64,000 nt of DNA. Source: Terriglobia bacterium. Its GTDB lineage: Bacteria; Acidobacteriota; Terriglobia; 20CM-2-55-15. This document shows, in pieces, positions 1 through 64,000 of the stretch. Made by a program: the position numbers and the translations under genes. Position 1 is the first letter of the stretch; every line of letters begins with the position of its first letter. The notes below the pieces were generated by a model, which saw only the letters and a list, made by a program, of their open reading frames with translations, did no database searches and was not told where the DNA came from. The stretch spans positions 4,808-68,807 of the forward strand of contig CBDHGK010000022.1 in assembly GCA_965263045.1 (NCBI GenBank), read 5' to 3'.

Positions 1-253
1 CAAGAGCACCCGTTCGAGCGCCGCAACATCGTCGTCTTCGTCGGCCGTCTTCCCGCCGGTCCGCATGGCTCCCCCATGTTGTGTGTTGACGGTCCAGCCG
101 TGGCCGTGGAGCCACGCAGCGAACGTGGGTGCGGAGGGGTCATGTCCCTCTCCGATCTGGCGGACAGCTTGATCCCCGGTGTCAAGCTCGATGATTCGCC
201 CGTCGCTCTTCCACCGATTCGCTTCTTCTGGCAAACGCATTGTTGTTCCCGCC

Positions 254-454
254 TTAGCGGGTTGAGTCCTTCCGTATCGACAAGTGTTCCGGGATACGGT
301 TTTCGCGCGGCTTCCAGTTCTTCTGCCAGGGCGCGTTGCCATCCTCGATCTGCTTCTTGACGGCGGCAAGTTTTTGCGCGCGCGCCTGGTTTTCCCTCTT
401 GCCTTCTTCGATCGGCTTGGCTTCCTGAGCCTTCAGATGTGTGCTGTCGTCCAT
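254..454 (-). CDS. Small lysine/glutamate-rich hypothetical protein (66 aa); duplicated at 14888..15088
   Basis: Internal ATG with a GGAGGA Shine-Dalgarno sequence 9 nt upstream (ggaggatatgaccgtATGGACGAC). Product MDDSTHLKAQEAKPIEEGKRENQARAQKLAAVKKQIE(D/G)GNAPWQKNWKPRENRIPEHLSIRKDSTR. The longer listed ORF is an upstream extension without an RBS. Confidence 0.35.
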   Translation of the reverse strand: MDDSTHLKAQEAKPIEEGKRENQARAQKLAAVKKQIEDGNAPWQKNWKPRENRIPEHLSIRKDSTR

Positions 455-603
455 ACGGTCATATCCTCCGTTAGAGTTGTTCAAGGTCCGATCGGCGGAT
501 CTTCCAGCCACCGGCCTTGATAGCGGCCAGTTCGCCGTCTTTATTCCGTGGGGCTTTTTCTTGTCTTGCCATTGTATCGCTCGCAGTGGACACACGCGGC
601 CAG

Positions 604-870
604 TCACACTCGCCGTTGCCGCATGATATCGAGACTGAATTGTGCATCGGCATGATCTTGCTCGGCAGCGAGCCGGAACCATTTCACGGCTTCGGCATCG
701 TCTTCCGGAACGCCATCGCCCCTGGCGTACATGTCACCCAGGCTGTATTGGGCATCGACATTCCCCTGCTCGGCGGCGCGTCGATACCATTTCACGGCTT
801 TGGCCTTGTTTTCCACCGCACCCGCGCCGGTTTCCTACATGATCCCGAGGCTGTATTGGGCCTCACACCA
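604..870 (-). pseudogene. Sel1-repeat protein C-terminal fragment (copy of the 3' part of 15238..16212), cut by an IS6 end
   Basis: Translation ...AVKWYRRAAEQGNVDAQYSLGDMYARGDGVPEDDAEAVKWFRLAAEQDHADAQFSLDIMRQRRV matches the C-terminus of the 324-aa Sel1 protein. Homology stops where the IS6 end begins. Confidence 0.6.
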
Positions 871-962
871 ATTATGTCGTCTTCGAACCAACGTCCGGCA
901 AATAAAGGATTCCGTTCAGTTTTGCGATGCGCCATAACCCCTTATCGCCAATCCTCTTGCCT
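871..962 (-). mobile_element. IS6-family end fragment (transposase 5' end plus terminal inverted repeat with 1 mismatch)
   Basis: Sequence ttatgtcgtcttcgaaccaacgtccggcaaata...gcgccat...ctgtctgcaccacaaccc matches the tnp-start end of the full IS6 copy at 14286..14402 (MAHRKT... on the minus strand; IR TCTGCACCAGAACC). Confidence 0.6.
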
Positions 963-1014
963 GTCTGCACCACAACCCCCGAGAATGAAATAGGGTCACC
1001 GCCACGTTGGACTG

Positions 1015-4000
1015 TCAATTTCCTGCCGCATTCGCTTCACAACTCCACACACATCCCTGTATGTTGCCCCTTCCATCCAATACACACTTTTGCTGGCACA
1101 GTTGGACCGGATCTTGAGCCGTCTTCGGCTGTGAAAAATATCTAGCCCCTCGTGTCGGTATGTCCTGACCTATCTGCATACAGACGACGGACACTTGGGT
1201 AATTGTGGAACTGGAGGTCAAGGCGGATGCAGGGCTCGCTTTCACATCAAAAGGCGCCATGGCTGTCGCGAACTGGGGTGAACCGGGTGACGAGACAGCG
1301 GTTTGCGTCTTCAGGATTTGTGGGCCGAATTGGGGTGAAGCATCCGGTGAGAGGGCAGCGGATGCGACTGCCGAAACTTGGCTTGCTCCAACGATCATCA
1401 TCCTCTGATTGCTCCCGTCTTTCGGCTCCAGCCAATCTCCCGGCCGGTACGTGGCACCCGAGTCGCTCGCCAGAAACGTCTGCACATCATCGCCATCGAT
1501 TCGGGTGGTGGTGATGGCGGCGGCAACTTCAACGCCCGATACGTCTTCACCGGATGCTTGCGGGGGATCGTCCGGAAGCAACAGTTCCTCGGGGAACTCG
1601 TCGACGTTGATGCCGTCGCCGTGGAAGTCGACCACCTCGTCGAGGACAGTCGGAAGATGACCATCTTTTGTAATGGTAAGAGTGTATTTGGCCGCCCCGT
1701 CGGACGTGAACGTCAGATCAAAAACCCATAGGCTTCCGATCAGTGTTTGCTGGAGTTGATCGAATTCGTCATAGTCGTCTGTGAACTGTTCACGGAAGTC
1801 GAAGGAAATTATTGCGCGGTTGCGTCCCAGTTTCTCGTAACCGAATGTGTAGCTAAGCCCCATGTTTTCGTAGTCTCCCCCGCCGGCGACTGCGTTCGCC
1901 CATCCCTCAAACAGAGTGCGCACTAGTAGATTGTCGCGGGGGCTGGTGGGATGAACCGGACTACGGGGTGTGGGAATACGGTCTTCCAAGCCATCCCAAT
2001 CATCAGGCGCAACATCAGTTTCGATCGCAATGGCCGCCGACCATGACGGGGGGATGGGCAACAACACCGGTTGCGCACCGAGCGTCAGGTCCAGATGTGG
2101 CATGCCGGGCCAGACCGACGCGCCGCCGCCGGGGGCTTCGATCGTGGCGCGCATGCTGCCAGATCCGCCGAATTCGAGCGCGAAGGTGTAGCTGCCGCCA
2201 AAGTCGTCCCGGAAGGTGAGCACACCTGTGGAAGGTCCGGTGTTCATGTAGGTGTACTTGCCCACGACGTAATGCGGCTGGCCCGTGTCCTTGTCGAGGC
2301 CAACCGTGTAGCCGACGCCCAGCGAGAGCTCGCACTCCACGAACACGGGTGGGCAACCGAACCCGAGTCCCGGAATGAAATCGTCCCGGCCCCACGCCAG
2401 CACGTCGAACTCCTCCTGGCTTCGCGGGGCCCTCGTTACTTCGACCTCGCCGTTTTGCTCGGACAGCGGCGGCATTCTGAAGCTTCTGTCGAACGGCACG
2501 TTCGTATTGACGCCCGCGTCAAAGCACTCGTCAATGAACGATCCCGCCGTTAGAGACGAATAGGCCAACGTGATCTCACAAGAGCCCTGGGACGGATCGT
2601 CAAACTCAAGGAAAATCCTGCCGCTGTTCGGTCCGGTGTTTTCATAATCGCAGTCGGCGTCCAGGGTCTGGCCGTTGCTGGTGTGCCTGCAACGCCCCGG
2701 CGTCAAGAGCCGAAGGTTCCGCTCCGGGGTACCCACCGGATAGGGTCCGAATCGGTCGTGGTGATCGTCATCGTCCTTCGGAGCGCGGTCAGCCGTTGGA
2801 ATCCCCGATACCGGCGTCGACCATGAGCAATCTCCTTCGGCATTGATTGGGCGGACACGGACCTGGTATTCGATCTCGTTGCCCAGACCCGCGTATATCA
2901 TCGCGCCGATGTTCCGCCCCAGGAAGGTGCGGCGATCGCTCCACGCTCCGCTGGTTCCACGGCGTATCTCCGTCTCGTAGCCCAGCACTCGTGCGTACCC
3001 GCTCGTGTCGGACAGCGGGCCCCACCTGAGGGTCAGGCGCTCGTCGCTGTAATTCACCCGAAAATTCGATGGCGGCTCACAAGCCGGCGCCAAATTCTTG
3101 ATTCGAATCGTAACGTCGATCGTGTCTCTGTTGCCGCTGTCGTCCTCCACACCGACGGTGACGAAGTAGCGGCTCTTGGTTTCATAGTCGTAGGTAACGC
3201 CTTCCCTGGTGCGGATCTGCCCCGTGTCTGGAACAATAACGAAACTCCGCGCATCGGTTCCGCTGATGCCGTACTTGAGAGCATCGCCGCCCACCGCAGA
3301 GACAGGAGCGCCAACGTTGATGCCGCCCGGCAGGTTTTCCGGGATTAAGCGGGTCGCTGTCGCTGCGCCGAAATTCAGCTGGCTGCCGGTCGTTCCGGAC
3401 GCTGTCCCCGCCGAGTACGCGTAGACCTTGTCGTCAAACCAATCAACCACATAGAACTGGCCGTTGGCGAACGTGATCCCGTAGGGCCAACTATTGTCCG
3501 GGGCCAGATCGAAGTCGGAAGCGGAATCGCGCTGACCTGATGCCTGATACCCATAGACTTTGGCGGCGAACAAATCGACCACATAGAGCCTGTCGTTGGC
3601 GAACGTGATCCCGTGTGGCCAACTAATGTCCGAGGCCAGATCGAAGTCTGCGCCCGGATCGTGCTGTCCCGAGGCGTCGTACGCGTAGACCTTCTCGTAA
3701 AACCAATCAACCACATAGAACCTGTCGTTGGCGAATGTGATTCCGGTCCCATTACTATTGTCCGGGGCCAGATCGAAGCCTGCGCCCGGATCGTGCTGTC
3801 CCGAGGCGTCGTACGCGTAGACCTTCTCGTCAAACGAATCAACCACATAGAACCTGTCGTTGGCGAATGTGATTCCGGTCCCATTACTATTGTCCGGGGC
3901 CAGATCGAAGTCGGAAGCGGAATCGCGCTGACCTGTGGCCTGATACGCATAGACTTTGTCGTCGTCATCAACCACATAGAACCTGTCGTTGGCGAACACA

Positions 4001-5967
4001 ATCCCTTCCGCATTGCCGTTTTCGTTAGCCAAGTCGAAACCCGAGCTCTCCATCTGGCTGGCGCTGATGGTAACGCGCACGGCAGTGGAACAGTTGTTCT
4101 GGGAATTGGATTCCCCAGACACCGGATCCACGCAAGCACCGTAATAGTAGGTTCCAGCGGTCGACGGGGCCGTCAAGCTAATCGACCCATCACTCGTGCT
4201 CGAAGCGGCAAGGACGCTCACTGCATCCGTGCCGACCTCCGTATCTCCCATGGAAATCGTCGCGTCCGACGAGCGGTAATAGCGCAGCGTCGTAGCGGTG
4301 GACGCGCCGGTTCCCGCGTTGCGGACCGTGGCCCTCAGTTCGAAGGATTGCCCTGGCATCGGAGTGTCCGAACTGACCGAAACCGATGCAACGACCAAGT
4401 CGGCGACGGTATCGCCGCTTGGTGGCAAGCTCCCCGAAACGCTGTTCCGCGTCGGCAGATCCCAGGGTTCCCCCGCGGTATCGAAGTAACTCAATGTTCC
4501 CGACGAGGTCTGGCCCGCGGTCCCGCTGAACAGGATGAACTGGGTGGACCACCCCGCGGAGTCCACGATATGCGCGAAGAATCTGTCCTCCGAGGTCGAA
4601 GGATCCATCTCGTTCGATGGAGATGTTGTCGTTACCTTCAGTTCGCCTCTTTCGTTGATCCGCAATCTCAGTCCAACAACTGCGATCTCGGCGGAGGAAG
4701 TGACCCGGAGCACTCCGGCAAAGTTGTCCGGCAGGGCGTCAAAGATTTCGTCGAGGAAACGGGCAACCTGCCCCAACGGTGGAAGCGCTAGTGTGGCCGG
4801 TGGGACTGCCAGCGATCCATCCAAGCGTGTCACCTCCAGCGTCACAGTGTTGGATGTGGACCCCGTGTTGGTGATGGCCAGTCCGCTTCGGATCGAACCC
4901 GCCTGTTCGGGCGTTCCAGACGCTTCGACATAGGCACGGAATGCCGATCCTTTTGGCAACGCGGGCACCCCGGCCTCCGAAACGGTCTTTCCACCTGGGG
5001 CAAAAGAAAAGACAACGAGTCCCGATGGCGCGGGGGTTCCACTGCTGGGAGTCGCTCGCACAGAGCCAACCGCCACTCTGACAGCGGGATTCGACGTTGT
5101 AAATCTCTGAGCGCTGCGGGGAGGAATCGAATAATCGAAGTTCGATCCCGTTGAACCATCGGCCAGCGCCAGGATCACAGGAGAGGCCGGAACCGTGCCG
5201 CTACCCTGTCCAAGGAACCCGACCGTTCCCGTGATCGTCCGATCCGTTGGATTCACGAGAATGACCTGAGTCACCCATCCACTACCATCGGCAAAATGGG
5301 GAAAGTAGACCGGATCCGAAGAGGCCGACACCAAGGGCGCGACCGGAAGGGTCGTCATCAGAAACTCGCCGGCTTCGTTGGTGAATCCACGGAGGGCGAC
5401 GACAGCAATAGGCACCGATGAGGTAAACGTAAAGGTTCCCGATACCGAACTTCCCCCGTTGAATGGCGCCTGATCCAGGAATTTCGCCGTCTGCTGGTTC
5501 GCACCGAGTTCGAAGCTGCCGTCCGCGAAACGGGTGCCGCTGGTGTCGGTAAAATAGAAGCGGATGGTTGCCAGCACGTCATTCGGATTGGCGATCGCCA
5601 GCCCGGTATTGACCGGGCCGTTCACTTCGGCAAATATCCGCCCCTCCTGGACCGGTTCGGTTGCCGGGACGCCCGCTTCGGCAATGAGCACGCCGTCCTG
5701 TCTGAGCCCGAAAATGGCGATCCCGGAAGGCGTGCTCGAAGCCGCGTCCGCGCGGATGCGCCCATAGCCCTGTCTCAGGGACTCGGCCGTCCCACTAGTC
5801 GTGGTGGATCTGCCTCCACGATCTGGAATTGAGAACGATTCGGTCCCGACGGGAGCCGTATCGTTCTGGGACTGCAGAAGCGGACTGCCAGCGGCCAGCA
5901 GAAGGAGTGCGGCGAGGCTCCAAACCGCCACGGCGGGGGAAAGAAGGTGGCTATCTTTTAAGAACAT
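1015..5967 (-). CDS. Giant secreted multidomain surface protein (1650 aa): signal peptide, CARDB-like domain, six NHL-type beta-propeller repeats, cadherin-like domain, fibronectin type III domain, large C-terminal region
   Basis: N-terminus MFLKDSHLLSPAVAVWSLAALLLLAAGSPLLQSQ is a signal peptide. Six ~40-aa repeats of the form GITFANDRFYVVDxFDEKVYAYDASGQHD...FDLAPDNS are NHL-like. IPENLPGGINVGAPVSAVGGDAL...TIDVTIRIKNL is cadherin-like. The PSNFRVNYSDERLTLRWGPL segment through its YQVRVRPINAEG motif is FN3-like. The DLVVASVSVSSDT segment through TLRYYRSSDATIS is CARDB-like. Confidence 0.8.
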   Translation of the reverse strand: MFLKDSHLLSPAVAVWSLAALLLLAAGSPLLQSQNDTAPVGTESFSIPDRGGRSTTTSGTAESLRQGYGRIRADAASSTPSGIAIFGLRQDGVLIAEAGVPATEPVQEGRIFAEVNGPVNTGLAIANPNDVLATIRFYFTDTSGTRFADGSFELGANQQTAKFLDQAPFNGGSSVSGTFTFTSSVPIAVVALRGFTNEAGEFLMTTLPVAPLVSASSDPVYFPHFADGSGWVTQVILVNPTDRTITGTVGFLGQGSGTVPASPVILALADGSTGSNFDYSIPPRSAQRFTTSNPAVRVAVGSVRATPSSGTPAPSGLVVFSFAPGGKTVSEAGVPALPKGSAFRAYVEASGTPEQAGSIRSGLAITNTGSTSNTVTLEVTRLDGSLAVPPATLALPPLGQVARFLDEIFDALPDNFAGVLRVTSSAEIAVVGLRLRINERGELKVTTTSPSNEMDPSTSEDRFFAHIVDSAGWSTQFILFSGTAGQTSSGTLSYFDTAGEPWDLPTRNSVSGSLPPSGDTVADLVVASVSVSSDTPMPGQSFELRATVRNAGTGASTATTLRYYRSSDATISMGDTEVGTDAVSVLAASSTSDGSISLTAPSTAGTYYYGACVDPVSGESNSQNNCSTAVRVTISASQMESSGFDLANENGNAEGIVFANDRFYVVDDDDKVYAYQATGQRDSASDFDLAPDNSNGTGITFANDRFYVVDSFDEKVYAYDASGQHDPGAGFDLAPDNSNGTGITFANDRFYVVDWFYEKVYAYDASGQHDPGADFDLASDISWPHGITFANDRLYVVDLFAAKVYGYQASGQRDSASDFDLAPDNSWPYGITFANGQFYVVDWFDDKVYAYSAGTASGTTGSQLNFGAATATRLIPENLPGGINVGAPVSAVGGDALKYGISGTDARSFVIVPDTGQIRTREGVTYDYETKSRYFVTVGVEDDSGNRDTIDVTIRIKNLAPACEPPSNFRVNYSDERLTLRWGPLSDTSGYARVLGYETEIRRGTSGAWSDRRTFLGRNIGAMIYAGLGNEIEYQVRVRPINAEGDCSWSTPVSGIPTADRAPKDDDDHHDRFGPYPVGTPERNLRLLTPGRCRHTSNGQTLDADCDYENTGPNSGRIFLEFDDPSQGSCEITLAYSSLTAGSFIDECFDAGVNTNVPFDRSFRMPPLSEQNGEVEVTRAPRSQEEFDVLAWGRDDFIPGLGFGCPPVFVECELSLGVGYTVGLDKDTGQPHYVVGKYTYMNTGPSTGVLTFRDDFGGSYTFALEFGGSGSMRATIEAPGGGASVWPGMPHLDLTLGAQPVLLPIPPSWSAAIAIETDVAPDDWDGLEDRIPTPRSPVHPTSPRDNLLVRTLFEGWANAVAGGGDYENMGLSYTFGYEKLGRNRAIISFDFREQFTDDYDEFDQLQQTLIGSLWVFDLTFTSDGAAKYTLTITKDGHLPTVLDEVVDFHGDGINVDEFPEELLLPDDPPQASGEDVSGVEVAAAITTTRIDGDDVQTFLASDSGATYRPGDWLEPKDGSNQRMMIVGASQVSAVASAALSPDASPQFGPQILKTQTAVSSPGSPQFATAMAPFDVKASPASALTSSSTITQVSVVCMQIGQDIPTRGARYFSQPKTAQDPVQLCQQKCVLDGRGNIQGCVWSCEANAAGN
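3415..4015. repeat. Intragenic ~120-bp tandem repeats (x5-6) encoding the NHL-like blades; near-identical at the DNA level
   Basis: Recurrent units gtagaccttctcgt[ca]aaac[cg]aatcaaccacatagaacctgtcgttggcgaa[tc]gtgat[tc]ccg... are seen directly in the sequence at 3420-4010. Confidence 0.8.
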
Positions 5968-6895
5968 TTCGGGCTCTCCTGTGGAACACGCTCACTGCTC
6001 GACGGGGGTAAACCTCAACGTCATCAGGGTCCTGTCATCCTTATCTTATTTCTAGAAATTGCTTATCCAGGACCGAGCGTTCGAGCACGACTATCGAACC
6101 CAGATACGTATCGTCGACAAGAAGATCCGACTCCAGAAGAACGATCTGGAGTTCATCGTTCGGGTATGCGCGCAAAGATGCAGGACTTTGCGGACTGGTC
6201 CGCATTTCAACTTGGCGACGCAGGTCGCGGATCTGCTGCAGCAAGTCCGTTAGCCGGCCTAACTCCCACGATTCAGACGAAGAAAGAGGTTCCCTGGATT
6301 CGAGCGCCGACAATACTCGCCGTTCTTCAGCCGTCCGAGTTGACACCGCGCCGTCCAGTTGCCCATTTGTGTGAAGTCCGCGACTAGAAGGCGAGATGTC
6401 TGACTTTCGGCAAGGGTCTCATCATCACATCTTGTTTAGGTACTCTTTCCGATCGATCCGAAATGCTTCGTAGCCTGCGTCTCCGATCTCTGGCCGGAAC
6501 CCCTTTTAGAGGCCCCGTGACAGACGCTGCGTTTCAACAGGGTTTTATGGAATCCACCCCCTTACGATGATATGGAGTAGCTAGTAATCTCCCAACTTCC
6601 GTCTTGTCTTCGGTTGGTTACAAAGGTGATCAGGTACTGATTGAACCGCGATCCTTGGATATTGTGGCCCGCACCGCTACATAGATTGATGCCTCCTATC
6701 CGGAGACATCCGCTTGTGCTGGAAACACTGAAAGTGTCTACAGTGCTACCTCCGACGACTACATCGCATGATCCACCGATCTGAACCACAAGCCCAGCAG
6801 CGCAAGCAGACGAAATTGGCGGAGGCGGTGGAGTCGCTCCCCCTGTGGTGTTCGGACCTTATAGGGGCTTGAGCCGCAACGGCGTGGAACATTAC

Positions 6896-7615
6896 TTAGT
6901 TGGCCGGGACCGTAGAGAACACTTCCCCTACAAATCTCAGTCCGACCGTTCCGAATTTCTCGGATACTTCATTCCGGATTTCTAGAATTCCCTTTGAGCC
7001 GCTGGGTATATTAGCCAACTCCTCAAGAAGGAAGAAGGCCCGATTTGACCGCTCTAGAACGGTAACAGTAGCGGTGATGTCGACTCTTCCAGCCGACTTG
7101 AATGTCAGCGCAAAATCAGATGGAAGACTTCTCAGGTTCGCTATCGCTACTCCGAATCGAGCACCGCCAGACATATCGACAAGGAAATCCGCAGTACGGG
7201 AAAACCCCTCTTCTGACGAAAACACCGTGGCCTCTCCGAATAGTTGGCCGTCTGGTGTGTAGTAACTGAAAACGAGATGGGCGTTCACATACGCGTCGCA
7301 CTCCATTACTGCATATCCAGTCGCTAGAGGCTGTTTACCATCGGTCGATTCGATCCAATAGCCGTCTCCCCTAGACATGTTAAATGTAAACGAGTTGGTC
7401 TTTCCCGATCCGAAATCGGCTTCGAGTCCCTGTAGGTTGACCGCGCAGTTTGCACCTAAAGAGAGCCAAGGAGCCGCTGCAATCGTTGACGTGTAGTACC
7501 AGCCGCTTGGGAAAAATCCGTCAGCAATGTGAGGGAAGATGTGTGTCCTAGATTGAGCGTAGGACACTGTTTGTAAGCCAAGAATAAGCAAGCAGCATGC
7601 AATGTACCGTTTCAT
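6896..7615 (-). CDS. Secreted hypothetical protein (about 239 aa from the MKRY start) in a lower-GC islet
   Basis: ORF 6896..7816. The likely true start is the internal Met giving signal peptide MKRYIACCLLILGLQTVSYAQS. GC here is visibly lower than in flanking DNA. Confidence 0.5.
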   Translation of the reverse strand: MKRYIACCLLILGLQTVSYAQSRTHIFPHIADGFFPSGWYYTSTIAAAPWLSLGANCAVNLQGLEADFGSGKTNSFTFNMSRGDGYWIESTDGKQPLATGYAVMECDAYVNAHLVFSYYTPDGQLFGEATVFSSEEGFSRTADFLVDMSGGARFGVAIANLRSLPSDFALTFKSAGRVDITATVTVLERSNRAFFLLEELANIPSGSKGILEIRNEVSEKFGTVGLRFVGEVFSTVPAN

Positions 7616-7852
7616 GGATGGGGGGGGTCTCTCCGTGTCGGTCGTCTTACCCGGATGCATGTTATCTCCAGAATGTTGGGCACCGACGGAGGGCGCCGGG
7701 CCATTGTCAACGTCTCTTGGGAATGTTAGTACTTTCGATGGCTTACAGTCGCCACCAAGATTGGTAGGATTTGAAGAAATGTGGTAGTTTTTTGAAAAAA
7801 AGAAGGCGGCAAGCATTCAGACCGCCCAACGAGGACGCCAGCAGCGGAGTGG

Positions 7853-8374
7853 CTACCGGAATTCGGCGATCGACAGCACCCACCGCACCAGGTCCACCTG
7901 CCGGGAGATCGGCAGTCTCTGGTAGATCTGCTTCAGGTGCCAGTAGATGGCGCCTTCCGTGAGCCCCGTCGCCCGGGCGATGTCGCGCACGTTTTTGCCT
8001 TCGGCCAACGAGACCGCCACCTGACTCTCGGCCGGCGTCAGCCTGAGGGTCCTCGCCACCAGGCCCGGATCGATCCGATGATGCTGCCCCGGCTCGACAA
8101 TCAGGACCAGCGCAGCGACGGGCCGCGCTCCGTAGTCCGATTGGGAGTCACCCACGGGTTTGACGTGCAGCACGAACGGGGGCAACTTGGACGAGCGGCC
8201 CAGCAGCATCGACCCGCTGAGTGCGACAGCACCGGAGGTCGGCAGCGCGTCGGCCAGCAACTGCTCCAGACGCAAGCCCACGCACGAAGGCGACCGGGTA
8301 GGCGAAACCCAATCGATTGTGGCGGCCCCGCCGCAGGGCGATCTCGCGTCGGCCGAATTCGAGAAAGCGGGCAT
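7853..8374 (-). CDS. LuxR/GerE-family HTH transcriptional regulator (start uncertain, possibly an internal Met near 8209)
   Basis: C-terminus LTPAESQVAVSLAEGKNVRDIARATGLTEGAIYWHLKQIYQRL is a LuxR-type helix-turn-helix signature. Confidence 0.55.
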   Translation of the reverse strand: MPAFSNSADARSPCGGAATIDWVSPTRSPSCVGLRLEQLLADALPTSGAVALSGSMLLGRSSKLPPFVLHVKPVGDSQSDYGARPVAALVLIVEPGQHHRIDPGLVARTLRLTPAESQVAVSLAEGKNVRDIARATGLTEGAIYWHLKQIYQRLPISRQVDLVRWVLSIAEFR

Positions 8375-8673
8375 CGCGAATCAGACGGGGACGAGAGACG
8401 TCGGGGCCGGAGACCGGCAGGGTTCTGTCAGGAACAAACGGACGTTATTCTAGTCCCCGCGGAGCCGACGACACCCCTCTTCGCGCGAGTACGACGGGTA
8501 CCCTAAACCTCCCTCACCGTGGCCGACCTAGCGGAGGTTTAGAAGTGCCGCCGCCATCACCACCGTTTGAGGTTCGCCCCAACAAGTAGGAGCTTAAAGG
8601 ATATTTTTGCAGCAGTCTGGGCGGTACCTTTCCATAAGGGCCCACTCAAAACAGGGGCACCATGCTGCCGTTT

Positions 8674-11600
8674 CTAAAACGTCAACCGCAGCGAGAACTG
8701 GAACTGGCGGGGATCGAACGCTGACGCGAACGAGAGTGGCTCGGTGACCGGGCCGCGCCGCCCAACGAGCTTTGCCGGAAGGTCTTCAATGGACGCGTTT
8801 CCAACCACGCCGTTCACCGTCTTGAAATTGGTGCGGTTCAGCAGGTTGAACCCTTCGCCGATGACCTGCAGGTTCACTGTTTCCGACAGCGGGATCGTGC
8901 GGGTGAGCCGCATGTCGACGCTAAAGAAATCCGGGCCCTTCCCGGCGTTGCGGCCGAGGCCCCACGGGCGGTGGGTGTCGGTATGGCGGTCGCCGAGCGA
9001 ATCGAAGCCGGTGGTCAGGTTGAATGGCGCGAACGAGTTCGCCGCCACGATTCCGGACAGTGTGAAATCCGCTAGCAGGTTGTGTCCGAAGCCGCGCCCC
9101 CGGGCGGCCTCCCACGGGGACTGGGCGACCACATTTGCGACAAAACGGTGTCCGCGGTGATAGGCGGAGAGGGCGCGTTCGTTCCGGGCGTCCCACGGAA
9201 TGTGCGGCTCGTAGGAGGAATTGTAGTCGGTGGCCTCGTCCATGGCCTTGCTCCAGGTGTGATGCGCCGAGGTCGAAAACCCGTCCGAGAACCGCTTCTC
9301 CATCTGGACGATCAACGCATGGTAGTCCGATGTTCCCCAACTGCCATACACGTTGTCCTGATAGATCAGTGGGTTGTGGAAGCCCGGGACCGGCCGGCCG
9401 GTCGCTGGGTCGGGGCCGGTGTCGTAAATGTTCGGGTCCAGCGGCCGGATGAGGTGGAGGCCGCGGTTGAAGTTATAGGCCGCCGACACGGCGTAGCCGG
9501 CCACTTCGCGCTGGATTTCGAAACTGCCTTGCAGGGAGTACGGGTTCACGACGTCATCCGCGACCCGGAAACCGATGCGCAACGGGTATCCCGGACCCGG
9601 CACGATACCGTGGGGCGCCAGGTCTTCGGGCAGGATGCCCCGCTGTCCGAGGACTCCCCGGGCCAGAAGGGTCTGGTAGATTTCCGCCGAAGTCAACCGG
9701 CCGCCCGTCAACGGGCTGTTAATCCCGGCCAGACCCGTCAATGGAATGAACACCTGGTTGATTTGTTGCATCTTTCCCAGCAGGTCGTTGACGAACCCGA
9801 TGTGGCCTTCGATTCGGGAATAGTAGATTCCGAAACCGCCCCGGACCACTGTCGCCGGGTCCGGGCTCCAGGCAAATCCGGCCCGGGGCGCGAAGTTGTT
9901 GTGATCGCGCGGGAACCTTGACTTCAGTTCCAGTTCGTACCGCAGTCCGAGCGTCAGCAGGAAAGTCGGCGCGACCTGGACCGAGTCCTCGATGAAGAAG
10001 TTCATCCGGTTGGTCCAGCCCACCCAGTGTGGATTCCCGAAGCCCTGCTGGTAGACCGTTGGCAAGCCGAGAGAGAACGCCTGCAATGCCGAAATGGGAG
10101 CGTCGACGGCGCCCGCCAGATGCGCCGCGCCGACAGCGGACAGCAAGCCCTGGAGCTGCCGCGACGTTCCCGCACCCGCCACATTGTCGATAATGTTGCT
10201 GAGCGGGACGGCCTCTCCAAAAACAAATCGTCCACTGAAGAATGTTTCAGCGTGCGCGCTGTCGCGGATGGGATTGATGTCGGCACCGAACCGGAGTGTC
10301 TGGCGGCCGGACATGCGCATGAAGTTCTGACGCACCTGGAAGAAACGTTCCAGGTTTCGCACCGGGAGAATGAAGTCCCTGCCGAAGCTGATCGCGCCGA
10401 TATCGATCGCGGGGCCGGCCATGTCGGTCGGATACACGCCGAAGTCGTGATACCCCAGACCCACGCGCGTCTCGCTGACCCAGCGGGGGCTGATCAACCA
10501 GGTATCCCCGAACGCGAGCGCGAAATCCTTGACGGTCGAGTTGCTGCCTCTGCTGCGCGCGGTGAGCGCCCCGAAATTGATGTTGTCGCTCTCCTGCCCC
10601 GTCCAGTTTCCCCGTAAGAACATCGTGTGGCCGTCCCCCGGTGCGTGGTCGACACGCGCAATGAACTGCTGTCGCAGTTCCCCGAACGGGAAGACCCCGC
10701 TGTTCGCTTCGAACAGGGACACCACGGCCGGATTATGCGCCGGGACAAGTGCATAGGCGAGTTGATTGACCAGTGGCGCGAGGGCCGGCGCCGCGGCCCG
10801 GAGCGTGTCGACCAAAGACTGCTGGGACTGGGTCAGTGACGTGAGGAACGACCGGTCGGCCAGCAGCGGAACGATCTGCGACTCGTGGCGGTCCAGGCGT
10901 TCATAAGCGAGGTAGAAGAACGTCGTGTTCGGCTGGATCGGGCCGCCTATGGACAGCCCGGACTGCGTCCGCGTATAGGCCGCCTTGCCGGGGTCGAAGT
11001 AATTGCGTGCCTGGAAGCGGCGGTTGCGCAGCACGCCGAAAAGGGTTCCATGCACATCGTTCGTGCCCCCCTTCGTGACGATGTTGATCGTCCCGCCCGG
11101 CGCCCCGCCCTGTTCGGCGGAGAACGAGTTTCGGTTGACCTGGAACTCCTGGATGGCATCCTGGCTGATCGAGGATCGAACGCTTCCGGAGTTGTACAGG
11201 TTGTCCAACCCGTCGATCATGAGCGTGTTGCCGCGTCCGTTGCCCCCGCCGATGCCGAGTCCCGACGTGGGGGTGGGGGTGATGCGGCGATCAATCGCGT
11301 TGGCGATGTGGTTGGTATTCACGACCCCTGGGGTCAACAGCGCCAGGTCCAGATAGTCGCGACGGTTGATCGGGAGATTCTCGATACGCACCGAGTCGAT
11401 GTGATCGGACTGCTGCACGCGCGCAGGTTCGATGGCCGGGCGCGCGGATGCCGCCACAACGACCCGTGTTTCAGTTGCAGCGACCGCGAGTTGGGGCGAA
11501 AACGTTGAAATCTCGCCCACCCGCACTTCGAATCCCTCCACCGTGAGGGGCGCGAAATTCGATGCCTCGAAGCGTAGCGTATACGTTCCTGGCGCGAGAT

Positions 11601-11886
11601 GGCTGAAGACAAACCCGCCACTATCGGTCGCCACCGCTGCCTGTGCCACCCCACGGCTCTCATCCAGCGCCGTGACGGTCGCTTCCCGGATCACGGCCTG
11701 GGTCCCGTCGTAGACGAAACCCCGGATGCTGCCCGTGTTTGTCTGCGCGTACACGGCCAGGCTGCCCATCAGCATCAACGATACGATGCTGAAGAAACGA
11801 AACGGGATTGCCACGGCACGGATGAACCGGGAATGCACTTTCACGGCTGCGTTGCAAGGAGCGGTATGTGGGGAAGTATGCGACAT
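8674..11886 (-). CDS. TonB-dependent outer-membrane receptor with an N-terminal carboxypeptidase-regulatory-like domain (1070 aa)
   Basis: Signal peptide (MLMGSLAVYAQT), a CarboxypepD_reg-like segment (SIRGFVYDGTQAVIREATVTALDESRGVAQAAVATDSGGFVFSHLAPGTYTLRFEA), a long beta-barrel region, and a C-terminal ...FQFSLRLTF ending in Phe, as is typical of TBDRs. Confidence 0.75.
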   Translation of the reverse strand: MSHTSPHTAPCNAAVKVHSRFIRAVAIPFRFFSIVSLMLMGSLAVYAQTNTGSIRGFVYDGTQAVIREATVTALDESRGVAQAAVATDSGGFVFSHLAPGTYTLRFEASNFAPLTVEGFEVRVGEISTFSPQLAVAATETRVVVAASARPAIEPARVQQSDHIDSVRIENLPINRRDYLDLALLTPGVVNTNHIANAIDRRITPTPTSGLGIGGGNGRGNTLMIDGLDNLYNSGSVRSSISQDAIQEFQVNRNSFSAEQGGAPGGTINIVTKGGTNDVHGTLFGVLRNRRFQARNYFDPGKAAYTRTQSGLSIGGPIQPNTTFFYLAYERLDRHESQIVPLLADRSFLTSLTQSQQSLVDTLRAAAPALAPLVNQLAYALVPAHNPAVVSLFEANSGVFPFGELRQQFIARVDHAPGDGHTMFLRGNWTGQESDNINFGALTARSRGSNSTVKDFALAFGDTWLISPRWVSETRVGLGYHDFGVYPTDMAGPAIDIGAISFGRDFILPVRNLERFFQVRQNFMRMSGRQTLRFGADINPIRDSAHAETFFSGRFVFGEAVPLSNIIDNVAGAGTSRQLQGLLSAVGAAHLAGAVDAPISALQAFSLGLPTVYQQGFGNPHWVGWTNRMNFFIEDSVQVAPTFLLTLGLRYELELKSRFPRDHNNFAPRAGFAWSPDPATVVRGGFGIYYSRIEGHIGFVNDLLGKMQQINQVFIPLTGLAGINSPLTGGRLTSAEIYQTLLARGVLGQRGILPEDLAPHGIVPGPGYPLRIGFRVADDVVNPYSLQGSFEIQREVAGYAVSAAYNFNRGLHLIRPLDPNIYDTGPDPATGRPVPGFHNPLIYQDNVYGSWGTSDYHALIVQMEKRFSDGFSTSAHHTWSKAMDEATDYNSSYEPHIPWDARNERALSAYHRGHRFVANVVAQSPWEAARGRGFGHNLLADFTLSGIVAANSFAPFNLTTGFDSLGDRHTDTHRPWGLGRNAGKGPDFFSVDMRLTRTIPLSETVNLQVIGEGFNLLNRTNFKTVNGVVGNASIEDLPAKLVGRRGPVTEPLSFASAFDPRQFQFSLRLTF

Positions 11887-11974
11887 AATGGAGGATTATA
11901 TATGGAACTCCAGTACTGTTTCGCAACAGGCTTTCGCTGATGGACACAGCCGTCAATCCGGGTGCGGACGCTGA

Positions 11975-12424
11975 TCACTCCCCCGGTCCAGTCGGACTTC
12001 GAAGACGCTGCAAGAATTGCCGGATCAACAGCGGGATTCCGACCAGGAGCAGATACGGAACGAGAGCACCGATAACCACCATATGTGGGCCGAGCAATCC
12101 GCCTACAAGGCTGAGTAGTACGGCAAACGGAGTCGCCACCGCGATTGCGACCCATAACCCTCTGCGCCAGGATCCGACAACTCCTCTCAAGAGGCGTTGC
12201 GCCAGCAACCCGACCAGCAGGCCGCCCAGAAAGAACAGGAGCAGTCCCGATAGTATGGCCGGAATCGCAAACAGCACTTCCGCTGGATCCCAGGAATCCA
12301 TGGAGCCGAAACGGACAAGGGCGAGCAAGAGTTGCAGGACACAGAGTCCGATGCCAAACAGCACTGGCGTCTTCCAGTAACGCCATCGAGAAGAAACGGA
12401 AGCTCTTGAAGGATCGGTGCTCAT
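11975..12424 (-). CDS. Small integral membrane protein (149 aa, 4 predicted TM helices)
   Basis: Highly hydrophobic segments (VLFGIGLCVLQLLLALV, ILSGLLLFFLGGLLVGLLA, WVAIAVATPFAVLLSLVGGLLG, VVIGALVPYLLLVGIPLLI). Confidence 0.5.
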   Translation of the reverse strand: MSTDPSRASVSSRWRYWKTPVLFGIGLCVLQLLLALVRFGSMDSWDPAEVLFAIPAILSGLLLFFLGGLLVGLLAQRLLRGVVGSWRRGLWVAIAVATPFAVLLSLVGGLLGPHMVVIGALVPYLLLVGIPLLIRQFLQRLRSPTGPGE

Positions 12425-12631
12425 GGATTCTCCAATTCAAACGTGTAGTTTTTAGTATGCAATACCCCCCTCCGACGCTGGCCTCCGCCCAGATCCTTTT
12501 TCGGCGGTGTCCACACGGCAATCGCATCCTCGCTCAGCCAGATCGTGACGTCACCGCGGCTCCTGAGACCACGCTCGTACTCCCTCCAGGTCTGGATTCT
12601 TACCGCACATGCAGGGGCACCGGAAACCAGT

Positions 12632-13465
12632 CTACTTTTCAGCGACGATGTAAACCACAAAGGCGGCGTCCGCGTCGCCTTCCTCCGTGGGCGTAAACTC
12701 TCCGTCACCATCCTCCGTCTCTTCGTTGGTGCCTTCCCAGTATACAGTGGCACGCTGGAATCCTGCTTCGAGCAGCAGCTCCCGAATCTCGGGCAAGGTC
12801 CAGAGCCTCCAGTCATAGGTGAAGGCCTTGTTGATCTTTGAGCCGTCGGGGAAGCTGAAATGGATGTGGCATAGCATGTCACCGGTGATGGGGTTGTAGG
12901 CTTTCTGATCCCAGATATAGGTGAACCGGGTCAGCTTCGTGCGTTCGCGCATTTCCCGGTGCGCATCTGAGCCCCCGAAGGCATCGAGCATGAAGAGGCC
13001 GCCATCCAGAAGCCCGCCGTGGACGTTGCTGAAGTACTGTCGTAGTAAGTCCCGGGTTTTGAAGATCCAGTAGCTGAAGTTCATCGCCAATACGATGTCG
13101 ACGGGCGCACATGACACATCTATCACATTGGCGTTGATGAGTTCGATGCGCATCTGAGCCTTGGCGGTCAGCTCTGCGATGTGGTGCTCGTACCCCCATT
13201 GCTGAACGTCAGCATCCAGGTCGACACCGATCACGTGATTGGTTCTTCGCCGGCGAACCCATTCGCAGGACGTATTCGCTGTACCGCAGAAATCTTCGCG
13301 AAGCAACTTTGCCTTACGCCCCCGCAACTGGTGATAGGTATCGTCGACGAAGTCGATTTCGGCTTCCACACACTGGACGGCCTCCTCGTACAGGAGGCGC
13401 CGGTCGGAGCGCTGGGCCCTTGTCGTCTCCTTCTTTTTTCCGGAACGTGCGGACTTTGAGGGCAT
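12632..13465 (-). CDS. Class I SAM-dependent methyltransferase-like protein (277 aa)
   Basis: The DxGxGxG-type motif is not seen in its classic form, but a Rossmann-like VIGVDLDADV and a DIVLAMNFSYW acidic-hydrophobic strand are present. The weak motifs and the overall fold pattern are consistent with a methyltransferase. This is a moderate-confidence family call. Confidence 0.45.
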   Translation of the reverse strand: MPSKSARSGKKKETTRAQRSDRRLLYEEAVQCVEAEIDFVDDTYHQLRGRKAKLLREDFCGTANTSCEWVRRRRTNHVIGVDLDADVQQWGYEHHIAELTAKAQMRIELINANVIDVSCAPVDIVLAMNFSYWIFKTRDLLRQYFSNVHGGLLDGGLFMLDAFGGSDAHREMRERTKLTRFTYIWDQKAYNPITGDMLCHIHFSFPDGSKINKAFTYDWRLWTLPEIRELLLEAGFQRATVYWEGTNEETEDGDGEFTPTEEGDADAAFVVYIVAEK

Positions 13466-13586
13466 ACTGGGTTTCCTTTCGAATGAGTGCCTGTGCTTAC
13501 GACTGACCCACAGTGACCGTCCCCGAGATCAAAAGGATCAATCATAATCCATCGGATTCCGGATCGGTCGTCGAAGCGCGAGACCG

Positions 13587-14402
13587 GGTTCTGGTGCAGA
13601 TAGGATTGTCGGAACGATAAGAGCAGGAGTGCGCTAGGGCGATGCGGCCTATGCTGCCATGACATGACGCCAGGTCACGGCGGGATTCGACTGCAAGGTG
13701 ATCGGAATTGCGAACTGGCGTTGGTGAATCTTCTGCGCTAGCTCGATGCCGATAATGACGCGTCGCGTATTGCAGAACGTCTTGAATCCCAACATCGGGC
13801 GCAATCGCCCCTTCACCCGACGGTGGTCCTGCTCCCGAACGTTGTTCAGGTATTGACAGCAACGAATCTTCACCGGATTCCGCCCCCGGAAGTTGAACTC
13901 ACCGTTGATTCCCATGCGCCGCAGGGCGCTATGGCTCGGCGGGTGGCCATCCAAGGTGATGCTGTGTATGCTTCAGTGCATTGCGAAAGAATGCCTTCAC
14001 CGCCGCAATGCCGCGTGTTCGACTCAGACAGAACTCCACGGTGTTGCCTTGTCCATCCACGGCGCGGTAGAGATACATCAACTGGCCTCGCACCTTGATA
14101 AACGTTTCATCAACCCGCCAGCTCCCACCCACCGGCCGCTCGAATCGGCTCCAACGCCTTTCGCAGGTTTCGGCATAGCGAACGCCCCAACACAAGATCG
14201 TGGTGTGCGAAATCGGTAAACCCCGCTCAGCTAAAATCGCGACCAGATCCCGGTAACTCAGTTTGAAGCGAAAATACCAGCGAAGGCAGAGGAGAATGAT
14301 GTTGTCATCGAACCAACGTCCGGCAAATAGAGGATTCCGTCCAGTTTTCCGATGCGCCATGTCCCATTATCGCCCAGTCCCTTCGCTGTCTGCACCAGAA
14401 CC
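13587..14402 (-). mobile_element. IS6-family insertion sequence, subtype A (816 bp) with 14-bp terminal IRs GGTTCTGGTGCAGA / TCTGCACCAGAACC
   Basis: Perfect terminal inverted repeats at 13587-13600 and 14389-14402. The encoded DDE transposase (MAHRKTGRNPLFAGRWFDDNIILLCLRWYFRFKLSYRDL...VDETFIKVRGQLMYLYRAVDGQGNTVEF plus C-terminal ...CQYLNNVREQDHRRVKGRLRPMLGFKTF...) is IS26-like. Confidence 0.85.
13649..14360 (-). pseudogene. IS6 transposase split by a frameshift (N-terminal part 13929..14360, C-terminal part 13649..13954)
   Basis: Two overlapping ORFs in different frames together cover a full IS6 DDE transposase. Confidence 0.7.
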
Positions 14403-14410
14403 GTCAGGAG

Positions 14411-14467
14411 GGTTCTGGTGCAGATAGGATTGTCGGAGCGATAAGATCAGGAGTGCGCTGCGGGGGG
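14411..14467. mobile_element. Second, solo IS6 subtype-A left end (IR plus ~45 bp) directly abutting the complete copy
   Basis: ggttctggtgcagataggattgtcggagcgataagatcaggagtgcgctg repeats the 13587 end immediately after the 14402 end. Confidence 0.7.
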
Positions 14468-14601
14468 CTGGAACCACTTCCATCAAGGCTTGTCGTTGGT
14501 GTTTTCGGATTCGAGAATGGCGGCGGCCACCGCCGGGCCGAACAACGCAAGAATCAGCGCAAGGCGCGAGAACGTGTGCATGTTGTTCCTCCTTTGTTGA
14601 C

Positions 14602-14871
14602 TTAGTGGATCACTCCGGACAGGGCGTACTCTTCCAAGAGCACCCGTTCGAGCGCCGCAACATCGTCGTCTTCGTCGGCCGTCTTCCCGCCGGTCCGCAT
14701 GGCTCCCCCATGTTGTGTGTTGACGGTCCAGCCGTGGCCGTGGAGCCACGCAGCGAACGTGGGTGCGGAGGGGTCATGTCCCTCTCCGATCTGGCGGACA
14801 GCTTGATCCCCGGTGTCAAGCTCGATGATTCGCCCGTCGCTCTTCCACCGATTCGCTTCTTCTGGCAAACG
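14602..14871 (-). CDS. Hypothetical protein (89 aa) immediately downstream of the 66-aa lysine-rich ORF; possible two-gene operon
   Basis: MRLPEEANRWKSDGRIIELDTGDQAVRQIGEGHDPSAPTFAAWLHGHGWTVNTQHGG... has high third-position GC consistent with coding. No recognisable family. Confidence 0.3.
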   Translation of the reverse strand, partial: RLPEEANRWKSDGRIIELDTGDQAVRQIGEGHDPSAPTFAAWLHGHGWTVNTQHGGAMRTGGKTADEDDDVAALERVLLEEYALSGVIH

Positions 14872-14887
14872 CATTGTTGTTCCCGCC

Positions 14888-15088
14888 TTAGCGGGTTGAG
14901 TCCTTCCGTATCGACAAGTGTTCCGGGATACGGTTTTCGCGCGGCTTCCAGTTCTTCTGCCAGGGCGCGTTGCCACCCTCGATCTGCTTCTTGACGGCGG
15001 CAAGTTTTTGCGCGCGCGCCTGGTTTTCCCTCTTGCCTTCTTCGATCGGCTTGGCTTCCTGAGCCTTCAGATGTGTGCTGTCGTCCAT
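14888..15088 (-). CDS. Small lysine-rich hypothetical protein (66 aa), second copy
   Basis: Same as 254..454, with the same GGAGGA-ATG context. Confidence 0.35.
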   Translation of the reverse strand: MDDSTHLKAQEAKPIEEGKRENQARAQKLAAVKKQIEGGNAPWQKNWKPRENRIPEHLSIRKDSTR

Positions 15089-15237
15089 ACGGTCATATCC
15101 TCCGTTAGAGTTGTTCAAGATCCGATCGGCGGATCTTCCAGCCACCGGCCTTGATAGCGGCCAGTTCGCCGTCTTTATTCCGTGGGGCTTTTTCTTGTCT
15201 TGCCATTGCATCGCTCGCAGTGGACACACGCGGCCAG

Positions 15238-16212
15238 TCACCCTCGCCGTTGCCGCATGATATCGAGACTGAATTGTGCATCGGCATGATCTTGCTCGGC
15301 AGCGAGCCGGAACCATTGCACGGCTTCGGCATCGTCTTCCGGAACGCCATCGCCCCTGGCGTACATGTCACCCAGGCTGTATTGGGCATCGACATTCCCC
15401 TGCTCGGCGGCGCGTCGATACCATTTCACGGCTTTGGCCTTGTTTTCCACCGCACCCGCGCCGGTTTCGTACATGATCCCGAGGCTGTATTGGGCCTCAC
15501 CGTATCCCTGCCGGGCAGCCCTGCGCCACCACTTGACGGCCTCTTTACTGTCTTGGGACACGACCTCGCCGTCATCGTACATGCCACCCAGGCTGTATTG
15601 GGCACGGGCATTCCCCTCGGCGGCAGCGAGCCGGTACCACTTCATGGCTTCAGCCTTGTCTTCCGCCACGCCATCGCCGGTTTCGTACATGAGGCCGAGG
15701 TTGAATTGGGCGGGGGCAGTTCCCTGCTCGGCAGCGAGCCGATACCATTTCATGGCTTCGGCCTTGTCTTCCGCCACGCCATCGCCTGTGGCGTACATGC
15801 CAGCGAGGTTGTATTGGGAAGCGGCATCCCCCTGCTCGGCGGCGAGCCGGTACCAACGCACCGCTTCGGCTTTGTCTTCCGCCACGCCATCGCCGGTTTC
15901 ATACATGCCGCCGAGGGTGAATCGGGCATCAGCGTGACCCTGCTCGGCAGCGAGCCGGAACCACTTCACCGCTTCAGGCTTATCTTCCGCCACGCCATCA
16001 CCCAGGGCGTACATGCAACCGAGGTTGTATTGGGCATCAGCATGACCCTGCTCCCCTGCGAGCCGGAACCACTTCATGGCTTCAGCATCGTCCTCGCGAA
16101 CGCCCTCACCAGTGATGTACATGCGAGCGAGACTGTATTGGGAATCGGCGTCCCCCTGCTCGGCCAGGCGTCGGATTTCCGTGATCGGGACCGGGTCCTG
16201 CTCTTGACTCAT
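15238..16212 (-). CDS. Sel1-repeat (SLR/TPR-like) protein, 324 aa, about 8 repeats, no signal peptide
   Basis: Repeating units AxxWYRLAAEQGxAxAQYNLGxMYxxGxGVxxDxxEA are canonical Sel1 repeats. Confidence 0.8.
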   Translation of the reverse strand: MSQEQDPVPITEIRRLAEQGDADSQYSLARMYITGEGVREDDAEAMKWFRLAGEQGHADAQYNLGCMYALGDGVAEDKPEAVKWFRLAAEQGHADARFTLGGMYETGDGVAEDKAEAVRWYRLAAEQGDAASQYNLAGMYATGDGVAEDKAEAMKWYRLAAEQGTAPAQFNLGLMYETGDGVAEDKAEAMKWYRLAAAEGNARAQYSLGGMYDDGEVVSQDSKEAVKWWRRAARQGYGEAQYSLGIMYETGAGAVENKAKAVKWYRRAAEQGNVDAQYSLGDMYARGDGVPEDDAEAVQWFRLAAEQDHADAQFSLDIMRQRRG

Positions 16213-16744
16213 GTGGAATGAATCCTTTCCTGGATCCGCCTCCGAATCTGCATCTCTCCGAGCTTTCCCGGGCCTTCGAGCGGTTTCCGGCTCAGCCGCC
16301 GCTGAGCCTCAACGCCCGCATCGGCCGCCCGACGCTTGATGATGATCCGGATGGAGGGTGCGCCCAGATGGCCTCGCGGAGGGCTTGTCGAACCGCTGGA
16401 ACAACGACCCATCCTTGATCCTGGCTGTTGTGCATCCATCCTGGCCGGGACTCGATGCACTGTCCTCTCGCAGTGGAGGGTGCTCTCGCCTTTCCGGCTC
16501 GTCTTTGCGTGTCGACTCGTGTGGAAGGGAGTGTTCGCAGGCAGCTTCCTGGGAGCGGTGTCAGAGAATACAGCCCGATGAAAAGGCACTGCAAGGTAGC
16601 CGCTCATTTTACCGGCCCGCCTCCCTGCCCCGCCACTCCGTGGTTCATTCCCCGATCGTCAGCGCCTTTTGGCCAGTCGGGCCTTGAGGGAACGGATTTC
16701 ACCGGGGTCCACACGGTTGATCTTCGAAATCGTCAACGATTGAA

Positions 16745-16785
16745 CCGCACCCGGGTTTCCCGGAGACGGTTTTAGTTGAGATGCG
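16745..16785. mobile_element. Solo IS3-family terminal inverted repeat with a short orfB-tail remnant
   Basis: TGAACCGCACCCGGGTTTCCCGGAGACGGTTTTAGTTGA differs by 2 nt from the IS3 IRs at 40789 and 42062. The preceding codons read ...RLIFEIVND, resembling an orfB C-terminus. Confidence 0.5.
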
Positions 16786-17134
16786 ACCGATCCTGCATAT
16801 CGAGGTGCCTCCCCAGATCTCGAAGCACCTCCATCTTCGCAGCCACCTCGGAAGGGCCGATCTCCCGGAGCGTATCAAATACCTCTCGCAGGCTCTCCGG
16901 GCCGAACCCGCAAACGTTCAGGGCATCGCGGACCCGGGCACAGCTGGGACAGAGCGCCGATTCGCTTCCGCTGTCTTCATTTTTGATGCCGCACAGCGTG
17001 ATCGACTCGGTGGCTCTCTCGCCGACCCAGTCCACGCGCAAGTGCCGATAATGGGCATCGTCCTTCATCGCCTCACAGATTATCTCAGTTTTGTTTCCCT
17101 TCCATGGCGGGATTGCGTCAAGACGGTTACGCAA
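16772..17134 (-). CDS. Hypothetical cysteine-containing protein (120 aa)
   Basis: ORF only. Cys residues (CPSCARVRDALNVC) suggest a metal-binding knuckle. No family assignment. Confidence 0.25.
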   Translation of the reverse strand: MRNRLDAIPPWKGNKTEIICEAMKDDAHYRHLRVDWVGERATESITLCGIKNEDSGSESALCPSCARVRDALNVCGFGPESLREVFDTLREIGPSEVAAKMEVLRDLGRHLDMQDRSHLN

Positions 17135-18116
17135 CGATCCGGTCCGGACGGATGCTCAAGGAGTTCATCCTCCAATACATGTCCGAGCCTGCGCTCCAGA
17201 TGCGCATCCGACGCAGCCTCCTGAAGGTCGAGCAGATGCACGCTCTTGCGCGCGACCTGTTGGGGTTCTGGTGCAAATAGCAGCTGACGTGAATAACTTC
17301 ACGGGCTGCAAGCGACGCCTGTCGGTGCGCCTCAAGGAACCGCCGCTGCAGGGATCCGGAAAGGTGGAACGATCCGGAGTTGTGGTGGTAACGATCCCGG
17401 TCAGAAGATCGGAAAAGTCCCATGCGCTTCCATATTGTTCCAACGCTATTGCTGTGCGCTGCGGGGATTCTTCGCGGCGTGGGGAGCTGTCAAGCGCTGC
17501 TGCTGTTCGATAAGGCGCTTCGCGAGAAGGTCTTCTTTGGTTACGAAGTATTGATCCATGTCACCGGCGCCCGCGGCACCCCGCGCCTTCTTTTTCGCTG
17601 TTCCACGCTCAACAAATATTTCGTACAGGTCAACAATAATGCTCATGCCGCACTCTCTTTTTATGGTGTGAGGGCTTTCGACTTCATTCAAACAATTGGG
17701 AAAAGGGGAATAGGATACCAAGTTCAAAGTGTCGTCGCAACGCTACTTTCGAATTAAACATAGGCAGTCCGTCAAGGGCTGCGGCCGGCGTGAGGACGGC
17801 CAGCTCCGCAGTGCCGTCATCGCGGCGACGGCCCTGATCGCCTGCACGCTAGGAGCCTGTCGGGAATTGGCTCCCTCGAAGCAAGAATCAAGAACTTACG
17901 AGCCATCCCTGGTCTGTAAGTTGTTGATTTTTGGTTGCAGACTTCTTATTCCCGACAGTCTCCTAGCCGGGAACCGCCCCCGCCTTCATCGCCGCGCAGG
18001 CCGGGGTCTCCGGGCTAATAAGTTCTTCTTGCTTCCATGCGGCGGCCTCTGCGTCTTTGCGCCTCAGCGTTAGCAACGCAGCATCGAACTCGGAAATGTT
18101 GACTCGATGAGTACGA

Positions 18117-20045
18117 TTGTGCTACCTAAGCTATTGTGGAGAAGCGACTAAGCGAACCATCCTGGGTGGTCGAGCCGCAAGCGGCATCCTGCGACATTCG
18201 AGAGTCAACGCAATATCTTGGGGGTCATCCGTGGATCGACGCCAGAGCCGCTCCGTTTTCGTCCTCGTTCTAATCCTCCCTGTTCTGAGTTCCTGCGGCC
18301 GCTCGAACCGCCCGTTGACGCAAGCCCCGCCACCCATCGACACTTCGACTCCAGCAGCGAATCGGCGGCCGGTCGCCCTCGATCCGCTGGCGCAGGTATT
18401 GATCAACGCGCGGGATCACACCCAGCGCGGGGAACGACTGCTGCGGGACGGCAACGTGAACGAAGCCCGTGACGCTTTTGAAACGGCTCTCGAAGTCTTG
18501 CGGGCCTACACGCCAACCAGGTCCCGAAGCTTCGAGTTCGAGCGCGAGATCGATTTCCTGAACATGCGCCTGGCCGCTCTGGGACCGACACCGGTTGCCG
18601 AGCCGGCCATGATCGACGATCTGGCGACGCTCGACGCCCCCATTGAGGATGGGTATGCGGCTCTGCGCGAGAGAACCGCTTCGGATATCGCATCGATCAC
18701 TTCCGATCTCCCGATCCAACTCCACCACCGGGTTCTGGAACTCCTGATCTATTTCACCGAAGGGCGCGGACGCCGAGCGATCGAATTGGGGCTGAGGCGG
18801 GTCGACCTGTACCGGCCCCTGATCCAGCGGATCCTGAACGAAGAAGGACTGCCGCAGGACCTGGTCTATCTGGCCCAGGCTGAAAGTGCTTTCAAACCGG
18901 AGGCCCTCTCCCGGGCCCAGGCAAAGGGAATGTGGCAATTCATTGCCTCGCGGGGTCGCGAATACGAGCTGCGGCAGAACTGGTGGATTGACGAACGGTC
19001 CGACCCGGAGAAGTCGACGCGGGCAGCCGCGCGGCATCTCAAGGACCTGTATCAGGAATTCGGTCACTGGTACCTGGCGATGGCGGCCTACAACGCCGGC
19101 CCTGGGAGAGTGAGTCGCGCGGTGGAGCAAGCCAGCTCGCGAGATTTTTGGGCGCTGGCCGACCGTAAGCTTCTTCCGCAGGAAACGCGCAACTACGTTC
19201 CGACCATTCTGGCTATGACGATCATCGGCAAGAACCCGGCCCGATACGGCTTCGCTGTTCGGCCTGCGGATCCAATCGAGGTGGAGCGCGTCCGCGTCCC
19301 ACATGCCACCGATTTGCGAGTCATTGCGGAGAATCTCAACCTTTCAGTCGAACGGATCCAGGAACTGAACCCCCATGTCCTGCGATGGGCAACGCCACCC
19401 GATGACGACGAATTCGAATTGAATGTCCCTATTGGACTGGCTGCCCTGTTCGCCGAAAAAGTGGCAACCCTGCCGGAGAGCGAACGCATCCAGTTCCATC
19501 ACCATGTCGTGGCCAATGGTGAAACACTGTCGCAACTGGTGAACCGTTACGGCGTGTCCATGACGTTGATTACCGGAACGAACGGGATCGCAAACCAGAA
19601 CATGATCCGGGCCGGACAGACCCTAGTGATCCCTGTCAGGGGTGTGTCGCGGGCCGACGGCGGGGCCGAAACCCCGGCAGTGGCACCGGCGTCTTCCACC
19701 GCCCGCCCGGCTGCGTATCAGATCCGGCGCGGGGACACATTGATCGGCATCGCAACCCGCTTCGCGTTGTCAATCAATGAGATCAAGGCTTGGAACGGCA
19801 TGTCGTCCAACCTCTTGATCGCGGGTCAAAGTCTACGCCTTCCTCCCGCATCGACCCCGGCGACGAGTTCCGGAAATGCCACCCGGACCGAGCGTGTCGT
19901 GTACCAGGTCCGGCCTGGCGATACGCTCTTCCAAATCGCCATGTTTTACCGCACTTCGGTGGACGATATCCGCGCCTGGAACCCCGATTCAGACTTGTCG
20001 GTCATCCGGCCAGGCGACCAGATCACGATCCATATGCCCCGCTAA
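18117..20045 (+). CDS. mltD: Membrane-bound lytic murein transglycosylase D-like lipoprotein (SLT domain plus 3 C-terminal LysM domains), 642 aa
   Basis: Lipobox VLVLILPVLSSCG. SLT catalytic region YLAQAESAFKPEALSRAQAKGMWQF...AMAAYNAGPGRV. Three LysM repeats (HVVANGETLSQLVNRYGVS..., YQIRRGDTLIGIATRFALS..., YQVRPGDTLFQIAMFYRTS...). Confidence 0.8.
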   Translation: MCYLSYCGEATKRTILGGRAASGILRHSRVNAISWGSSVDRRQSRSVFVLVLILPVLSSCGRSNRPLTQAPPPIDTSTPAANRRPVALDPLAQVLINARDHTQRGERLLRDGNVNEARDAFETALEVLRAYTPTRSRSFEFEREIDFLNMRLAALGPTPVAEPAMIDDLATLDAPIEDGYAALRERTASDIASITSDLPIQLHHRVLELLIYFTEGRGRRAIELGLRRVDLYRPLIQRILNEEGLPQDLVYLAQAESAFKPEALSRAQAKGMWQFIASRGREYELRQNWWIDERSDPEKSTRAAARHLKDLYQEFGHWYLAMAAYNAGPGRVSRAVEQASSRDFWALADRKLLPQETRNYVPTILAMTIIGKNPARYGFAVRPADPIEVERVRVPHATDLRVIAENLNLSVERIQELNPHVLRWATPPDDDEFELNVPIGLAALFAEKVATLPESERIQFHHHVVANGETLSQLVNRYGVSMTLITGTNGIANQNMIRAGQTLVIPVRGVSRADGGAETPAVAPASSTARPAAYQIRRGDTLIGIATRFALSINEIKAWNGMSSNLLIAGQSLRLPPASTPATSSGNATRTERVVYQVRPGDTLFQIAMFYRTSVDDIRAWNPDSDLSVIRPGDQITIHMPR

Positions 20046-20181
20046 TGGTCCCGGTCACAATGACGGCAGATCCAGAAGACCCGGCCACAGCCGGGCCACC
20101 GGGAAGACCGGCTGCGGTCGCCCGGCAACTTCATATCGACTGTACTTCCGCGCGGCGTATTCTAATAGAAAGGATTCGACC

Positions 20182-20574
20182 ATGAGTGGTCCATCGATAC
20201 AGTTCCATAAGATCTGGATTGAACAGTGTAGGGCGACTGAGGATATCCGTGAACGCTTCGGGCTCGAAGATGCCATACGCTATCTGATCGGAGAAAAACT
20301 GTTCGACTTCGTTCGCGCTTCGGAAGACGATCCCGACTTCGGGAAGGAGTTGCCCGCGTTCGTGGCTGATATCCGGTGGCTCTTCTCTGCTGCCGAGATT
20401 CGGGAGTTTCTGGACGATCTCGAGCGCACGAAGTGTTTGGTTCCACCAGAACCGGATCTGGAGGTGGAGGTTCTCGACGACGAAATGGACGAAGAGTCCT
20501 GGCCGGGTAATCCAGTCTTAGGCGCAGAGGAGTTACTTCGATTCTCTCGTATTCGGCATCTGCTGAAGCCGTAG
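20182..20574 (+). CDS. Acidic hypothetical protein (130 aa)
   Basis: ATG at 20182 with an aaagga RBS. MSGPSIQFHKIWIEQCRATEDIRERFGLEDAIRYLIGEK... has a very acidic C-terminus (EVEVLDDEMDEESW). Confidence 0.4.
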   Translation: MSGPSIQFHKIWIEQCRATEDIRERFGLEDAIRYLIGEKLFDFVRASEDDPDFGKELPAFVADIRWLFSAAEIREFLDDLERTKCLVPPEPDLEVEVLDDEMDEESWPGNPVLGAEELLRFSRIRHLLKP

Positions 20575-20821
20575 TTGGCTGAACGGTAAGAAAACGAGGG
20601 AAAGAGCAGCAGATCTATCTCTGGCTCACCATAACGCAGTGCTCTGCATAATCCTCTCCAGGTTCGCTCTGAATGATCCCGGCCGCCTCAGCAGACCGCA
20701 CGCCACGAAGCGGACCGTGCGTGCGAGCGGAACGGTGTTCTTATCCCGTGTCTGATTCTATGTCTTGCATACGTCGAGCGGAAGAGAATGCCTCGGAGAA
20801 CCGTTCTCCCAAGCCGGCGCC

Positions 20822-21620
20822 TGAGCGACAGGTTGGGTCGACCAGACTCCGTCTCATGCAATCACCTCGAACAGCTGGTTGATGAACTGAATCTGTTGCC
20901 GAACATCCGAACCGCTCACCCACCTCGCCTGACCCTTCCGGATCATGTGCATGGCCTCATATCCCTGGATCGTTCGCCGCGCCGCGTGGAATTCACGAAA
21001 GCCCTGCTTGGCCTTCACGCGTCGTTTGGTCGCTCGATGATCCTGCTCCAGGATGTTGTTCAAGTATTGGATCGGCCGGTGACGGCAACGGTGTCGCAGG
21101 ATTCCTTCCTGCTTCACTCCTGAAATCGCAGAGCCATAGAGGGGCGCCTGGTCCGTATTGATAACCCGGGGCTGTCGATGCGACGGATCCGCCAGCGCCT
21201 TGCGGAACAGGCGTTTGGCCGTAGCGGCATCGCGTAACCCGGAGAGCACAAAATCGATCGTGGCTCCGGTGGAATCGATGGCGCGATAGAGATAGCACCA
21301 ACGGCCCTTGACACGAACGTAGGTCTCATCGACACGCCAGGACTTATTGGTTGGCTTGAGATGACGGCGCAGCCGCTCCTCCAGTTCAGGCCCGTAGCGC
21401 TGAACCCAGCGCCAGATTGTCGTGTGGTCCGCTTCCAGGCCGCGCTCGTTGAGCAGCTCTTCGACATCGCGGAACGAGAGCGAGTACCGCAGGTACCAGC
21501 GCACAGCGCAAAGAATCACCTCGGGCTCGGTTTGTCGCCACTTGAACATCGCCGGTCGGATTGTCTTTTTCATGATCTCTTCAGTTTACAAGGCACGGTT
21601 GGCCAAAGTTGCAACACAAC
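20822..21620 (-). mobile_element. IS6-family insertion sequence, subtype B, copy 1 (intact transposase; right IR GGCCAAAGTTGCAACACAAC; left IR apparently missing)
   Basis: Encodes the 239-aa DDE transposase MKKTIRPAMFKWRQTEPEVILCAVRWYLRYSLSFRDVEELLNERGLEADHTTIWRWVQRYGPE...INTDQAPLYG...IQYLNNILEQDHRATKRRV (IS26-like architecture). It shares a >750-bp backbone with copy 2 (23127..23959), but no matching IR is found at the left boundary. Confidence 0.75.
20854..21573 (-). CDS. IS6-family (IS26-like) DDE transposase, 239 aa, intact
   Basis: See above; full-length single ORF. Confidence 0.8.
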   Translation of the reverse strand: MKKTIRPAMFKWRQTEPEVILCAVRWYLRYSLSFRDVEELLNERGLEADHTTIWRWVQRYGPELEERLRRHLKPTNKSWRVDETYVRVKGRWCYLYRAIDSTGATIDFVLSGLRDAATAKRLFRKALADPSHRQPRVINTDQAPLYGSAISGVKQEGILRHRCRHRPIQYLNNILEQDHRATKRRVKAKQGFREFHAARRTIQGYEAMHMIRKGQARWVSGSDVRQQIQFINQLFEVIA

Positions 21621-21870
21621 CACTCATCTTGATCAACACCGGCCGGTCACGCCACACATGCCCAATTCGAACCCAGATCCTCCCGAATCCGATTCTTACT
21701 GCCCAAATCCCCCTGATCGCCGGACTGGTGAAACATGCGGGCTAAAGCGCTGCCGGGTTTTAAATTCTGGCGATGAGCTGCACTTTTTCGGTGATGTTCT
21801 TGTTATTCTACCGTGAAGATGGCCGTGTCGAGTCATTCCGGCGCGGGCGTTGTGAGCTTCAGGAGGCATC

Positions 21871-22338
21871 ATGAAGATAGACATCGGAATCAAAGCCACA
21901 GACCGCAAGGCTTTGGCCAAAGAACTCTCAAAGTTGCTGGCCGACAGTTACACCCTCTACTTGAAGACTCATAATTTCCACTGGAACGTGACCGGCCCGA
22001 TGTTCCAGACCCTTCACCTCATGTTCGAACAGCAGTACAACGAACTCGCGCTGGCGGTGGACACGATCGCCGAACGCATCAGAGCTCTGGGACACCCGGC
22101 CCCTGCGAGCTACGCCGCATACTCCAAGCTGGCGTCGGTCCGGGATACCGAAGGAGTGCCGACCGCGACCGATATGATTCGTGTTCTGGTCGAAGGACAT
22201 GAGGCCGTCTGCCGCACGGCACGCAAGGTCATAGCAACGGCCGATGCAGTCAACGACCAATCGACCGTGGACGTGGCAGCCGCGCGGCTGCAGATCCACG
22301 AAAAGACAGCCTGGATGCTGCGCAGCCTACTGGAATAA
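21871..22338 (+). CDS. dps: Dps (DNA-binding ferritin-like protein from starved cells), 155 aa
   Basis: Ferritin-like four-helix motifs: LSKLLADSYTLYLKTHNFHWNVTGPMFQTLHLMFEQQYNEL...DTIAERIRALG. Typical Dps length. Confidence 0.8.
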   Translation: MKIDIGIKATDRKALAKELSKLLADSYTLYLKTHNFHWNVTGPMFQTLHLMFEQQYNELALAVDTIAERIRALGHPAPASYAAYSKLASVRDTEGVPTATDMIRVLVEGHEAVCRTARKVIATADAVNDQSTVDVAAARLQIHEKTAWMLRSLLE

Positions 22339-22489
22339 TCACTGAAAAATATTCGACCGAAGGAAACAGCTAACGACTAGGGCGACATGTCAAGGCTCGC
22401 GTCAGCGTCGGCCTCGTCAACCTCTAACGGCCGGATTTGAGATGAGCGCACGGCGGGCCGCCGAGATGCCGTGGGTAGCCTAGGAGTCT

Positions 22490-23126
22490 GCGCGGCAGAA
22501 GGACCGAAATTGGGCGGGAATGGATGGAAGATAGGGCATGCTACGAACTTACCGAGCCTATATTCCAGAACAGAGCCTGCTGATGCCACCGTCGCTGAGA
22601 GATTGGCTGGCCGAAGATCACCTGTCGTACTTCATATCGGATGCTGTGGACGCGATGGATTTGAGCGGGTTCGAACAGAGGCATGGAACTGACGGACCTG
22701 GCAATCAGGCCTTCGATCCGCGGATGATGGTGAAGGTGATGATCTATGGGTACGGGACCGGAGTGTTTTCATCCAGGAAGATCGCAGCGAAGTTGAGAGA
22801 AGATGTGGCGTTGCGGATGTTTGGAGCCGAGAACTTTCCCGCGCACCGAACGATCTCGGATTTTCGCAAACTGCATCTTGAGGAGTTCGGGAACCTGTTT
22901 GTGCGCGTGGTGATGATGGGGCGAGAAGCGGGTCGGGTGAAGATGGGGACGGTAGCGGTGGACGGAACCAAGATGCGGGCGAATGCGCGCAAACGTAAAG
23001 CGATGAGCTATGAAGGCATGCAGAAGCAGGAGACCGAGTTGGGTGAGCAGGTTCGGGATCTGTTGAACCGGGCGACCGCGACCGATGAGGACGAAGACCA
23101 GCGTGTTGATTTATGGCTATTGCACC
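22490..23126 (+). mobile_element. IS1182-family element, 3'-truncated by insertion of IS6-B copy 2
   Basis: Left end CTAGGAGTCTGCGC... matches the IR of the intact copy at 58899. Transposase N-terminal 196 aa (MLRTYRAYIPEQSLLMPPSLRDWLAEDHLSYFISDAVDAMDL...GTVAVDGTKMRANARKRKAMSYEGM) is about 70% identical to 58961..60283. Homology ends exactly at the IS6-B IR at 23127. Confidence 0.75.
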
Positions 23127-23959
23127 GGAGGGATGTGTTGCAACTTTCAGAAATCAACAAGAGAGCGACCGGTTGGGTCGACCAGGCTCCGTCTCATGCA
23201 ACCACCTCGAATAGCTGGTTGATGAACTGAATCTGTTGCCGAACATCCGAACCGCTCACCCACCGCGCCTGAACCTTCCGGATCATGTGAATTGCCTCGT
23301 ATCCCTGGATCGTTCGCCGCGCCGCGTGGAATTCACGAAAGCCCTGCTTGCCTTTCACTCGTCGTTTGATCGCTCGATGATCCTGCTCCAGGATGTTGTT
23401 CAAGTATTGAACAGGCCGGCGGCGGCAACGGCGTCGCAGAATTCCTTCCTTTTTCACTCCTGAAATCGCCGCGCCATAGAGGCGTGCCTGGTCGGTGTTG
23501 ATGACGCGGGGCTGTGGATGCGACGGATCAGTCAGCGCCTTGCGGAACAGGCGTTTGGCCGCTGCGGCATCGCGCAACCCCGAGAGCACGAAGTCGATCG
23601 TGGCGCCGGTGGAATCGATGGCTCGGTAGAGGTAGCACCAACGCCCCTTGACACGAACGTAGGTCTCATCGACACGCCAAGATTGGTTGGTTGGCTTGAG
23701 ATGACGGCGTAGCCGCCCCTCCAGTTCGGGACCGTAGCACTGGACCCAGCGCCAGATTGTCGTGAGGTCTGCCTTCAGGCCGCGCTCGCCGAGGAGCCCT
23801 TCGACATCACGGAACGAGAGCGAGTACCGCAGCTACCCGCGTGCGCGTAAAGAATCAGCTCGCGCTCGGTTTGGCGCCACTTGAAGATCGCCGGTCGGAT
23901 TGTCTTTTTCATGATCACTTCAGGTTACCAGCCCCCGCCGGCCAAAGTTGCAACACAAC
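23127..23959 (-). mobile_element. IS6-family subtype B, copy 2 (both IRs present; transposase pseudogenised)
   Basis: IRs gatgtgttgcaactttcaga (23127) and ggccaaagttgcaacacaac (23940). The tnp C-terminal part 23194..23589 is intact in frame. The N-terminal part is frameshifted and hits a stop (gcgcgtaa near 23850). Confidence 0.7.
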
Positions 23960-24094
23960 ATCTTTTCCTTCCCCTTGACCTTACTGGCGGGATTCGGAGA
24001 CACTTTCCGTGGCGTCCGCAACCGGTGGAAAATTTACGGTTGCCATTGAAAAGCCGTATCGAGCGGCCAATCTAGAAGTACCGCGGTCTGCGCC

Positions 24095-24820
24095 TTGTCC
24101 GGGGATCGTCCCTCGACTGGGCCTGCCTTTATTCATTCCCGGGAGGGCTTCATGAGACCGATAGCATTTTGCGACCGGTGTCGCGGGATCGAGGTCGGCT
24201 GGAACAGGAAGTACCTGAAGCACGGCTTGGTTTGCGGCGGCTGGCTTTCCACGTCATTGAGAATGCTCACATATACAGCCGCTACAGCAATAGTCATTTC
24301 CACATTTCCAACCACCTCCGCCGTCGTCGAGTCCAACCCGACCCTTTCCACCGATGCCGTGCCCGCGTCCCTCGCCGAGGGTGACCTTGCCCCGATTCCC
24401 GATCCCGTGGTCAACGCGATCGAGGAGCATCTCCGACGTCACGCCAGAGTTAGCCAGGATGAGCGATTCCGGATTGCCCGAGCGGTGGTGACCAGTGCCA
24501 AGAAGCACGACGTGGACCCGTTCCTTGTTGCCAGCGTCTTGTTGGCTGAAAGCAGCGCCAACCCATTTGCCATATCCGCCAAAGGCGCGGTGGGCATCAT
24601 GCAGATACACGTGCCGACGTGGGGTGCTCTGGTGGATTCGGAGCAGATAAACCTTTTCCGAGTCGAGGATAACGTCGATTTCGGGACGCGAATCCTGAAG
24701 GACTACATCTCCCGCCACGGGCTGTGGACAGGCCTGACACGTTATCTCGGAGCCTCAGAGCCCACCGACGAAACCCAGGCCTACGTCAAGCGGATCCAGG
24801 GTCTTTATGCAGACCGCTAG
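24095..24820 (+). CDS. Lytic transglycosylase (SLT domain) with an N-terminal TM segment; VirB1-like
   Basis: FLVASVLLAESSANPFAISAKGAVGIMQIHVPTWG contains the SLT catalytic E-S and GxMQ motifs. Hydrophobic N-terminus LTYTAATAIVISTF. Confidence 0.7.
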   Translation: MSGDRPSTGPAFIHSREGFMRPIAFCDRCRGIEVGWNRKYLKHGLVCGGWLSTSLRMLTYTAATAIVISTFPTTSAVVESNPTLSTDAVPASLAEGDLAPIPDPVVNAIEEHLRRHARVSQDERFRIARAVVTSAKKHDVDPFLVASVLLAESSANPFAISAKGAVGIMQIHVPTWGALVDSEQINLFRVEDNVDFGTRILKDYISRHGLWTGLTRYLGASEPTDETQAYVKRIQGLYADR

Positions 24821-25039
24821 GCGGATTGATATTTCCCTCCTTTCTCCCTGCTTCCGGAACAAGGTTGGAGATCAGCGCCGCCCCTGAGATTCGTTGCCTT
24901 GTGCCGGACCTGACTTGGAATCAAGACCGACGTAATAGGAAAAGCCATGCCGAAGGATGCGTTGACGAGACGTCGGCGTCGGAAACCGGCATGGGTCTGT
25001 CAGGGACAAACGCTCGTCTTGACCTAACAGTTTAGTAGC

Positions 25040-25297
25040 ATGGAACATGACAGATTCTATGTTCCGTATCTGTCAGATAAAATACCAGAAGCCGCATTCC
25101 ATCGTCAGGCCGTGAAAACCGTTGCCTATCTGCGGGTCTCGACCGCTCAGCAGGACGTGGGCAGCCAGCGCCTCGCCATCCTCGAGTACACACGCAAACA
25201 CAACTTCCGCATCGACGATTTCATCGAGGCGACCGCCTCTGGACAGGCTTCCGAAAAGCGCCGCCGACTCGACGAGCTGATGAACGTTCTCCAGTGA
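25040..25297 (+). pseudogene. Serine recombinase (resolvase) N-terminal catalytic fragment, 85 aa, ending at the left boundary of a 20.5-kb insertion
   Basis: VAYLRVSTAQQDVGSQRLAILEY...IEATASGQASEKRRRLDELMNVLQ carries the resolvase active-site Ser context (YxRVST). A stop follows where resolvases continue with GDxLVVxxLDRLGRS. That continuation is found at 45753..46205. Confidence 0.7.
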
Positions 25298-25790
25298 TTT
25301 CGATAACGTAAAAAGGCCCCCCAACGGGGTTCTGATCGAGGAAAAAGGCAACAAGGCCCTCTTGACCCTATCGGGAAGATCAGATGAAAATCCAATGCCA
25401 GATGCAACAGTCTGGGGTATGGGAATCACTATGTGGCACTCCGAAATCGGCTCCATCGTCGAAGACGACATCGGTAAAGACGCTTGGGCGACGTTCCAGA
25501 GCACGGCCGACGAGCGCTACGGCTACGCCGGCAGACTCAGGAAGAATGCCCTCCATATAGGAGCGAGCATGGCCTTCGCCTGGGAGGCGGGAAAGCGGTC
25601 AGCCAACCTAGAACGACTTTGTACCGAAATTCTGAGTGCAGACAATAGCGTGCCTGTCGGATGAGGGGTCACCATTCTCCGGATAGCGCTGGTACAAAAC
25701 TTCGGCCTGGTCAGTGCCGGACGTGAAGATCATTGCGAACATCGGATTGCATCTGCTCCGATGTCGTCGGTCTACTCGCTCAGTGACACT

Positions 25791-28604
25791 TCAGAACCCG
25801 TATTTTTCCTTCCTCAAATTGAAGGCCGCTTCGCCTCCCTCCATGATCTGCTTGATCGCATTCCGCACGGCGTCAACATCGATCGCCCCTTCTCCCCCTA
25901 TTGCGCCACGCGTCTGGTCTCCGGTTGTCCTATGAGTGCACCAGGCGACAAGTTCGGCATCGCCGTTCACTACAAGATTTGCATTGTGACTCGCGAATAC
26001 GAGTTGTCGCTTTTGCTTCGCCTCCCAGACCCCTTCAACAATTTCGAGCATAACGGGATTATCCAGATCCTCTTCTGGCTGGTCGATGATTAGCGGAGAT
26101 CCTGGCTGGTTCAACAGCGTTTTCAGAAGCGCGGTGGCCTGCTGGCCAGCCGAAGCATTCCGAAATGAGATGTACTCCTGTTCGCGAGCTTGATATTCAA
26201 ATACGGGCACACTTTCTACCGGCGTGAGTGACAGCGTCAGCCAGTCATCTGGTGTCAGGCTGCGGCCGATCCCGTCTAGATTCGCCGCTGTTAGGCCCAC
26301 CTTTGTTAACGTCGGCGCTTCAGGTCGCTTGTCAGCACCGTCCCGTTCTTCATCGAACTCGGCCAGTTTTTCCAGGTCAGTCAGCATGCGATTCCAGATG
26401 GCTTTCCCTGCTTCTACCGTACTCGTCGATGAAGCGATGTTGCCCAGGCTATCGATTTTATTGCCGGGTACGCGAGATCCACTCACAGCCCGCTTCATAC
26501 CTTCTATGAAGTTCTCCGCATCTGTATATCGTTCCACGCGCGCACGAATGGCCCCGCCTGAATCGGCTGTGAGCTTTTCGCATTGCGCGTCGAGGGCACC
26601 ATCGCGCTCGCTGATCAGGATTTCCCATGCCTCCCGTTCAGCACGATAGGTTCCATCGGCCATCTCAAGCGATCGCAACTCTTCCTTGACACGGCCGGTC
26701 TCACGGACATGCGCCTGCAATTGCTCCTCGATCGCTTTCAGTTGTTCCATTGTTTCCCGATGTGCGGATGAACGCTCTACAGCGGAGTCGTATGCCTTGC
26801 TGAACTCCGTCCGTCTCTCTACCCACTTTCGCCACGGGCTATTTTCATCTATCGTTTCTGGGGCGCCAATCATCGCCCCAGCGCGGCTAATAAGGGAATC
26901 GAGACTAGTCTTCGCATCGGAGAGCAGATCTATATATTCATCCGCAGCTTCCCTCAAGATGTCACCCGCAGGATCGGGCGGCGTCGGCTCCGCCCCCGAG
27001 AGATGTGACTCAACCGTCCTGCGTAGGCTCTCGGCATCATTCTTGAACGTGCTTACCCCGTCTCGCCACGATTCAACCGCCTGGTTCGCGGCAGAAAACA
27101 CCTTGCCCCTGTCGAGAAGCGCACGGTCTTCATCGGATAGCCCTGTCAGCCCTGCGCGTAACGTCTCAGCTTGCTCGAAGAACGACTTTTCAGCGAGTTG
27201 CCGTTCTTCAAGCATCCGGGAAAGCGCACGGCCCCGCCGCAGCGTTGCATATGCTTCCCTAATCCTCTTCGCTCTGTCAGCCAGACGCCCCTCAATGTCG
27301 TCCAGCGCCAGGCGGATCGGCGCTGTGATGAATCTTGAGAGTTCATCCACGCGGACGCTCACATCACTAAGTTGCTTCTGGCTGTATGCTTGAATGGGGA
27401 GCAGTCGACGCACTTCTTCCTCAGAGCACTCGCGCATCTCATCACCGGCAATCTTCATCATCAAATCGCCGTTCTGACTCTCCCTCCGCACCTTGTGTGG
27501 CACGCCGTTTATTTCAAACTGCACCTCTGCGGTGGCGTTCAATGGTTTAAGCGTCTCCTCGATGAGACGCTTCCGCCGTCCCAGATAATTCGGTGTGTCG
27601 TCTTTCTCCATACCCGGCGGCGGCTGATCGCATAATGCCCACCGCAGGTATTCGAGGATCGTTGATTTGCCCGTCCCGCGGCCTCCAATCAGCGCGCTGT
27701 ATTGCGAATTGAATTCAAGATCAAAAGGACCGAGAAATTTACTGTTGCTGACAGAAATGCTGCTGATCGTAACAGTCGGTAGTCGCGGTTCTTCCTGGGA
27801 AACCCGCGATTCCTGTGCGAGACATGCTTGCCGTAGCGCCTCGGCCGTCGGGGTCGCCCATTTTGTCCAGGTCGAAACACTTCCCAGCTCTTGATGATCT
27901 TCACGCCGGCTATCCGACGTTTGGAACACCGCAATTCGCTTATATCCGTAGTCTCGAGCCTTGCCATTTATGATGGCCAGATTACCCTTACCCAAATTCC
28001 CGATCGAGCCATCGATATACCCGCCGACGCATGGCATTGCCTTGTACTTTGGTCCGGCCCCTGCCCGAATGAGCGTATCTTTTCCGCCATCACTAACGTT
28101 AGGGAAGATGATGTATCGTCCCCGCAGAAACTGGTGTTTATCCAGCTCGTCACGAAGCCGCACAAGTGTCGTAATCTGCTCCAGACGTGCTACCTCAGCC
28201 GTTGTCGGTTCCGACTGGGCGTGTGGGGTTATCGCGAGGGCCGTCAGCGCCAGTGAGAAAAGGTCCTCAGGCAGTTCTGCATCAAAAATAAGTAACGCCT
28301 GACACGGAACGTTCAGCGTCAACTCTATGCCTGGAAAAACGACAATCTGATTCTCTGCCGGCACGGCGTGTCCGCTATCATCCAACTCCGTTTTCGCTGC
28401 GTCGCGAATGTACTTCGTGAACGCCATATCGTGATGATCTGTAATGGCAACAGCATCAAGCTCTTTCTCTCGACAGGCCTGGATGAACCTCGCTGCATAC
28501 TCGCTCCGGTCCTCATCGGAACCATAGTGCCTTCCTGACCACTGCAGGTCTCTCGGCGTATGTACCTGAAAATCACAGCGGAAAAAATGCGCTCCTTTAT
28601 CCAT
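25791..28604 (-). CDS. PHP-domain phosphoesterase fused to an SMC/Rad50/SbcC-like ABC ATPase with a long coiled coil (937 aa); candidate defense nuclease-ATPase
   Basis: N-terminus FRCDFQVHTPRD...AVAITDHHDM is PHP-like (motifs I/II). Walker A LIGGRGTGKST sits at aa ~306. More than 400 aa of heptad-rich coiled coil follow. The C-terminal signature region contains LIIDQPEEDLD (Walker B/D-loop) and LVFASHNANLV (H-loop), both diagnostic of Rad50/SMC-type ABC ATPases. Confidence 0.7.
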   Translation of the reverse strand: MDKGAHFFRCDFQVHTPRDLQWSGRHYGSDEDRSEYAARFIQACREKELDAVAITDHHDMAFTKYIRDAAKTELDDSGHAVPAENQIVVFPGIELTLNVPCQALLIFDAELPEDLFSLALTALAITPHAQSEPTTAEVARLEQITTLVRLRDELDKHQFLRGRYIIFPNVSDGGKDTLIRAGAGPKYKAMPCVGGYIDGSIGNLGKGNLAIINGKARDYGYKRIAVFQTSDSRREDHQELGSVSTWTKWATPTAEALRQACLAQESRVSQEEPRLPTVTISSISVSNSKFLGPFDLEFNSQYSALIGGRGTGKSTILEYLRWALCDQPPPGMEKDDTPNYLGRRKRLIEETLKPLNATAEVQFEINGVPHKVRRESQNGDLMMKIAGDEMRECSEEEVRRLLPIQAYSQKQLSDVSVRVDELSRFITAPIRLALDDIEGRLADRAKRIREAYATLRRGRALSRMLEERQLAEKSFFEQAETLRAGLTGLSDEDRALLDRGKVFSAANQAVESWRDGVSTFKNDAESLRRTVESHLSGAEPTPPDPAGDILREAADEYIDLLSDAKTSLDSLISRAGAMIGAPETIDENSPWRKWVERRTEFSKAYDSAVERSSAHRETMEQLKAIEEQLQAHVRETGRVKEELRSLEMADGTYRAEREAWEILISERDGALDAQCEKLTADSGGAIRARVERYTDAENFIEGMKRAVSGSRVPGNKIDSLGNIASSTSTVEAGKAIWNRMLTDLEKLAEFDEERDGADKRPEAPTLTKVGLTAANLDGIGRSLTPDDWLTLSLTPVESVPVFEYQAREQEYISFRNASAGQQATALLKTLLNQPGSPLIIDQPEEDLDNPVMLEIVEGVWEAKQKRQLVFASHNANLVVNGDAELVAWCTHRTTGDQTRGAIGGEGAIDVDAVRNAIKQIMEGGEAAFNLRKEKYGF

Positions 28605-29107
28605 CAGTACCTCATCACTCCGAATCGGCGCTTTTCAGGCCAAAGTTTCGCGCGTTCTCTGAAACAGCGCATTTCACAGCATCCTTGGCGCCGTTTCCAC
28701 AACTGTTTCCAGGGTAATCGAAAGCCGGTCATTTTCGCTAGAGAACCCGGCGGCTCCAGAAGCAACAATCCATGACGTAGCGTTGGCCAACGACCCCCAC
28801 AATGTCGTCAAACAATTCAATTTGGCAATGCCACTTCCTGGCATATGAGAAGCGGATACCCGATCCGGTTTCCGGCTAGTTGGCAGGAATCGTCGTGAAA
28901 ACCTGCCCTGTGTATCGGAGCCCAAGCGCCCCGAATCTTTCAGATTGTCGCGACTTGATTTCAACGATTCCGCTGACACCTGCTGGGAGATTTAGCAGCA
29001 GCAGCAACCCCTGTTCCGGCTGGTACGGGCGAAACGTCGTCGGCATCGCGTTCTCTTCCTAACTGCGAGACAATTATCTCTTTCACTTCCTACGGCGCAG
29101 ACTCCTA

Positions 29108-29336
29108 GTGGTGTCAGTAACGCTCGTCAACTATGATCCCAATAATTTATTACTAATATCGCTTGTACGCCTCATTCGGGACAGTACTGGCAAGGACTTG
29201 GCAGAGGCGAAAGAAATCCTTGACCGGTTTGTCGAAGGTAAACCGTGTACTCTCTACTTCAGCAGCCGACAGACTGCAGGCGAGTTCGTGGTCCGTGCTA
29301 TAAATCTTGGGGCAATCGTTAAAGGGGGTTCTGGTG
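29108..29336 (+). CDS. Small protein resembling the ribosomal L7/L12 C-terminal domain, 3' end truncated or fused by an IS6 insertion
   Basis: LISLVRLIRDSTGKDLAEAKEILDRFVEGKPCTLYFSSRQTAGEFVVRAINLGAIVKG follows the L7/L12 CTD pattern (V-R..TG..LKEAK.LV...P..........A.......LGA.V). The IS6 IR (ggttctggtgcaga) begins at 29337 inside the ORF. Confidence 0.35.
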
Positions 29337-30154
29337 CAGATAGGATTGTCGGAGCGATAAGATCAGGAGTACGCATTCGGCAATGCGGACTATGCGGCCA
29401 TCACGTGACACCAGATCAGGGCAGGATTCGACTGCCATGGGATCGGAATTGCGAACTGGCGTTTGTGAATTTTCTGCGCCAACTCGATGCCGATAATCAC
29501 GCGTCGCGCATTGTAGAACGTCTTGAATCCCAACATCGGGCGCAATCGCCCCTTCACCCGGCGGTGGTCCTGCTCCACAACGTTGTTCAGATACTGACAG
29601 CAACGAATCGTCACCATGTTCCGCCCCCGGAAGTTGAACTCACCGTTCATTCCCATGCGCCGCAGCGCGCTATGGCTCGGCTGGTGGCCATCCAAGGTGA
29701 TGCTGTGTGGTTCCCGATGATGCTTCAGTGCCTTGCGAAAGAAGGCCTTCGCCGCCGCGATGCCACGTGTTCGACTCAGTTAGAACTCCACGGTGTTGCC
29801 CTGTCCGTCCACGGCGCGGTAGAGATACATCCACTGGCCCCGCACCTTGATAAACGTTTCATCAACCCGCCAACTCCCACCCACCGGTCGCTCGAATCGG
29901 CGCCAGCGCTTTTCGCAGGTTTCGGCATAGCGAACGACCCAAAGCAAGATCGTGGTGTGCGAAATCGATAAACCCCGTTCACCTAAAATCTCAACCAGGT
30001 CCCGGTAACTCAGTTTGAATCGAAAATACCAGCGAAGGCAGAGGAGAATGATGTCGTCTTCGAACCAACGTCCGGCAAATAGGGGATTCCGTTTAGTTTT
30101 GCGATGCGCCATATCCCATTATCGCCAAGTCCCTTCGCTATCTGCACCAGAACC
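29337..30154 (-). mobile_element. IS6-family subtype A copy (818 bp) with perfect 14-bp IRs; transposase frameshifted
   Basis: IRs at 29337-29350 and 30141-30154. tnp fragments 29780..30112 (MAHRKTKRNPLFAGRWFEDDIILLCLRWYF...) and 29390..29695. Confidence 0.85.
29390..30112 (-). pseudogene. IS6 transposase, frameshifted
   Basis: Two ORFs in different frames jointly cover the transposase. Confidence 0.65.
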
Positions 30155-30203
30155 CCCTCTCTTAGTGCTCATCGGCGACGCTTTACGTCAGTATCGACTC
30201 GCT

Positions 30204-33200
30204 CTACCCCTCCCGTCGGAATCCCGGTGGTGGGGCCTTAAACTCCGTGTCCGGCGACTTCTTGCCCTGCCATTCCCAGGCTGACTGGTCGATTGCCTCT
30301 TTCACCCCCGTCTTCTGCGCCCGCAGCAATTCCTTGACCGGCAGCCGGACGTCCGCTGTCAACATCAGCTCCCCACCGCGAAGGCTCGCCAATTCCCGCG
30401 CGTGGGTCCGCCGCGGGGTCCAGAGGAACGATCCACCGTATCGACCGTGATTCACCGACGCCAGGTTGACGTAGTTCTCGTAGGCACGCACCCAAGTGAG
30501 AGAGTCGAACAGATCTACGTCTTTGTTGAACGCCACCATCAGCAGGTGCAGCAACTCGCCCCGTAGCGCCCTCCAGGGAGCTGCATCGATCAGGTCCGCA
30601 CAGATTGCCACGGTGAAGTCTCCCCACCCAGGGTGCACGAATCGATACCAGCGCCGGCCCCGTAGCATCCGCCACTTCGTCAGCGACGCCTTCTTCGATA
30701 GCGCCCGCGCCAGACCGTCCTCGGTGTGCGCTGGCACGGGCTTTCTGACACGGAAACACCGCACCCCCGGCGGTCCACGGTCATCTCCAACCGGCACAAT
30801 CAGCTCCGCCTCGTTCACGAAACACGCCCATGTCGGCGTGAATCCCCTTGGCGGACGAAAAGCAGGCCTCAGCGCACGCCAATAGAGCCCCGCGACCGCC
30901 CCCTTGCCCTCTTTCCGCACTAGGGCCCGCAGGCTCGTGACCTCCTGCTGGGGGATTGCCAATTCCGGTAGCACCACCAAACGCGGACCCTCATCTCCAA
31001 CGCCCTGTGCCGGTGCCAGGAACACATTGGAAACCTGTTCAATCATCGCATTTGCCGTGGCCGACGAAATCGCCGGGAATCGCGTCACGACATCTGCTTC
31101 GTTCGGCCATGCGGTCACTTGGCCGACGCGTACGACCAGTTCATCGATGATCGAAGTGTCCGCAACGCGCAATTCGGAAGGCAAATCTGGGCCCCGCAAA
31201 TCGCCCGCTGGGCGAATCGTCCTGACGACCTCAAGATCCCCTCCTGTAGACAAACCAACGTCGATCCTCTCCGGCAGGAAGTCCTCCCAAGAGACACGGT
31301 CGCACGACCAGTCAGCCAGCGACTCGACGAGATGAACTCCAGATCCTGTCACATCCGATCCTGGCGATTCGCTCCAGCGTAGGACCCCCTCAATCGACTC
31401 CCAAGCCTTGAACGGCAGGTGAATCCGAGACCGCCATGCCCATCGATCCACGAATGGCGTGCCCCTGACACCCCATCGTGCTAAACCGTCGAGAATTCGT
31501 TCGTTGCCGTCCAGCACCGTCAGCAGGAGCAGCACGTCGCAGTACAGGACATAGCTATCCACGTGTACTCCGCGCGCGGCCGCCGACACGAACGGCAGAT
31601 AGAACGCCGCGTGCGGCACCACTTCCCATGCCGTCGACCTTTCCATTGACAGCGATTGATCGACTCGTTCCGGTTCCTCATCCAGGTCGAATTGCCAGCG
31701 GCGACCCGCAGCCAAAACGCCGTTCACATCCTTGATCCGCCAAGTTAGCGGTCCCTCTCTCGGCGCCCACCCCTCCGGTACCGCTATCGTGCGGACGACT
31801 GTGAGCAGCGCTGCGGAAACGCGACTAGGTAGGCCTACCGCCGGGGTCTCCCATGCGGACATCGGCCAGTCTTTCAGCCCGGTGTCCACGGGCGTGCCCC
31901 ACAGGAGCCTGTGCACTGTCGGCGTACTCGTGGGACTCGCCTCCTGACCGACGATCACACGTCGTGCGCGGGCGTAGTCGTGCAGCAGGAACGCATCGTG
32001 CTCGAGTGCTTTTACATCCCGGTGCAGTGAGGGAATCGCTTTGCGCGCCAGCGCCGACGTGATCCACTCGAAGCAGCCAAGAGCAAGCCCCGCCGCCAAC
32101 GCTCCCCGCGCATTATCCCCAACCCGCGAAATGCGCGGTTGGCCGGACGCCGGGAATAGAACACCGCCCAACTTGTCATTCCAATGACCCAACTGCACGT
32201 TCGCCAGCGCCCAGTTGTCCAGATTCCGATTGCGCCTCGGCCCCGTATGCTGCAGCCTCCCGAAATTCGACAGAAGCCCGGTCGCCTTCGGCATTTCCTC
32301 AAGTTGTGCGGTCGACGGCACAAGCAATACCGATCCCGGCCCCGCGGTGCTCCGCCATGCCTCCGCGAGTTCCAACGTCGAGTGCGTCGCCAAGATCGCT
32401 TCGACAAACTCGTCCAGTTCCCACGGCCACGCGGTGATGTCTACAACGCTGGTCGCCGGATAGAGTATGCCCACCCATTGATCGATTCGGCCCAAAGACG
32501 CCGCCACCTGCGCGTGGTTCCCTTCCCCGGCGGCTCTCGTGGTCCAGAGAACCGGTGAAGCCACCCACATGTCCGCTTCCTCATGCGCCACCGGCTCGGC
32601 ATGCCGTTCCAATTCACGCACCACTTGCGCGAGCGCCCGCCAAAACGCCGCTCGGAGGAACGACAGATAGAGTTCCCGCCAACCGTCCGTCCGCTCGGTG
32701 GCGTGTCCGTCATCGGTATCTATCTCCGGCCACGCGCTCAGCCACGCCGCCGACTCTTGCCGGTCGCTCACGCAAGCGATTCGACGGAGCTGATTGCACA
32801 ACCACCTTGACGCCTCTTGAGCGGTATCGCTATTGTTCTCCGGCTCGCCAAGCGGGCGCCGCGCCGCGCCGCGAACTACCGCACGCCAGATCGCGAATTT
32901 CCATGGCGTCCGGTCCAGCACGAAACTGATCGTCTCTCGGATTTGGTGCAAGTTCCGGTGCTGCTCGCCGGCCTCCCGGGCCTTCGGCAACCAAGCACGA
33001 ACAAGCCGGTTGACGGAGAACGTGCGACGCGTATCCGGCCGCACCTGCTCGTCCTCAATGTCGAAGCGCGCCAGTTCGTGCAGTCGCGCCAGGTGATCCC
33101 GGGCACCCTCGCCGAACCGCTGGCGAAGGGTGTCCGTCCCCATGTCGCTCAACAGTTCGACCAGGCTCGTGACGAACGGACCGACGTCCCCTTGCTCGAT

Positions 33201-34631
33201 CGCCGCGCGCTCCAACGCCTCGCGGTGGGACGTGAATTCGTCGCTGCTCGACTTGACCGCCCACCAGTCCGACACCCCCCCGGTCGCGTGCACTCCCAGT
33301 GGCGGTGGCAACGGCTGTTTGCATTTCTCGTTTTCGCACTCGGTCCAACCATTCTCTAGGAGGTACTTGCCAATTACTGCCTGCACCGCATTCGGCTTGA
33401 TTTTCTTGAAACTTATGCAGATGTTTGAGCCCTCATTCGGGGTCGCAAGCGACGCCGCTCCGGTTCCCGATAATGCTCCGTGAACGGCTTCGACGAGGGA
33501 AAATAGGCCACCTAACGATCTCGACAACACGTACATGTCGTCTGCAAACCTGACTATGGCCCCTCGATCCTTCCCTGAGGTCCCTGCGAGATAACGCCCG
33601 ATCACTCGATCCGGCTCCAGGAGTACCACATTGAGCAACACCCCGGAGATGGCTAGCCCTGTAGGTATCCCTTCGTATGGCTCCACGGCTACCCTTGGCA
33701 ACGGGTGACCCTGTGGAGGTCCCCAGGAATCCAGGGGGATTCCACAGGGGTCCAGCGTGACTTCCCCCAAGGCTTTCGTCAGCCGGCGTCCAATTTCCAC
33801 CCGAACATCCTCGACGGCAAGCGCTTCCAATACCGGTTTCGGACAACCGTCAAACAGCCCATTGAAGTCGACCGACTGCCGGAGCGCGTCTTCCATTGCC
33901 ACGGCCAAACGCTCGATGCGCACCGATGGGTACGCCAATTCGATATCCAAGGCCCCCCAGCGCGCGCGTGGCGAGTCGACTGGTCCTTGCCACCAAGCCT
34001 CTCCCGTCCACTTCGGAAGCGTGTCTTCCCCATAGTCCTCGGGAATCTGTACAGGATCCGAGTCGTTGTCCGCTGGCAGCGTCGCTTTCGTCATCCGAGC
34101 CACGGTCCAATGCGCCACGCGCCGAAACAACCCATGCGATCGAGCGTATGAAAGGAAGATTCTGTCCGTGAGCACCGGATATGGACGGTGCACCCACCGT
34201 GCCGGTTTTGCCCGACGATCCCAGGCGATTGGCCGATACCACCGATTCCCGAAGGCGAAGTTCGCAACCTGTACATCGAGGATCGGCCCCACCGCGACCA
34301 TGTGGGCCATGAACGCCACTTGGTCCCGCACCGTCGGCATCACGTAGTGCCTCAGCCGCGCACCCTTCTTCGGGTAGGGCACCTGACGCCATCGTTCCGG
34401 CTTCCAGTTGCCGTCGCGCAACGCCGTCGCCAGATCTCGAAGCATCGCATCGGGGTACAGCCTCCATCGCGATAGTTCCGGCTGCGGCGCCAGATTCCCA
34501 CCTCTGTACCAGGAATCCACACGCATCCAAGCACCCTGAAGGATCACCGGATTCCCAAGCACCTCCGCTGCCTTCTGTGCGTTGTGTTCCGAGTTCATGC
34601 GTCCATTCGGCCTCTGCCCCTCCGTAGGCAC
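30204..34631 (-). CDS. Reverse transcriptase-nitrilase fusion protein (1475 aa); defense-associated RT of the DRT type 1 / UG1-UG5 kind
   Basis: The N-terminal ~400 aa hold RT motifs. These are RLYPDAMLRDLATALRDGNW...VPYPKKGARLRHYVMPTVRDQVAFMAH (motifs 1-2), YEGIPTGLAISGVLLNVVLLEPDRVI (motifs A-B), and RFADDMYVLS (a YxDD-type catalytic box with F in place of Y). The C-terminal ~270 aa carry the carbon-nitrogen hydrolase catalytic triad context: LVVLPELAIP (Glu), FRVRKPVPAHTEDG (Lys) and FTVAICADLIDAAPW (Cys). About 750 aa of unassigned sequence lie between. Confidence 0.75.
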   Translation of the reverse strand: MPTEGQRPNGRMNSEHNAQKAAEVLGNPVILQGAWMRVDSWYRGGNLAPQPELSRWRLYPDAMLRDLATALRDGNWKPERWRQVPYPKKGARLRHYVMPTVRDQVAFMAHMVAVGPILDVQVANFAFGNRWYRPIAWDRRAKPARWVHRPYPVLTDRIFLSYARSHGLFRRVAHWTVARMTKATLPADNDSDPVQIPEDYGEDTLPKWTGEAWWQGPVDSPRARWGALDIELAYPSVRIERLAVAMEDALRQSVDFNGLFDGCPKPVLEALAVEDVRVEIGRRLTKALGEVTLDPCGIPLDSWGPPQGHPLPRVAVEPYEGIPTGLAISGVLLNVVLLEPDRVIGRYLAGTSGKDRGAIVRFADDMYVLSRSLGGLFSLVEAVHGALSGTGAASLATPNEGSNICISFKKIKPNAVQAVIGKYLLENGWTECENEKCKQPLPPPLGVHATGGVSDWWAVKSSSDEFTSHREALERAAIEQGDVGPFVTSLVELLSDMGTDTLRQRFGEGARDHLARLHELARFDIEDEQVRPDTRRTFSVNRLVRAWLPKAREAGEQHRNLHQIRETISFVLDRTPWKFAIWRAVVRGAARRPLGEPENNSDTAQEASRWLCNQLRRIACVSDRQESAAWLSAWPEIDTDDGHATERTDGWRELYLSFLRAAFWRALAQVVRELERHAEPVAHEEADMWVASPVLWTTRAAGEGNHAQVAASLGRIDQWVGILYPATSVVDITAWPWELDEFVEAILATHSTLELAEAWRSTAGPGSVLLVPSTAQLEEMPKATGLLSNFGRLQHTGPRRNRNLDNWALANVQLGHWNDKLGGVLFPASGQPRISRVGDNARGALAAGLALGCFEWITSALARKAIPSLHRDVKALEHDAFLLHDYARARRVIVGQEASPTSTPTVHRLLWGTPVDTGLKDWPMSAWETPAVGLPSRVSAALLTVVRTIAVPEGWAPREGPLTWRIKDVNGVLAAGRRWQFDLDEEPERVDQSLSMERSTAWEVVPHAAFYLPFVSAAARGVHVDSYVLYCDVLLLLTVLDGNERILDGLARWGVRGTPFVDRWAWRSRIHLPFKAWESIEGVLRWSESPGSDVTGSGVHLVESLADWSCDRVSWEDFLPERIDVGLSTGGDLEVVRTIRPAGDLRGPDLPSELRVADTSIIDELVVRVGQVTAWPNEADVVTRFPAISSATANAMIEQVSNVFLAPAQGVGDEGPRLVVLPELAIPQQEVTSLRALVRKEGKGAVAGLYWRALRPAFRPPRGFTPTWACFVNEAELIVPVGDDRGPPGVRCFRVRKPVPAHTEDGLARALSKKASLTKWRMLRGRRWYRFVHPGWGDFTVAICADLIDAAPWRALRGELLHLLMVAFNKDVDLFDSLTWVRAYENYVNLASVNHGRYGGSFLWTPRRTHARELASLRGGELMLTADVRLPVKELLRAQKTGVKEAIDQSAWEWQGKKSPDTEFKAPPPGFRREG

Positions 34632-34896
34632 TTCCGGCGCACGTCAAACCATTCGCCAGAGCGCGCGACTCAGTTTACGGCTGCGCGTCCTTCTCGATTG
34701 ATCTGTTTCACCAAGGTCAGTCGCTTGACTTCGGTCTCTCCGGGCCGGTGGGGATGGCCGCTCCTCGAGTACACGCATGCGAAGTTGCGAACCGTGACCA
34801 GTTTTCCAGGGAGTCCATGGGTGCGCTGAAGACATCCGGAGAGTACCAGAATCTTCGTATCTCGGGCCTCCCGGTCAAGCGACTCTGCCGCCGTCT

Positions 34897-35142
34897 CTAC
34901 TTCGGGTGCGCGATGATAGTGTGGAGGACGTAGTCGTCCCCTTCGATGGTGAAATAAAAACGCCAAGATCGATTGACCCTGGCTTGCCACAAGCCCGTGG
35001 ACTCGTCGTATTTCTTGGCGTGCAGCGACGGATGCTGAAGGTTGTCGGCGAGGAACCGCTCCTGCTTGTCGAATGCGCGCTGCACATCGGCCGGCGCGGC
35101 TGAATAGTCTTTCTCGAACCTGGCGGTGTGAATGAGCCGCAT
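34897..35142 (-). CDS. RelE/ParE-family type II toxin (81 aa)
   Basis: MRLIHTARFEKDYSAAPADVQRAFDKQERFLADNLQHPSLHAKKY...WQARVNRSWRFYFTIEGDDYVLHTIIAHPK follows the RelE/ParE fold pattern. The start abuts the upstream antitoxin stop. Confidence 0.65.
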   Translation of the reverse strand: MRLIHTARFEKDYSAAPADVQRAFDKQERFLADNLQHPSLHAKKYDESTGLWQARVNRSWRFYFTIEGDDYVLHTIIAHPK

Positions 35143-35454
35143 CTACCGGCGGCTTGCCTTCTTCGTTCGACGCGCCCCGGCAATCTTGTGGAGCGACGCC
35201 GTCGCCTGCTCCGCGGTGTCGAACGGCCCGGAGTACCTGCCGCTCTTGAAGTCCTCCATGCTTTCTCGAAAGGCCGCGTGCAGGCGGCTGTCGATGAGCG
35301 TCTTCGGCGTCATGACGACTCTGCCCTGCTGTTCTTCGACCTCGAGGTAGTCGCCGGGTTTGAGGCCGAGACGGTCGTGCAGCTTCTTGGGGATCACGAC
35401 CTGGCGGCTCACACCCAACTTGACGGTAGTTGGCGCGTCGGATTGTTTTTTCAT
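35143..35454 (-). CDS. AbrB/MazE/SpoVT-type antitoxin (103 aa)
   Basis: VKLGVSRQVVIPKKLHDRLGLKPGDYLEVEEQQGRVVMTP is the looped-hinge-helix AbrB domain. It lies immediately upstream of the RelE-like ORF. Confidence 0.6.
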   Translation of the reverse strand: MKKQSDAPTTVKLGVSRQVVIPKKLHDRLGLKPGDYLEVEEQQGRVVMTPKTLIDSRLHAAFRESMEDFKSGRYSGPFDTAEQATASLHKIAGARRTKKASRR

Positions 35455-35509
35455 ATATTTGTATATTACAACTAGAGCGGGCGTCGGTCAACTAATGTGC
35501 CTGATCGAG

Positions 35510-35879
35510 GACCACCGGTGTTGCCCTCTCCGTCCACGGCTCGATACAGGTACATCAACTGGCCCCGCACCTTGATAAACGTTTCATCAACCCGCCAACT
35601 CCCGCCCACCGGCCGCTCGAATCGGCTCCAACGCTTTTCGCAGGTTTCGGCATAGCGAATGACCCAACGCAAGATCGTGGTGTGCGAAATCGATAAACCC
35701 CGCTCACCTAAAATCACGACCAAGTCTCGGTAACTCAGTTTGAAGCGAAAATACCAGCGAAGGCAGAGGAGAATGATGTCGTCTTCGAACCAACGTCCGG
35801 CAAATAGAGGATTCCGTTCAGTTTTGCGATGCGCCATAACCCATTATCGCCAAGTCCCTTCGCTGTCTGCACCAGAACC
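35510..35879 (-). mobile_element. IS6 subtype A fragment (right IR plus the first ~120 codons of tnp; 5' half deleted)
   Basis: IR tctgcaccagaacc at 35866-35879. ORF 35472..35837 begins MAHRKTERNPLFAGRWFEDDIILLCLRWYF and loses homology after ...LMYLYRAVDGEGNT. Confidence 0.75.
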
Positions 35880-36256
35880 CCCTGGATGCAGCCGTAGCTG
35901 CGGCGTACGGTTGGGCGGCGTACGTTTCCAACGACGAAGTTCTGCGCGAGTTGTTGGCGCTCAACAGAGGTGGAACCTGAGCCACTGGAAGAATCGGTTG
36001 TATCAAGGCCGACTGGGCACTCGCCCCCGCAGGCCTGTCGTCATGCCCTGAGAGGCGGAATCTGGCGGTGAACTTTCGAGGGAGAAGCAGAGCAACCGGA
36101 CGCATGCTTCGACGACGGATCCGGACGCGCGGATGCATCGGAAGAGCCAGGGAGTGGAGACGAAGATGGCCCGGGCCATTGGCAAAGGCGGAGTCCGTCG
36201 CCTGACGGCTCCGCCCTCCGTCCGCTGTCCCATTGCTCTGTCGGCATTGGCGGTCG

Positions 36257-37441
36257 TCACTCCTCCGAATCCTTGGGAGGCGGCAGGTTCAGCAACTCGT
36301 CGACCGTCATGACGCTTTGCGTCACCTGAGCAGAAACCCACAGGGAACGCGCGGCCGGTTCCGGTAGGTTGGTCGTGTAGATCGTCCCGGACAGCTCGAG
36401 GGCCCCGCTCTCCGCCTTCCCGATATAGAAGACCTCGGACCACACCGGCCGTCCGGGCTGCAGATCGCCGCAGTCGATCTCGATGCGGTATCGGTCAGTG
36501 TTCGAGTCAATCTCCACTGCACCGGGCATGTTCAGCGATGGGTCATTGATCGATGCAAGAGCATCGATATCCCACGGATATGATATTTTCTTGGGTGCCC
36601 GCGGCAGTTCCGTGCCGTCCTTGACGACGACGCCGATGTCGGCCGGAATCCGCAGCTCACAGCGAACGTCCTGGGCTGCGACGCGTCCGACGTTTCTCAC
36701 GAGGATGCGCACGGGCCGAAATAAGCGTCGCGCGGAGGCATAGGCGGCCAGTTCTCGATAGTAATCGGGATTCGTCTGGATCATCGTATCTTCCAGGGTG
36801 CCGAGGCGCGAGCTGTAACGGGCCGGGTTGAAATACGGAATGTCGTCTGCGGGAGGCATCTCGCAGGACTCAGCGTCGAACGAAATCTTCGTACCGAGTG
36901 AATTCTCGCGCTCGATGTGGGCAAACTCGATCACGAGTTCGGTCGGCTCCGGTTCCGCCACTTGGCCCATCAACGCAACTTCCTCGGGCAAGGCGGGACT
37001 TGTGGGGTCCGTCGACGTTCCCCGGCGAATGTAGACTTGGTGCTTTTCGAGCTTTCCGTATGGCCGTTTCAGATAGATTGGCCGCGTCTGCTTATCGATT
37101 CGGATAATACCGACGTTCTTGCCCTCCAAGCGAAACGCCTCGTAGTGGAAACGCACGGGGCGGTTCGTCAGTCGGTTTACGAACTGCTGGAGCGAGTGGT
37201 CGTCGAGATGTTCAGTTGCTGGTATTCCCGTCACCTTGCTCCTGACGCCCCGAACTTCTTCGACGCCGATCAAGATGTACCCTTCAGAACGCCGCCACGC
37301 ATTGGCGAAGCCGAGTATGTCCTTGAGCAGCTCCGCCTTTTCGTCCTTCGATGCCTTTGCGAAGCGATACTGCTCTTTCTTGAAGTCCAGAGTCGGGCTC
37401 TCTTCCTCGAAGAGGAGGCGTTCAACTAGTCCGTTGTTCAT
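36257..37441 (-). CDS. AlbA_2 (Schlafen-like, divergent AAA) domain protein with an unknown C-terminal domain (394 aa)
   Basis: N-terminus ESPTLDFKKEQYRFAKASKDEKAELLKDILGFANAWRRSEGYILIGVEEVRG matches the AlbA_2 pattern (E..LEFK........l.kdi.afANt.GG.lliGv.d). Confidence 0.6.
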   Translation of the reverse strand: MNNGLVERLLFEEESPTLDFKKEQYRFAKASKDEKAELLKDILGFANAWRRSEGYILIGVEEVRGVRSKVTGIPATEHLDDHSLQQFVNRLTNRPVRFHYEAFRLEGKNVGIIRIDKQTRPIYLKRPYGKLEKHQVYIRRGTSTDPTSPALPEEVALMGQVAEPEPTELVIEFAHIERENSLGTKISFDAESCEMPPADDIPYFNPARYSSRLGTLEDTMIQTNPDYYRELAAYASARRLFRPVRILVRNVGRVAAQDVRCELRIPADIGVVVKDGTELPRAPKKISYPWDIDALASINDPSLNMPGAVEIDSNTDRYRIEIDCGDLQPGRPVWSEVFYIGKAESGALELSGTIYTTNLPEPAARSLWVSAQVTQSVMTVDELLNLPPPKDSEE

Positions 37442-37614
37442 GCGAACCCAATCCCTTCTCCCTCAAATGCTCGCCGTTTGAAGCTGTCCCGGGTTCAGTT
37501 GAAACCTTCGATGCGCGTTGTTGCCTGGACCGAGGCGGAGATGGAATTCGCCTCGATTCATGTAACAACGCTGGGCAAACTCAACAATCCTATCTGCACC
37601 AGAACCCATTAAAT

Positions 37615-37929
37615 GTTTGGGTCTTCCGCAGAATTTGTGGGTAAAACCGTCTTCCATCGCCGATTGAGGAGACCACGGTGCTCGCCAAGCCTCAAGGCTT
37701 CCCTCGCAAGCTCGGCGGCTGCGCCGGCCTTGACCCTCGGCTGCGCTCCGCGGTGTCGGCTGGTGTGGGCGATGGGGAACGGGGCCTCCGGCGGGGGCTC
37801 CGGGCACCGGGTGTAGGCGTCCGACCGAAGTGGGTACTGGAATATTCGCCGTCGAACAAAAGAATAAGGTACTTTGTTTCAATTACTTATGTGCGCACAG
37901 GCCTTTGGACTGCCCACAAATTCTGCGGA
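37615..37929 (-). mobile_element. MITE copy A (about 305-315 bp, perfect 17-bp TIR TCCGCAGAATTTGTGGG), inserted in the 3' end of the IS30 transposase gene
   Basis: Same unit as 47363..47667 and 48425..48729 but in inverted orientation. The internal sequence is GC-rich and palindromic. It supplies the C-terminal tail SSAEFVGSPKACAHISN to the IS30 transposase ORF. Confidence 0.75.
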
Positions 37930-39100
37930 GGAGGCAAATGTTTCTGCCGGAGTTGCGAACTCCAGCGTCTTGCGTGGCCGCTCGTTGAGTTGCCGAGCAA
38001 CCGCGTCCAAATGTTCCTGTGAGTGTACCGACAGATTCGTCCTTTTGGGAAAGTAGTATCGAAGCAGACCATTGGTGTTCTCATTCGATCCGCGCTGCCA
38101 TGGACTCCGTGGGTCGCAGAAATAGACGGCAATGTTTGTCGCCAAGGTAAACCGCCTGTGATCCGTCATTTCCAGACCGCGATCCCAGGTCAGTGATTTG
38201 TAGAGTTCCGTCGGTAGTGGATGCGCCTGTTCGATGAACGCGTTGACAACAGTTTCGGTCTTCTTGTTGGGAACCTTCGCCAGCATCACATAACGCGAGT
38301 GACGTTCGACCAGAGTGGCGATGTAGGTGTGCCTCGATCCGGCGATCAGATCCCCTTCCCAGTGACCGGGGATCGCACGATCTTCGACTGAAGCCGGGCG
38401 CTCACGGATCGAGATCATGGATTCGATCTGTCCCTTTCCATGGCCTTTCCGGCTCGCTTTTCCAGATCGGCGAATCGTGCGTCTTGTCCGCAGATACTGA
38501 GTCAGTTCTTTCTTCAAAACCCCGCGGGCCTGGACAAAAAGGCTGCGATAGATCGTCTCGTGGGACACGTGAAGCGACTCGTTTTCCGGAATATGAGTGT
38601 TTCAGCCAACCGGCGATTTGCTCGGGCGACCAGACCTGCCGCAGCTTCTCTTCAACAAGCTGCCGTAAGCGGGGACTGCGGGCTAACCGGCACGACTTCG
38701 GACGGCGCGCCCGCTCCCAGGTCCGCTCATCGGCTTCCGATGCCCGATAGCTATCAGATCCCCCATTTCGGCTGACCTCCCGGCTCACCGTCGATGGCGA
38801 CCGACCCAGTCGCACGGCAATCGAACGGATCGATTCTTTGGCCGCAATACCTCTGGAGATCTCTTCACGTTCGACCAGAGTCAGTGCCCGCGATGACCGG
38901 CAACGGGACTGCGGACGGATGCCCCCGTACACGGCCAGTTGACGATGAATCGCCGGTCCCCCTCTGTCCAGCACGCGTCCGATTGATTGGGACGACTCCC
39001 CCCGCTGCCAGCGATCCCACACCTCGACCCGCTCGGTCGCTGTGAACCATAGCCGCTTCCTCATCCGCTTGTTCTTTCGTTTCTTGCCCATACACTTCAC
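37879..39100 (-). pseudogene. IS30-family transposase, frameshifted (N-terminal HTH part 38402..39100, DDE core 37930..38568) with a MITE-derived 3' tail
   Basis: DDE core ...IPGHWEGDLIAGSRHTYIATLVERHSRYVML...LTWDRGLEMTDH...YFCDPRSPWQRGSNENTNGLLRYYFPK is IS30-like. The upstream ORF has an HTH region. The two ORFs overlap in different frames. Confidence 0.7.
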
Positions 39101-39704
39101 CTCTCTTCTTATGTGAAGTGTTGCATCGACCCCTTGAAATCACCTCCTTTATCGTTCATATGGAATGAGCAAGGAGATACGCCGCTATGATGAAGACGTC
39201 CGGGAAGATCGAGAAGGGATTGCCTGAGACCACGATGTCCGGGACGCTGCTTGACCTTGATTTCCCACGCTCGTGGCCAGTTGAGTTGCTTGGCTACCTC
39301 ATTGAGCACCACGATTTGTTCCGAGGGTGGGTCAACGGGCAAGGTCAGGTCTCCGCTAAAGCCCACGACGAGGTCGTGCGCGGGCTAAGGCGTGCCTTGC
39401 AGCCATATCAAATATTGGGCTGGCATTGCACGCGCCTTACTTGAGTGCGCCCTTCCGACTGGAGACTTTTCCCAAAAGTTTAGTACAGAATTATCGGCAT
39501 AGAGCGACGGCCTGAAACGAGTGGAATGAGAGCCCGCCGTCGAGGCTGTGGAAAATGTGGTAAAGCAGAGCGTTTTTTGCGAGGCTTTTCCAAACGGCTG
39601 TGGGAATCCGTGTTGTTTACGGATTTCCATCAGACGTGGCATTTTCCACAGCCTCTCGCGCGAGTCGTTTTTGGGCCGGTCGCAAAGGACACCGATATTC
39701 GAAA

Positions 39705-40061
39705 TGGGAAAAATCCGTCGAAAGTTCGAACCCGAATTCAAACGCCAGATGGTCGAACAGGTCGAGACCGGGCAAGTAACGATGGCCCAGGCCGCACGCG
39801 AGTATCAAATTTCGCGAAGCCTGATCGAACGGTGGCGAAAACAGTATCGCAGCAACGTCAGCGCTCTGGCAGACCAGCCGTCCCGACAGGAGCGCCAATT
39901 GGAAGCCGAGAACGAGAAGCTGAAGGCGAAGATCGGCGACCTGGTCATGCAAATCGAACACCTAAAAAAACTGCAAGTTTGGGTTCGACAGCGGAAAAGC
40001 GCCAATACGTCCGCGATCACCTCGAACAACTTGGATCAGTTTCGAAAGCGTGCCAAGTGAC
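39705..40061 (+). CDS. IS3-family OrfA (HTH plus leucine-zipper transposase subunit)
   Basis: MGKIRRKFEPEFKRQMVEQVETGQVTMAQAAREYQISRSLIERWRKQYR...ENEKLKAKIGDLVMQIEHLKK is a classic IS3 OrfA. Confidence 0.7.
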
Positions 40062-40807
40062 CGGCTTGGCGCCCAGCAGCTACTACTACAAGCCGGACCG
40101 ATCGGACCGGCAGCGGCGTGAAGCCGAGGATGAGAAACTGCGTCTCCAGATCGACGACATTCATGCTGAATTCCCGGGTTACGGCTACCGTCGCATCGTG
40201 CGGGAACTGGACCGTCGTGGCATCCAGGTCAACGCCAAACGTGTTCGCCGCGTAATGGGCAAGTACGATCTCGGACCCATCGTTTGGCGTGCGTTCATAC
40301 GGACCACCGATTCGAAACACCAACTACCGATCTATCCGAATCTGATCAAGAATCGGAAGGTTCGTGCACTCAACGAAGTGTGGGTCGCCGACATCACTTA
40401 CATCCGGATTCGCTCCAGCTTCGTCTATCTGGCGGCGATTCTGGATCTGTATTCTCGCAGGATCGTCGGTTGGGCGATCTCCAAGCGGATCGACAGCGCC
40501 CTGTGCGTCGCCGCTCTTCGCATGGCTCTCGACTCTCGGCGGCCTGGTCCCGACTGCATTCACCACTCAGACCGCGGCAGCCAGTACGCTTCGGCCGACT
40601 ATGTCGACCTACTCGGTGAACACGGGGTCCAGATCAGCATGTCTGCCAAGGGCAATCCCTACGACAATGCATTCATCGAGTCGTTCTACAAGACTCTCAA
40701 ATACGAGGAGGTTCACTTATGGAACTATGAAACCTACGACGACGTGATCGAAAGGCTTCCCTTCTTCATCGAGGAAGTGAACCGCCCCGGGTTTCCCGGA
40801 GACCGTT

Positions 40808-42048
<1,241 letters not shown>

Positions 42049-42254
42049 CTTCTCAAGTAATGGAGTCTCCGGGAAACCCGGGGCGGTTCAAAGTCTATAA
42101 CTTCAAGCGCCTTCACTCCTCTATCGGCTACGTTCCGCCGAATGAGTTTGAAGACGCTCTTGTGAACATGAAACCCGCTGATCGGCCTGTACTAATCCTA
42201 GGGAAATAACTCTCCAGTTCACGGGGCGCACTCCATACAGATGCCGAGGCAGAG

Positions 42255-42803
42255 GTGATTCGGCGCAAGGGCATGCAGCTACCCGACGCCGAGATGCTTG
42301 CGAGCCGCATTGACGCCCTCGTGAAAACTAGCCTGATCACGCCCGACATTGCGCGGCGTCTCAAGTCCGAGAATAGAGTTAGTGAACAGTCCCGCGCCGT
42401 CTACTTCTGCTTCTTTCCTCCGCGAAACGCTGACGAGGACGGGATCGGTCGATTCTTTCGTCACTGGGGTGGCGAGGCATTATACGTTTGCCACGAGGAC
42501 GATTCGATCACGTCACCTGCCATTAGCTGCGTTGGTACGCCATGCATCGTTGAAGCTGACGTTCCAATCTCGCTACTTCGGATGGAGGGAAACCTCGAAC
42601 CCAGCATCTACCGCAGGTACTTGGCTAGTCGTGGCGCTCCCATAAATTACTACGATTACGAGGACCGTATCGAGCATCCGCTACCAGCAAAGAGCGTGAG
42701 GCGTGTTATTGCCTTTCCAGACCCGGATTTCTATTCCCTTACGGGCTGTTCTGAGTGGCGCAGGCCGATCTCACAGTGCCGAGCAAATACTGAGAGTGCC
42801 TGA
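42255..42803 (+). CDS. Hypothetical protein (182 aa)
   Basis: ORF only; no recognisable motifs. Confidence 0.3.
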   Translation: MIRRKGMQLPDAEMLASRIDALVKTSLITPDIARRLKSENRVSEQSRAVYFCFFPPRNADEDGIGRFFRHWGGEALYVCHEDDSITSPAISCVGTPCIVEADVPISLLRMEGNLEPSIYRRYLASRGAPINYYDYEDRIEHPLPAKSVRRVIAFPDPDFYSLTGCSEWRRPISQCRANTESA

Positions 42804-43509
42804 ATGCGATCGGGTGTCGCAAAAGGCCCGTGACCCCGTAGAATTGCAACAACGACTTGTGCGACAGGGTTTTACAACGCAATCCGCGGCCGGATCCGGG
42901 GTCGTGAGCCTTCCCCATTACTTGTCGCGAAACCGACCGGTTTTACGACGGTCACGCTCACGGCCTTGGCGTGCACAATCGCGCCGATCTGACTGATACC
43001 CTTGTGTCGCCGTCGCGCGCGAAGGGGCGCGCCCTTTCCAGTTTCGGACGCTGCGTGGTCTTACCTGAAGCCGTGTCGGTAAAAGAGCCGATCGACCGGG
43101 ACATGCTCGAGTTGGCGTTCCGGGTTCTGGTCGAAGCTGCTCACCCGGACGTAGCCGATGCGTTGACCGTGCAAGGTATCCTCTTGAATCTAATCTGTCA
43201 GAAAGAAATCTGTGACCCTTGACGGTATATGTCAATCAATTCAAGGGAGGACTCTATCCTGACGCCACTGCGCTGCCTTCCCTGACAACAGGTTAGGGTG
43301 TACTCCAACCCGACACCTTCCTGCCGCCCCCAAATTTCCTTAGCGTACGATTTTCCCCGTTTCGTGAGGTGACCCCAGCTACCGGTTTGAGCGCGGCCGT
43401 CGGAACGAAAAAGAATGGCGAACTGGTCCTGCTGCCATTCTCGGCCCCGTCAATCCCTCCCCTAAAAACTCCTCACGTAAGCCCAAGCTCGGGAGTTAAC
43501 CTTTGTGGT

Positions 43510-45576
43510 TTACCGTCCGCAGTCCTGGTAGCTTGAGGCCATGCACGCCCGCGCCCAGTCAGTCGCGCGGCGGATCTCGGTGCGGGTCATGTCCCGTTCT
43601 ACGGTGGCCCGCCAATCCATAGCGTCTACGTGTCCTTTGCCGGCGGCGACGTAGAACCACATGTATGCGAGCACGGAATCCTTGACGACCCCTAGAGCAT
43701 TGGCGTACATGAACCCGAGATTGTATTGCGCGCTGGCAATGCCCTGCGCGGCGGCCAAGCGATACCAGAGAGCGGCTTCGGCAGCGTCCTTGCTCACGCC
43801 ACGCCCGTTGGCATAATGGACGCCGAGGTTGTACTGCGCGCCGGCGTGGCCCTGTTCGGCCGCCAAGCGGAACCAGCGTACGCCTTCGGCAAAGTCCTGT
43901 GGCACACCTCGGCCCTCGTTATACATGCCCGCGAGGTTATACTGCGCAACGGCGTCTCCTTGATCGGCCGCCAAGCGATACCAGCGCACGGCTTCGGTAG
44001 CGTTCTCAATGACGCCATCCCCAAAATCGTAACTGATCCCGAGGTTGTACTGCGCAACGGCGTGGCCCTGTTCGGCCGCCAAGCGGAACCAGCGCACGGC
44101 TTCGGCGTCGTCGGGGGGAACACCTCGGCCCGCATCATACATGGTCCCGAGGTTGTACTGCGCGGGGTCGTGGCCTTGATCGGCCGCCAAACGGAACCAT
44201 CGCATGGCTTCGGCAAAGTCCTCTGGCACACCTCGGCCCGCAGCATACATGACACCAAGGTCGGACTGGGCGCCGGCATGGCCCTGTTCGGCCGCCAAGC
44301 AGAACCAGCGCATGGCTTCGGCGTCGTCGGGTGGAATACCTCGGCCCGAGAAATATATGAAGCCGAGGTTGTACTGCGCCTCGGCGTCACCTTGTTCAGC
44401 GGCTTCCCTGACTGCGTCGAGATTCTCCGGTTCATCTTGCGCTACGCTCTCACCCGTGTCGTACATCGAGCCAAGGTCGGACTGCGCCTTGGCGTCACCC
44501 TGGTCAGCGGCCAAGCGGCCAATGGCGGCCTGCGCAACCGCTAATCCCAGGTCAGCGGCTAAGCGGAGCCACCGGACTGCGTCCGCTTCACCTTGTTCAG
44601 CGGCCAAGCCGAACCACCGGGTGGCCTCGACGTCATCCTCCACCACGCCCCAGCCCGCGGCGTACATCGCGCCGAGGTTAGTCTGCGCAACCGCTAATCC
44701 CTGGTCAGCGGCCAAGCGGTACCACCGGACTGCCTCAACGTCATCCTTCGACACACCCCGGCCGTCGAGGTACATCCCTCCGAGGTTAGTCTGCGCAGCC
44801 GCTAATCCCTGCTCAGCGGCTAAGCTGTACCACCGGACAGCCTCCGCGTCATCCTCCGCCACGCCCCGGCCATTGGCGTACGCCACGCCAAGGTTGTACT
44901 GCGCCAACGCGCGGCCCTGTTCTGCGGCCAAGCTGTGCCACCGGATAGCTTCAGCGTCATCTTGCGGCACGCCTATGCCCTCGAGGTACATCCCTCCGAG
45001 CGCTTGTTGTCCCTCCGCGTTACCTTGTTCTGCGGCCAAGCTGTACCACCGGACGGCCTCCGCGTCATCCTCCGCCACGCCTATGCCCTCGAGGTACCTC
45101 AAGCCAAGAGCGGTCTGTGCGGCCGCGATGCCCTGTTCTGCGGCTAAGCTGTACCACCGGACAGCCTCCGCGTCATCCTCCGCCACGCCCCGGCCATTGG
45201 CGTACGCCACGCCAAGGTTGTACTGCGCTGCCGCGATGCCTTGTTCTGCGGCCAAGCTGTACCACCGGACGGCCTCCGTGTCATCCTCCGCCACGCCTCG
45301 GCCATTGGCGTACATCACGCCAAGAGCGGTCTGCGCGACCGCGTGCCCCTGTTCTCCAGCCCGGAGGAACCACCGGACAGCCTCAACGTCGTCTTGCGGC
45401 ACACCATCGCCGACGAGGTACATTACCCCGAGCGCTTCCTGGGCAACCGCATCACCGCCTTCTGCCTGTACGCGCAACCGTGTAGTCTCAGTGTCCTGCC
45501 CCGACAGATTTCCAACCAAGACGAATACGGACAACAGTAGAGCCAGCAGACGAATGTTCGCGTTTCGGTTAGCCAT
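43510..45576 (-). CDS. Secreted Sel1-repeat protein, about 688 aa, roughly 16 Sel1 repeats
   Basis: Signal/TM segment MANRNANIRLLALLLSVFVLVGNLSGQ followed by many AxxWYxLAAEQGxAxAQxxLGxMYxxGxGVxxDDxEA units. Confidence 0.8.
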   Translation of the reverse strand: MANRNANIRLLALLLSVFVLVGNLSGQDTETTRLRVQAEGGDAVAQEALGVMYLVGDGVPQDDVEAVRWFLRAGEQGHAVAQTALGVMYANGRGVAEDDTEAVRWYSLAAEQGIAAAQYNLGVAYANGRGVAEDDAEAVRWYSLAAEQGIAAAQTALGLRYLEGIGVAEDDAEAVRWYSLAAEQGNAEGQQALGGMYLEGIGVPQDDAEAIRWHSLAAEQGRALAQYNLGVAYANGRGVAEDDAEAVRWYSLAAEQGLAAAQTNLGGMYLDGRGVSKDDVEAVRWYRLAADQGLAVAQTNLGAMYAAGWGVVEDDVEATRWFGLAAEQGEADAVRWLRLAADLGLAVAQAAIGRLAADQGDAKAQSDLGSMYDTGESVAQDEPENLDAVREAAEQGDAEAQYNLGFIYFSGRGIPPDDAEAMRWFCLAAEQGHAGAQSDLGVMYAAGRGVPEDFAEAMRWFRLAADQGHDPAQYNLGTMYDAGRGVPPDDAEAVRWFRLAAEQGHAVAQYNLGISYDFGDGVIENATEAVRWYRLAADQGDAVAQYNLAGMYNEGRGVPQDFAEGVRWFRLAAEQGHAGAQYNLGVHYANGRGVSKDAAEAALWYRLAAAQGIASAQYNLGFMYANALGVVKDSVLAYMWFYVAAGKGHVDAMDWRATVERDMTRTEIRRATDWARACMASSYQDCGR

Positions 45577-45630
45577 GTGGATCAATCTCCCCTTCTCCGC
45601 CATTGGTTGTCACAAATCTCACAGACCTTG

Positions 45631-45650
45631 CTAGGAGTCTGCGCCGTAGA
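45631..45650. mobile_element. Solo IS1182-type terminal IR
   Basis: ctaggagtctgcgccgtaga matches the IRs at 58899 and 60436 and the truncated copy at 22490. Confidence 0.6.
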
Positions 45651-45752
45651 AAAAACCCGGCACTACATATCGACGCTAAGCGCCGTATACTCACAACATA
45701 CCGCGGCCATAATGGCCTAAAAGCGTTCTACCGCGCAGGCTCATAGGAGCTG

Positions 45753-46205
45753 ACCAATCTACCGAACTATGGATCAGCCGTATATCCCCTCTCCCGGCTT
45801 GGTCGGTCGCTGGGTCAGATCGTCGCCATCCTCGACACCCTCAGCAAGGCAGGCGTCACCTTCGTGGCGATGAAGGAGAACATCCGCATCGAGGGCAAGC
45901 GCGATATCCAGACGAAAGTCATGACCACCCTCTTCGCGCTGTTCGCCGAGGTCGAGCGCGACCTGATCTCCGAGCGCACCCGCGAGGGCCTCGCCAAGGC
46001 CAGGGCCTCGGGCCGGAAGCTCGGGCGCCCGAAGGGCTCGTTGGGCGTCTCACGGCTCAACGGCAAGGAGGACGCCATCCGGCGCTTCCTCGAGCTGGGC
46101 CTTTCCAAGACCGCCATCGCCAAGCTCACGGGCGTGTCCCGTACGACCCTTTACAGCTTCATAAGCACCCGAGGGCTCAAGCCGAGCCCTTACGTGTATT
46201 TCTGA
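45753..46205 (+). pseudogene. Serine recombinase (resolvase) C-terminal fragment: end of the catalytic domain, E-helix and HTH
   Basis: In-frame translation from 45753 reads ...AVYPLSRLGRSLGQIVAILDTLSKAGVTFVAMKENIRIEG...LFALFAEVERDLISERTREGLAKARASGRKLGRPKG...LSKTAIAKLTGVSRTTLYSFI. This is the resolvase region from the LDRLGRS motif through the C-terminal HTH. It has no start codon of its own. Confidence 0.7.
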
Positions 46206-46312
46206 ACGAATCTGGTCGGCACCCTTACAGCAACCTGCCGAGCCTCTTGCTAACCTAGTGTAGTCCGTCTCAATTAACGTAACTTATTTAGCTTTCCTAC
46301 GTCTGAGTATAT

Positions 46313-47413
46313 ATGAGGAAAGCACCGACGATTAAATTGGACATTCCTGTGCGGAAGGAACTGGAGCGGCTGAGCCGAAGCCGCAGTGTGGCGGTCCGGT
46401 TGGCGGAACGATCTCGAATTGTCTTGCTGGCCGCCGGGGGTCTCGACAATCAGGAGATCGGCGCCAAGTTGGACATCACTCGTCAAAAGGCCGGACGTTG
46501 GCGCGATCGTTTCGTTGAAGATGGCCTCGGGGGAATCGAAAAGGACGCTTCCCGCAGTGGACGGATTCCCTCGATCGGCCGCCGGAAGCGGGCCCGGATC
46601 GTGAAGAAAACGGTCGAAGGGAAGCCTCCGAACGCCACGCACTGGAGCCGGTCCTTGATGGCCAGGGCAACCGGCGTCAGCGAGTCCACGGTAGGGAGAA
46701 TCTGGCGGGCTCATGGCTTGAAGCCTCATCTGGCATGCACCTTCAAACTGTCCAACGACAAACAATTTGTCGAGAAGTTGGAGGATGTGGTCGGTTTGTA
46801 TCTGAACCCTCCGGACAACGCCATTGTTTTGTCCTGCGATGAGAAGAGCCAGATGCAGGCCCTGGACCGCACGCAACCTGGGTTACCTCTGAAGAAGGGG
46901 CGGTGCGGCACCCTCACCCACGACTACAAACGCAACGGGACGACCACGATGTTCGCCGCGCTCAATACGCTGGACGGCTCGATTATCGGGACCTGTATGC
47001 CGAAGCACCGTCGTCAGGAATGGATCCGGTTTCTCAATCAGATCAAACGCTCCGTGCCGAAAGACAAACAGATCCATATCATTTGCGACAACTACGCCAC
47101 GCACAAACATCAGAAAGTCGTCAACTGGTTGAAGCGCAACACGCGCTTTCATGTGCACTTCACACCGACCAGTGCATCCTGGCTGAACATGGTCGAACGC
47201 TTCTTCCGGGATCTTTCCGAACAACGGCTTCGGCGCGGGGTTTTCCACTCGGTTCCTGAGCTAATCCAGGCCGTGGAGAAGTATGTCGCAGGTCACAATC
47301 AGAACCCCAAGCCGTTCATCTGGACTGCAACGGCTTCCGATATTCTTGAAAAAGTTGCCTCCTCCGCAGAATTTGTGGGCAGTCCAAAGGCCTGTGCGCA
47401 CATAAGTAATTGA
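46313..47413 (+). CDS. IS630-family DDE transposase; last 17 codons supplied by MITE copy B
   Basis: HTH N-terminus and a DDE region (LSCDEKSQMQAL...IICDNYATHKH...TSASWLNMVERFF) typical of IS630/Tc1. The tail SSAEFVGSPKACAHISN is identical to the tail on the IS30 transposase and is encoded by the MITE. Confidence 0.75.
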   Translation: MRKAPTIKLDIPVRKELERLSRSRSVAVRLAERSRIVLLAAGGLDNQEIGAKLDITRQKAGRWRDRFVEDGLGGIEKDASRSGRIPSIGRRKRARIVKKTVEGKPPNATHWSRSLMARATGVSESTVGRIWRAHGLKPHLACTFKLSNDKQFVEKLEDVVGLYLNPPDNAIVLSCDEKSQMQALDRTQPGLPLKKGRCGTLTHDYKRNGTTTMFAALNTLDGSIIGTCMPKHRRQEWIRFLNQIKRSVPKDKQIHIICDNYATHKHQKVVNWLKRNTRFHVHFTPTSASWLNMVERFFRDLSEQRLRRGVFHSVPELIQAVEKYVAGHNQNPKPFIWTATASDILEKVASSAEFVGSPKACAHISN

Positions 47414-47667
47414 AACAAAGTACCTTATTCTTTTGTTCGACGGCGAATATTCCAGTACCCACTTCGGTCGGACGCCTACACCCGGTGCCCGGAGCCCCCG
47501 CCGGAGGCCCCGTTCCCCATCGCCCACACCAGCCGACACCGCGGAGCGCAGCCGAGGGTCAAGGCCGGCGCAGCCGCCGAGCTTGCGAGGGAAGCCTTGA
47601 GGCTTGGCGAGCACCGTGGTCTCCTCAAGCGGCGATGGAAGACGGTTTTACCCACAAATTCTGCGGA
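47363..47667 (+). mobile_element. MITE copy B
   Basis: TCCGCAGAATTTGTGGG at 47363 and CCCACAAATTCTGCGGA at 47651. About 99% identical to copies A and C. Confidence 0.75.
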
Positions 47668-47763
47668 AGACCCAAAAAGTTCAACGTGCCCGAAAGAAGC
47701 CCGATAAGTTACAGTCTGTTTGACGGGGACCACTAGGTCTGCGCCGAAGCGGTCCAGGACGAC

Positions 47764-48424
47764 TTACAGGCGATGGCAGAACGCTGTGTCCTCGATCATG
47801 TAGAAAGATTCATCTGAAGGCCGGGCTCTGAGCACTCTGACCTCCTCATCGTAGGGCTCCAGCAGCGATTCAAGGACACCGGTTGGGTCCAACTGATACT
47901 CACAGCCCAAGACGACCTCACGAAGCACCATCTTCTCTTCGAAGTTTTTGAAATAGTTGCCATCTTCATCTTCTTCTTTTGTATCCAAACCGACAAAGAC
48001 TCGACACTCGGCTTCATATTCCCAGCCATGGAACTTTGTGAATAGCAATTTCTTTGCCCATTGCAGGGCGGTCTCTTCATCCTCATTCCGATCGCTCGGT
48101 AAGCGCTCCCGCTTTTTCACGTAGCGAACCTTATCTGCGACATCATCCGGCAGATCGAAATCGAGACAAATTCCATTGTGATTGTCAGCGTAGTGCGCCC
48201 ACAACACCGGATTCGACCACTTGAACGAGAAACACAACAGACCTATGCCGCGACCGGAAAGTAGTTCTGTCCGCGCATGGATCTGAGCGTCTGGCCGTTC
48301 TTTGTCTGTGAAATCGTACGGCAGTAGATCGAAAGGGTCATTGAGATCACAGATCCTGGAAATCTTGATGTTCTGATTCTTGATGGCGTCAAGATCCCAT
48401 TTGGAGGGAAGAAATTTAGCCTCC
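47764..48424 (-). pseudogene. DUF2971-like protein, 5' end disrupted by MITE copy C (low-GC gene)
   Basis: ...GLLCFSFKWSNPVLWAHYADNHNGICLDFD is the DUF2971 hallmark (S......mWs.Ya..h.G.c). The N-terminal 21 residues of the ORF derive from the MITE. Confidence 0.55.
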
Positions 48425-48729
48425 TCCGCAGAATTTGTGGGCAGTCCAAAGGCCTGTGCGCACATAAGTAATTGAAACAAAGTACCTTATTCTTTTGTTC
48501 GACGGCGAATATTCCAGTACCCACTTCGGTCGGACGCCTACACCCGGTGCCCGGAGCCCCCGCCGGAGGCCCCGTTCCCCATCGCCCACACCAGCCGACA
48601 CCGCGGAGCGCAGCCGAGGGTCAAGGCCGGCGCAGCCGCCGAGCTTGCGAGGGAAGCCTTGAGGCTTGGCGAGCACCGTGGTCTCCTCAAGCGGCGATGG
48701 AAGACGGTTTTACCCACAAATTCTGCGGA
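48425..48729 (+). mobile_element. MITE copy C
   Basis: Same TIRs as above (48425 and 48713). Confidence 0.75.
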
Positions 48730-48924
48730 AGACCCGAAATTTATATACGCGTGCCATTTGATTCTCCATTGATCGATCGTCAGCGGCATGTGTAGCCGTT
48801 CGCGTCCACACCTTCGCCCCTGCACTTCCGGCATTCATACGAGAGTGTCATCTCAAAGCCTCCTCGATCCGGTCCCAATCCCTCAGACACCGCAGTCCGC
48901 GAAAACTCCTGTTATTGAACTGAC

Positions 48925-49236
48925 TCAACTCTCGGTGGCGGTATTCGGCCGGGGGGCCAGGTCGAACAGCGCCCGGTCGCGGGGGTGTTCGAGAAATGCA
49001 TCCAGTTGTTTGAGCATGAAATCCTTGTTTTCGGGGTGCTGATCGGCGAGCCGGAGCATCATAGCGCCGACGAGGATCTTGCGGTGGGTGTCTGTTTTTC
49101 TTTCGCGGGCTGAGAGACGAGAGCGGACGCGCCGGGTTCGAGCGTTCAGTTTGGTTTTCCTTGCGTCCAGTTCGGATTGCAGTGTTTCCCGTTCTTGCTT
49201 CAATTGTTCTAACTGCTGTTCCTGTGTCAGTCTCAT
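48925..49236 (-). CDS. TraD/MobC-like small conjugal-transfer (relaxosome accessory) protein, 103 aa
   Basis: Coiled-coil N-terminus plus ARERKTDTHRKILVGAMML, which matches the RKRDTRRKIxLGG signature of Ti-plasmid TraD-type proteins. Confidence 0.45.
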   Translation of the reverse strand: MRLTQEQQLEQLKQERETLQSELDARKTKLNARTRRVRSRLSARERKTDTHRKILVGAMMLRLADQHPENKDFMLKQLDAFLEHPRDRALFDLAPRPNTATES

Positions 49237-49447
49237 GGTCAGAGCCGTAGTTTGCCCTTCTCTGGCCCTGTATTGACTCTTGTAAGTGTTTGAATCTTTG
49301 CGGAAAGTCAGTGGGATATCTGCTGAGCATCAAGCTCCGGGGGCCATATCGGAAACGAAGGGAGTTTTATGAAGGAAACAGACTACCGTCAACGCTTGGA
49401 AAACCATGATTACCAAGAAAACACCATTACGGCGCAGATCCACAGGG

Positions 49448-49870
49448 TCAGGCGTGTTGAGGAATTTCACGGCGACCTCGACAAGGATTACTGAACCGCC
49501 CCGGGTTTTCTGGAGACAGTTTTAGCAAGAGCCCCGCCTCGACGAGGCGGGACTCTTGCTGCTGATAGTACATCTGTTCGAATTCGGCCGGTGGTATGTC
49601 GCCAATCGGTTCCAGGAGTCGCTGCTCGTTGAACCAGGACACCCAGTCGAGAGTGGCGAACTCGACAGCGTCGACTCCCTTCCACGGGCCGTCCTTTCGA
49701 ATGACCTCGGTCTTGTACAGGCCGATCACCGATTCGGCCAGCGCGTTGTCATAGGAATCGCCCTGGCTTCCAACCGAGGGCTCGATCCCCGGATTCGGAG
49801 AGCCGCTCCAGGTGGCCACATCACTCAGATCCGCGACCCAGAGCTGATTCGGACGTGTGGCCGTGAACGT
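49448..49870 (-). pseudogene. IS3-family orfB C-terminal remnant with its right-end IR
   Basis: ...[74 protein letters not shown], followed by IR TGAACCGCCCCGGGTTTTCTGGAGAC at 49495-49520. No orfA or 5' part. Confidence 0.7.
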
Positions 49871-49935
49871 GCAACCTTCGTGTGCACGTAATAATCTAAA
49901 AAAAGAGAGGCCAAATCGAATAGGCCGGGCTAAAG

Positions 49936-50376
49936 ATGTGGGACATAGAAATGGGATTGGACTGTCCGTTCTGTAGAAAGATTGGATCCGGTGACGTGTT
50001 GTTTGCAAACGGCATGGCCGTCGCTATTCCAGATGGTTTTTCACTTAATCCCGGTCATGCCTTGGTGGTTCCAAAACGTCACGTTCGTGACTTCTTTGAT
50101 CTGTCTCAGACTGAACAGGAAGGTATCTGGTCTCTCGTACCGCTTGTGCCTTCTCAGATCGATGAGCAGCACTCACCTTCCGGATATAACATCGGCCTCA
50201 ACATTGGAGAAAGCGCGGGTCAGACAGTGGATCATGCGCATTTGCACATTATTCCACGTTATAAGGGCGACGTTTCTGATCCTCGTGGCGGTGTGAGGTG
50301 GATTTTACCGGAGCGAGCAGCGTACTGGCTAAAGAATCGTGAAGCCGGCAGCAGAAGAACAGATCCAGTTTCTTAA
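49936..50376 (+). CDS. HIT-family (histidine triad) nucleotide hydrolase/transferase, 146 aa, low GC
   Basis: CPFCRKI...GHALVVPKRHVRDFFDL...DHAHLHIIPR contains the HxHxHxx histidine triad and the upstream Zn-binding CxxC. Confidence 0.7.
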   Translation: MWDIEMGLDCPFCRKIGSGDVLFANGMAVAIPDGFSLNPGHALVVPKRHVRDFFDLSQTEQEGIWSLVPLVPSQIDEQHSPSGYNIGLNIGESAGQTVDHAHLHIIPRYKGDVSDPRGGVRWILPERAAYWLKNREAGSRRTDPVS

Positions 50377-51394
50377 GAACCTGCAGCGACTGCTAAATGA
50401 GGGGCAGTTCGTTGCAACCTACAAATATGCTCTTCTATTGGCTCTTGCCGATCTTTCCGTTGAAGAGGGCGATGATTCAGGCGATGCCTGGGAAATAGAC
50501 ACTCGTCTTATTGCCGGGAAGTTCGTTCGCTATTACTGGCGGCAGTGCATCCCATACATACGCGAGGGGACCGGGTCAGGTGAAGTCTTGAAGCAGAACA
50601 CTGGCAAGATGTCTGCCATTATCCGTTCTGTTTCCGAAGTCCGTGGCGCTCAGAACTCGATCGCGCTTGCGGCACGGGACCAAGCCAATTGGAAGCACCT
50701 GGTTGGAGACGTGAACCAAGTCGTGCGAAGAATGCCTCTTTGGAAGTTGCAGACCATTGGGGGAACGCAGTTGGATTTCCTTTACGAGAATCGACAAGGA
50801 GGGGGAACAATCGAGCTTCGGCCAGGGGTAGCGTATTGCCTTCGTCAGTTCTATGACCTAGTAACGGAACTGGTTCGTCACCACTGGATCCTCTACATTC
50901 GACGTCACAACGCCAGAACTCTTGGAACGACATCAGACCTGTCTGAGTTTCTATTCGGTGGTGAACGTGGAAGATTGGGGGCTGTCCAGCCTGTGCTCAA
51001 CGAATTGCAGAAGGCTTGCTGCTTCTACTGCTTACGACCCCTTCGACAGGACGCGTCACACGTCGATCACTTCATTGCCTGGTCCCGGTATCCAGTCGAT
51101 CTAGGGCATAACTTCGTTTTGGCACATCAGGTGTGCAATTCAGCAAAGGCAGACCACCTTGCTGCTGTGGAATACCTTTCGAAATGGTCGGAACGGAACC
51201 AAGAATTCGGCACGCTGCTTAGCAAGGAGTTTGATCGAGTCAGCATCACTCACGACTTGCCTGTTTCGACACGCATCGCGCTCTGGGCGTATGAACAGGC
51301 AGATGCAGTGGGAGGTTTGACTTGGGTTAAGGGAAAGGCACTTGTTCCGTTGGAGTCAGACTGGGGACAAGCATTGAAGACCATGGCGCGTTGA
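50339..51394 (+). CDS. HNH endonuclease-domain protein with a ~250-aa unknown N-terminal domain (351 aa, GTG start, overlaps the HIT gene by 38 nt)
   Basis: C-terminal CCFYCLRPLRQDASHVDHFIAWSRYPVDLGHNFVLAHQVCNSAKADH is a complete HNH motif (CxxC...HxDH...N...HxxCNxxK). Confidence 0.65.
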   Translation: MKPAAEEQIQFLKNLQRLLNEGQFVATYKYALLLALADLSVEEGDDSGDAWEIDTRLIAGKFVRYYWRQCIPYIREGTGSGEVLKQNTGKMSAIIRSVSEVRGAQNSIALAARDQANWKHLVGDVNQVVRRMPLWKLQTIGGTQLDFLYENRQGGGTIELRPGVAYCLRQFYDLVTELVRHHWILYIRRHNARTLGTTSDLSEFLFGGERGRLGAVQPVLNELQKACCFYCLRPLRQDASHVDHFIAWSRYPVDLGHNFVLAHQVCNSAKADHLAAVEYLSKWSERNQEFGTLLSKEFDRVSITHDLPVSTRIALWAYEQADAVGGLTWVKGKALVPLESDWGQALKTMAR

Positions 51395-51602
51395 CACTGG
51401 CGACGGTACTCGCTTTGACAACGTAAAAAGAGCCCACCCCGATCGAGTAAAAAGGACCCACACACCAGGTTAATGGTTTGTAAGTAAATCCGCGGCACCC
51501 GTACGATTCGGTTCCCGTCTCGATGATGCGGGCACGACCGGTGATCCGATACACTCTCGCGGACAGGAGGAATACGACTATGCGTATATTCTTATCGGCT
51601 TA

Positions 51603-51881
51603 TCATCTCTTGCTCTTGATGCCGTAGGTTTGCTCGATGGCATCGAGCACCATCGTTAGCATCGTTTTATCTTCCTCAACCGACCGGGCCTTCAAGGCTT
51701 TATGAATGGACTTCGGGAAGTTGTAGGTGGCTCGGATAGTGCCTTCAGGTGGAATCCCTTTTCTCCGTCTGATCGCCGGGGCGCTGTCGGGCCCTTTCGC
51801 CGTCACGGCACCTCCGATGAACGAGTTCTCATCAAAATTAGGCTTCTTTGGTGTTTTCATCGACATGGAGTCCAAGTTCAC
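51603..51881 (-). CDS. parG: ParG-like ribbon-helix-helix partition protein
   Basis: Basic disordered N-terminus plus RHH core [34 protein letters not shown]. Overlaps the 3' end of parA. Confidence 0.6.
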
Positions 51882-52500
51882 GTGCTAGTTGAGAAAGTTC
51901 TTGGGCGGCCTTGCCTGCCGGTTCCCACTCCCCTACTCCCATGCCCTCGCCAATGGATCGAGGCCATGCGGTGCGATTCTGGAGTACGGTGACCATCAGG
52001 ACGATACTCCGTTCCTTGAGTCCAACTTGCAGGCTCTGTAGAGCCTCCTTAGCGATGATAGTCGGAGTGGCTTGGTTCAGCACGACACGCGTATCGACAG
52101 GCCGACCGGGCGTCAATTCGTCAATGACGCTAAAGACGTCCTCGGCCGCCCAGGCATCGAAAACGGATGGCACCATCGGAATGAGAATGGTGTCAGCAGC
52201 GACCAAGGCGCTTCGGAACACAGGTGCATCACGGCCTCCAACATCGATGAAGACGTACTCATAGGGCGTCGCGAGTTCCGGGAGTTGTTTATGGATGATT
52301 GGCTGGGAGATCTGGATACCGGTGAACGTGGGCAGAGAATCGTCTCTAGCGTTGAGGAACTGCAGGCTGCTGGCCTGAGGGTCAGCGTCAACCAAAAGCA
52401 CCCTGTGGCCTTGTGAGGCAGTCAGGACAGCGAGATTCACGGTCAGGGTGGACTTCCCGACCCCTCCCTTGGTATTCGCAACTGCGAAAATATGCGGCAT
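51838..52500 (-). CDS. parA: ParA/ParF-type partition ATPase (220 aa)
   Basis: Deviant Walker [25 protein letters not shown] and a [11 protein letters not shown] motif. Confidence 0.8.
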
Positions 52501-52609
52501 AAGAAGATAAGTCTAATCGTATGAGCTTATTCTAAGAACCTCCCGGTGAAGAAGTCAAGACCGACCACCCCTAATAAGACAATACGACGATAAGATTGTC
52601 GGGGGTGCT

Positions 52610-52745
52610 ATCGCTCGAGATCTACAGGGTTCCTTGATGTGTGAAAAAGTGCCGTGATTACAACAGCATCGCTCTCGACCGTGTAAACCACCACGAAGGG
52701 GAACTTCCGCATTAGTGCACGGCGCGAGCCATCAGCATACTCCTG
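52610..52745 (-). pseudogene. ParE/RelE toxin C-terminal fragment, separated from its N-terminus by IS21
   Basis: ...RRALMRKFPFVVVYTVESDAVVITALFHTSRNPVDLER matches the ParE C-terminal pattern (YrV..d.v.Il.v.H..R.p). Confidence 0.55.
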
Positions 52746-53146
52746 CGTGCGTATTCCGCTGATCGTGATCACCAGTTCCGGGATCATGATCAGTGATTCC
52801 GGGCATCGTGATCACCCGCCGTAGCGAAGTGAGGGTTAGGATCTCAGTTTAGACCTCCCGAAGTCCACGATTCTTGTTTTGAATGCTTCCATAATCTTGA
52901 TATTCATCGCCGGGCCTGTGTGTAAATGTGGGAAAGCCGCAGGCTTTTCCAGGGCTGTGGGAATCCACGTTTTTTGTGGATTTCCATAGCCCATCATTTT
53001 CCACAGGCCACTGGTTTGTTTTTTAGGTTCTTTCTCATTCTTCGTCCCGTCCTTACTGAATTCCTGAAAATCCTTCGCGCCAGGATCGCGTATCCGCGAC
53101 GATCGGACGCCAGTCCGAGTTGGACTACCTCGTCGCCAGGTGGGGT

Positions 53147-53908
53147 TCATGCCGGCTCCTTGGAAGAGGGTTTCGGGGCAGCCTTGGTTTGTCTCATGGA
53201 TCGTCCCTTCAGTTCGATGCGATGCGCGTTGTGGAGGAGGCGATCGCAGATGGCGTCGGCCTGGTTCGGGTCGCCGATGACGCCGTGCCAGTCGGCGACC
53301 GGGAGCTGGCTGGCGATCAAGATGGCGGAGCGTTCGCTCCGTTCCTCGACGACTTCGATCAAGTCCCGGCGTTCGGCATCGCGTAGCGGGGCCAGGAGCC
53401 AGTCGTCGATGGCCAGCAGATCGGTCTTGGCCAGCCGTGCCAGAACACGAGCGTAGGAGCCGTCGCCACGGCCGACCGCCAGTTGGTGCAAGAGCCGGGG
53501 CATTCGGACGTAGGCGGCATTGAAACCGCGCCGGCAGGCTCGTTCGACGAAAGCCGAAGCCAGAAAACTTTTCCCGATGCCGGTCGGACCGGAAATGATC
53601 AGATTGTGCCGGTCCCGGATCCACCCGCAGGAGCCCAGAGCGAGGACTTGGGAACGGTCCAGACTGCGACGATGTTTGAAGTCGACGTTTTCCAGCGATG
53701 CAGAGCTGTAGCGCAGCTTGGCCACGCGCAGACGCCGGGTGAGCTTACGGTGCTCCCGGGCCGTCCATTCTTCATCCACTAGAAGGCCCAGACGCTCCTC
53801 GAAACTCAGATCCGTGTACTGATTCGAGCGGCGTTGCTGCTCGAGGGCTTCGACCATGGCCGATAGCTTCATCTGGTTCATCTTCTCCAGGGTTTGTTCC
53901 ATTAGCAT
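53147..53908 (-). CDS. istB: IS21 IstB helper ATPase (253 aa)
   Basis: Walker A IISGPTGIGKSFLASA and Walker B DLLAIDDW; IstB-typical. Confidence 0.8.
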   Translation of the reverse strand: MLMEQTLEKMNQMKLSAMVEALEQQRRSNQYTDLSFEERLGLLVDEEWTAREHRKLTRRLRVAKLRYSSASLENVDFKHRRSLDRSQVLALGSCGWIRDRHNLIISGPTGIGKSFLASAFVERACRRGFNAAYVRMPRLLHQLAVGRGDGSYARVLARLAKTDLLAIDDWLLAPLRDAERRDLIEVVEERSERSAILIASQLPVADWHGVIGDPNQADAICDRLLHNAHRIELKGRSMRQTKAAPKPSSKEPA

Positions 53909-55475
53909 GTGTGCTCTCCTCTGGCTCCGCATAATAGGCGGCGCCGCGAATGTTGTCGTGATGGGGCGTGGGTAGGGTTTCGGAATCCTCGAACGGCAAA
54001 CGGTCCTGGGCCGAGGACAGGATGTTTTTGACGGTTCGGTAGCTATAGGACTGTAAGCGAAGTGCTCGGGCACTGGCGGCTTCGAGCCGCTGGGCGCCGT
54101 AGCGGCGTCCCAGGCTCATCAATCCCAGGCAGGAGCGGTACCCCTGCTCAGGATGGGGCCACCGTTTTATCATCTCCTCGGCCAGTCGGCCGGTCTGAGA
54201 GCCGGTTTTCTCCGCCCAACGGATCAGCCGGGATGGTGTCCATGCCGCATGGGCTCGATGGGAACTGGGCATATGTTCCGACAGAGTCGACGGTTGGTGA
54301 TCGTAGCGGCGAGGATGAGAGGCGACGCGCCGGCCTTTGTGGTAGACCTCGACAATCGAGGCGGTGTAACGCGCTTCCAGGGTTTCCTGGATCAACTGGT
54401 AGGGCACGCTGTAGGGATGGTGATCCACGGTCACGTGGTAGTCGATATTGGCACGACAGCCCTTCCACTCGGCCTGTTCATACCGATCGGTCGGTAGTGG
54501 CTGTAGGGCCGGTCGATCCAGCCTTTCGTAGAGTTCCAGGCGGGACACGCGAAGCTTCTGCATCGGCCGCTGGTTCAGTTCCAACAGCAATTTTCGAATC
54601 GCCCCGTTCAAGTCCGCCAGACTGAAGAACGTGTGATTCCGGATTCTGGCCAGGAGCCAACGCTGTGCCAGAAGGACCGTGGCTTCGATTTTTGCTTTGT
54701 CTTTGGGTTTCCGAGGCCGGGCCGGAATGACAACGGCGCCGTAATGTTCTGCCTCATCCTGGTAGGTGCGATTCACTCCTGCTTCGTAGCGGCAGGACAG
54801 GGTAATGGCACTCTTGAGTTGATCGGGAACCCAGATCCGGCTCGATCCGCCGAAGAACTCCACCATGCGAATATGTACGCCGATCCAGTCGGCGAGTTTC
54901 TGGCTCGGTGTCGCTTCGGCGTAGGTATAACCGCTGGCGCCCAGCGCGGCCACGAACAACTCGACTGGTTTAGTTGTGCCCGTCCGCGGATCCGTCAGTT
55001 CTGGCCGTTTGCCGGAAAAGTCGATGAAGGTCTTCTCGCCGGCGCGGTGCACCTGCCGCATCGAGGGCTTCAGTTTCTGGGCCCACCGCCCGTAGATCAC
55101 ACAGAACTGGCTGTAGGCATATCCCTTTGGATTCGCTTCCCGGTACTCTTCCCAGAGCAGGTGGAGGGTGACTCCAACACGCTTCAACTCCTGGTGGATC
55201 CGCTCGACATCTGGAACCACCCGTTCCCGGGAGCCCGGTCCCGCGCTGGAAAACAGCCGCGCTTCAAGCGCGGCCTCGTCCAGTTCCTCAGGCAGCGGCC
55301 ATTCCAACCCTGCACGTGCCGCCCGTCGGACGTACTCCGAAACCGTCCCTACTCCCACTCGGCAGGCTCGGGCGATGGCCCGGTGGCTGAGTTTCTGTTC
55401 GTGTTTGAGTCGTAGAATCTCGCGTAACTGTCTCATCGATAGCCGTCTTGTTCCCATCAAGTTCTCCTTTTTCAA
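53772..55475 (-). CDS. istA: IS21 IstA transposase (HTH plus DDE)
   Basis: N-terminal HTH (LSMRQLREILRLKHEQKLSHRAIARACRVGVGTV), and an integrase-core DDE region. The exact start is probably an internal Met (55457 or 55439). Confidence 0.75.
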   Translation of the reverse strand: MKKENLMGTRRLSMRQLREILRLKHEQKLSHRAIARACRVGVGTVSEYVRRAARAGLEWPLPEELDEAALEARLFSSAGPGSRERVVPDVERIHQELKRVGVTLHLLWEEYREANPKGYAYSQFCVIYGRWAQKLKPSMRQVHRAGEKTFIDFSGKRPELTDPRTGTTKPVELFVAALGASGYTYAEATPSQKLADWIGVHIRMVEFFGGSSRIWVPDQLKSAITLSCRYEAGVNRTYQDEAEHYGAVVIPARPRKPKDKAKIEATVLLAQRWLLARIRNHTFFSLADLNGAIRKLLLELNQRPMQKLRVSRLELYERLDRPALQPLPTDRYEQAEWKGCRANIDYHVTVDHHPYSVPYQLIQETLEARYTASIVEVYHKGRRVASHPRRYDHQPSTLSEHMPSSHRAHAAWTPSRLIRWAEKTGSQTGRLAEEMIKRWPHPEQGYRSCLGLMSLGRRYGAQRLEAASARALRLQSYSYRTVKNILSSAQDRLPFEDSETLPTPHHDNIRGAAYYAEPEESTHANGTNPGEDEPDEAIGHGRSPRAATPLESVHGSEFRGASGPSSG

Positions 55476-55489
55476 GGAAGAACCTAACA

Positions 55490-55680
55490 GGTCTAAACTT
55501 CGCTACCGACGGGTGATCATGATCGCCGGAATCGGTGATCATGATGCCCGGAATCACTGATCATGATCCCGGAATCAGTGATCACGATGCCCGGAATCAC
55601 TGATCATGATCCCGGAATCGGTGATCACGTTAAATCGGAATCAGTGATCACGATCGTCCGGAATACGCACCTGCGCGAAA
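55490..55680. repeat. Tandem array (about 8 units of ~22 bp, cggaatcRGTGATCAyGATscc) forming the expanded left end of IS21
   Basis: Directly visible: ggtgatcatgatcgccggaatcggtgatcatgatgcccggaatcactgatcatgatcccggaatcagtgatcacgatgcccggaatcactgatcatgatcccggaatcggtgatcacg... Confidence 0.8.
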
Positions 55681-55806
55681 GAAGGGAAATCGACGATGTT
55701 ATTGACCAGATACTCAAGATGGGCAAGGAAGGAAAGGCCCAGGCCGTCTCTCTGCTCCTGATACCAGCGGAAAGCGGCGGCCCTCTCGTCGAGAGCCTCC
55801 TCGGTA
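55677..55806 (-). pseudogene. ParE/RelE toxin N-terminal fragment (cut by the IS21 left end)
   Basis: MRLFYTEEALDERAAAFRWYQEQRDGLGLSFLAHLEYLVNNIVDFPSFAQVRIPD, then runs into the IS21 repeats (DRDH stop). Confidence 0.55.
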
Positions 55807-55816
55807 TAGAACAGCC

Positions 55817-56041
55817 TCATCCGGTCACGAGTTGTTTCAACCTGATCAGGGCACCTTCTTCGGAGACGAGAATACTCGGGTCGGCCCGGTAGGCCTTGAT
55901 ACGTCTAGTGACTTCCATCTCCTGCGGCTCGGTCAGAGAGGGAGTCGTGTTGTCGAGCAGGGTATGAGCTAACTCAATTTGGTCGGCTTCTGGAAGCGCT
56001 AGCGCCAGCTTTTGTATATCCGCTTTGGTCATCGCTTTCAT
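55817..56041 (-). CDS. Addiction-module antitoxin (TIGR02574-like putative addiction module component), about 75 aa
   Basis: MKAMTKADIQKLALALPEADQIELAHTLLDNTTPSLTEPQEMEVTRRIKAYRADPSILVSEEGALIRL. Immediately upstream of, and overlapping, the parE-like start. Confidence 0.55.
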   Translation of the reverse strand: MKAMTKADIQKLALALPEADQIELAHTLLDNTTPSLTEPQEMEVTRRIKAYRADPSILVSEEGALIRLKQLVTG

Positions 56042-56078
56042 CGTCACCTCTTTCAGTATACGGAAGTTCGGAAAAACG

Positions 56079-56485
56079 GGTTCTGGTGCAGATAGGCAAG
56101 GGACTTGGCGATAATGGGATATGGCGCATCGGAAAACTGAACGGAATCCTCTATTTGCTGGACGTTGGTTCGAAGACGACATCATTCTCCTCTGCCTTCG
56201 CTGGTATTTTCGCTTCAAACTGAGTTACCGAGACCTGGCCGAGATTTTACGTGAGCGGGGTTTATCGATTGCGACCGATGTTGGGATTCAAGACGTTCTA
56301 CAATGCGCGACGCGTCATTATCGGCATCGAACTGGCGCAGAAATTCACAAACACCAGTTCGCAATTCCGATCCCATGGCAGTCGAATCCCACGGTGATCT
56401 GGCGTCACGTCATGGCAGCATAGGCCGCATCTTCGTAGCGCACTCCTGGTCTTATCGCTCTGACAATCCTATCTGCACCAGAACC
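56079..56485 (+). mobile_element. Internally deleted IS6 subtype A derivative (407 bp, both IRs intact, tnp reduced to an in-frame N/C-terminal fusion)
   Basis: IRs ggttctggtgcaga (56079) and tctgcaccagaacc (56472). ORF 56121..56423 reads MAHRKTERNPLFAGRWFEDDIILLCLRWYFRFKLSYRDLAEILRERGLSI followed directly by the transposase C-terminus ...QFAIPIPWQSNPTVIWRHVMAA. Confidence 0.75.
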
Positions 56486-56537
56486 CGGGTGTTCTTCTAC
56501 GGCCCGGAGGGCGGGGAAGACTTGGAATAGAGAATCA

Positions 56538-56786
56538 ATGGACGACAATCAGGCTCAGAGCCAACCCACTGCGCTGGAGGCCATTCTCGCCGACACCGAG
56601 GCTATGGGGTTTCGCATGGCGTCCGTGCCGCGGTTGGGCGCGCTGCTGCGCGCGCTTGTGGCGTCAAAGCCGGGCGGACGATTCCTCAAGCTGGGAAGCG
56701 GCACGGTCCACGGGACCGCGTGTCTCCTCTCCGGGATGGACGCGGCGTCTCATCTCGATACCGTCGACAAGGCACTGTCAAGTTAA
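56538..56786 (+). pseudogene. Truncated SAM-dependent (O-)methyltransferase N-terminal fragment (82 aa)
   Basis: LLRALVASKPGGRFLKLGSGTVHGTACL resembles methyltransferase motif I (LExGTGxG). The ORF ends after about 80 aa. Confidence 0.3.
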
Positions 56787-57026
56787 CCGCAATTCACTCG
56801 TTTTCGACGCGAAATCAATTCTGACCAGCACGAACATCTCCCAACCGCCCTCGTCAATCGAGCCGCGCAACTGCCGCAGCTTCCGCATATCGGCCACCCG
56901 GTCCCAGTGCAGTGTCTCGAACGAGAACCGCCGCACAGCACGCGCGGACTCGCCGCCCCGCTTGAACTGGATGATGCGCACGGCCGGTTTATCGGCCTTG
57001 ATCGCCTCCGCCTCTTTGCTCAGGGT

Positions 57027-57492
57027 CTATTTTGGCGGGGCAGGCAGAGGGGCATGTTCCGCAATGATGGCTCGCGCCTGTGTCGTTAGAAGTTCCTTCT
57101 CCTTGGGCGTAAAGCGCCTGTCTCCGCTAACGCACTTGCTCACCCGATGGGTTTTGAGTTCAGTGACGAACATCTTCTCACCACGCAGTATGATGGGAAT
57201 GCCGCCAGCAATCGCGATCGCCTCCTGGCACTCTTTGATGGAGAACCCCGGCGGGCTGCGGAAGCGGTTTCTGAACGCTTCGTCTTCCGCAATGATGGCT
57301 CGCGCCTGCGTCGTCAGAAGTTCCTTCTCCTTGGGCGTAAAGTGCCTATCTCCGCTAATCCATTGTTTATCTATGACTCGAAGGTCGGTGATGAGCATCT
57401 GCTCCCCACCCAGTGTCACGGTCATGCCCAGAGTTGTCATGTCCCGGCCACGCGCAATCTGAATTGCCCTTCGGCAATCACTGATGGATCTC
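57027..57492 (-). CDS. Hypothetical protein made of two tandem ~75-aa repeats
   Basis: Repeat 1 is MRSISDCRRAIQIARGRDMTTLGMTVTLGGEQMLITDLRVIDKQWISGDRHFTPKEKELLTTQARAIIAE. Repeat 2 is SIKECQEAIAIAGGIPIILRGEKMFVTELKTHRVSKCVSGDRRFTPKEKELLTTQARAIIAE. The nucleotide segments 57060-57130 and 57300-57370 are about 93% identical. Confidence 0.45.
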
Positions 57493-57726
57493 ATCGCCAC
57501 GCTCACTTCCCCCTGTAGTGCTTCCCGGCCTCGGCGCCCAGGCCAAACTGGCACACGTCCAAGTCAATTAATCCCCGGTTTCCCCATTAAAATGATCGCG
57601 TTGCGTTGAACTTATGTGGCATCTACGTTATCCCCAGTGTTGAAAAACACAATGATAAGGCATCCTTCGGGATGATCCATGCAACAAGGTCGATGAGAAC
57701 GTGAACGGCACTATGCAAAGTAAGCG

Positions 57727-58898
57727 CTAAACCGTTCGGCAAGAAGTTTCGTTAAGCAACCGATCCCGTGTTTCTTTGATTTCGTCAATCACAGAGTCGA
57801 TTTCCTCATGGCATCGCCACGCCGGTATCCGTAGGACAGTCCAACTGAGTTTGGCCAGGACGCGGTCTCGTGCAAGGTCCTGGCGTCGTTGTCGCCCGCG
57901 GGCGTCCAAGTGCTGGTCTCCGTCCACCTCGACGTTCAGCTTGATCCCTTCTTCGAGCAGTGCAAAGTCGAGCTCGTACCCTTCCACGTCGAGCTTGGCG
58001 TAGGGCAAGAGATCCCCGAGTTGCATCGCGTCGAGCAGGAATCTCTCAGACGTGCTGTCCGTTCGGAACTCAGCGACCGGCGTGCCGGCGCCGTCGTTGC
58101 GTGTGACCTCATCGCGCAGGTAGGCTCGCAGGGAGGCCAGTGTTGGACTCCCCAACTCTCGAATGAGCGGGTGGCCGAGAACGATCAGGGCTCGACGCGC
58201 GCGGCTTACAGCCACGTTCAGGAGGTTTCTTTCCTTTTCTATCCAACGGGCTCCGCTCGGGGCCATGCCTGGAGACAGCACGGAAGAAAACAAGATCGCC
58301 TGACGCTCGCCGCCCTGAAACCGGTGTGCGGTTCCGCTAGCAAAATCGATTTCTTCCAGGCGATCCGGGCCGATTTGCGTCTTAGCGATCCGCTCGATGA
58401 GTTTCGCCTGCGCGGTGAACGGGGTCACCACGCCAACAGTCTCATAACCGGATTCGATGACCGCGCGAAGTTGTCTCACCGTTTGCTCCGCTTCCGCCCG
58501 GTTGAACCAGCTTCCAGCGGCGGGCCGTGTTGCCGCGCCGTCAACATCAACCCAGCAGATAGCGCGATCCCTCCGGGATGTATCGGAAACATCCGTCAAC
58601 ACGGTGAGTTCACCCTTGTAGAACGTCCTGTTGAACCACCGGGCGATGTGTGGGTGGCAGCGGTAGTGCTCGTTTAGAAGAACCGGTCTTTGAGGTCTCG
58701 CCGCAAACTCAAACGCGGAGTAGGCCGAACCGAATTTGTGGTGGATGCCGCGCGCGCGGAGATCGTCGTTGTCGAACCCGGTTTGCGCGGCGATCTCCTG
58801 CAAGAGTCCATCGCTGAGGGAAACGATCGGATTCAGTTGGCACGGGTCTCCCACGACCGCCAGACGTTTGGCACGGTAGACCAACGGCAGCACGCCCG
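57727..58898 (-). pseudogene. C-terminal part of an SF1 helicase-DUF559 (Vsr-like endonuclease fold) protein, separated from its N-terminal part by IS1182
   Basis: LPLVYRAKRLAVVGDPCQLNPI (SF1 motif following DEAS-Q), AAA_12-type C-terminal helicase region, then DUF559-like LNVEVDGDQHLDARGRQRRQDLARDRVLAKLSWTVLRI. Confidence 0.7.
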
Positions 58899-58902
58899 CT
58901 AG

Positions 58903-60452
58903 GAGCCTGCGCCGTAGGAAGTTAATGAGATAATTGTGTCGCAGTTAGGAGGAGAACGCGATGCCGACGACGTTTCGCCCGTACCACCCGGATCAGGGGT
59001 TGCTGCTGCCGCCGGATTTACGGGATTGGTTGCCGGAGGGGCACTTGGCGCACCATGTGAGCGATCTGGTGGACGGAATGGACTTGACGGCGTTTTACGC
59101 GCCTTACGAGGGGGACGGTCGTCGCAAGTCGCCGTATGAGCCGCGGATGATGGCGAAGGTGCTGATCTACGGGTACGCGACGGGGGTGTTCTCCTCCCGA
59201 GGGCTGGCGCGGAAGCTGGAGGAGGACGTGGCATTTCGGGTGTTGGCGGCGGGGAATTTTCCGAGCCATCGGACGATTTGCGAGTTTCGCCGGCGTCATT
59301 TGCCGGATTTCAAGGCGCTGTTTGTGGAGGTGGTCCGTCTGGCGCGTGAGACCGGGGTTGGGAACTTCGGCAAGTTGTCGATCGACGGGACGAAGGTTCG
59401 AGCCAACGCCAGCAAGCGCAAGGCGATGAGTTACGGTCGGATGCAGGAGAAGGAGCGGCGTCTGGAGGGCGAGATCAAAGCGTTGCTGTCGCGCGCGGGG
59501 GAGACCGACGCGGCGGAGGATGCGCGCTTTGGGAAGGCGTTTCGGGGCGACGAGTTGCCCGAGGAGTTGCGCCGGCGGGAGGACCGACTGGCGGCGATCC
59601 GGGCGGCGAAGGCGCGCCTTGAGGCGCGGCAGCGGGAGACGGACGACGGCCGTGGACGCGCAGCCGGTTCGAAGCGCAACCCGAAGGGCGGGCAGCCCTA
59701 CAAGCGGGAGTACGGGGAGCCGGACGCGAAGGCGCAGGACAACTTCACGGATCCGGAAAGCCGGATCATGAAGACCTCGTCGGAGGGATTTCAGCAGTGC
59801 TACAACGCGCAGGTGGCGGTGGAGGGAAAGAACCAGTTGATCGTCGCCACCGAGGTGTCGTCGAACGCCAGCGACCAGGGTCGGCTGGTCCCGCTGGTGG
59901 ACGAGGTGGAGGCCACCCATGGGGAACGGCCCGAGACGGTGCTGGCGGATGCGGGCTACTGCAACGAAGACGACCTTGAGGCGCTGGAGGCGCGCGGGGT
60001 GGACGGTTATGTGGCCTTGGGCCGGGAGGGCCGGAGCGCGGTCGCGGTGGACGCGGCCAGGCATCCGGCGAAGGCCCGCATGGCCGAAAAGCTGGCGACC
60101 GCGCCGGGACGGGCGCAGTACGCCCGACGCAAATGGCTGTCGGAGGCGCCCAACGGGTGGATCAAGGAAGTGCTCGGCTTCCGCCGATTCAGCCTGCGCG
60201 GCCTGAACAAGATCCAGGGTGAGTGGAACTTGGTGTGTCTGGCATTGAACGTCAAGCGGTTGCAGCAGCTTCAGGCAGCCTGATGACCGGGATACCGCCC
60301 GCAAATCAGGCCGTAAGAGGGTCGATTCAAGCACCTGTGGCGCACCGAGCGGCACCTCGTCGTCCAAAAGGCCCTTTCCCCGGCCACCGATGCCGATCGA
60401 TCGCCATCTCGCGTCATTCGCCGAGTCGAAAATCGTCCTACGGCGCAGACTC
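58903..60452 (+). mobile_element. IS1182-family insertion sequence (intact), flanked by a 4-bp CTAG target-site duplication
   Basis: IRs GGAGCCTGCGCCGTAGGA (58903) and TCCTACGGCGCAGACTCC (60436). CTAG at 58899-58902 and 60453-60456. Confidence 0.8.
58961..60283 (+). CDS. IS1182-family transposase (440 aa)
   Basis: N-terminal DUF772-type region (MPTTFRPYHPDQGLLLPPDLRDWLPEGHLAHHVSDLVDGMDL), and a C-terminal DDE domain (...LADAGYCNEDDLEALEARGVDGYVAL...). Confidence 0.8.
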   Translation: MPTTFRPYHPDQGLLLPPDLRDWLPEGHLAHHVSDLVDGMDLTAFYAPYEGDGRRKSPYEPRMMAKVLIYGYATGVFSSRGLARKLEEDVAFRVLAAGNFPSHRTICEFRRRHLPDFKALFVEVVRLARETGVGNFGKLSIDGTKVRANASKRKAMSYGRMQEKERRLEGEIKALLSRAGETDAAEDARFGKAFRGDELPEELRRREDRLAAIRAAKARLEARQRETDDGRGRAAGSKRNPKGGQPYKREYGEPDAKAQDNFTDPESRIMKTSSEGFQQCYNAQVAVEGKNQLIVATEVSSNASDQGRLVPLVDEVEATHGERPETVLADAGYCNEDDLEALEARGVDGYVALGREGRSAVAVDAARHPAKARMAEKLATAPGRAQYARRKWLSEAPNGWIKEVLGFRRFSLRGLNKIQGEWNLVCLALNVKRLQQLQAA

Positions 60453-60456
60453 CTAG

Positions 60457-62439
60457 GCTGCACTGGCTGGCCTCATCGACGATGACGAGATCAAATAGCC
60501 CGGATTCCAATGGGAAGTTGGAATCCGCTGTAAGTGCCGTACATGCCCAGCCTCGTAAGTGACGAAACGAATTGCCGATTGCTCGTTTGAAACGATCACT
60601 GTGGGCAGGAATCGTGTTGAAAGCCGCGAGGCGGTCAGCACCAGAGATGATCCGCGTTGCGGCGTCCACTCGGATCGCGCGGAGGCTTGCATCGGCCCAT
60701 TTCTGCTCGGCGTCCCGCACGCTGATCGCCGGGTCGCCGACTGCGGACTTCAGTTGTTGACGTTCGTTTCGTTTCTTTGCCAGTTGGGTGGCCAGCGTTG
60801 CCTTTCCCTGATCAATCCGTGCCCAGTTGGCGAGTTCCTCCAATGGTGCGGTTTCCAGGCAGCCGAGTCGTCTGCGTAAACGCCGCGCTCGAAAGCGACG
60901 GAACCACCACGTGCGCAACAACCGGCTGGCTCGCCGCTCGATTTCACGGGAACTGATGGGCCGTTCAGGAGAGTGTGCGTCCGTCCAGAGTGTTCGGGCC
61001 ACCTGTTTCAAGCTGCGCAGAAGGTCCTCGCGCTCCTCGACGACCCGCAAGAGTTCCGTGTCCAGTTCATCCAGCCGCGTCAGTTTCTCCATCAGCTGCG
61101 CGCGCTCGGTAGCGACGCGTTTCAACCCGGCCCGCGCGGCCGCCGGGTTGCCGCGGTACTCGGACGCCTGCTCCGACGCCGCAGTTATGCGACCCGGCAC
61201 CGCCAAGCGCTCATCACGATTTCCCGTGCGGACCAGCAGACCGCTACTCACGTCCTTGTCCGCGCGCTCTACGGCGACGTTAACCGCGCCGTTGTTGGTC
61301 GAGGTCACCAGGACCGTGTCACCGTCCAGCCAAGCGTTCGCAATCGCGTTCACAACGAGCTGCGTCTTGCCTGTCCCCGGCGGTCCGGTCACGATCACCA
61401 GAGGCTCCCTACGGAGACACTCCAGTGTCTCCTCCTGTGACTGGCTGCAGGGAAGTGGGGCGGCAAGAGGCCCGGACGGGTGCCCCGTGTCGTCCTTCTG
61501 CGCTAGACCGTCGGGGATAAGATGCGCCGCAGCCGTTGTCGACCAGTCTTTTCGGGTCTGCAGCTCCCGCAACTCCTCGCGAAGTTTGCTCGTGTATGAG
61601 GACGATTCGGCCGCAACTGAAATCGCGGCGTTGTAGACGCCGGGTTCGCGACTGATTATCGATTCGAGGCTTCCCGCGTTGAGAGGCGACATGATCTGTA
61701 GCCCGAGAAGGCTGGCCGTTCGTCCGGCGAGGGCAGCGAAAGCGTCGGCGTCGCCGAACGGCAAGCCGTGACTCAATAGGTCGCTGATCTCTTCGGTGAT
61801 CGACAAGTCGAAGATACCGCTCGCCGTGATGGCCAGGTTGAATTCCGGTTCCGTTTTCCCATGAACCGTCCACTGGTTGTCCGAACCTCGTTTCGGTTCG
61901 ATCTGGACAGCGAAAAGAGGGGTCACCTTGGGCATGTGATTGCGGTCGATCACAACCACGGTCGGCCAGCCGTAGATCATCGACCGTGTGCGCGATGTCA
62001 GTCTTTCGGAGAGTTTGCCGGGCGCCGGCATCGAGTCGCTCGTCCCGACCACGAGTTTCTCCTCCCCGGAGTGCAAGAACCACAGAGAGTTCTCCTGGAC
62101 ATATGGGACAAGCGATTCCGCTGCCTCCGCTTCAAGGCACCGTTGCAAATAACGGCACAGTTGCCGCCAGGCAGCATGCGTGCCGTCGTCAGCCGCCTGT
62201 GATGAACTCGACCGGCCGAGCCCAGCGGCCGCCACCCTATTCCGTGCTCCGCCCGCGCCATGTTTCGATGCGGATCGGACCGAGGAGTCCGCAGCACCGG
62301 CGCAGTCGGCGCACCACACCTTCTTCGACGATCGTGACCAGTGGGCGCGCCCGCCCGCCTTCAGCCTCGCCCCGCACGACCCGCAGCGTCCGGCGTACTT
62401 CAGAGGCACGAAACGTAAATCCTTCGGGAGTTTCATCAA
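60457..62439 (-). pseudogene. N-terminal part of the SF1 helicase-DUF559 gene (Zn-ribbon, Walker A/B)
   Basis: Zn-ribbon CGSCGARLKAGG...WCADC. Walker A VIVTGPPGTGKTQL. Walker B DLVIVDEASQCS, then the frame runs into the IS1182 IR. Confidence 0.7.
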
Positions 62440-63309
62440 CGGTCCTCCGTAGATCGAGCTTCACATCGGCGGAGAGATTTCGACTCAGAACGGAATGGAC
62501 AGTTGGCTGTGCTTCGCCACGCACTCAGACATCTCATCCTATTCCAAGATTGATGGGAGGTGAGCAATGCCGGGCCTCTTCGATAGTTCGTTGTCGACGT
62601 CTTCCAGTTCCCAGAGTGCTGCAAATATGGCGGCAGCTTTAGAATCCTGCATTGTTACCTCCAGCTCGCAAATGGCTCGCTTTGGCGTCTGCCGGGCCCG
62701 TCCAGAGTGATGGCTTCGCGCAATCTTTCCAGCAGCCCTTCAAGAAGATACGCCCATGCGCTCGCGGAGTTTACCCATTGTGCAGAATCATCCCACCCAA
62801 GGTTACTCCCGCAGCCAGTACCGCAATCGATACAGTGCTTAGTACAACGCTCGCATCCAGATAGCGCGCGCTCAGAAAAATAACAGAAAAACGAGGCCCT
62901 AAGGATGCTTCATCTACAACACGATGAACACTCGCAGCGGCGTCTGTCGGCGCGCCGAGAAATGTCCGGAGATCGAGCGGAATAACCGGCCTGAGTTTGC
63001 GCGGTACCGGATGTTTGCGGCCCAGCCCATAGCGTACCTGCCGAAAGATCCTGCGCGGTCATCGTTTCTCTCTCAAAGCTCGTGTCGTCCTCGCTCGACA
63101 CCGCTCGGCAATGAGTGTGTGTGCCTGGTCGGCGAGCTTGGCAACGGAGAGCAGGTTGACGAAACTGAAGCTCTGCGTGGTCTTCCACTGGCCCCCCTCG
63201 GGGTAGATCCGCGAAAAGGTGACGTTGTAATGGGTGATCCCGCCGACCTTGGGATTGCGCTGCGCAGTCAGCAGGGAGAGAATCAGACGCTCAGCATAGT
63301 AGCCACGCT

Positions 63310-63425
63310 CTTGTGGTTATTTAGTTGGTTCCTTCATTTTTCCGAATTCATTCTTAATCACATTTGATCTTGTCTTTTTCACAGACCCGCTGTGCTTAAT
63401 ACATGAATCTTAACTATTTGTTCTT
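63310..63425. promoter_or_regulatory. AT-rich region with repeated TTCTTAAT motifs next to the iterons; candidate DNA-unwinding element of an oriV
   Basis: ttatttagttggttccttcatttttccgaattcattcttaatcacatttgatcttgtctttttcac...cttaatacatgaatcttaactatttgttcttaatattg stands out against the ~63% GC background. Confidence 0.45.
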
Positions 63426-63436
63426 AATATTGTGTG

Positions 63437-63524
63437 TCCGCCCGTTTAGGCGCAAATCCCCGGGCAGTGTCCGCCCGTTTAGGCGCAAACATGTCGATTT
63501 AAATCCGCCCGTTTAGGTGTGGAA
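63437..63524. repeat. Three direct 20-bp iterons (TCCGCCCGTTTAGGCGCAAA, third copy degenerate) spaced 33-35 bp apart; candidate plasmid origin
   Basis: gtgtccgcccgtttaggcgcaaatcc / gtgtccgcccgtttaggcgcaaacatg / aaatccgcccgtttaggtgtgg at 63437, 63470 and 63505. Confidence 0.6.
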
Positions 63525-63689
63525 AACGCCTCCAGATCACTGGTTTCTGTGGAAAGTTTCAGAAGAGGGCAGGCGTTAGTGCCTTCCTTCAACGGCCTTC
63601 TAATGGCCGATTTCTCGCTGGCCCATAGGCTACAACTCGACTCTGCCACGGATTACGGTATGGCTTTCAGGGTATCCTTAGCCTATAGA

Positions 63690-64000
63690 CTATTTGACAA
63701 TCTGTGGTTGGCGGGTTGGGGTAATGGAGGGCGTGGACGGCAAGAGGATCAGAACTCCCCTCTCCGTCCGGTAGCGCAGGCCCGGCCAAGCCGTCTTAAT
63801 CTTATTCAACTCCCGGAGGCACTTTCTACGGAAGTAGTCAACGGTGCGCGTGTCGTTCGCCTTGTTTGGATTCACCCCGAATTGGCGGTATATCTGCTTC
63901 CAGGAAAGCTGTAGTGGGCGCGTCAGGGCAAAGGTCCGGCAGACAAGCCACAGGTAGAGATCGAGGCCCAGCGAAGAGCGTTTCAAGGCCTTCAGAATGT
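63690..64000 (-). CDS. Replication-initiator-like protein, C-terminal part (gene runs off the right edge of the window)
   Basis: ...LGLDLYLWLVCRTFALTRPLQLSWKQIYRQFGVNPNKANDTRTVDYFRRKCLRELNKIKTAWPGLRYRTERGVLILLPSTPSI. The reading frame is open to the window end, and it sits beside the iterons. The family call (RepA/RPA-like) is tentative. Confidence 0.4.
   Translation of the reverse strand, partial: ILKALKRSSLGLDLYLWLVCRTFALTRPLQLSWKQIYRQFGVNPNKANDTRTVDYFRRKCLRELNKIKTAWPGLRYRTERGVLILLPSTPSITPTRQPQIVK

Follow-up and report, generated by a model that had tools for sequence, protein, structure and literature searches.

How did a serine resolvase gene on a Terriglobia bacterium replicon come to lie in two pieces 20.5 kb apart, and is what lies between them a single cargo that invaded the gene, as an initial annotation proposed? 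The window analysed here is a 64,000-nucleotide stretch (GCA_965263045.1 CBDHGK010000022.1:4808-68807), in whose coordinates all positions are given unless a contig is named. A tblastn search of the whole 64 kb found one N piece and one C piece as its only serine-recombinase fragments, located as claimed, on the same strand, in the right order and without overlap (Table 1). The N remnant matches the Pfam Resolvase profile at positions 2-59 of 145 (E 1.9e-10) and has the serine-nucleophile motif YxRVST as AYLRVSTAQQ; the C remnant matches positions 69-144 (E 3e-18), contains HTH_7 (E 1.1e-5) and aligns through the HTH to Gin and gamma-delta resolvase. Alignment to full-length resolvases thus shows the pieces to be complementary and not two versions of the same region. 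Full-length homologs (P0001-P0015, 228-259 aa, 85-89% identity) cover both, and intact-copy DNA matches the window at 24907-25294 and picks up again at 45789-46226. The N remnant DNA is 87-93% identical to about 40 loci, every match ending at 25294, and the C remnant DNA is 93-95.5% identical to intact copies. Compared with these, exactly 27 bp are absent between the pieces, cgcggcgaccgtttggtcgtcagcgaa, encoding RGDRLVVSE, a conserved strand of the catalytic domain (KGDTLVVWK in Gin). Profile positions 60-68 are accordingly missing from both remnants, leaving the catalytic domain incomplete and the frame interrupted; lacking these 27 bp, the gene can make no functional protein. As read from the alignments, both pieces are real, complementary and, by prediction, dead remnants of one kind of resolvase gene.

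Several limits shift from those first given. About seven residues had been counted as missing, where there are nine; the C piece had been started at 45753, but its in-frame codons ahead of 45789, ELTNLPNYGSAVYP, are unrelated to resolvase; and the N piece, rightly placed at 25040..25297, has homology only to 25294, its TGA stop (25295-25297) being formed by the opening three bases of an IS21-family end. Translation probably does not begin at ATG 25040: a length of 204 aa, common among the homologs, matches a start at GTG 25112, and the first 24 "codons" from the ATG overlie a candidate res site.

The gene had also been taken for part of the plasmid backbone. It is instead the tnpR of a non-autonomous Tn3-type element of ~1 kb with the order IR-res-tnpR-IR, a multi-copy mini-Tn3 whose IR overlaps the stop codon. 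Whole and broken copies are numerous in Acidobacteriota MAGs, on plasmids and chromosomes alike. Homology between about 15 loci stops sharply 21 bp beyond the window tnpR stop codon, and a 38-bp repeat, GGGTACCGACCAGATTCGTG..ACACGCTAAGG, brackets ~1,020-bp elements in L008 and L010 (the complete ~1.0-kb elements at 9700-10719 and 3286-4306 of these loci) and likewise bounds a 992-bp element in L005. The left repeat was found nowhere in the 64-kb window; with the right repeat alone, the window copy is a remnant and not a complete element. The flanks of L008, L010, L005 and L003 do not match as 5-bp target duplications, an absence that is expected if arms were exchanged at res and so is not decisive. 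In one protein, P0053, the C-terminus of a Tn3 transposase is fused ahead of TnpR, the sole hint that a Tn3-family transposase might mobilise such elements in trans. Some 30 of the 50 genome loci of tnpR are partial, all 120 N-terminal matches listed are truncated proteins, and breaks near the window's occur at codon 93 (L020), codon 85 (L023) and, in several N fragments, at 79-89. At L024, tnpR codons 65-228 read straight through the point at which the window's gene is broken, and the flank downstream is that of the C remnant.

At the left junction, 25295-25348 matches the terminus of a complete IS21-family element (L024, 13903-16396) from base 1, at 87.5%; that element encodes IstA (Mu-transpos_C_2, 2.8e-19) and IstB_IS21 (1.4e-72), and the same end is matched in L049 and L018. 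As for the rest of the element (istA, istB and the second end), nothing past ~54 bp matches; no target duplication is recoverable at this junction, and the junction itself (25294/25295) was seen in no other assembly. The window's other IS21 (52748-55669) has unrelated ends. The left break is thus the insertion of an IS21-family element between tnpR codons 85 and 86, of which all but 54 bp were lost afterwards.

The C remnant lies within a block (42812-46258) shared with six contigs from four samples: L128, L129/L136, L132, L133, L134 and L135, three of them named ..._c, a suffix that we read as circular. In order, the block comprises the upstream region of a lost Hin/Gin-like recombinase gene, an 83-aa ORF, the Sel1 gene, a MITE, 40 bp, the tnpR C remnant, IRR and 32 bp of flank. 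All six contigs diverge from the window exactly at 42812, where their neighbours differ, and their equally truncated C piece is 99.5-99.8% identical to the window's. Since it is common to these contigs along with the neighbouring 3 kb, the right junction, which is no IS end, is old; the Sel1 gene, lying within the block, is likewise conserved backbone and not newly acquired cargo, and the identical protein is recorded on three other contigs. The MITE matches L027 and L035 over its full length, and its terminal repeat is that of the IS at 58896-60457. The 40 bp abutting the C remnant were compared with an IS21 end and a Tn3 IR, and neither motif matches. No N piece lay beside the C locus of the six contigs in the upstream flank examined (0.2-12 kb by contig); the 71-kb _c contig (L128 + L137, 36 kb covered) has its sole N-type fragment on the opposite strand, overlapping its C piece in codons. 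On the far side of the block, L128, L132 and L135 join 46258 directly to 47733.

Left of the N remnant, the segment 23956-24922 shares 96.8% identity over 967 bp with L123/L125/L126, contigs that have RepA_C and ParA and of which two are named _c, and 95.8% with L127, where it adjoins VirB8/TrbL/TraG genes. The replicon itself has ParA and the VirB1-like SLT gene, and relatives named _c have RepA_C, ParA and T4SS genes; this gene content supports a plasmid-like replicon, as first suggested. Among close relatives, the variable part is 24984-42811 only. Thirteen loci begin their homology to the window exactly at 24967, and the sister contig L131 shows 0 mismatches over 24500-24983 followed by ~12% divergence, with another tnpR allele and different defence genes beyond. 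The L131 tnpR is broken near codon 68 and, on our reading of the sequence, joined to an IS30-transposase-like coding sequence; SIR2 (1.9e-128) and HerA (7.5e-136) follow the break, a UvrD/PD-(D/E)xK pair is also present, and no C piece lies within 9.6 kb. A 28-bp palindrome, TGACAGAT-N12-ATCTGTCA, can be read at 25048-25075, and the recombination boundary falls ~140 bp upstream of the tnpR start codon, the position of res site I in Tn3. On the strength of the recombination boundaries and inverted repeats, we infer that 24967-24984 is the res crossover point, and that the point of exchange is this res and not a hotspot inside the gene. The left flank is common to the window and L131, the latter carrying SIR2-HerA instead; among the related contigs no relative with both flanks of the variable segment was seen. 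The most likely course is that res x res recombination, along with the movement of IS elements, exchanged the cargo.

The mosaic between the junctions (25349-42811) is, IS copies aside, absent from L128 and L131-L135. Repeats in the region (IS6, IS3, MITEs) are 90-100% identical; repeat comparison bore out that no single inverted-repeat pair bounds the whole interval and found no flanking repeats. The proposal that the interval was built by several events is supported. Of the cargo first listed, the Ppl-like PHP-ATPase, RT-nitrilase, AlbA_2, IS30, two IS3 and Sel1 were all recovered; three IS6 copies became two inside the interval (one decayed, one partial), and the supposed RelE/AbrB pair kept its MazE/AbrB-type antitoxin, whose RelE partner has no Pfam match. 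That the cargo is secondary holds for most defence genes, which the closest relatives lack, but not for Sel1. Nor do the 20.5 kb form one inserted cargo, given the conserved block at their right, or lie at an integration hotspot inside the gene, the left limit of variation being the candidate res crossover at 24984.

Table 1. Features at and around the split tnpR (window coordinates).
Feature	Position	Strand	Basis or remark
Plasmid backbone block with VirB1-like SLT transglycosylase gene (24152-24820)	23956..24922	+	contig identity
Candidate res site	24967..25111	+	crossover within 24967-24984; palindromic subsite 25048-25075
tnpR N remnant	25112..25294	+	codons 1-61 of 204-aa form; ORF from ATG 25040
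Solo IS21-family left end (IRL)	25295..25348	+	matches terminus of complete L024 element
Mosaic specific to the window (defence genes, IS elements)	25349..42811		Pfam, PADLOC, repeat comparison
Orphan ORF	25362-25664		
Ppl-like PHP-ATPase	25791-28604	-	PADLOC Ppl 4e-39
IS1182-type end	28995-29111		
Decayed IS6	29320-30158		
RT-nitrilase	30204-34631	-	PADLOC 7e-36
MazE/AbrB-type antitoxin	35143-35454	-	
Partial IS6	35516-35883		
AlbA_2	36257-37441	-	Pfam
MITE	37610-37948		
IS30	37936-39100	-	
IS3	39526-40815	+	
IS3	40778-42090	-	
ORF	42255-42803		
Conserved backbone block	42812..46258		collinear, 97.7-99.4% in six contigs
Sel1-repeat protein gene, 697 aa	43510..45603	-	Pfam Sel1, 15 repeats, E 7.7e-153
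Complete ~118-bp MITE	45631..45748	+	IS1182-type terminal repeats CTAGGAGTCTGCGC...GCGCAGGCTCATAG
Right junction, 40 bp abutting C remnant	45749..45788		in six relatives only, 97.5%
tnpR C remnant	45789..46205	+	codon 95 of 228-aa form (LSRLGR...) to stop codon
Tn3-type terminal inverted repeat IRR	46187..46224	-	sharp end of inter-locus homology; overlaps tnpR stop
IS630-family insertion	46259..47732	+	DDE_3 transposase; absent at this site from all relatives

We consider the whole best explained, with a probability of about 0.65, by tnpR remnants, a left break made by IS21, an old right break and a res-bounded exchange; overall, the split gene reflects the ordinary decay of mobile elements in a soil-bacterium plasmid riddled with IS. 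The arm right of the res crossover would have been exchanged between replicons by resolvase-mediated res x res recombination, to be reshaped afterwards by the insertion of IS elements, by deletions and by a second breakpoint at 42812. We lean towards deriving both pieces from a single copy, once flanked by the SLT backbone on one side and the DUF2971 gene on the other. The two junctions are unlike in kind and, it seems, in age, so that a single origin needs at least two events that happened to end 27 bp apart; the "empty site" that the initial annotation had suggested seeking in related replicons, here an intact tnpR with the SLT block and the DUF2971 gene as its neighbours, was not found in related contigs. 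A weaker but serious contender, to which we give rather less than an even chance, is that the remnants come from two mini-Tn3 copies, C being an old backbone orphan and N having arrived on the res-swapped arm, which makes their near-perfect complementarity a coincidence. It draws support from the abundance of tnpR fragments and of nearby breaks described above, from the C junction in six contigs with no N piece in the flank examined, from the opposite-strand, codon-overlapping N-type fragment of the 71-kb contig, and from the position of the N remnant on a segment differing from L131. The initial annotation had named independent truncated loci in relatives as evidence against a single split gene, and such loci were found in part: the C locus without an N piece, and in L131 an N locus of another allele with a different break codon and no C piece nearby. 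Set against two copies is the economy of the window itself, with one N and one C piece in order on one strand, not overlapping and 27 bp short of a whole; independent breaks of this kind would, by rough estimate, have a chance of a few percent. In distance comparisons an N+C chimera also behaves like an intact gene (N/C distance ratio 1.35 vs 1.24, correlation 0.66 vs 0.65), and the N half finds its closest intact copy in L001, which ranks with the closest to the C half as well; as tests of co-ancestry, such similarity comparisons were uninformative.

The other readings fare much worse. Treating a plasmid resolvase gene as an integration hotspot, with the whole 20.5 kb including Sel1 as secondary cargo, would suit the complementary halves and the large share of IS and defence DNA absent from relatives, yet we find it very improbable: at its right the interval holds 3 kb of backbone that six contigs conserve, variation begins at the res boundary upstream of the gene and not at the break, the gene is part of a mobile mini-Tn3 element and not of the backbone, and 27 bp were lost with no target duplication. 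The chance seems slimmer still that the contig is chimeric through repeats, with N and C on different molecules. Neither junction lies within a long repeat, the left 11 kb and right 20 kb of the window are each collinear, at 99.4%, with independent assemblies, and the right junction is confirmed six times, even if the region is repeat-rich, the source apparently a metagenome assembly and the N junction in no other contig. A programmed split gene rejoined by excision, as in skin or nifD elements, would have its halves on the same strand and in order, as here, but is effectively refuted by the absence of the 27 bp (RGDRLVVSE) on both sides; furthermore, no repeats flank the interval and tblastn found no recombinase gene inside it, so that we give this reading next to no weight.

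Mosaic Tn3-family transposons and plasmids arise by res x res recombination, as in the Tn21 group and Tn1/Tn2/Tn3 hybrids. The favoured explanation resembles these in the passage from identity to ~12% divergence at one res point, with a different arm beyond, and departs from them in that the arm carries anti-phage defence and not resistance genes and that the resolvase gene is already broken. A doubtful extension is that mini-elements are res sites on the move, by means of which plasmids of Acidobacteriota exchange entire defence arms; if so, the window (Ppl, RT-nitrilase, AlbA_2) and L131 (SIR2-HerA, UvrD/PD-(D/E)xK) would be an example caught in the act, and broken tnpR pieces would be scars of defence-arm traffic. 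The left junction is an exact IS21-family terminus, as in the relative encoding IstA and IstB, but unlike a complete IS21 only 54 bp are left. PMC7765201 mentions res-site hunter transposons (Tn5053/Tn402 family); as with these, mobile DNA here collects at or next to resolvase/res loci, but one junction is an IS21 end and the other an unclassified 40 bp, and neither tni genes nor Tn402-type ends were noticed among the annotated ORFs.

Closer in build is TIME-RES, a Tn3-derived inverted-repeat miniature element with res and tnpR (Szuplewska et al. 2014, PMC4133298): the complete copies in L008 and L010 are likewise non-autonomous, with Tn3-type terminal repeats and only a resolvase gene and res. 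The TnpR of TIME-RES has 309 aa and comes from Tn5563 in Pseudomonas (PMC4133298), whereas the present protein has 204 aa, comes from uncultured Acidobacteriota and reaches at most about 45% identity to anything in PLSDB; the window copy is, moreover, split, dead and without its left repeat. Compared with the Tn3 and gamma-delta systems, in which res has three subsites, identity is low, LSRLGR stands in place of the LDRLGR motif, the res subsites are putative, and complete ~1-kb copies have no linked transposase gene. The protein shares their build, that of a small serine recombinase whose N-terminal catalytic domain is followed by a C-terminal HTH; among solved structures it comes closest to Gin invertase and gamma-delta/Tn3 resolvase (E 8e-17 to 3e-12).

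The resolvase gene (tnpR) survives in the window as two pieces. The ORF at 25040-25297 (N remnant) has the translated end ...RRRLDELMNVLQ*, and the open frame running to 46205 (C remnant) contains ...LSRLGRSLGQIV...; on the Pfam Resolvase profile they occupy positions 2-59 and 69-144 respectively, with HTH_7 following the latter. The joined pieces as query retrieved full-length proteins (228-259 aa, 85-89% identical) spanning both halves, and alignment with these shows nine residues (RGDRLVVSE) absent between NVLQ and LSRLGR. About 15 intact DNA copies match the window over 24907/24967-25294 and resume at 45789-46226, with exactly 27 bp lost; tblastn over the whole window found no serine-recombinase coding fragments other than these two. 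Pfam, full-length homologs, DNA alignment and tblastn thus bear out the two-piece description of the initial annotation with small corrections only: the gap is nine residues rather than about seven, and resolvase homology of the C piece begins at 45789 rather than 45753. The true start of tnpR is probably GTG 25112, because many homologs are 204 aa long. Function as a split gene is excluded, since the catalytic domain would lack a conserved strand, which the missing 27 bp encode.

The two pieces are therefore real, but the gene was not simply a backbone gene, as had been proposed, for it lay in a mini-transposon. What is conserved across loci is a unit that begins ~100-200 bp before the start codon and ends 21 bp beyond the tnpR stop of the window, with different flanking sequence at each locus. 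Its 3' boundary is sharp in ~15 loci (terminal sequence ...ACGAATCTGGTCGGTACCC), and reads inward as GGGTACCGACCAGATTCGTG..AAATACACGCTAAGG, with the tnpR stop codon inside the repeat; this resembles Tn3-family terminal repeats, whose internal end is ACGCTAAG. Because an inverted copy of the repeat recurs ~1.0 kb upstream at three related loci, L008 (9700-10719), L010 (3286-4306) and L005 (9728-10719), the complete unit, of ~1,020 bp, is IR - res - tnpR - IR, res being the putative resolvase recombination site. In each of the three elements, two Tn3-type IRs, the second overlapping the stop, enclose only the res region and a 204-aa tnpR. One homologous protein (P0053) has a Tn3 transposase C-terminus fused upstream of the resolvase. 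There is published precedent in TIME-RES, a Tn3-derived miniature element with res and tnpR only (PMC4133298), and the complete units here likewise hold only these two between Tn3-type repeats; ours is a new, Acidobacteriota-specific mini-Tn3 element of the TIME-RES kind.

Family hosts are Terriglobia, Bryobacterales and Vicinamibacterales MAGs, often with several copies per genome. Fragments make up ~30 of the 50 family loci, and with the N piece alone as query all 120 proteins among the matches listed were truncated. In uncultured soil Acidobacteriota such elements are plentiful and mostly broken into fragments, as seen in both MAGs and ENA soil assemblies. The closest solved structures are Gin invertase and gamma-delta/Tn3 resolvase, and the best PLSDB proteins reach ~45% identity, as generic 'recombinase family protein' entries. 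The window itself has a third remnant of the family at 8275-8448 (left arm and start of res only, coding part absent), with 89-93% identity to the loci L033, L042, L035 and L137.

The two junctions differ in kind. On the left, tnpR homology stops at 25294 (junction sequence CTCCAGTGATTTCGATAACG), and from 25295 the sequence TGATTTCGATAACGTAAAA... is the end of a repeated element found in the contigs L024, L049 and L018, matched from base 1; in L024 the element with that end is complete (2.5 kb) and encodes IstA (Mu-transpos_C_2) and IstB_IS21. This match from the first base of the element's end shows clean insertion of an IS21-family element between tnpR codons 85 and 86, of which only ~54 bp is left and whose TGA supplies the N remnant's stop codon. 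The solo end does not come from the complete IS21 element at 52748-55669, whose own termini bear no relation to it; that element has IstA at 53772-55475, IstB within 53147-54073 and repeat-rich ends, and is missing from this site in L128 and L135, two relatives. Next to the solo IS21 end, and running up to the Ppl-like gene, 25349-25790 matched nothing in Pfam, PADLOC or any of the loci compared; this stretch, which includes a 100-aa ORF (25362-25664), resembles the 3' part of a gene that has been truncated. Look-ups of the exact N-remnant protein, in its 85-aa and its 61-aa form, found none on record, and exact junction 20-mers were absent from viral contigs.

On the right, a block at 42812-46258 is entire and collinear in six contigs from four samples (L128, L129/L136, L132, L133, L134 and L135) at 97.7-99.4% identity; three of the six contig names end in _c (71, 91 and 47.6 kb), which we take as the assembler's circular flag. 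The truncated C piece is 99.5-99.8% identical in these relatives and the 40 bp before it are present too, and the Sel1 and C-remnant proteins have exact matches on record on other contigs. Because the six contigs share block, truncated piece and 40 bp, the right junction is old and the Sel1 gene belongs to the conserved backbone rather than to recent cargo. No Tn3 IR motif was found in the 40 bp, and comparison together with direct reading showed it not to be the IS21 element's second end. Origin of the right junction by deletion from an arrangement like that of the related locus L001 (Sel1 - 65 bp - tnpR) was also rejected, the intergenic sequences being unrelated (score 37 vs 35.5 +/- 7.4 for shuffles).

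The window parts from all six relatives exactly at 42812; in each of the six, a Hin/Gin-like recombinase gene (MMLIGYARVSTQDQ...), lacking in the window, begins 14 bp beyond this point. As a test of site-specific origin, a further occurrence of the breakpoint sequence was sought, and none was found. Two of the relatives' contigs stop ~166 bp beyond the breakpoint, within this gene; such ends may reflect structural variation there.

Features of the window-specific segment, the right junction and the breakpoint (window coordinates unless a contig is named)
Feature	Coordinates	Remark
Ppl-like PHP-ATPase	in 24984-42811	
RT-nitrilase, DRT type	in 24984-42811	
MazE/AbrB antitoxin	in 24984-42811	
AlbA_2 protein	in 24984-42811	
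Two IS6, one decayed and one partial	in 24984-42811	
IS30	in 24984-42811	
Two IS3	in 24984-42811	one (40778-42090) 99.8% identical to IS3 in L128, L135
330-bp MITE	in 24984-42811	
IS1182-type end	in 24984-42811	
Sel1 gene start	45603	first in the order read toward C remnant
Complete 118-bp MITE	45631-45748	IS1182-type ends
40-bp segment	between MITE and C remnant	abuts 45789
C remnant	from 45789	tnpR homology
Hin/Gin-like recombinase gene region	L132 6360-7013; L128 12806-13375	

Compared with the relatives, the defence/IS segment at 24984-42811 is specific to the window (GC content does not set it apart), whereas the Sel1 block is old backbone; the proposal of a 20.5-kb insertion into a backbone resolvase gene holds only in part.

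In the left backbone, the SLT gene preceding the N remnant encodes a protein with 93-94% identity to those of genes on related contigs, two of which are named _c and have RepA_C and ParA; on a third the SLT gene adjoins VirB8, TrbL and TraG. A plasmid-type replicon is supported because the window also has ParA, like these relatives. PLSDB megablast with both flanks gave no match, the best match to the SLT protein in a scan of JGI metagenomes was 66%, with no resolvase adjoining any match, and exact-protein look-ups of the SLT ORF with TTG start and the Ppl-like protein found none on record.

The sister contig L131, whose SLT protein is identical, matches window 14152-25243 collinearly at 99.4%, with 0 mismatches over 24500-24983 and then ~12% divergence from 24984; at 13 other loci homology to the window begins exactly at 24967. 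This recurrent recombination point presumably lies where res site I is expected, ~140 bp 5' of the start codon, and the putative res has a 28-bp palindromic subsite at 25048-25075. We infer from these alignments a res crossover within 24967-24984, with exchange between replicons of the arm lying right of it. In L131, 10754-15041 holds another allele of tnpR, which breaks off near codon 68 and is joined to what we read as an internal piece of an IS30 transposase gene; an IS3 fragment follows, then a SIR2-HerA pair (PADLOC 1.9e-128, 7.5e-136) and, beyond it, a PD-(D/E)xK protein and a UvrD-type helicase. Relatives thus differ at the putative res and not at the gene break, where an integration hotspot had been placed.

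Whether both remnants derive from one tnpR copy is a separate matter, and we put the probability of a single origin at about 0.6. The window has a single N and a single C fragment, on the same strand and in order, with a 27-bp gap and no overlap, and in L024, from a related Terriglobia genome, tnpR codons 65-228 run unbroken across the window's break into the same downstream flank as that of the C remnant (IRR, the right terminal repeat, then 32 bp and the DUF2971 gene). However, the junctions are not two ends of one element, so that even a single origin requires two events ending 27 bp apart and the geometric argument is weakened. Moreover, the right junction is common to six contigs and the left turned up in no other assembly, the N remnant sits on the arm that differs from L131, and tnpR fragments are very common, with nearby breaks at other loci, all of which would fit pieces of two copies. 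Tests of co-ancestry (distances from 15 intact copies, comparison of the N alleles of window and L131 with 21 copies, and rare-residue linkage in 240 homologs) did not separate one origin from two.

Under either origin the pieces are real but ordinary: they are what is left of a mobile resolvase gene, in a plasmid-type replicon saturated with IS elements, and the split tnpR itself is an inactive scar of low information value. The comparison is of modest value as a worked example of scar reading, which tells the old junctions apart and identifies the truly accessory DNA, and it reveals two near-identical plasmid backbones with different anti-phage gene sets directly past the same putative res boundary. 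That plasmids trade defence arms by way of mini-Tn3 elements acting as portable res sites is a tentative and rather doubtful extension; res-mediated arm exchange, if general, would be one route for defence genes between plasmids in a poorly studied phylum.

Other features of the window were noted. Three copies of a 320-330-bp MITE-like repeat (37610-37948, 47348-47677 and 48407-48743) are 98-99.7% identical, with 98-100% identical copies in L018, L128 and L137, and two of them flank a DUF2971 / PDC-S31 gene at 47764-48480. The DUF2971 gene, a defence candidate, is 79% identical between window 47733-48418 and L024 10558-11210 while both flanks are 93-96% identical, a contrast that suggests replacement of the allele or its rapid evolution. 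A helicase gene (AAA_11/AAA_12) that also encodes a DUF559 nuclease domain (57727-58893, 60271-62439) is split by an IS1182-family element (58896-60457, 440-aa transposase) and is unbroken in L128 and L135 (899-1051 aa). An HNH-domain ORF of 351 aa (50339-51394) is called at 147 aa in L128 (6331-6774), L129 and L136, where an IS3 99.8% identical to that at window 40778-42090 abuts it and ~1.2 kb is absent. Finally, 1-866 and 14635-15500 form an 866-bp direct duplicate of 99.3% identity that includes Sel1-like repeats.

What the first reader, a model, noticed from the sequence alone, without database searches (positions are those of the whole stretch)
25791..28604. Single-polypeptide PHP phosphoesterase + Rad50/SbcC-like ABC ATPase (937 aa): an apparent one-gene SbcCD/Mre11-Rad50 analogue in a defense island
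The N-terminal ~250 aa look like a PHP-family metal-dependent phosphoesterase (CDFQVHTPRD...ITDHHDM). These are followed by Walker A (GGRGTGKST), more than 400 aa of coiled coil, and the Rad50/SMC-type C-terminal Walker B/D-loop/H-loop block (LIIDQPEEDLD...FASHNANL). Defense ABC ATPases are usually paired with Toprim (OLD, Gabija, PARIS), HNH (Septu) or other effectors. I am not aware of a characterised system in which the nuclease partner of an SMC-like ATPase is a fused PHP domain, so this is a candidate uncharacterised single-gene system. It is separated from the RT-nitrilase gene only by an IS6 copy and a truncated small ORF. Both genes are on the same strand, so co-function cannot be excluded.
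Basis: partly seen in the sequence, partly recalled or inferred. Interest (0 to 1): 0.75.

Follow-up and report, generated by a model that had tools for sequence, protein, structure and literature searches.

The report
Ppl-like PHP–SMC ATPase gene (TrlF family)
This is an intact, stand-alone gene of the already named TrlF family, a sister of the known single-gene anti-phage nuclease Ppl, so the architecture is not new; its clade does carry a strictly conserved rewiring of the PHP metal site that nobody has tested.

Summary
The 937-aa ORF is real. It lies at 25791..28604 on the minus strand and every quoted motif is present. It scores 523 bits, full length, against NCBIfam NF045780 'TrlF family AAA-like ATPase' (cut-off 350). 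Its N-domain is homologous to the PHP domain of the anti-phage protein Ppl (hhalign 95%). The rest is an SMC/Rad50-class ABC ATPase head with a helical insertion (Foldseek E 8e-12).

The domain call is therefore right, but the novelty claim is wrong. Ppl (Gao 2020; Xu 2026) is exactly a PHP plus Rad50-like ATPase in one polypeptide.

Co-function with the RT-nitrilase is unsupported. None of the 25 other loci has one, and the two genes sit in separate IS6-bounded modules. No TrlG or TrlR partner is present. DNA similarity to the closest relative covers only the gene plus about 100 bp on the upstream side. Relatives sit in defence islands and on more than 1,100 plasmids.

One feature is new. In 80 of 84 cluster representatives, four canonical PHP histidines are replaced by conserved Gln13, Gln102, Asn/His169 and Arg233. 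Gln13 is the equivalent of Ppl H12, whose mutation abolishes defence.

The most likely function is a nucleotide-gated single-gene defence nuclease with altered metal chemistry. It is untested. Interest is modest.

The parts
25791..28604 (-). Complete TrlF-family gene: 937 aa, ATG start at 28604, stop codon at 25791-25793
   Evidence: ORF list and translation. NCBIfam NF045780: residues 3-936 match profile positions 1-944 of 944, 523 bits against a cut-off of 350. End-to-end alignment with 937-aa homologues.
27795..28604 (-). N-terminal PHP-like phosphoesterase domain (residues about 1-270) with the variant site Q13, H15, (D19), H57, E94, Q102, N169, D231, R233
   Evidence: Pfam PHP, below threshold in this protein (18.2 bits) but hit in 9 of 10 relatives. 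hhalign to the Ppl PHP domain: 95%. Site mapping from alignment A1. Conservation in 80 of 84 representatives. Fold search weak or inconclusive.
27366..27773 (-). ABC ATPase head, N-lobe (residues 278-413): Walker A GGRGTGKST at 307-315; Q-loop region YSQKQL at 407-412
   Evidence: Pfam AAA_23, SMC_N and AAA_15. Invariant columns. Model pLDDT of about 80-90 in much of this segment, with dips at residues 329-338 and from about 400. Motif census.
26229..27362 (-). Helical (coiled-coil-like) insertion between the two ATPase lobes (residues 415-792). Long helices at 415-485, 491-536, 547-579, 590-611, 616-645 and 649-681. No CxxC zinc hook.
   Evidence: AlphaFold2 model secondary structure, pLDDT mostly 77-94. 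Foldseek matches to SMC, Rad50 and JetC heads with coiled coil. CxxC search negative.
25794..26216 (-). ABC ATPase head, C-lobe (residues 797-937): signature SAGQQ at 818-822; Walker B IIDQPE at 839-844 (D841-Q842); D-loop DLD at 846-848; H-loop H873
   Evidence: Pfam AAA_21. 39% identity to the Ppl C-terminus. DQPE found in 82 of the 82 superfamily members where the motif was located.
28605..28706 (-). 102-bp leader conserved with the closest relative. This is the upstream limit of the conserved cassette; the presumed promoter/RBS region, with no sigma-70 consensus found.
   Evidence: blastn to L001 at 90% identity spans window 28706..25714 only. The promoter scan found nothing in the leader. 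Sequence.
29390..30112 (-). Boundary, not part of the system: IS6-family transposase remnant split into two ORFs. It separates the TrlF cassette from the RT-nitrilase module.
   Evidence: Pfam DDE_Tnp_IS240 on both ORFs. Direct repeat 29791-30090 / 35516-35815 at 94%.
25040..25297 (+). Boundary, not part of the system: truncated N-terminus (85 aa) of a serine recombinase, convergent with the 3' end of the gene
   Evidence: Pfam Resolvase, profile positions 2-59 of 145 only. Large serine recombinases are the commonest neighbour of relatives.

Best explanation
The gene encodes a solitary TrlF-family protein, a sister of the anti-phage protein Ppl. One polypeptide carries a PHP-fold phosphoesterase and an SMC/Rad50-class ABC nucleotide-binding head split by a helical arm about 10 nm long.

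**Shown here**
- Family membership.
- Homology of both halves to Ppl.
- Autonomy: there is no conserved partner, and the cassette is the gene plus about 100 bp upstream.
- Residence in defence islands, plasmids and recombinase-borne islands.

**Inferred mechanism, by analogy with Ppl**
1. Two protomers engage their heads around bound NTP.
2. Walker B is D-Q rather than D-E in the whole superfamily, so the head probably acts as a slow or non-hydrolysing nucleotide sensor rather than a motor.
3. At normal NTP levels the enzyme is held off.
4. When an invading phage or plasmid depletes nucleotides and exposes DNA ends, the PHP domain attacks DNA and infection stops.

**Specific to this clade**
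Four canonical PHP histidines are replaced by conserved Gln13, Gln102, Asn/His169 and Arg233, while His15, His57, Glu94 and Asp231 are kept. I infer a site that binds fewer or harder metal ions (Mg/Mn rather than three Zn), with Arg233 standing in for the third metal. The site would be still catalytic, but its chemistry, or possibly its substrate, is not identical to that of Ppl.
For: **Family and homology**
- NF045780: 523 bits, full length.
- Ppl models hit at E 6e-47 (NCBIfam) and 4e-39 (PADLOC).
- BLASTP to Ppl: C-lobe 39% identical, E 2e-20; N-domain E 2e-14.
- hhalign of the N-domain: 95%.
- Foldseek of the ATPase part to SMC, Rad50, JetC, LmuB and SbcC.
- DQPE is universal in the superfamily, Ppl included.

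**What is known of Ppl**
- It is a single-gene defence.
- H12A abolishes it.
- It is a ssDNA 3'-5' exonuclease inhibited by NTPs bound to both domains, and activated by NTP depletion plus 3'-OH ends (primary reference named).

**Autonomy**
- No neighbour family recurs in 21 loci.
- In a Pfam census of 137 neighbours, no family was found in more than 5.
- Cassette limits.

**Context**
- SspC/D, type I R-M, SNF2, BrxH and MADS-like genes among neighbours.
- DndB, PAPS reductase, HD-CE and DUF1156.
- AbiEi/AbiEii and an Abi family protein directly upstream of TrlF-family genes on plasmids.
- 1,114 plasmid records carry a relative, 805 of them conjugative.

**Constrained variant site**
- 80 of 84 representatives, down to 30% identity.
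Against: - No member of the TrlF family has been shown to defend against anything. In Photorhabdus, no trlF mutant and no trlF phenotype was obtained.
- Gln13 corresponds to the residue that is essential in Ppl (H12), so Ppl-type catalysis cannot be assumed.
- The window protein is below Pfam's PHP gathering score.
- The mapping of two of the substituted positions (Q102, N169) depends on the alignment. MAFFT, BLAST and HMMER-to-2ANU agree, but hhalign shifts them.
- The mechanism of Ppl is taken from a review sentence and a reference title. The primary paper could not be read.
Confidence: 0.6

Rival explanations
1. The PHP-like domain of this clade is no longer a DNA nuclease. With four His ligands replaced, it would be a nucleotide or small-phosphoester hydrolase, or a pure ligand-binding sensor. 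The protein would then act by another route, for example nucleotide degradation, or DNA clamping and blocking by the SMC-like head.
For: - Q13 replaces the His that is essential in Ppl.
- Q102, N169 and R233 replace further canonical ligands, and all are conserved in 80 of 84 representatives.
- Established knowledge: the PHP family includes histidinol-phosphatases and nucleotide phosphatases as well as nucleases.
- Walker B D-Q suggests binding rather than turnover.
Against: - H15, H57, E94 and D231 are invariant, together with extra conserved H58, D56 and D59. This looks like an active metal site, not a decayed one.
- 29 of 84 representatives keep His at position 169.
- The fusion to a DNA-handling SMC-class head argues for a nucleic-acid substrate.
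Confidence: 0.2
2. It is a housekeeping or plasmid-maintenance DNA-end-processing enzyme (a functional SbcCD/Mre11-Rad50 analogue for repair or replication), not an immune gene.
For: - Structural similarity to Rad50 and SbcC heads.
- Some plasmid copies lie next to replication and partition genes: RepA in Sphingobium, RepE/ParA in E. coli.
Against: - Patchy distribution with near-identical cassettes in unrelated contexts, and 38-60% identical copies spread across many phyla including an archaeon.
- Neighbours are defence and mobile-element genes, not repair operons.
- No zinc hook, and Walker B is D-Q.
- The sister protein Ppl is a defence protein.
Confidence: 0.1
3. It is one component of a multi-gene system whose partner is nearby. 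Candidates are a TRL-type operon (TrlR-TrlF-TrlG), the adjacent RT-nitrilase, or a DNA methyltransferase (restriction-modification-like).
For: - In Photorhabdus and on a P. syringae plasmid, trlF is followed by trlG.
- The window has an AlbA_2 protein 7.6 kb upstream.
- Methyltransferases lie next to the gene in about 4 of 20 loci, and hsdM-hsdS-trlF are contiguous in L011.
Against: - The window's AlbA_2 protein lacks HATPase_c_4 and does not align with TrlG (E 0.058).
- The TrlG-linked TrlF sequence examined (P. syringae plasmid) is the His-type, not this Gln-type clade.
- No RT-nitrilase or TrlG was found in the other 25 loci.
- No neighbour family recurs.
- IS6 copies separate the modules.
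- Cassette limits.
Confidence: 0.07

Closest known systems
Ppl (anti-phage protein Ppl; NCBIfam NF042955; PADLOC Ppl; Gao et al. 2020; Xu et al. Mol Cell 2026)
   Same: - Single polypeptide of about 900 aa with an N-terminal PHP domain, a linker helix, and a Rad50/SMC-like ABC head split by a helical insertion.
- C-lobe 39% identical, with the same DQPE(D/E)DLD Walker B, signature and H-loop.
- N-domains homologous.
- Stand-alone gene on mobile DNA.
   Different: - Only 160 bits against the Ppl model, whose cut-off is 1000; overall identity is about 24%.
- Ppl has the canonical PHP ligand set H-H-H-E-H-H-D-H. This clade has Q-H-H-E-Q-N/H-D-R.
- Ppl H12, which is essential, corresponds to Gln13 here.
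- Ppl is experimentally validated; this clade is not.
TrlF of the Photorhabdus temperature-restriction locus, and the enterobacterial/Pseudomonas plasmid 'TrlF family AAA-like ATPase' (NF045780)
   Same: - The same curated family model is passed at full length.
- Same architecture, with 25% identity end to end to the E. coli plasmid member.
   Different: - The namesake sits in a trlR-trlF-trlG operon. Here there is no TrlG or TrlR.
- The plasmid and TrlG-linked members examined are His-type (H-H-H-E-H-H-D-K) and 870-900 aa. This clade is Gln-type and about 935 aa.
Mre11-Rad50 / SbcCD
   Same: A phosphoesterase combined with an SMC-class ABC ATPase that has a coiled-coil insertion. Rad50 and SbcC heads are among the structural matches.
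   Different: - The nuclease here is PHP-like, not a calcineurin-type Mre11/SbcD, and it is fused rather than a separate subunit.
- The helical arm is short and has no CxxC zinc hook.
- Walker B is D-Q instead of D-E.
SMC-like defence ATPases with separate or fused effectors: Lamassu LmuB, Wadjet JetC, MADS mad3; and (from memory, not tested here) RloC/PrrC
   Same: - SMC-class head with coiled coil used in defence; structural matches to LmuB and JetC.
- PADLOC hits to mad3 and LmuB.
- RloC is a precedent for a Rad50-like ATPase fused to a nuclease in one chain.
   Different: - Those systems use Cap4, Toprim or anticodon-nuclease effectors and usually several genes.
- None of them uses a PHP domain.
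- PADLOC scores to these models are weak (E 1e-7 to 1e-12) and partial.

Membership tests
TrlF family AAA-like ATPase (NCBIfam NF045780) | Whole-protein HMM score above the curated cut-off, with full-length coverage | tested here: met
   523.2 bits against a cut-off of 350. Residues 3-936 match profile positions 1-944 of 944. The 74%-identical homologue P0019 is named TrlF family by NCBI.
TrlF family AAA-like ATPase (NCBIfam NF045780) | Operon context trlR-trlF-trlG as in the namesake locus (a property of the namesake, not a requirement of the model) | tested here: not met
   No TrlG or TrlR in the window. The AlbA_2 protein at 36257..37441 lacks HATPase_c_4 and aligns with TrlG only at E 0.058. 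tblastn with TrlG finds nothing in the window or in the 20 loci of this clade.
Ppl (NCBIfam NF042955 / PADLOC Ppl) | Whole-protein score above the curated cut-off | tested here: not met
   160.1 bits against a cut-off of 1000, in three partial stretches. The PADLOC Ppl hit has E 4e-39, with the best stretch covering only 803-933.
Ppl (NCBIfam NF042955 / PADLOC Ppl) | PHP domain plus ABC NTPase head with helical insertion in one chain, encoded by a stand-alone gene | tested here: met
   for the architecture. for autonomy.
Ppl (NCBIfam NF042955 / PADLOC Ppl) | Catalytic H-x-H motif (H12 essential for defence) | tested here: not met
   The window reads F-Q13-V-H15-T. Gln is present in 80 of 84 representatives. 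H12A kills Ppl.
Ppl (NCBIfam NF042955 / PADLOC Ppl) | Anti-phage activity; NTP-inhibited ssDNA 3'-5' exonuclease | not testable with these tools
   This needs expression, phage challenge and biochemistry.
PHP superfamily (Pfam PF02811) | Significant profile match to the PHP domain | tested here: inconclusive
   - Window protein: 18.2 bits, below the gathering score of 26.4.
- 9 of 10 relatives hit PF02811 at the same place, one of them above the gathering score at 29.3 bits.
- Profile against the PDB: TM0559 (2ANU) at E 0.017.
- hhalign to the Ppl PHP domain: 95%.
PHP superfamily (Pfam PF02811) | Distorted (beta-alpha)7 barrel fold | tested here: inconclusive
   - The model shows a beta/alpha alternation but pLDDT is 54.
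- Foldseek found nothing significant.
PHP superfamily (Pfam PF02811) | Full set of canonical metal ligands: H-x-H, H, E, H, H, D-x-H | tested here: not met
   H15, H57, E94 and D231 are retained. Q13, Q102, N169 and R233 are substituted, and the substitutions are conserved.
SMC/Rad50-class ABC ATPase | Walker A, Q-loop, signature motif, D-loop and H-loop, with the two lobes separated by a coiled-coil insertion | tested here: met
   - GGRGTGKST, YSQKQL, SAGQQ, DLD and H873.
- Long helices 415-681 between the lobes.
- Foldseek: 5xei at 8e-12, 7zr1, 9qxx, 7nyw, 9hqx, 4ad8 and 7yzp.
SMC/Rad50-class ABC ATPase | Walker B Asp followed by the catalytic Glu (hhhhD-E) | tested here: not met
   The window reads IID841-Q842-PE. 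DQPE was found in 82 of the 82 superfamily members where the motif was located, and never DEPE.
Mre11-Rad50 / SbcCD | Calcineurin-type Mre11/SbcD nuclease partner and a CxxC zinc hook at the coiled-coil apex | tested here: not met
   No metallophosphoesterase hit in the protein. No conserved neighbour. No CxxC in residues 420-790.
DRT (RT-nitrilase) system as a shared module | Recurrent co-occurrence of the two genes | tested here: not met
   0 of the 25 other loci have an RT-nitrilase. The RT-nitrilase is bracketed by its own IS6 direct repeats.

The most novel reading that the evidence does not exclude
The Gln-type TrlF clade would be a functionally distinct branch of the Ppl-like PHP-SMC proteins. 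It comprises dozens of 50%-identity clusters among the best 150 representatives, spread over many bacterial phyla and at least one archaeon. Its remodelled site (Q13, H15, H57, E94, Q102, N/H169, D231, R233) would use a different metal stoichiometry and/or act on a different substrate than the ssDNA 3'-5' exonuclease of Ppl. That would give a second, uncharted mode of nucleotide-gated single-gene immunity, one that current defence finders do not call.
Probability: 0.3. Interest if true: 0.55.

Novelty: new variant of a known kind. Interest (0 to 1): 0.35.

Why it matters
**What is settled.** The headline claim, a first PHP-plus-SMC-ATPase single-gene system, does not hold. That kind is known as Ppl, and this gene already falls in a named family. 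The gene should be annotated as TrlF family, Ppl-like, and treated as independent of the neighbouring RT-nitrilase.

**What remains worthwhile.** TrlF itself has no demonstrated function. The clade found here is large, spread across phyla and horizontally mobile. It falls far below NCBI's curated Ppl cut-off and matches the PADLOC Ppl model only partially. It also carries a strictly conserved replacement of four PHP metal-binding histidines, including the one shown to be essential in Ppl.

**What testing would show.** It would tell whether Ppl-type nucleotide-gated immunity extends to this much larger family. It would also show how a PHP site works with a Gln/Gln/Asn/Arg ligand set.

Tried and rejected
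1. **Plus-strand reading of the coordinates.** It is full of stops. The gene is on the minus strand.
2. **Direct PDB sequence search with the protein.** No hit. With the N-domain profile, only a weak hit to TM0559. No Ppl structure is in the PDB copy.
3. **Structural proof of the PHP fold.**
   - The N-domain AlphaFold2 model from 21 sequences was poor (pLDDT 54), and the full-length model was also weak in that region.
   - I do not count this as confirmation.
4. **TrlG partner hypothesis.** The window's AlbA_2 protein looked promising, but it is not a TrlG.
5. **RT-nitrilase co-function.** Rejected.
6. **Systematic methyltransferase partnership (R-M-like).** Found in only about 4 of 20 loci.
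7. **Megablast of the region against plasmids.** No match. The genome scan with a single-protein query returned only 17 loci.
8. **Sigma-70 promoter or intrinsic terminator around the gene.** Nothing above the shuffled expectation.
9. **Primary Ppl paper (Mol Cell 2026).** Not held. The mechanism is cited second-hand from PMC12904381.
10. **hhalign placement of two ligand positions.** It differs from MAFFT, BLAST and HMMER. I kept the majority mapping and flag the uncertainty.
Full report
**1. Observation**

The window contains a 937-codon ORF at 25791..28604, ATG start, stop included. It is on the minus strand, and the plus-strand frame is full of stops.

It is a real gene. More than 2,588 homologues were found, and the best 120 are 59-100% identical, most over the full length and nearly all about 935 aa. 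An exhaustive HMMER search of 1.84 billion cluster representatives found 6,499 relatives at E<=1e-3 and 716 at E<=1e-30.

**2. What it is**

Family:
- The protein matches NCBIfam NF045780 'TrlF family AAA-like ATPase' end to end. Residues 3-936 align to profile positions 1-944 of 944, at 523 bits against a curated cut-off of 350.
- A 74%-identical metagenomic homologue already carries that name in NCBI.
- It also hits, partially and far below cut-off, the models for the anti-phage protein Ppl (NCBIfam 160 bits against 1000; PADLOC E 4e-39) and for the Spaf_1101 family.

Origin of the name:
- TrlF comes from the Photorhabdus 'temperature restriction locus' trlR-trlF-trlG.
- There, mutations in trlG (AlbA_2 + HATPase_c_4) give temperature tolerance.
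- No mutation or phenotype was obtained for trlF, which was annotated as a histidinol phosphatase (PMC7554251).

Domains:
- Pfam finds AAA_23 (283-550) and AAA_21 (772-878), plus sub-threshold SMC_N and sub-threshold PHP (40-98).
- An AlphaFold2 model of the full protein (pLDDT 70.9) shows an ABC head N-lobe (278-413), a set of long helices (415-681), shorter helices to 792, and a C-lobe (797-935).
- Foldseek against the PDB returns SMC heads with coiled coil (5xei, E 8e-12), Rad50 (7zr1), Wadjet JetC, MukB, Lamassu LmuB, RecN and SbcC.
- The 'Rad50/SMC-type ATPase' call is therefore correct.
- There is no CxxC zinc hook in the helical insertion, and the long-helix part is about 265 aa rather than more than 400.

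**3. The N-terminal domain**

Evidence for PHP homology:
- PF02811 is hit at the same place in 9 of 10 family members, one above the gathering score.
- A profile of the domain finds the PHP protein TM0559 (2ANU) in the PDB at E 0.017.
- hhalign of the clade alignment against the Ppl N-domain gives 95% probability, E 3e-8, over 229 columns.

Structural confirmation failed:
- The N-domain model was poor (pLDDT 54, pTM 0.60).
- Foldseek gave nothing significant.
- I accept PHP homology on profile evidence and mark the fold test as inconclusive.

**4. A conserved rewiring of the PHP site**

I aligned the clade with a bona fide Ppl (WP_015059139.1, from plasmid pEC2_2) and with an E. coli plasmid TrlF. 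The canonical PHP ligand positions read differently here:

| Ppl motif | Ppl residue | Window residue |
|---|---|---|
| FHNHT | H12 | Q13 |
| FHNHT | H14 | H15 |
| SDHN | H | H57 |
| VELT | E | E94 |
| VHIL | H | Q102 |
| AHID | H | N169 |
| SDAH | D | D231 |
| SDAH | H | R233 |

Distribution across 84 full-length representatives of 50%-identity clusters, 30-63% identical to the query:
- 80 carry Q-H-H-E-Q-(N 51 / H 29)-D-R.
- R18, D19, D56, H58 and D59 are also nearly invariant.
- Ppl has H-H-H-E-H-H-D-H.
- The E. coli plasmid TrlF and two representatives have H-H-H-E-H-H-D-K, and the P. syringae TrlG-linked copy shows His-type motifs at the positions inspected (DFHLHT, GIHTL).

A preprint reports that Ppl H12A abolishes defence against T7 (10.1101/2022.06.16.496414). 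The residue essential in Ppl is thus naturally Gln in this clade.

The replacements are strictly conserved, so the site is under selection and not decaying.

My inference rests on general knowledge of trinuclear PHP sites and was not tested. I expect a site with fewer or harder metal ions, in which Arg233 takes the place of the third metal.

One caveat applies. The mapping of Q102 and N169 is supported by MAFFT, by BLAST to the E. coli TrlF and by HMMER to 2ANU, but hhalign shifts both.

**5. The ATPase**

- Walker A, the Q-loop region, the signature (SAGQQ), the D-loop and the H-loop are conserved.
- Walker B reads IID-Q-PE. DQPE was found in all 82 superfamily members where the motif could be located, including Ppl and the plasmid TrlFs, and DEPE was never found.
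- In ABC/SMC ATPases, Glu-to-Gln at this position is the classical hydrolysis-deficient, head-engaged mutant (established knowledge; 'EQ' SMC3 heads are even among the Foldseek hits).
- This fits the description of Ppl as a protein inhibited by bound NTPs rather than driven by hydrolysis (PMC12904381).
- Whether E844 can act as an alternative base is unknown.

**6. Partners and context**

No conserved partner:
- I gathered 21 loci of this clade from metagenomes and genomes. They are 38-88% identical and come from Proteobacteria, Acidobacteria, Verrucomicrobia, Bacteroidota, Firmicutes, Planctomycetes, Omnitrophota and an archaeon.
- All-against-all clustering of neighbours found no recurring family.
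- A Pfam census of 137 neighbours within 6 kb found no family in more than 5 of them. The commonest were large serine recombinases, ResIII/DEAD helicases, TraD-like coupling proteins and DNA methylases.

Defence and mobile context:
- A PADLOC scan of the same set found SspC/SspD, type I methylase and specificity subunits, SNF2 DrmD/ZorD/HmaA-like helicases, BrxH, and MADS mad2/mad8.
- tblastn against plasmids found relatives on 1,114 records, 805 of them conjugative, annotated either 'TrlF family AAA-like ATPase' or 'anti-phage protein Ppl'.
- The closest plasmid relative is 55.7% identical, on a Sphingobium plasmid, next to repA.
- In the annotated plasmid loci inspected the gene has no TrlG partner: between ccdAB and vapB, after an Abi family gene, after abiEi/abiEii, and with no recognisable partner in Klebsiella.
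- The only trlF-trlG junction seen was the His-type copy on a P. syringae plasmid, where trlF is frameshifted.

**7. The window itself**

- DNA similarity to the closest relative (L001, 90%) runs only from 28706 to 25714: the gene, 102 bp upstream and 77 bp downstream. L001's contig ends 19 bp beyond the match, so only the upstream limit is informative. The conserved unit is a single-gene cassette.
- Upstream lies an IS6-family transposase remnant split into two ORFs (29390..30112). Downstream lie a truncated serine-recombinase N-terminus (25040..25297), an unassignable 100-aa fragment, and an SLT-domain gene.
- IS6 sequences recur in direct orientation: 21000-21299 / 23340-23639 at 89%, and 29791-30090 / 35516-35815 at 94%.
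- The second pair brackets the 1,475-aa RT-nitrilase gene (30204..34631; PADLOC RTasNitrilase E 7e-36). That gene is therefore a separate module.
- None of the 25 other loci holding a relative of the TrlF gene has an RT-nitrilase.
- A 394-aa AlbA_2 protein at 36257..37441 recalled TrlG. It lacks HATPase_c_4, aligns with a real TrlG only at E 0.058, and matches the PADLOC candidate PDC-S50. It is not a TrlG.

**8. How it most likely works**

Shown:
- Family membership.
- Homology of both halves to Ppl.
- Autonomy of the gene.
- Defence and mobile-element context.
- A constrained variant PHP site.
- A universal D-Q Walker B.

Inferred by analogy with Ppl (review PMC12904381; primary paper Xu et al., Mol Cell 2026, identified but not readable):
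1. Head dimerisation around NTP keeps the enzyme off.
2. Nucleotide depletion and exposed DNA 3' ends during infection release the PHP domain.
3. The PHP domain then degrades DNA.

For this clade the catalytic chemistry cannot be assumed to be identical, because the H12 equivalent is Gln.

Confidence and rivals:
- 0.6 that it is a single-gene, nucleotide-gated defence nuclease of the Ppl kind.
- 0.2 for a non-nuclease PHP-like domain (small-molecule phosphoesterase or sensor).
- 0.1 for a housekeeping or plasmid-maintenance role.
- 0.07 for a multi-gene system with a nearby partner.

**9. Comparison and novelty**

- The architecture is that of Ppl, and the family is TrlF.
- It is not a Ppl orthologue: the score cut-off and the H-x-H motif are not met.
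- It is not an Mre11-Rad50/SbcCD member: no calcineurin-type nuclease, no zinc hook, and D-Q in Walker B.
- I rate it a new variant of a known kind. It belongs to a large, uncharacterised Gln-type branch of the Ppl/TrlF superfamily.
- Interest is modest (0.35). A specialist would not be surprised by the architecture. The conserved active-site rewiring, and the fact that TrlF has no demonstrated function, make a cheap and clear experiment worthwhile.

Noticed in passing
window 30204-34631 (-): A very large (1,475 aa) reverse-transcriptase-nitrilase protein. PADLOC gives RTasNitrilase E 7e-36, RT_UG5-nitrilase, Drt1a and RT_UG6. It has RT-like stretches at both about 30-130 and about 316-560. 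Pfam returned no family at E<=0.01, which is odd for an RT-nitrilase. The gene is bracketed by IS6 direct repeats (29791-30090 / 35516-35815, 94%), together with an unassigned 273-aa ORF (34670-35491).
   Followed up: partly
window 36257-37441 (-): A 394-aa protein with an N-terminal Schlafen/AlbA_2 domain (Pfam E 1.6e-16) that matches the PADLOC candidate PDC-S50 (E 3e-17). It has no recognisable C-terminal domain and is not a TrlG. It is probably a separate single-gene defence candidate.
   Followed up: partly
window about 13640-14216, 20854-21573, 23194-23639, 29390-30112, 35472-35837 and about 56248-56485: At least five or six IS6-family copies or fragments, several in direct orientation, cut the region into modules in an IS26-like pseudo-compound-transposon pattern. 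The 287-aa ORF at 29108-29971 (+) is an antisense artefact of IS6 sequence: it has paralogous hits at the other IS6 sites.
   Followed up: partly
window 25040-25664 (+): Directly beyond the 3' end of the TrlF gene lie a truncated serine-recombinase N-terminus (85 aa) and then a 100-aa ORF with no family hit. Large serine recombinases are the commonest neighbours of TrlF relatives, so this may be the remnant of the island's original recombinase.
   Followed up: partly
L011:89-5719 and L021:3367-10468: In a Phycisphaerales contig, hsdM, hsdS and the TrlF gene are contiguous, with 1-4 bp overlaps or gaps. A second locus has a fused N6 methylase nearby, and L002/L003 have an N6_N4 methylase 160 bp upstream. 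TrlF genes are sometimes embedded in R-M loci (about 4 of 20 loci), but not systematically.
   Followed up: partly
L006:616-1917 and L018:7889-9247: A TRAM + U5-type RNA methyltransferase gene lies just upstream of the TrlF gene both in an uncultured archaeon and in a Christensenella MAG. This is either coincidence or a co-transferred pair.
   Followed up: no
L026:3491-7297 (P. syringae plasmid PP4): The only trlF-trlG junction seen. Here trlF is split by a frameshift (185 + 714 aa) while trlG is intact and annotated 'RNA-binding domain-containing protein'. The TrlF is of the canonical His-type.
   Followed up: partly
window 25791-28604 and all relatives (Walker B, residues 841-844): Walker B reads D-Q-P-E in every member of the Ppl/TrlF superfamily where the motif was located (82 of 82). 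This is a natural equivalent of the hydrolysis-dead 'EQ' mutation of SMC and ABC ATPases.
   Followed up: yes
window 53772-55475 (-) and 60271-62439 (-): A protein with a Mu-transposase C-terminal domain (567 aa), and a 722-aa AAA_11 / nSTAND3-like NTPase further along. These are more mobile-element and possible defence content in the same window.
   Followed up: no
window 15238-16212 (-) and 43510-45603 (-): Two Sel1-repeat proteins with 8 and 15 repeats, plus a CARDB/fn3 giant protein (1015-5967) and a TonB-dependent receptor with a CarboxypepD_reg domain (8674-11886). This is host-chromosome-like content flanking the IS-rich island.
   Followed up: no

Follow-up and report, generated by a model that had tools for sequence, protein, structure and literature searches.

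The question raised by this locus is what kind of reverse transcriptase (RT) is encoded by the long open reading frame on the reverse strand of the 64,000-nucleotide stretch of DNA analysed here (the window), and whether it serves defence. The frame (30204–34631) is uninterrupted over 1475 codons counted from a GTG, according to the ORF list and translation, and the length of 1475 aa given in the preliminary description holds for this GTG-started frame; the protein itself is likely to be of 1464 aa. The GTG at 34631, which the mechanical ORF reaches, lies upstream of an ATG at 34598 and is not kept in relatives, and a database protein 100% identical to the window protein has 1464 residues, so that from sequence comparison the ATG is most likely the start codon. 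Both domains proposed earlier, an RT and a nitrilase in one intact frame, were recovered by profiles, the RT also by AlphaFold/Foldseek, and the motifs then quoted are all present: IVRFADDMY (residues 348–356), VVLPELAIP (1208–1216), RVRKPVPAHT (1283–1292) and TVAICADLI (1329–1337). The protein is conserved over its full length and its catalytic residues are intact; D218, F351/D353/D354, E1212, K1286, C1333 and E1374 are invariant among 26 homologues (37–84% identity). Taken literally, the proposed Pfam check gave RVT_1 at E = 0.068 and 13 bits (cut-off 29.6) and no CN_hydrolase match even at E 0.5, whereas PADLOC models match both ends; the sub-threshold and missing Pfam matches reflect divergence and not absence of the domains. 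The gene encodes a defence-type (UG/Abi class 3) RT fused to a nitrilase, the order of domains being RT, alpha-helical domain, kinase-like (probably catalytically dead) domain and nitrilase (Table 1).

Table 1 Features of the RT–nitrilase gene and its immediate surroundings in window coordinates
Feature	Position	Strand	Evidence
RT–helical–kinase-like–nitrilase gene, 1464 aa + stop	30204..34598	-	ORF list, translation, identical database protein
RT domain, residues ~1–400	33399..34598	-	PADLOC RT and RT_UG6, Foldseek, hhalign, invariant residues
RT motif A, Asp218 within GALDIELAYPSV	33921-33956	-	codons checked
RT motif B-like GIPTGLAISG	33639-33671	-	
RT catalytic FADD, residues 351–354	33537-33548	-	codons checked
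Conserved alpha-helical domain, residues ~401–888	31935..33398	-	AF2 secondary structure, pLDDT 88.5
Kinase-like fold, residues ~889–1170	31089..31934	-	
Nitrilase (C-N hydrolase) domain, residues ~1171–1464	30207..31088	-	
Nitrilase Glu1212	30963-30965	-	
Nitrilase Lys1286	30741-30743	-	
Nitrilase Cys1333	30600-30602	-	
~245-nt 5′ leader travelling with the gene	34599..34843	-	blastn homology to L001, L042, L043
ParE/RelE-like toxin, 81 aa	34897..35142	-	sequence reading; weak Pfam ParE_like match, E 0.018
MazE/AbrB-type antitoxin, 103 aa	35143..35454	-	Pfam MazE_antitoxin 8.7e-9
Sigma-70-like promoter of antitoxin gene	35491-35463		promoter scan
IS6-family element, 5′ third: terminal inverted repeat (IR) and first ~107 transposase codons	35512..35882	-	
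Complete IS6-family element, both terminal IRs	29324..30157	-	IR matches 29327, 30154; Pfam DDE_Tnp_IS240

At the N-terminus, PADLOC matched its generic RT model and RT_UG6 (1e-11). The AlphaFold model of residues 1–888 (pLDDT 88.5; the other of the two AF2 models has 85.1) gave 43 Foldseek matches at E < 1e-3, every one of them a reverse transcriptase. We found, using hhalign, that the first ~530 residues, comprising the RT and the early helical region, align with true UG6 at 26% identity (probability 99.9, E 3.6e-36), and that beyond residue ~534 sequence similarity to UG6 is undetectable. Among RT models, UG6 scores best on the window protein and on seven relatives, and the module-A profile retrieves bona fide UG6 proteins at about 1e-33; on the UG6 model, the window protein reaches 42 bits at partial coverage, a genuine UG6 protein 783 bits at full coverage. 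Judged by these profiles, UG6 is the nearest known RT group, and the family is a previously unclassified one, related to but distinct from the named RT–nitrilase defence groups.

The ~750 aa formerly left unassigned between the two ends were divided by structure prediction into a conserved alpha-helical domain and, after it, a kinase-like fold. The helical domain has no Pfam match; the homologue alignment shows many invariant Trp and Arg residues in it, and it ends where the family naturally splits (residue 887/893). In the kinase-like domain, HAAFY (residues 996–1000) occupies the position read as the HRD catalytic loop and YCDVLLLLTVLDG (1019–1031) is similar to kinase subdomain IX; the domain is probably a pseudokinase. 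Its fold agrees with the ‘remote kinase homology’ reported for UG6 (Mestre 2022, PMC9226505). The nitrilase domain also holds Glu1374 and an invariant C-terminal FKAPPPG tail, and PADLOC matched the C-terminus with RTasNitrilase (7e-36), RT_UG5-nitrilase (8e-24) and Drt1a (8e-15). In alignment, the invariant Cys1333 falls on Cys1116, an essential residue of DRT1, whose structure (9YFD) is the sole solved one reached by sequence profiles of the nitrilase module.

At 50% identity the family, which is large and unannotated, counts over 150 representatives, either fused or split at residue ~890, the second protein of the split form (~590 aa) consisting of the kinase-like domain and the nitrilase. 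Fused and split forms are interleaved in the family tree. No neighbour is conserved, no gene cluster being common to more than 6 of 40 loci, and the context is that of defence islands, with BREX and BREX-related operons, a CBASS-type E1-E2/JAB protein, type IIG enzymes, PDC-S06, SMODS and toxin–antitoxin pairs among the neighbours. About a third of loci have the gene inside BREX type 1, BREX type 3 or DUF499-type BREX-related operons. A single cassette of leader, ORF and ~45 nt (84–89% nucleotide identity) is present in unrelated surroundings in the window and in three other loci (L001, L042 and L043), the blastn homology to these stopping at window 34813–34843. The last ~110 nt of the leader are kept in relatives from unrelated contexts, and it probably carries promoter and translation signals. 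No stable or covarying structure was found in it (z = +0.58 against shuffled sequence, consensus −4.9 kcal/mol), the upstream regions show no conservation beyond close relatives, Rfam over the whole window returned an IS3 frameshift element only, and no ncRNA was found upstream of the gene.

The gene had been placed in an island inserted into a resolvase gene. The MazE/AbrB antitoxin with its ParE-like toxin, the AlbA_2 protein and the PHP-AAA ATPase of that island were all found, but two IS6-family elements in direct orientation, which frame the gene immediately, had gone unmentioned, and the resolvase is represented by an N-terminal fragment (25040–25297) to which no matching 3′ part was found. 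The complete element begins 46 nt past the RT stop codon and has an in-frame stop within its transposase. The upstream copy, truncated by deletion, has an IR match at 35866–35879 and forms a 94% identical direct repeat with 29791–30090; in L040 and L041 it is full length and accompanied by 348 bp absent from the window, and the toxin gene there too lies 3′ of the MazE gene. In the window, the antitoxin gene ends immediately before the toxin ATG. Contigs from two other samples match the unit over 5.6 kb at 99.2% identity. The gene, its leader and the MazE/ParE-like pair are the passenger of a putative IS6-family (IS26-like) composite unit, on a replicon that is probably a RepA_C plasmid.

We think it probable that the protein is a self-contained, single-polypeptide anti-phage enzyme of class 3 UG/Abi with a DRT1/UG5-like mechanism, carried in the window as an IS6 passenger. 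DRT1 and UG5-large function as single genes (PMC13275509, PMC13436386), and by analogy with DRT1 and UG5 (PMC13275509) protein priming, template independence, nitrilase gating and abortive infection would be expected. The RT would make short template-free DNA primed on a side chain of its own, the covalent DNA adduct would lead to oligomerisation via the nitrilase domains, and the assembly would render the nitrilase competent yet restrained, possibly through the invariant C-terminal tail. A phage replication protein would then release the nitrilase, which would destroy an essential amide- or amine-bearing metabolite and so abort the infection. In DRT1, the priming serine, which other class 3 RTs do not conserve, sits on a long disordered loop that follows the RT; the AF2 model of residues 1–888 contains no comparable loop. 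DRT1 has nothing that corresponds to the kinase-like domain or to the far larger helical region, so that regulation may differ. Outside the nitrilase, similarity to DRT1 is marginal at the sequence level. For UG6, the defence prediction of Mestre 2022 was scored inconclusive (PMC9226505).

The assignment originally made, by which the protein would truly belong to DRT type 1 (UG1) or UG5 as a divergent member, is very improbable. In outline the architecture is alike, the RT being joined to a nitrilase at the C-terminus, the Drt1a and RT_UG5-nitrilase scores are significant and DRT1 is the best solved relative. However, the Drt1a alignment is limited to profile positions 964–1146 of 1176 and that of UG5-nitrilase to 679–891 of 907, and because both models thus cover the nitrilase part only, neither group fits; in the RT region they give nothing above generic level, the RT of each family member tested aligns best with UG6, and the kinase-like domain is a trait of UG6 and not of DRT1. 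The nitrilases of UG1, UG5 and UG6 are reported to form one intermixed radiation incongruent with the RT tree (PMC13436386), and therefore nitrilase similarity cannot assign the RT group. There is equally little to expect from an RT serving a mobile retroelement (group II intron, retron or DGR) or the surrounding transposon instead of defence, even though group II intron RTs top the Foldseek list, NCBIfam group_II_RT_mat is matched at E 8.9e-13 and insertion sequences lie on both sides. That match spans just 73 residues of the fingers, at 48 bits against a cut-off of 300; maturase/X and endonuclease domains are absent, Rfam gave no intron, retron or DGR RNA and the flanking RNA is unstructured, which bears out the earlier argument against an intron or retron. 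In addition, the flanking IS6 elements are of the DDE-transposase type and need no RT, the gene is absent from the viral contigs searched, and the nitrilase and helical domains have been kept together with the RT over hundreds of homologues.

More weight is due to the reading, unlikely as we judge it, that the protein is non-autonomous, as its recurrent position within BREX-type operons could mean. It would then serve BREX-superfamily systems (BREX types 1 and 3 and the DUF499-centred BREX-related type 1) as an accessory or back-up effector, activated by or working with their methyltransferase/ATPase machinery, and the window copy would be an orphan torn out by IS6 activity. In 14–15 of 51 loci the gene is co-directional between core genes, the orders being BrxC/RT/PglX (L009, L020, L023/L030, L036), PglXI/RT/BrxH or PglZ (L014, L017, L018, L022, L029) and DUF1156 MTase/RT/HEPN-DUF499 or the reverse (L001, L002, L042, L024, L027). 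The spacing is operon-like: the nitrilase-gene stop overlaps the PglZ start by 4 nt in L029, and the RT starts 26 nt past PglXI in L014. The closest non-plasmid relatives (79–84% identity) all lie within BREX-related type 1 loci, the window leader is homologous to sequence 3′ of the L001 MTase gene, and the PHP-AAA ATPase and AlbA_2 protein have relatives beside the gene in BREX loci. Yet about two thirds of loci, the window included, are free of BREX and BREX-related genes to a distance of 10 kb, and the involvement of three different systems with non-orthologous neighbours is better fitted by insertion into a permissive variable site than by a partnership of a specific kind. All invariant residues are kept in the IS6/plasmid context, with 99.2% identity across three samples; unrelated effectors are known to be embedded in BREX loci (PMC12839542), and characterised RT–nitrilases act alone. 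More doubtful still is a silent passenger, unexpressed or decaying in an IS-riddled plasmid region. Elements and fragments of IS6, IS3, IS5, IS630 and Mu-like type crowd the window, an IS lies directly past the gene, both flanking IS6 copies are damaged (one truncated, one with a nonsense codon) and frameshifts or IS insertions disrupt several relatives (L010, L014, L018, L020, L024, L025, L028). Against this, the 4.4-kb ORF is unbroken with every family-invariant residue retained, the leader is intact, and the near-identity in two other samples argues for recent spread and maintenance. The IS 46 nt past the stop codon and the truncated upstream IS were also counted against the self-contained enzyme that we favour.

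Among known systems, UG6 (class 3 UG/Abi; Mestre et al. 2022, PMC9226505) resembles the family in its RT, the nearest by profile for all members tested, its large size, its region with a kinase-like fold and its tie to a nitrilase of the RT-associated clade. It differs in the model score given above; moreover, the window family has its nitrilase fused, its split form breaks before and not after the kinase-like domain, and none of the 40 loci compared has a DnaG-type primase partner or other conserved neighbour. DRT1 of Klebsiella pneumoniae (DRT type 1/UG1, PDB 9YFD; PMC13275509) likewise joins an N-terminal RT, a helical middle and a C-terminal nitrilase in one polypeptide, has a homologous nitrilase with the catalytic Cys aligned and a conserved C-terminal tail, and is a stand-alone gene in defence islands with no ncRNA. 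Unlike DRT1, the window protein has an RT of another group, is ~240 residues longer, with an extra kinase-like domain and a bigger helical domain, lacks the long priming loop in its model, and belongs to a family in which a Drt1b-like membrane partner is not seen. UG5-large (DRT11) and UG5-small also occur as fused and two-gene forms within one family, a minimal RT plus nitrilase is sufficient in UG5-large (PMC13436386), and the DRT11 locus, on a megaplasmid with flanking toxin–antitoxin modules, recalls the TA-flanked plasmid context of the window; but the UG5 model matches the window nitrilase only, and the protein split off here is kinase-like domain plus nitrilase, not nitrilase alone. UG29 (about 2500 aa, primase–RT–nitrilase) is again a class 3 RT with a fused nitrilase, a hydrolase type to which UG6 too is linked; the window protein lacks its N-terminal DnaG primase and is ~1000 residues shorter, and the UG29 model reaches at best 1.4e-9 among distant relatives. 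As in IS26/IS6-family pseudo-compound transposons, two directly oriented IS6 copies surround a passenger of ~5.7 kb on a plasmid-like replicon, and the unit is present in three samples, but the passenger is a defence gene with a TA pair instead of resistance genes and both IS copies are defective.

Counted from its GTG, the reverse transcriptase (RT)-nitrilase reading frame is uninterrupted over 1475 codons. A database protein of 1464 aa that is 100% identical to it starts 11 codons after this GTG, and in close relatives the ATG is kept while non-start codons stand in place of the upstream GTG; residues are therefore numbered here from the ATG at 34598. The frame and every motif quoted in the preliminary description were located in the translated sequence. 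In an alignment of 26 full-length homologues (37–84% identical), the motif A Asp of the RT (D218) and F351, D353 and D354 of the FADD box are invariant, as are E1212, K1286 and C1333 in the nitrilase contexts, together with E1374. The C-terminal FKAPPPG tail is also invariant. Both the polymerase and the nitrilase active sites are intact in the window protein.

Searches with Pfam and NCBIfam, using the whole protein and three segments of its C-terminus, did not assign any domain usefully. RVT_1 matched at E = 0.068 and CN_hydrolase not at all, even when the C-terminal segment was searched separately at E = 0.5. The absence of significant matches to these two models had been named beforehand as grounds for abandoning the RT-nitrilase reading, and Pfam alone gives exactly this result, but PADLOC, family profiles and AlphaFold2 support both domains. 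In PADLOC, residues ~1172–1473 match RTasNitrilase (7e-36), RT_UG5-nitrilase (8e-24) and Drt1a (8e-15), and the N-terminal part matches generic RT models and RT_UG6 (1e-11). The best solved relative by family profile is DRT1 (PDB 9YFD). It is the sole match of the C-terminal-module profile, which aligns the invariant Cys to DRT1 Cys1116, a residue essential for immunity (PMC13275509). AlphaFold2 models were built on the two natural modules into which some relatives are split, residues 1–888 (module A; pLDDT 88.5, pTM 0.92) and 889–1464 (module B; pLDDT 85.1, pTM 0.89). The two hallmarks of the nitrilase superfamily, the alpha-beta-beta-alpha fold and the Glu-Lys-Cys triad, are both present, the latter as invariant E1212, K1286 and C1333 with the Cys equivalent to DRT1 C1116, though the register of the Lys against the canonical K-x-H motif is uncertain.

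The ~750 aa between the two enzymatic domains, at first left unassigned, resolve into a helical domain and a kinase-like domain. The region is conserved throughout and contains dozens of invariant Trp, Arg and Pro residues. Residues ~400–888 are nearly all alpha-helical in the AlphaFold2 model, similar to the alpha-helical repeat domain that lies between RT and nitrilase in DRT1. Further on, YCDVLLLLTVLDG (residues 1019–1031) reads like kinase subdomain IX, and at the position read as the HRD catalytic loop there is an invariant His within HAAFY (residues 996–1000). Should this register hold, the domain would lack the catalytic Asp and be a pseudokinase.

Class 3 RTs of the UG/Abi lineage exceed 1000 aa and are accompanied by a C-N hydrolase that belongs to the RT-associated nitrilase clade and is either fused to the RT or encoded next to it. 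The window protein has 1464 aa and a nitrilase of this kind, and its significant RT-specific PADLOC matches are all to UG/DRT models, UG6 being the best. The preliminary description, which proposed a possibly divergent member of DRT1 (UG1) or UG5, was right in kind, the protein being a defence-type RT fused to a nitrilase, but not in family. The two Drt1a models align to the nitrilase region alone (profile positions 964–1146 of 1176 and 1114–1194 of 1232), as does the RT_UG5-nitrilase model (679–891 of 907). The RT domain itself has no PADLOC match to either profile above the generic level, which argues strongly against both groups, and is nearest to UG6. Since the nitrilases of UG1, UG5 and UG6 are reported to form one intermixed radiation, incongruent with the RT tree (PMC13436386), the nitrilase is unable to assign the group. 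The loop after the RT that carries the priming Ser (S402) in DRT1 has no alignable counterpart, and AlphaFold2 predicts residues 385–470 as structured; other class 3 RTs are reported to lack conservation of this Ser (PMC13275509). UG6 is the best specific RT model for the window protein and for all seven relatives tested, weakly in each case (42–75 bits, covering at most profile positions 3–425 of 925). The window protein scores 42 bits over positions 167–363 and the relatives 54–75 bits reaching position 425 at most, against 783 bits over positions 2–915 for P0373, a bona fide UG6 protein; full-length membership of UG6 is rejected on this partial coverage. Genuine UG6 proteins do occur among the remote matches of the module A profile, P0373 at only ~1e-33. 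Aligned by hhalign with five true UG6 sequences, the family is clearly related over query residues 8–534 (probability 99.9, E = 3.6e-36, 26% identity), with no similarity detected beyond residue 534 and nothing significant for module B. UG6 as described by Mestre et al. has a remote C-terminal similarity to kinases without the catalytic residues, a separate nitrilase gene and a DnaG-type primase (PMC9226505). The present family has the RT lineage and, structurally, a kinase-like domain in common with UG6, but its nitrilase is fused rather than separately encoded, its split members break at residue ~890, upstream of the kinase-like domain and so on the other side of it than in UG6, and clustering of neighbouring ORFs in 40 loci gives no conserved primase or other partner. 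We therefore classify the family as a separate class 3 UG/Abi group beside UG6, outside UG1, UG5, UG6 and UG29. Present-day defence-finder models would not type the protein by its RT.

Other kinds of retroelement had been argued against at the outset, and this holds. The group II intron RT model matches 73 residues of the fingers alone, at 48 bits against a cut-off of 300 bits, and no intron RNA is found by Rfam, which argues against an intron RT or maturase. A retron is rejected on the weak match to the retron_St85_RT model (E = 0.32), the lack of an Rfam match and a leader without structure: the 299-nt leader does not exceed shuffled sequence in folding stability (z = +0.58), and eight aligned leaders give a consensus fold of only −4.9 kcal/mol. 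Once protein identity drops below ~75%, the sequences upstream of the gene in relatives no longer align. The failure to find a structured RNA fits the class 3 enzymes, which are reported to need no RNA template (PMC13275509). In the whole window, Rfam detects solely an ALIL pseudoknot, the frameshift element of an IS3-family transposase.

The gene is a member of a sizeable, unclassified class 3 group with a distinctive four-domain architecture. Among the matches listed, full-length homologues of 1440–1560 aa form ~100 clusters at 90% identity (42–100% identical), and at least 100 further 90% clusters represent a two-gene version. Here protein A (~880 aa) comprises the RT and helical domain and protein B (~590 aa) the kinase-like domain and nitrilase, the split always falling at residues 887/893 and the two genes often overlapping by 4 nt, as in locus L036. 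The natural split implies that the two halves can fold separately and must associate. When module A is placed in a neighbour-joining tree, fused and split forms are interleaved; therefore fusion or fission occurred several times. In an exhaustive HMMER search, 153 representatives (clusters at 50% identity) match the module A profile with E < 1e-30 and 384 with E < 1e-10, including remoter fusion proteins of 1400–1690 aa. Most members have no recorded Pfam domain and 'hypothetical protein' is their sole source name. A large unannotated branch, distinguished by its extra kinase-like domain, thereby joins the RT-nitrilase defence enzymes, to which a mechanism was assigned only recently (DRT1, 2026; PMC13275509), and its two-protein version offers a ready means to dissect the coupling of DNA synthesis to nitrilase activation. 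The genome matches are to metagenome-assembled genomes (MAGs) only, of at least eight phyla, among them Gammaproteobacteria, Gemmatimonadota, Spirochaetia, Chloroflexota, Planctomycetota, Bacillota and Acidobacteriota (Vicinamibacterales, Bryobacterales, Thermoanaerobaculia, Ca. Versatilivorator). No relatives turned up in a tblastn search of PLSDB plasmids or among the viral contigs of IMG/VR. Some relatives are disrupted, by an IS with a 461-aa transposase in L010, by an insertion in L028 and by frameshifts in the nitrilase-bearing downstream half in five MAGs (L014, L018, L020, L024, L025), reflecting either decay or long-read assembly errors.

Clustering of the 730 neighbour ORFs from the 40 loci identified no conserved partner gene, none being common to more than 6 loci. 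In BREX type 1 loci (L009, L020, L023/L030, L036) BrxC and PglX flank the gene or gene pair, with BrxA upstream; in type 3 loci (L014, L017, L018, L022, L029; genes BrxF, BrxC, PglXI, PglZ, BrxA) it directly follows PglXI and precedes BrxHII/PglZ. In five others (L001, L002, L042, L024, L027) it lies between a DUF1156 methyltransferase and a HEPN-DUF499 ATPase, a system named BREX-related type 1 (PMC12839542). Such embedding in the BREX superfamily is seen in 14–15 of 51 loci and is always co-directional; packing is tight in some, with a 4-nt overlap with PglZ in L029. In other loci the gene adjoins a CBASS-type E1-E2/JAB protein, a DrmMI-like or type IIG enzyme, PDC-S06, SMODS or HTH-M78 regulators. 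Neither reverse transcriptases nor nitrilases come up in a 2026 survey of auxiliary BREX effectors (PMC12839542). The group may have been recruited repeatedly into BREX type 1, type 3 and DUF499-type BREX-related operons, usually beside the methyltransferase gene, as a second-line abortive-infection effector with the pseudokinase as sensor or coupling module, but we regard this as improbable, and a functional BREX association is similarly doubtful. If true, it would be the first RT-based effector tied to BREX-superfamily immunity. RT-nitrilase-bearing type 3 BREX loci also hold another embedded gene, unrelated to the first, for a conserved ~320-aa protein that matches the PADLOC retron RT_III-A model over the C-terminal part of that model (E = 1e-14). 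A gene with HTH_3 and Peptidase_M78 (ImmA/IrrE-like) domains may be a regulator travelling with embedded defence genes; it immediately precedes the RT gene in BREX type 1 loci and lies close to it in other loci.

In the window, directly oriented IS6-family elements flank the gene on both sides, and the terminal repeat GGTTCTGGTGCAGA has eleven matches where 0.4 would be expected; a single IS6 family has shaped the window into a mosaic. A promoter-like site precedes the MazE/ParE-like pair. In two other samples (loci L040 and L041) a protein at least 90% identical is encoded, with 99.2% nucleotide identity to window positions 35517–29947 over 5,572 bp, in the order RepA_C, ParA, full IS6, 348 bp, MazE, toxin, RT-nitrilase and an IS6 with an internal deletion; the window copy lacks ~0.8 kb at the upstream junction. 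Together with the RepA_C C-terminus at the window end, the IS6 copies and this shared unit indicate an IS6-bracketed passenger on a probable plasmid. Homology to L042 and L043, where the gene lies in other contexts, is limited to window positions 34843–30159, and the compact cassette therefore consists of a ~245-nt leader, the ORF and ~45 nt. The leader is homologous to sequence downstream of the L001 methyltransferase gene, which suggests that the cassette was captured from a BREX-related locus; genes or remnants of BREX and BREX-related systems were looked for in the window and not found. The IS6 composite unit with its toxin-antitoxin pair on a plasmid and the embedding in BREX loci are examples of single-gene defence cassettes moving between defence loci and replicons.

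The gene resides in defence islands, shows neither an RNA partner nor an obligate protein partner in these analyses and appears to be mobile as a single-gene cassette. By analogy with DRT1, UG5 and DRT11, the enzyme would make a short DNA adduct without a template, primed on protein, and nitrilase-mediated oligomerisation would depend on this adduct. The assembly would be autoinhibited until disturbed by a phage replication factor, and the nitrilase might then attack an essential amide- or amine-bearing metabolite, leading to abortive infection. The pseudokinase-like domain may, speculatively, serve as sensor or scaffold. Class 3 biochemistry has been demonstrated for DRT1 and UG5 only (PMC13275509).

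Positions of features in the window and in loci carrying relatives (L numbers)
Sequence	Coordinates	Strand	Feature	Remarks
Window	964-977, 13587-14402, 14411-14424, 17264-17277, 29327-30154, 35866-35879, 37593-37606, 56079-56485		IS6 repeat sites	
Window	1015-5967	-	CARDB/cadherin/fn3 protein	1650 aa
Window	13587-14402		Second complete IS6 copy	~816 bp
Window	15238-16212	-	Sel1-repeat protein	8 repeats
Window	25040-25297	+	Serine recombinase, N-terminal fragment	85 aa; Pfam Resolvase 1.9e-10
Window	25791-28604	-	PHP + SMC/AAA ATPase	937 aa
Window	29324-30157		Complete IS6-family copy	Both inverted repeats; ends 46 nt past RT stop; transposase with in-frame stop
Window	30204-34631	-	RT-nitrilase ORF	
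Window	34670-35491	-	Spurious ORF	273 aa; directly upstream of RT
Window	34897-35142		ParE-like toxin	81 aa; weak Pfam match
Window	35143-35454		MazE/AbrB antitoxin	Between upstream IS and RT; Pfam 8.7e-9
Window	35512-35882		Second IS6-family copy of the frame	5' third only
Window	36257-37441		AlbA_2 protein	
Window	40808-41719		IS3-family transposase ORF	Further ORF upstream
Window	41642-41758	-	ALIL pseudoknot	103.6 bits
Window	43510-45603	-	Sel1-repeat protein	15 repeats
Window	56079-56485		IS6 derivative, internally deleted	~400 bp; both ends kept
Window	63102-63249		Match to L040/L041 backbone	A further 148 bp
Window	63756-63998	-	RepA_C C-terminus	Cut by window end; 58.5% identical over 82 aa to L040/L041 RepA_C
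L009	8685-9950		HTH_3 + Peptidase_M78	BREX type 1
L020	4048-5331		HTH_3 + Peptidase_M78	BREX type 1
L023, L030	7567-8859 (each)		HTH_3 + Peptidase_M78	BREX type 1
L042	16463-17557		HTH_3 + Peptidase_M78	
L043	2334-3473		HTH_3 + Peptidase_M78	
L014	14446-15411		~320-aa protein	
L018	19423-20439		~320-aa protein	
L032	12164-12832		~320-aa protein	
L036	9986-12634		Split protein A	
L036	12631-14436		Split protein B	
L010	11828-13213		IS in relative's gene	
L028	~11944-12994		Insertion in relative's gene	

Of the island proposed in the preliminary description, the toxin-antitoxin pair, the AlbA_2 protein and the PHP-AAA ATPase are all present. Its insertion into a resolvase gene is not borne out, the N-terminal fragment standing alone and the 3' part not being found in the window by motif scan and ORF reading. 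Several resolvase fragments lie near the cassette copy in L041, and L040/L041 are ~91% identical to window positions 24932–25294. Relatives of both the PHP-AAA ATPase and the AlbA_2 protein accompany the RT-nitrilase gene in BREX loci. The C-terminal ~130 residues of the former are 43–51% identical to proteins of ~916–1287 aa found directly after PglX in L023 and L036 (BREX type 1) and also in L037, and PADLOC assigns a similar-looking 885-aa neighbour in L003 to PDC-S06. The 273-aa ORF is Arg-rich, has no homologues and overlaps the MazE and ParE-like genes in other frames, a trap for annotation by ORF length in GC-rich sequence. Eukaryote-like repeat proteins, such as the CARDB/cadherin/fn3 protein and the two Sel1-repeat proteins, are typical of host-associated bacteria, and together with the taxa of the MAGs that carry relatives they may hint at marine sponge symbionts.
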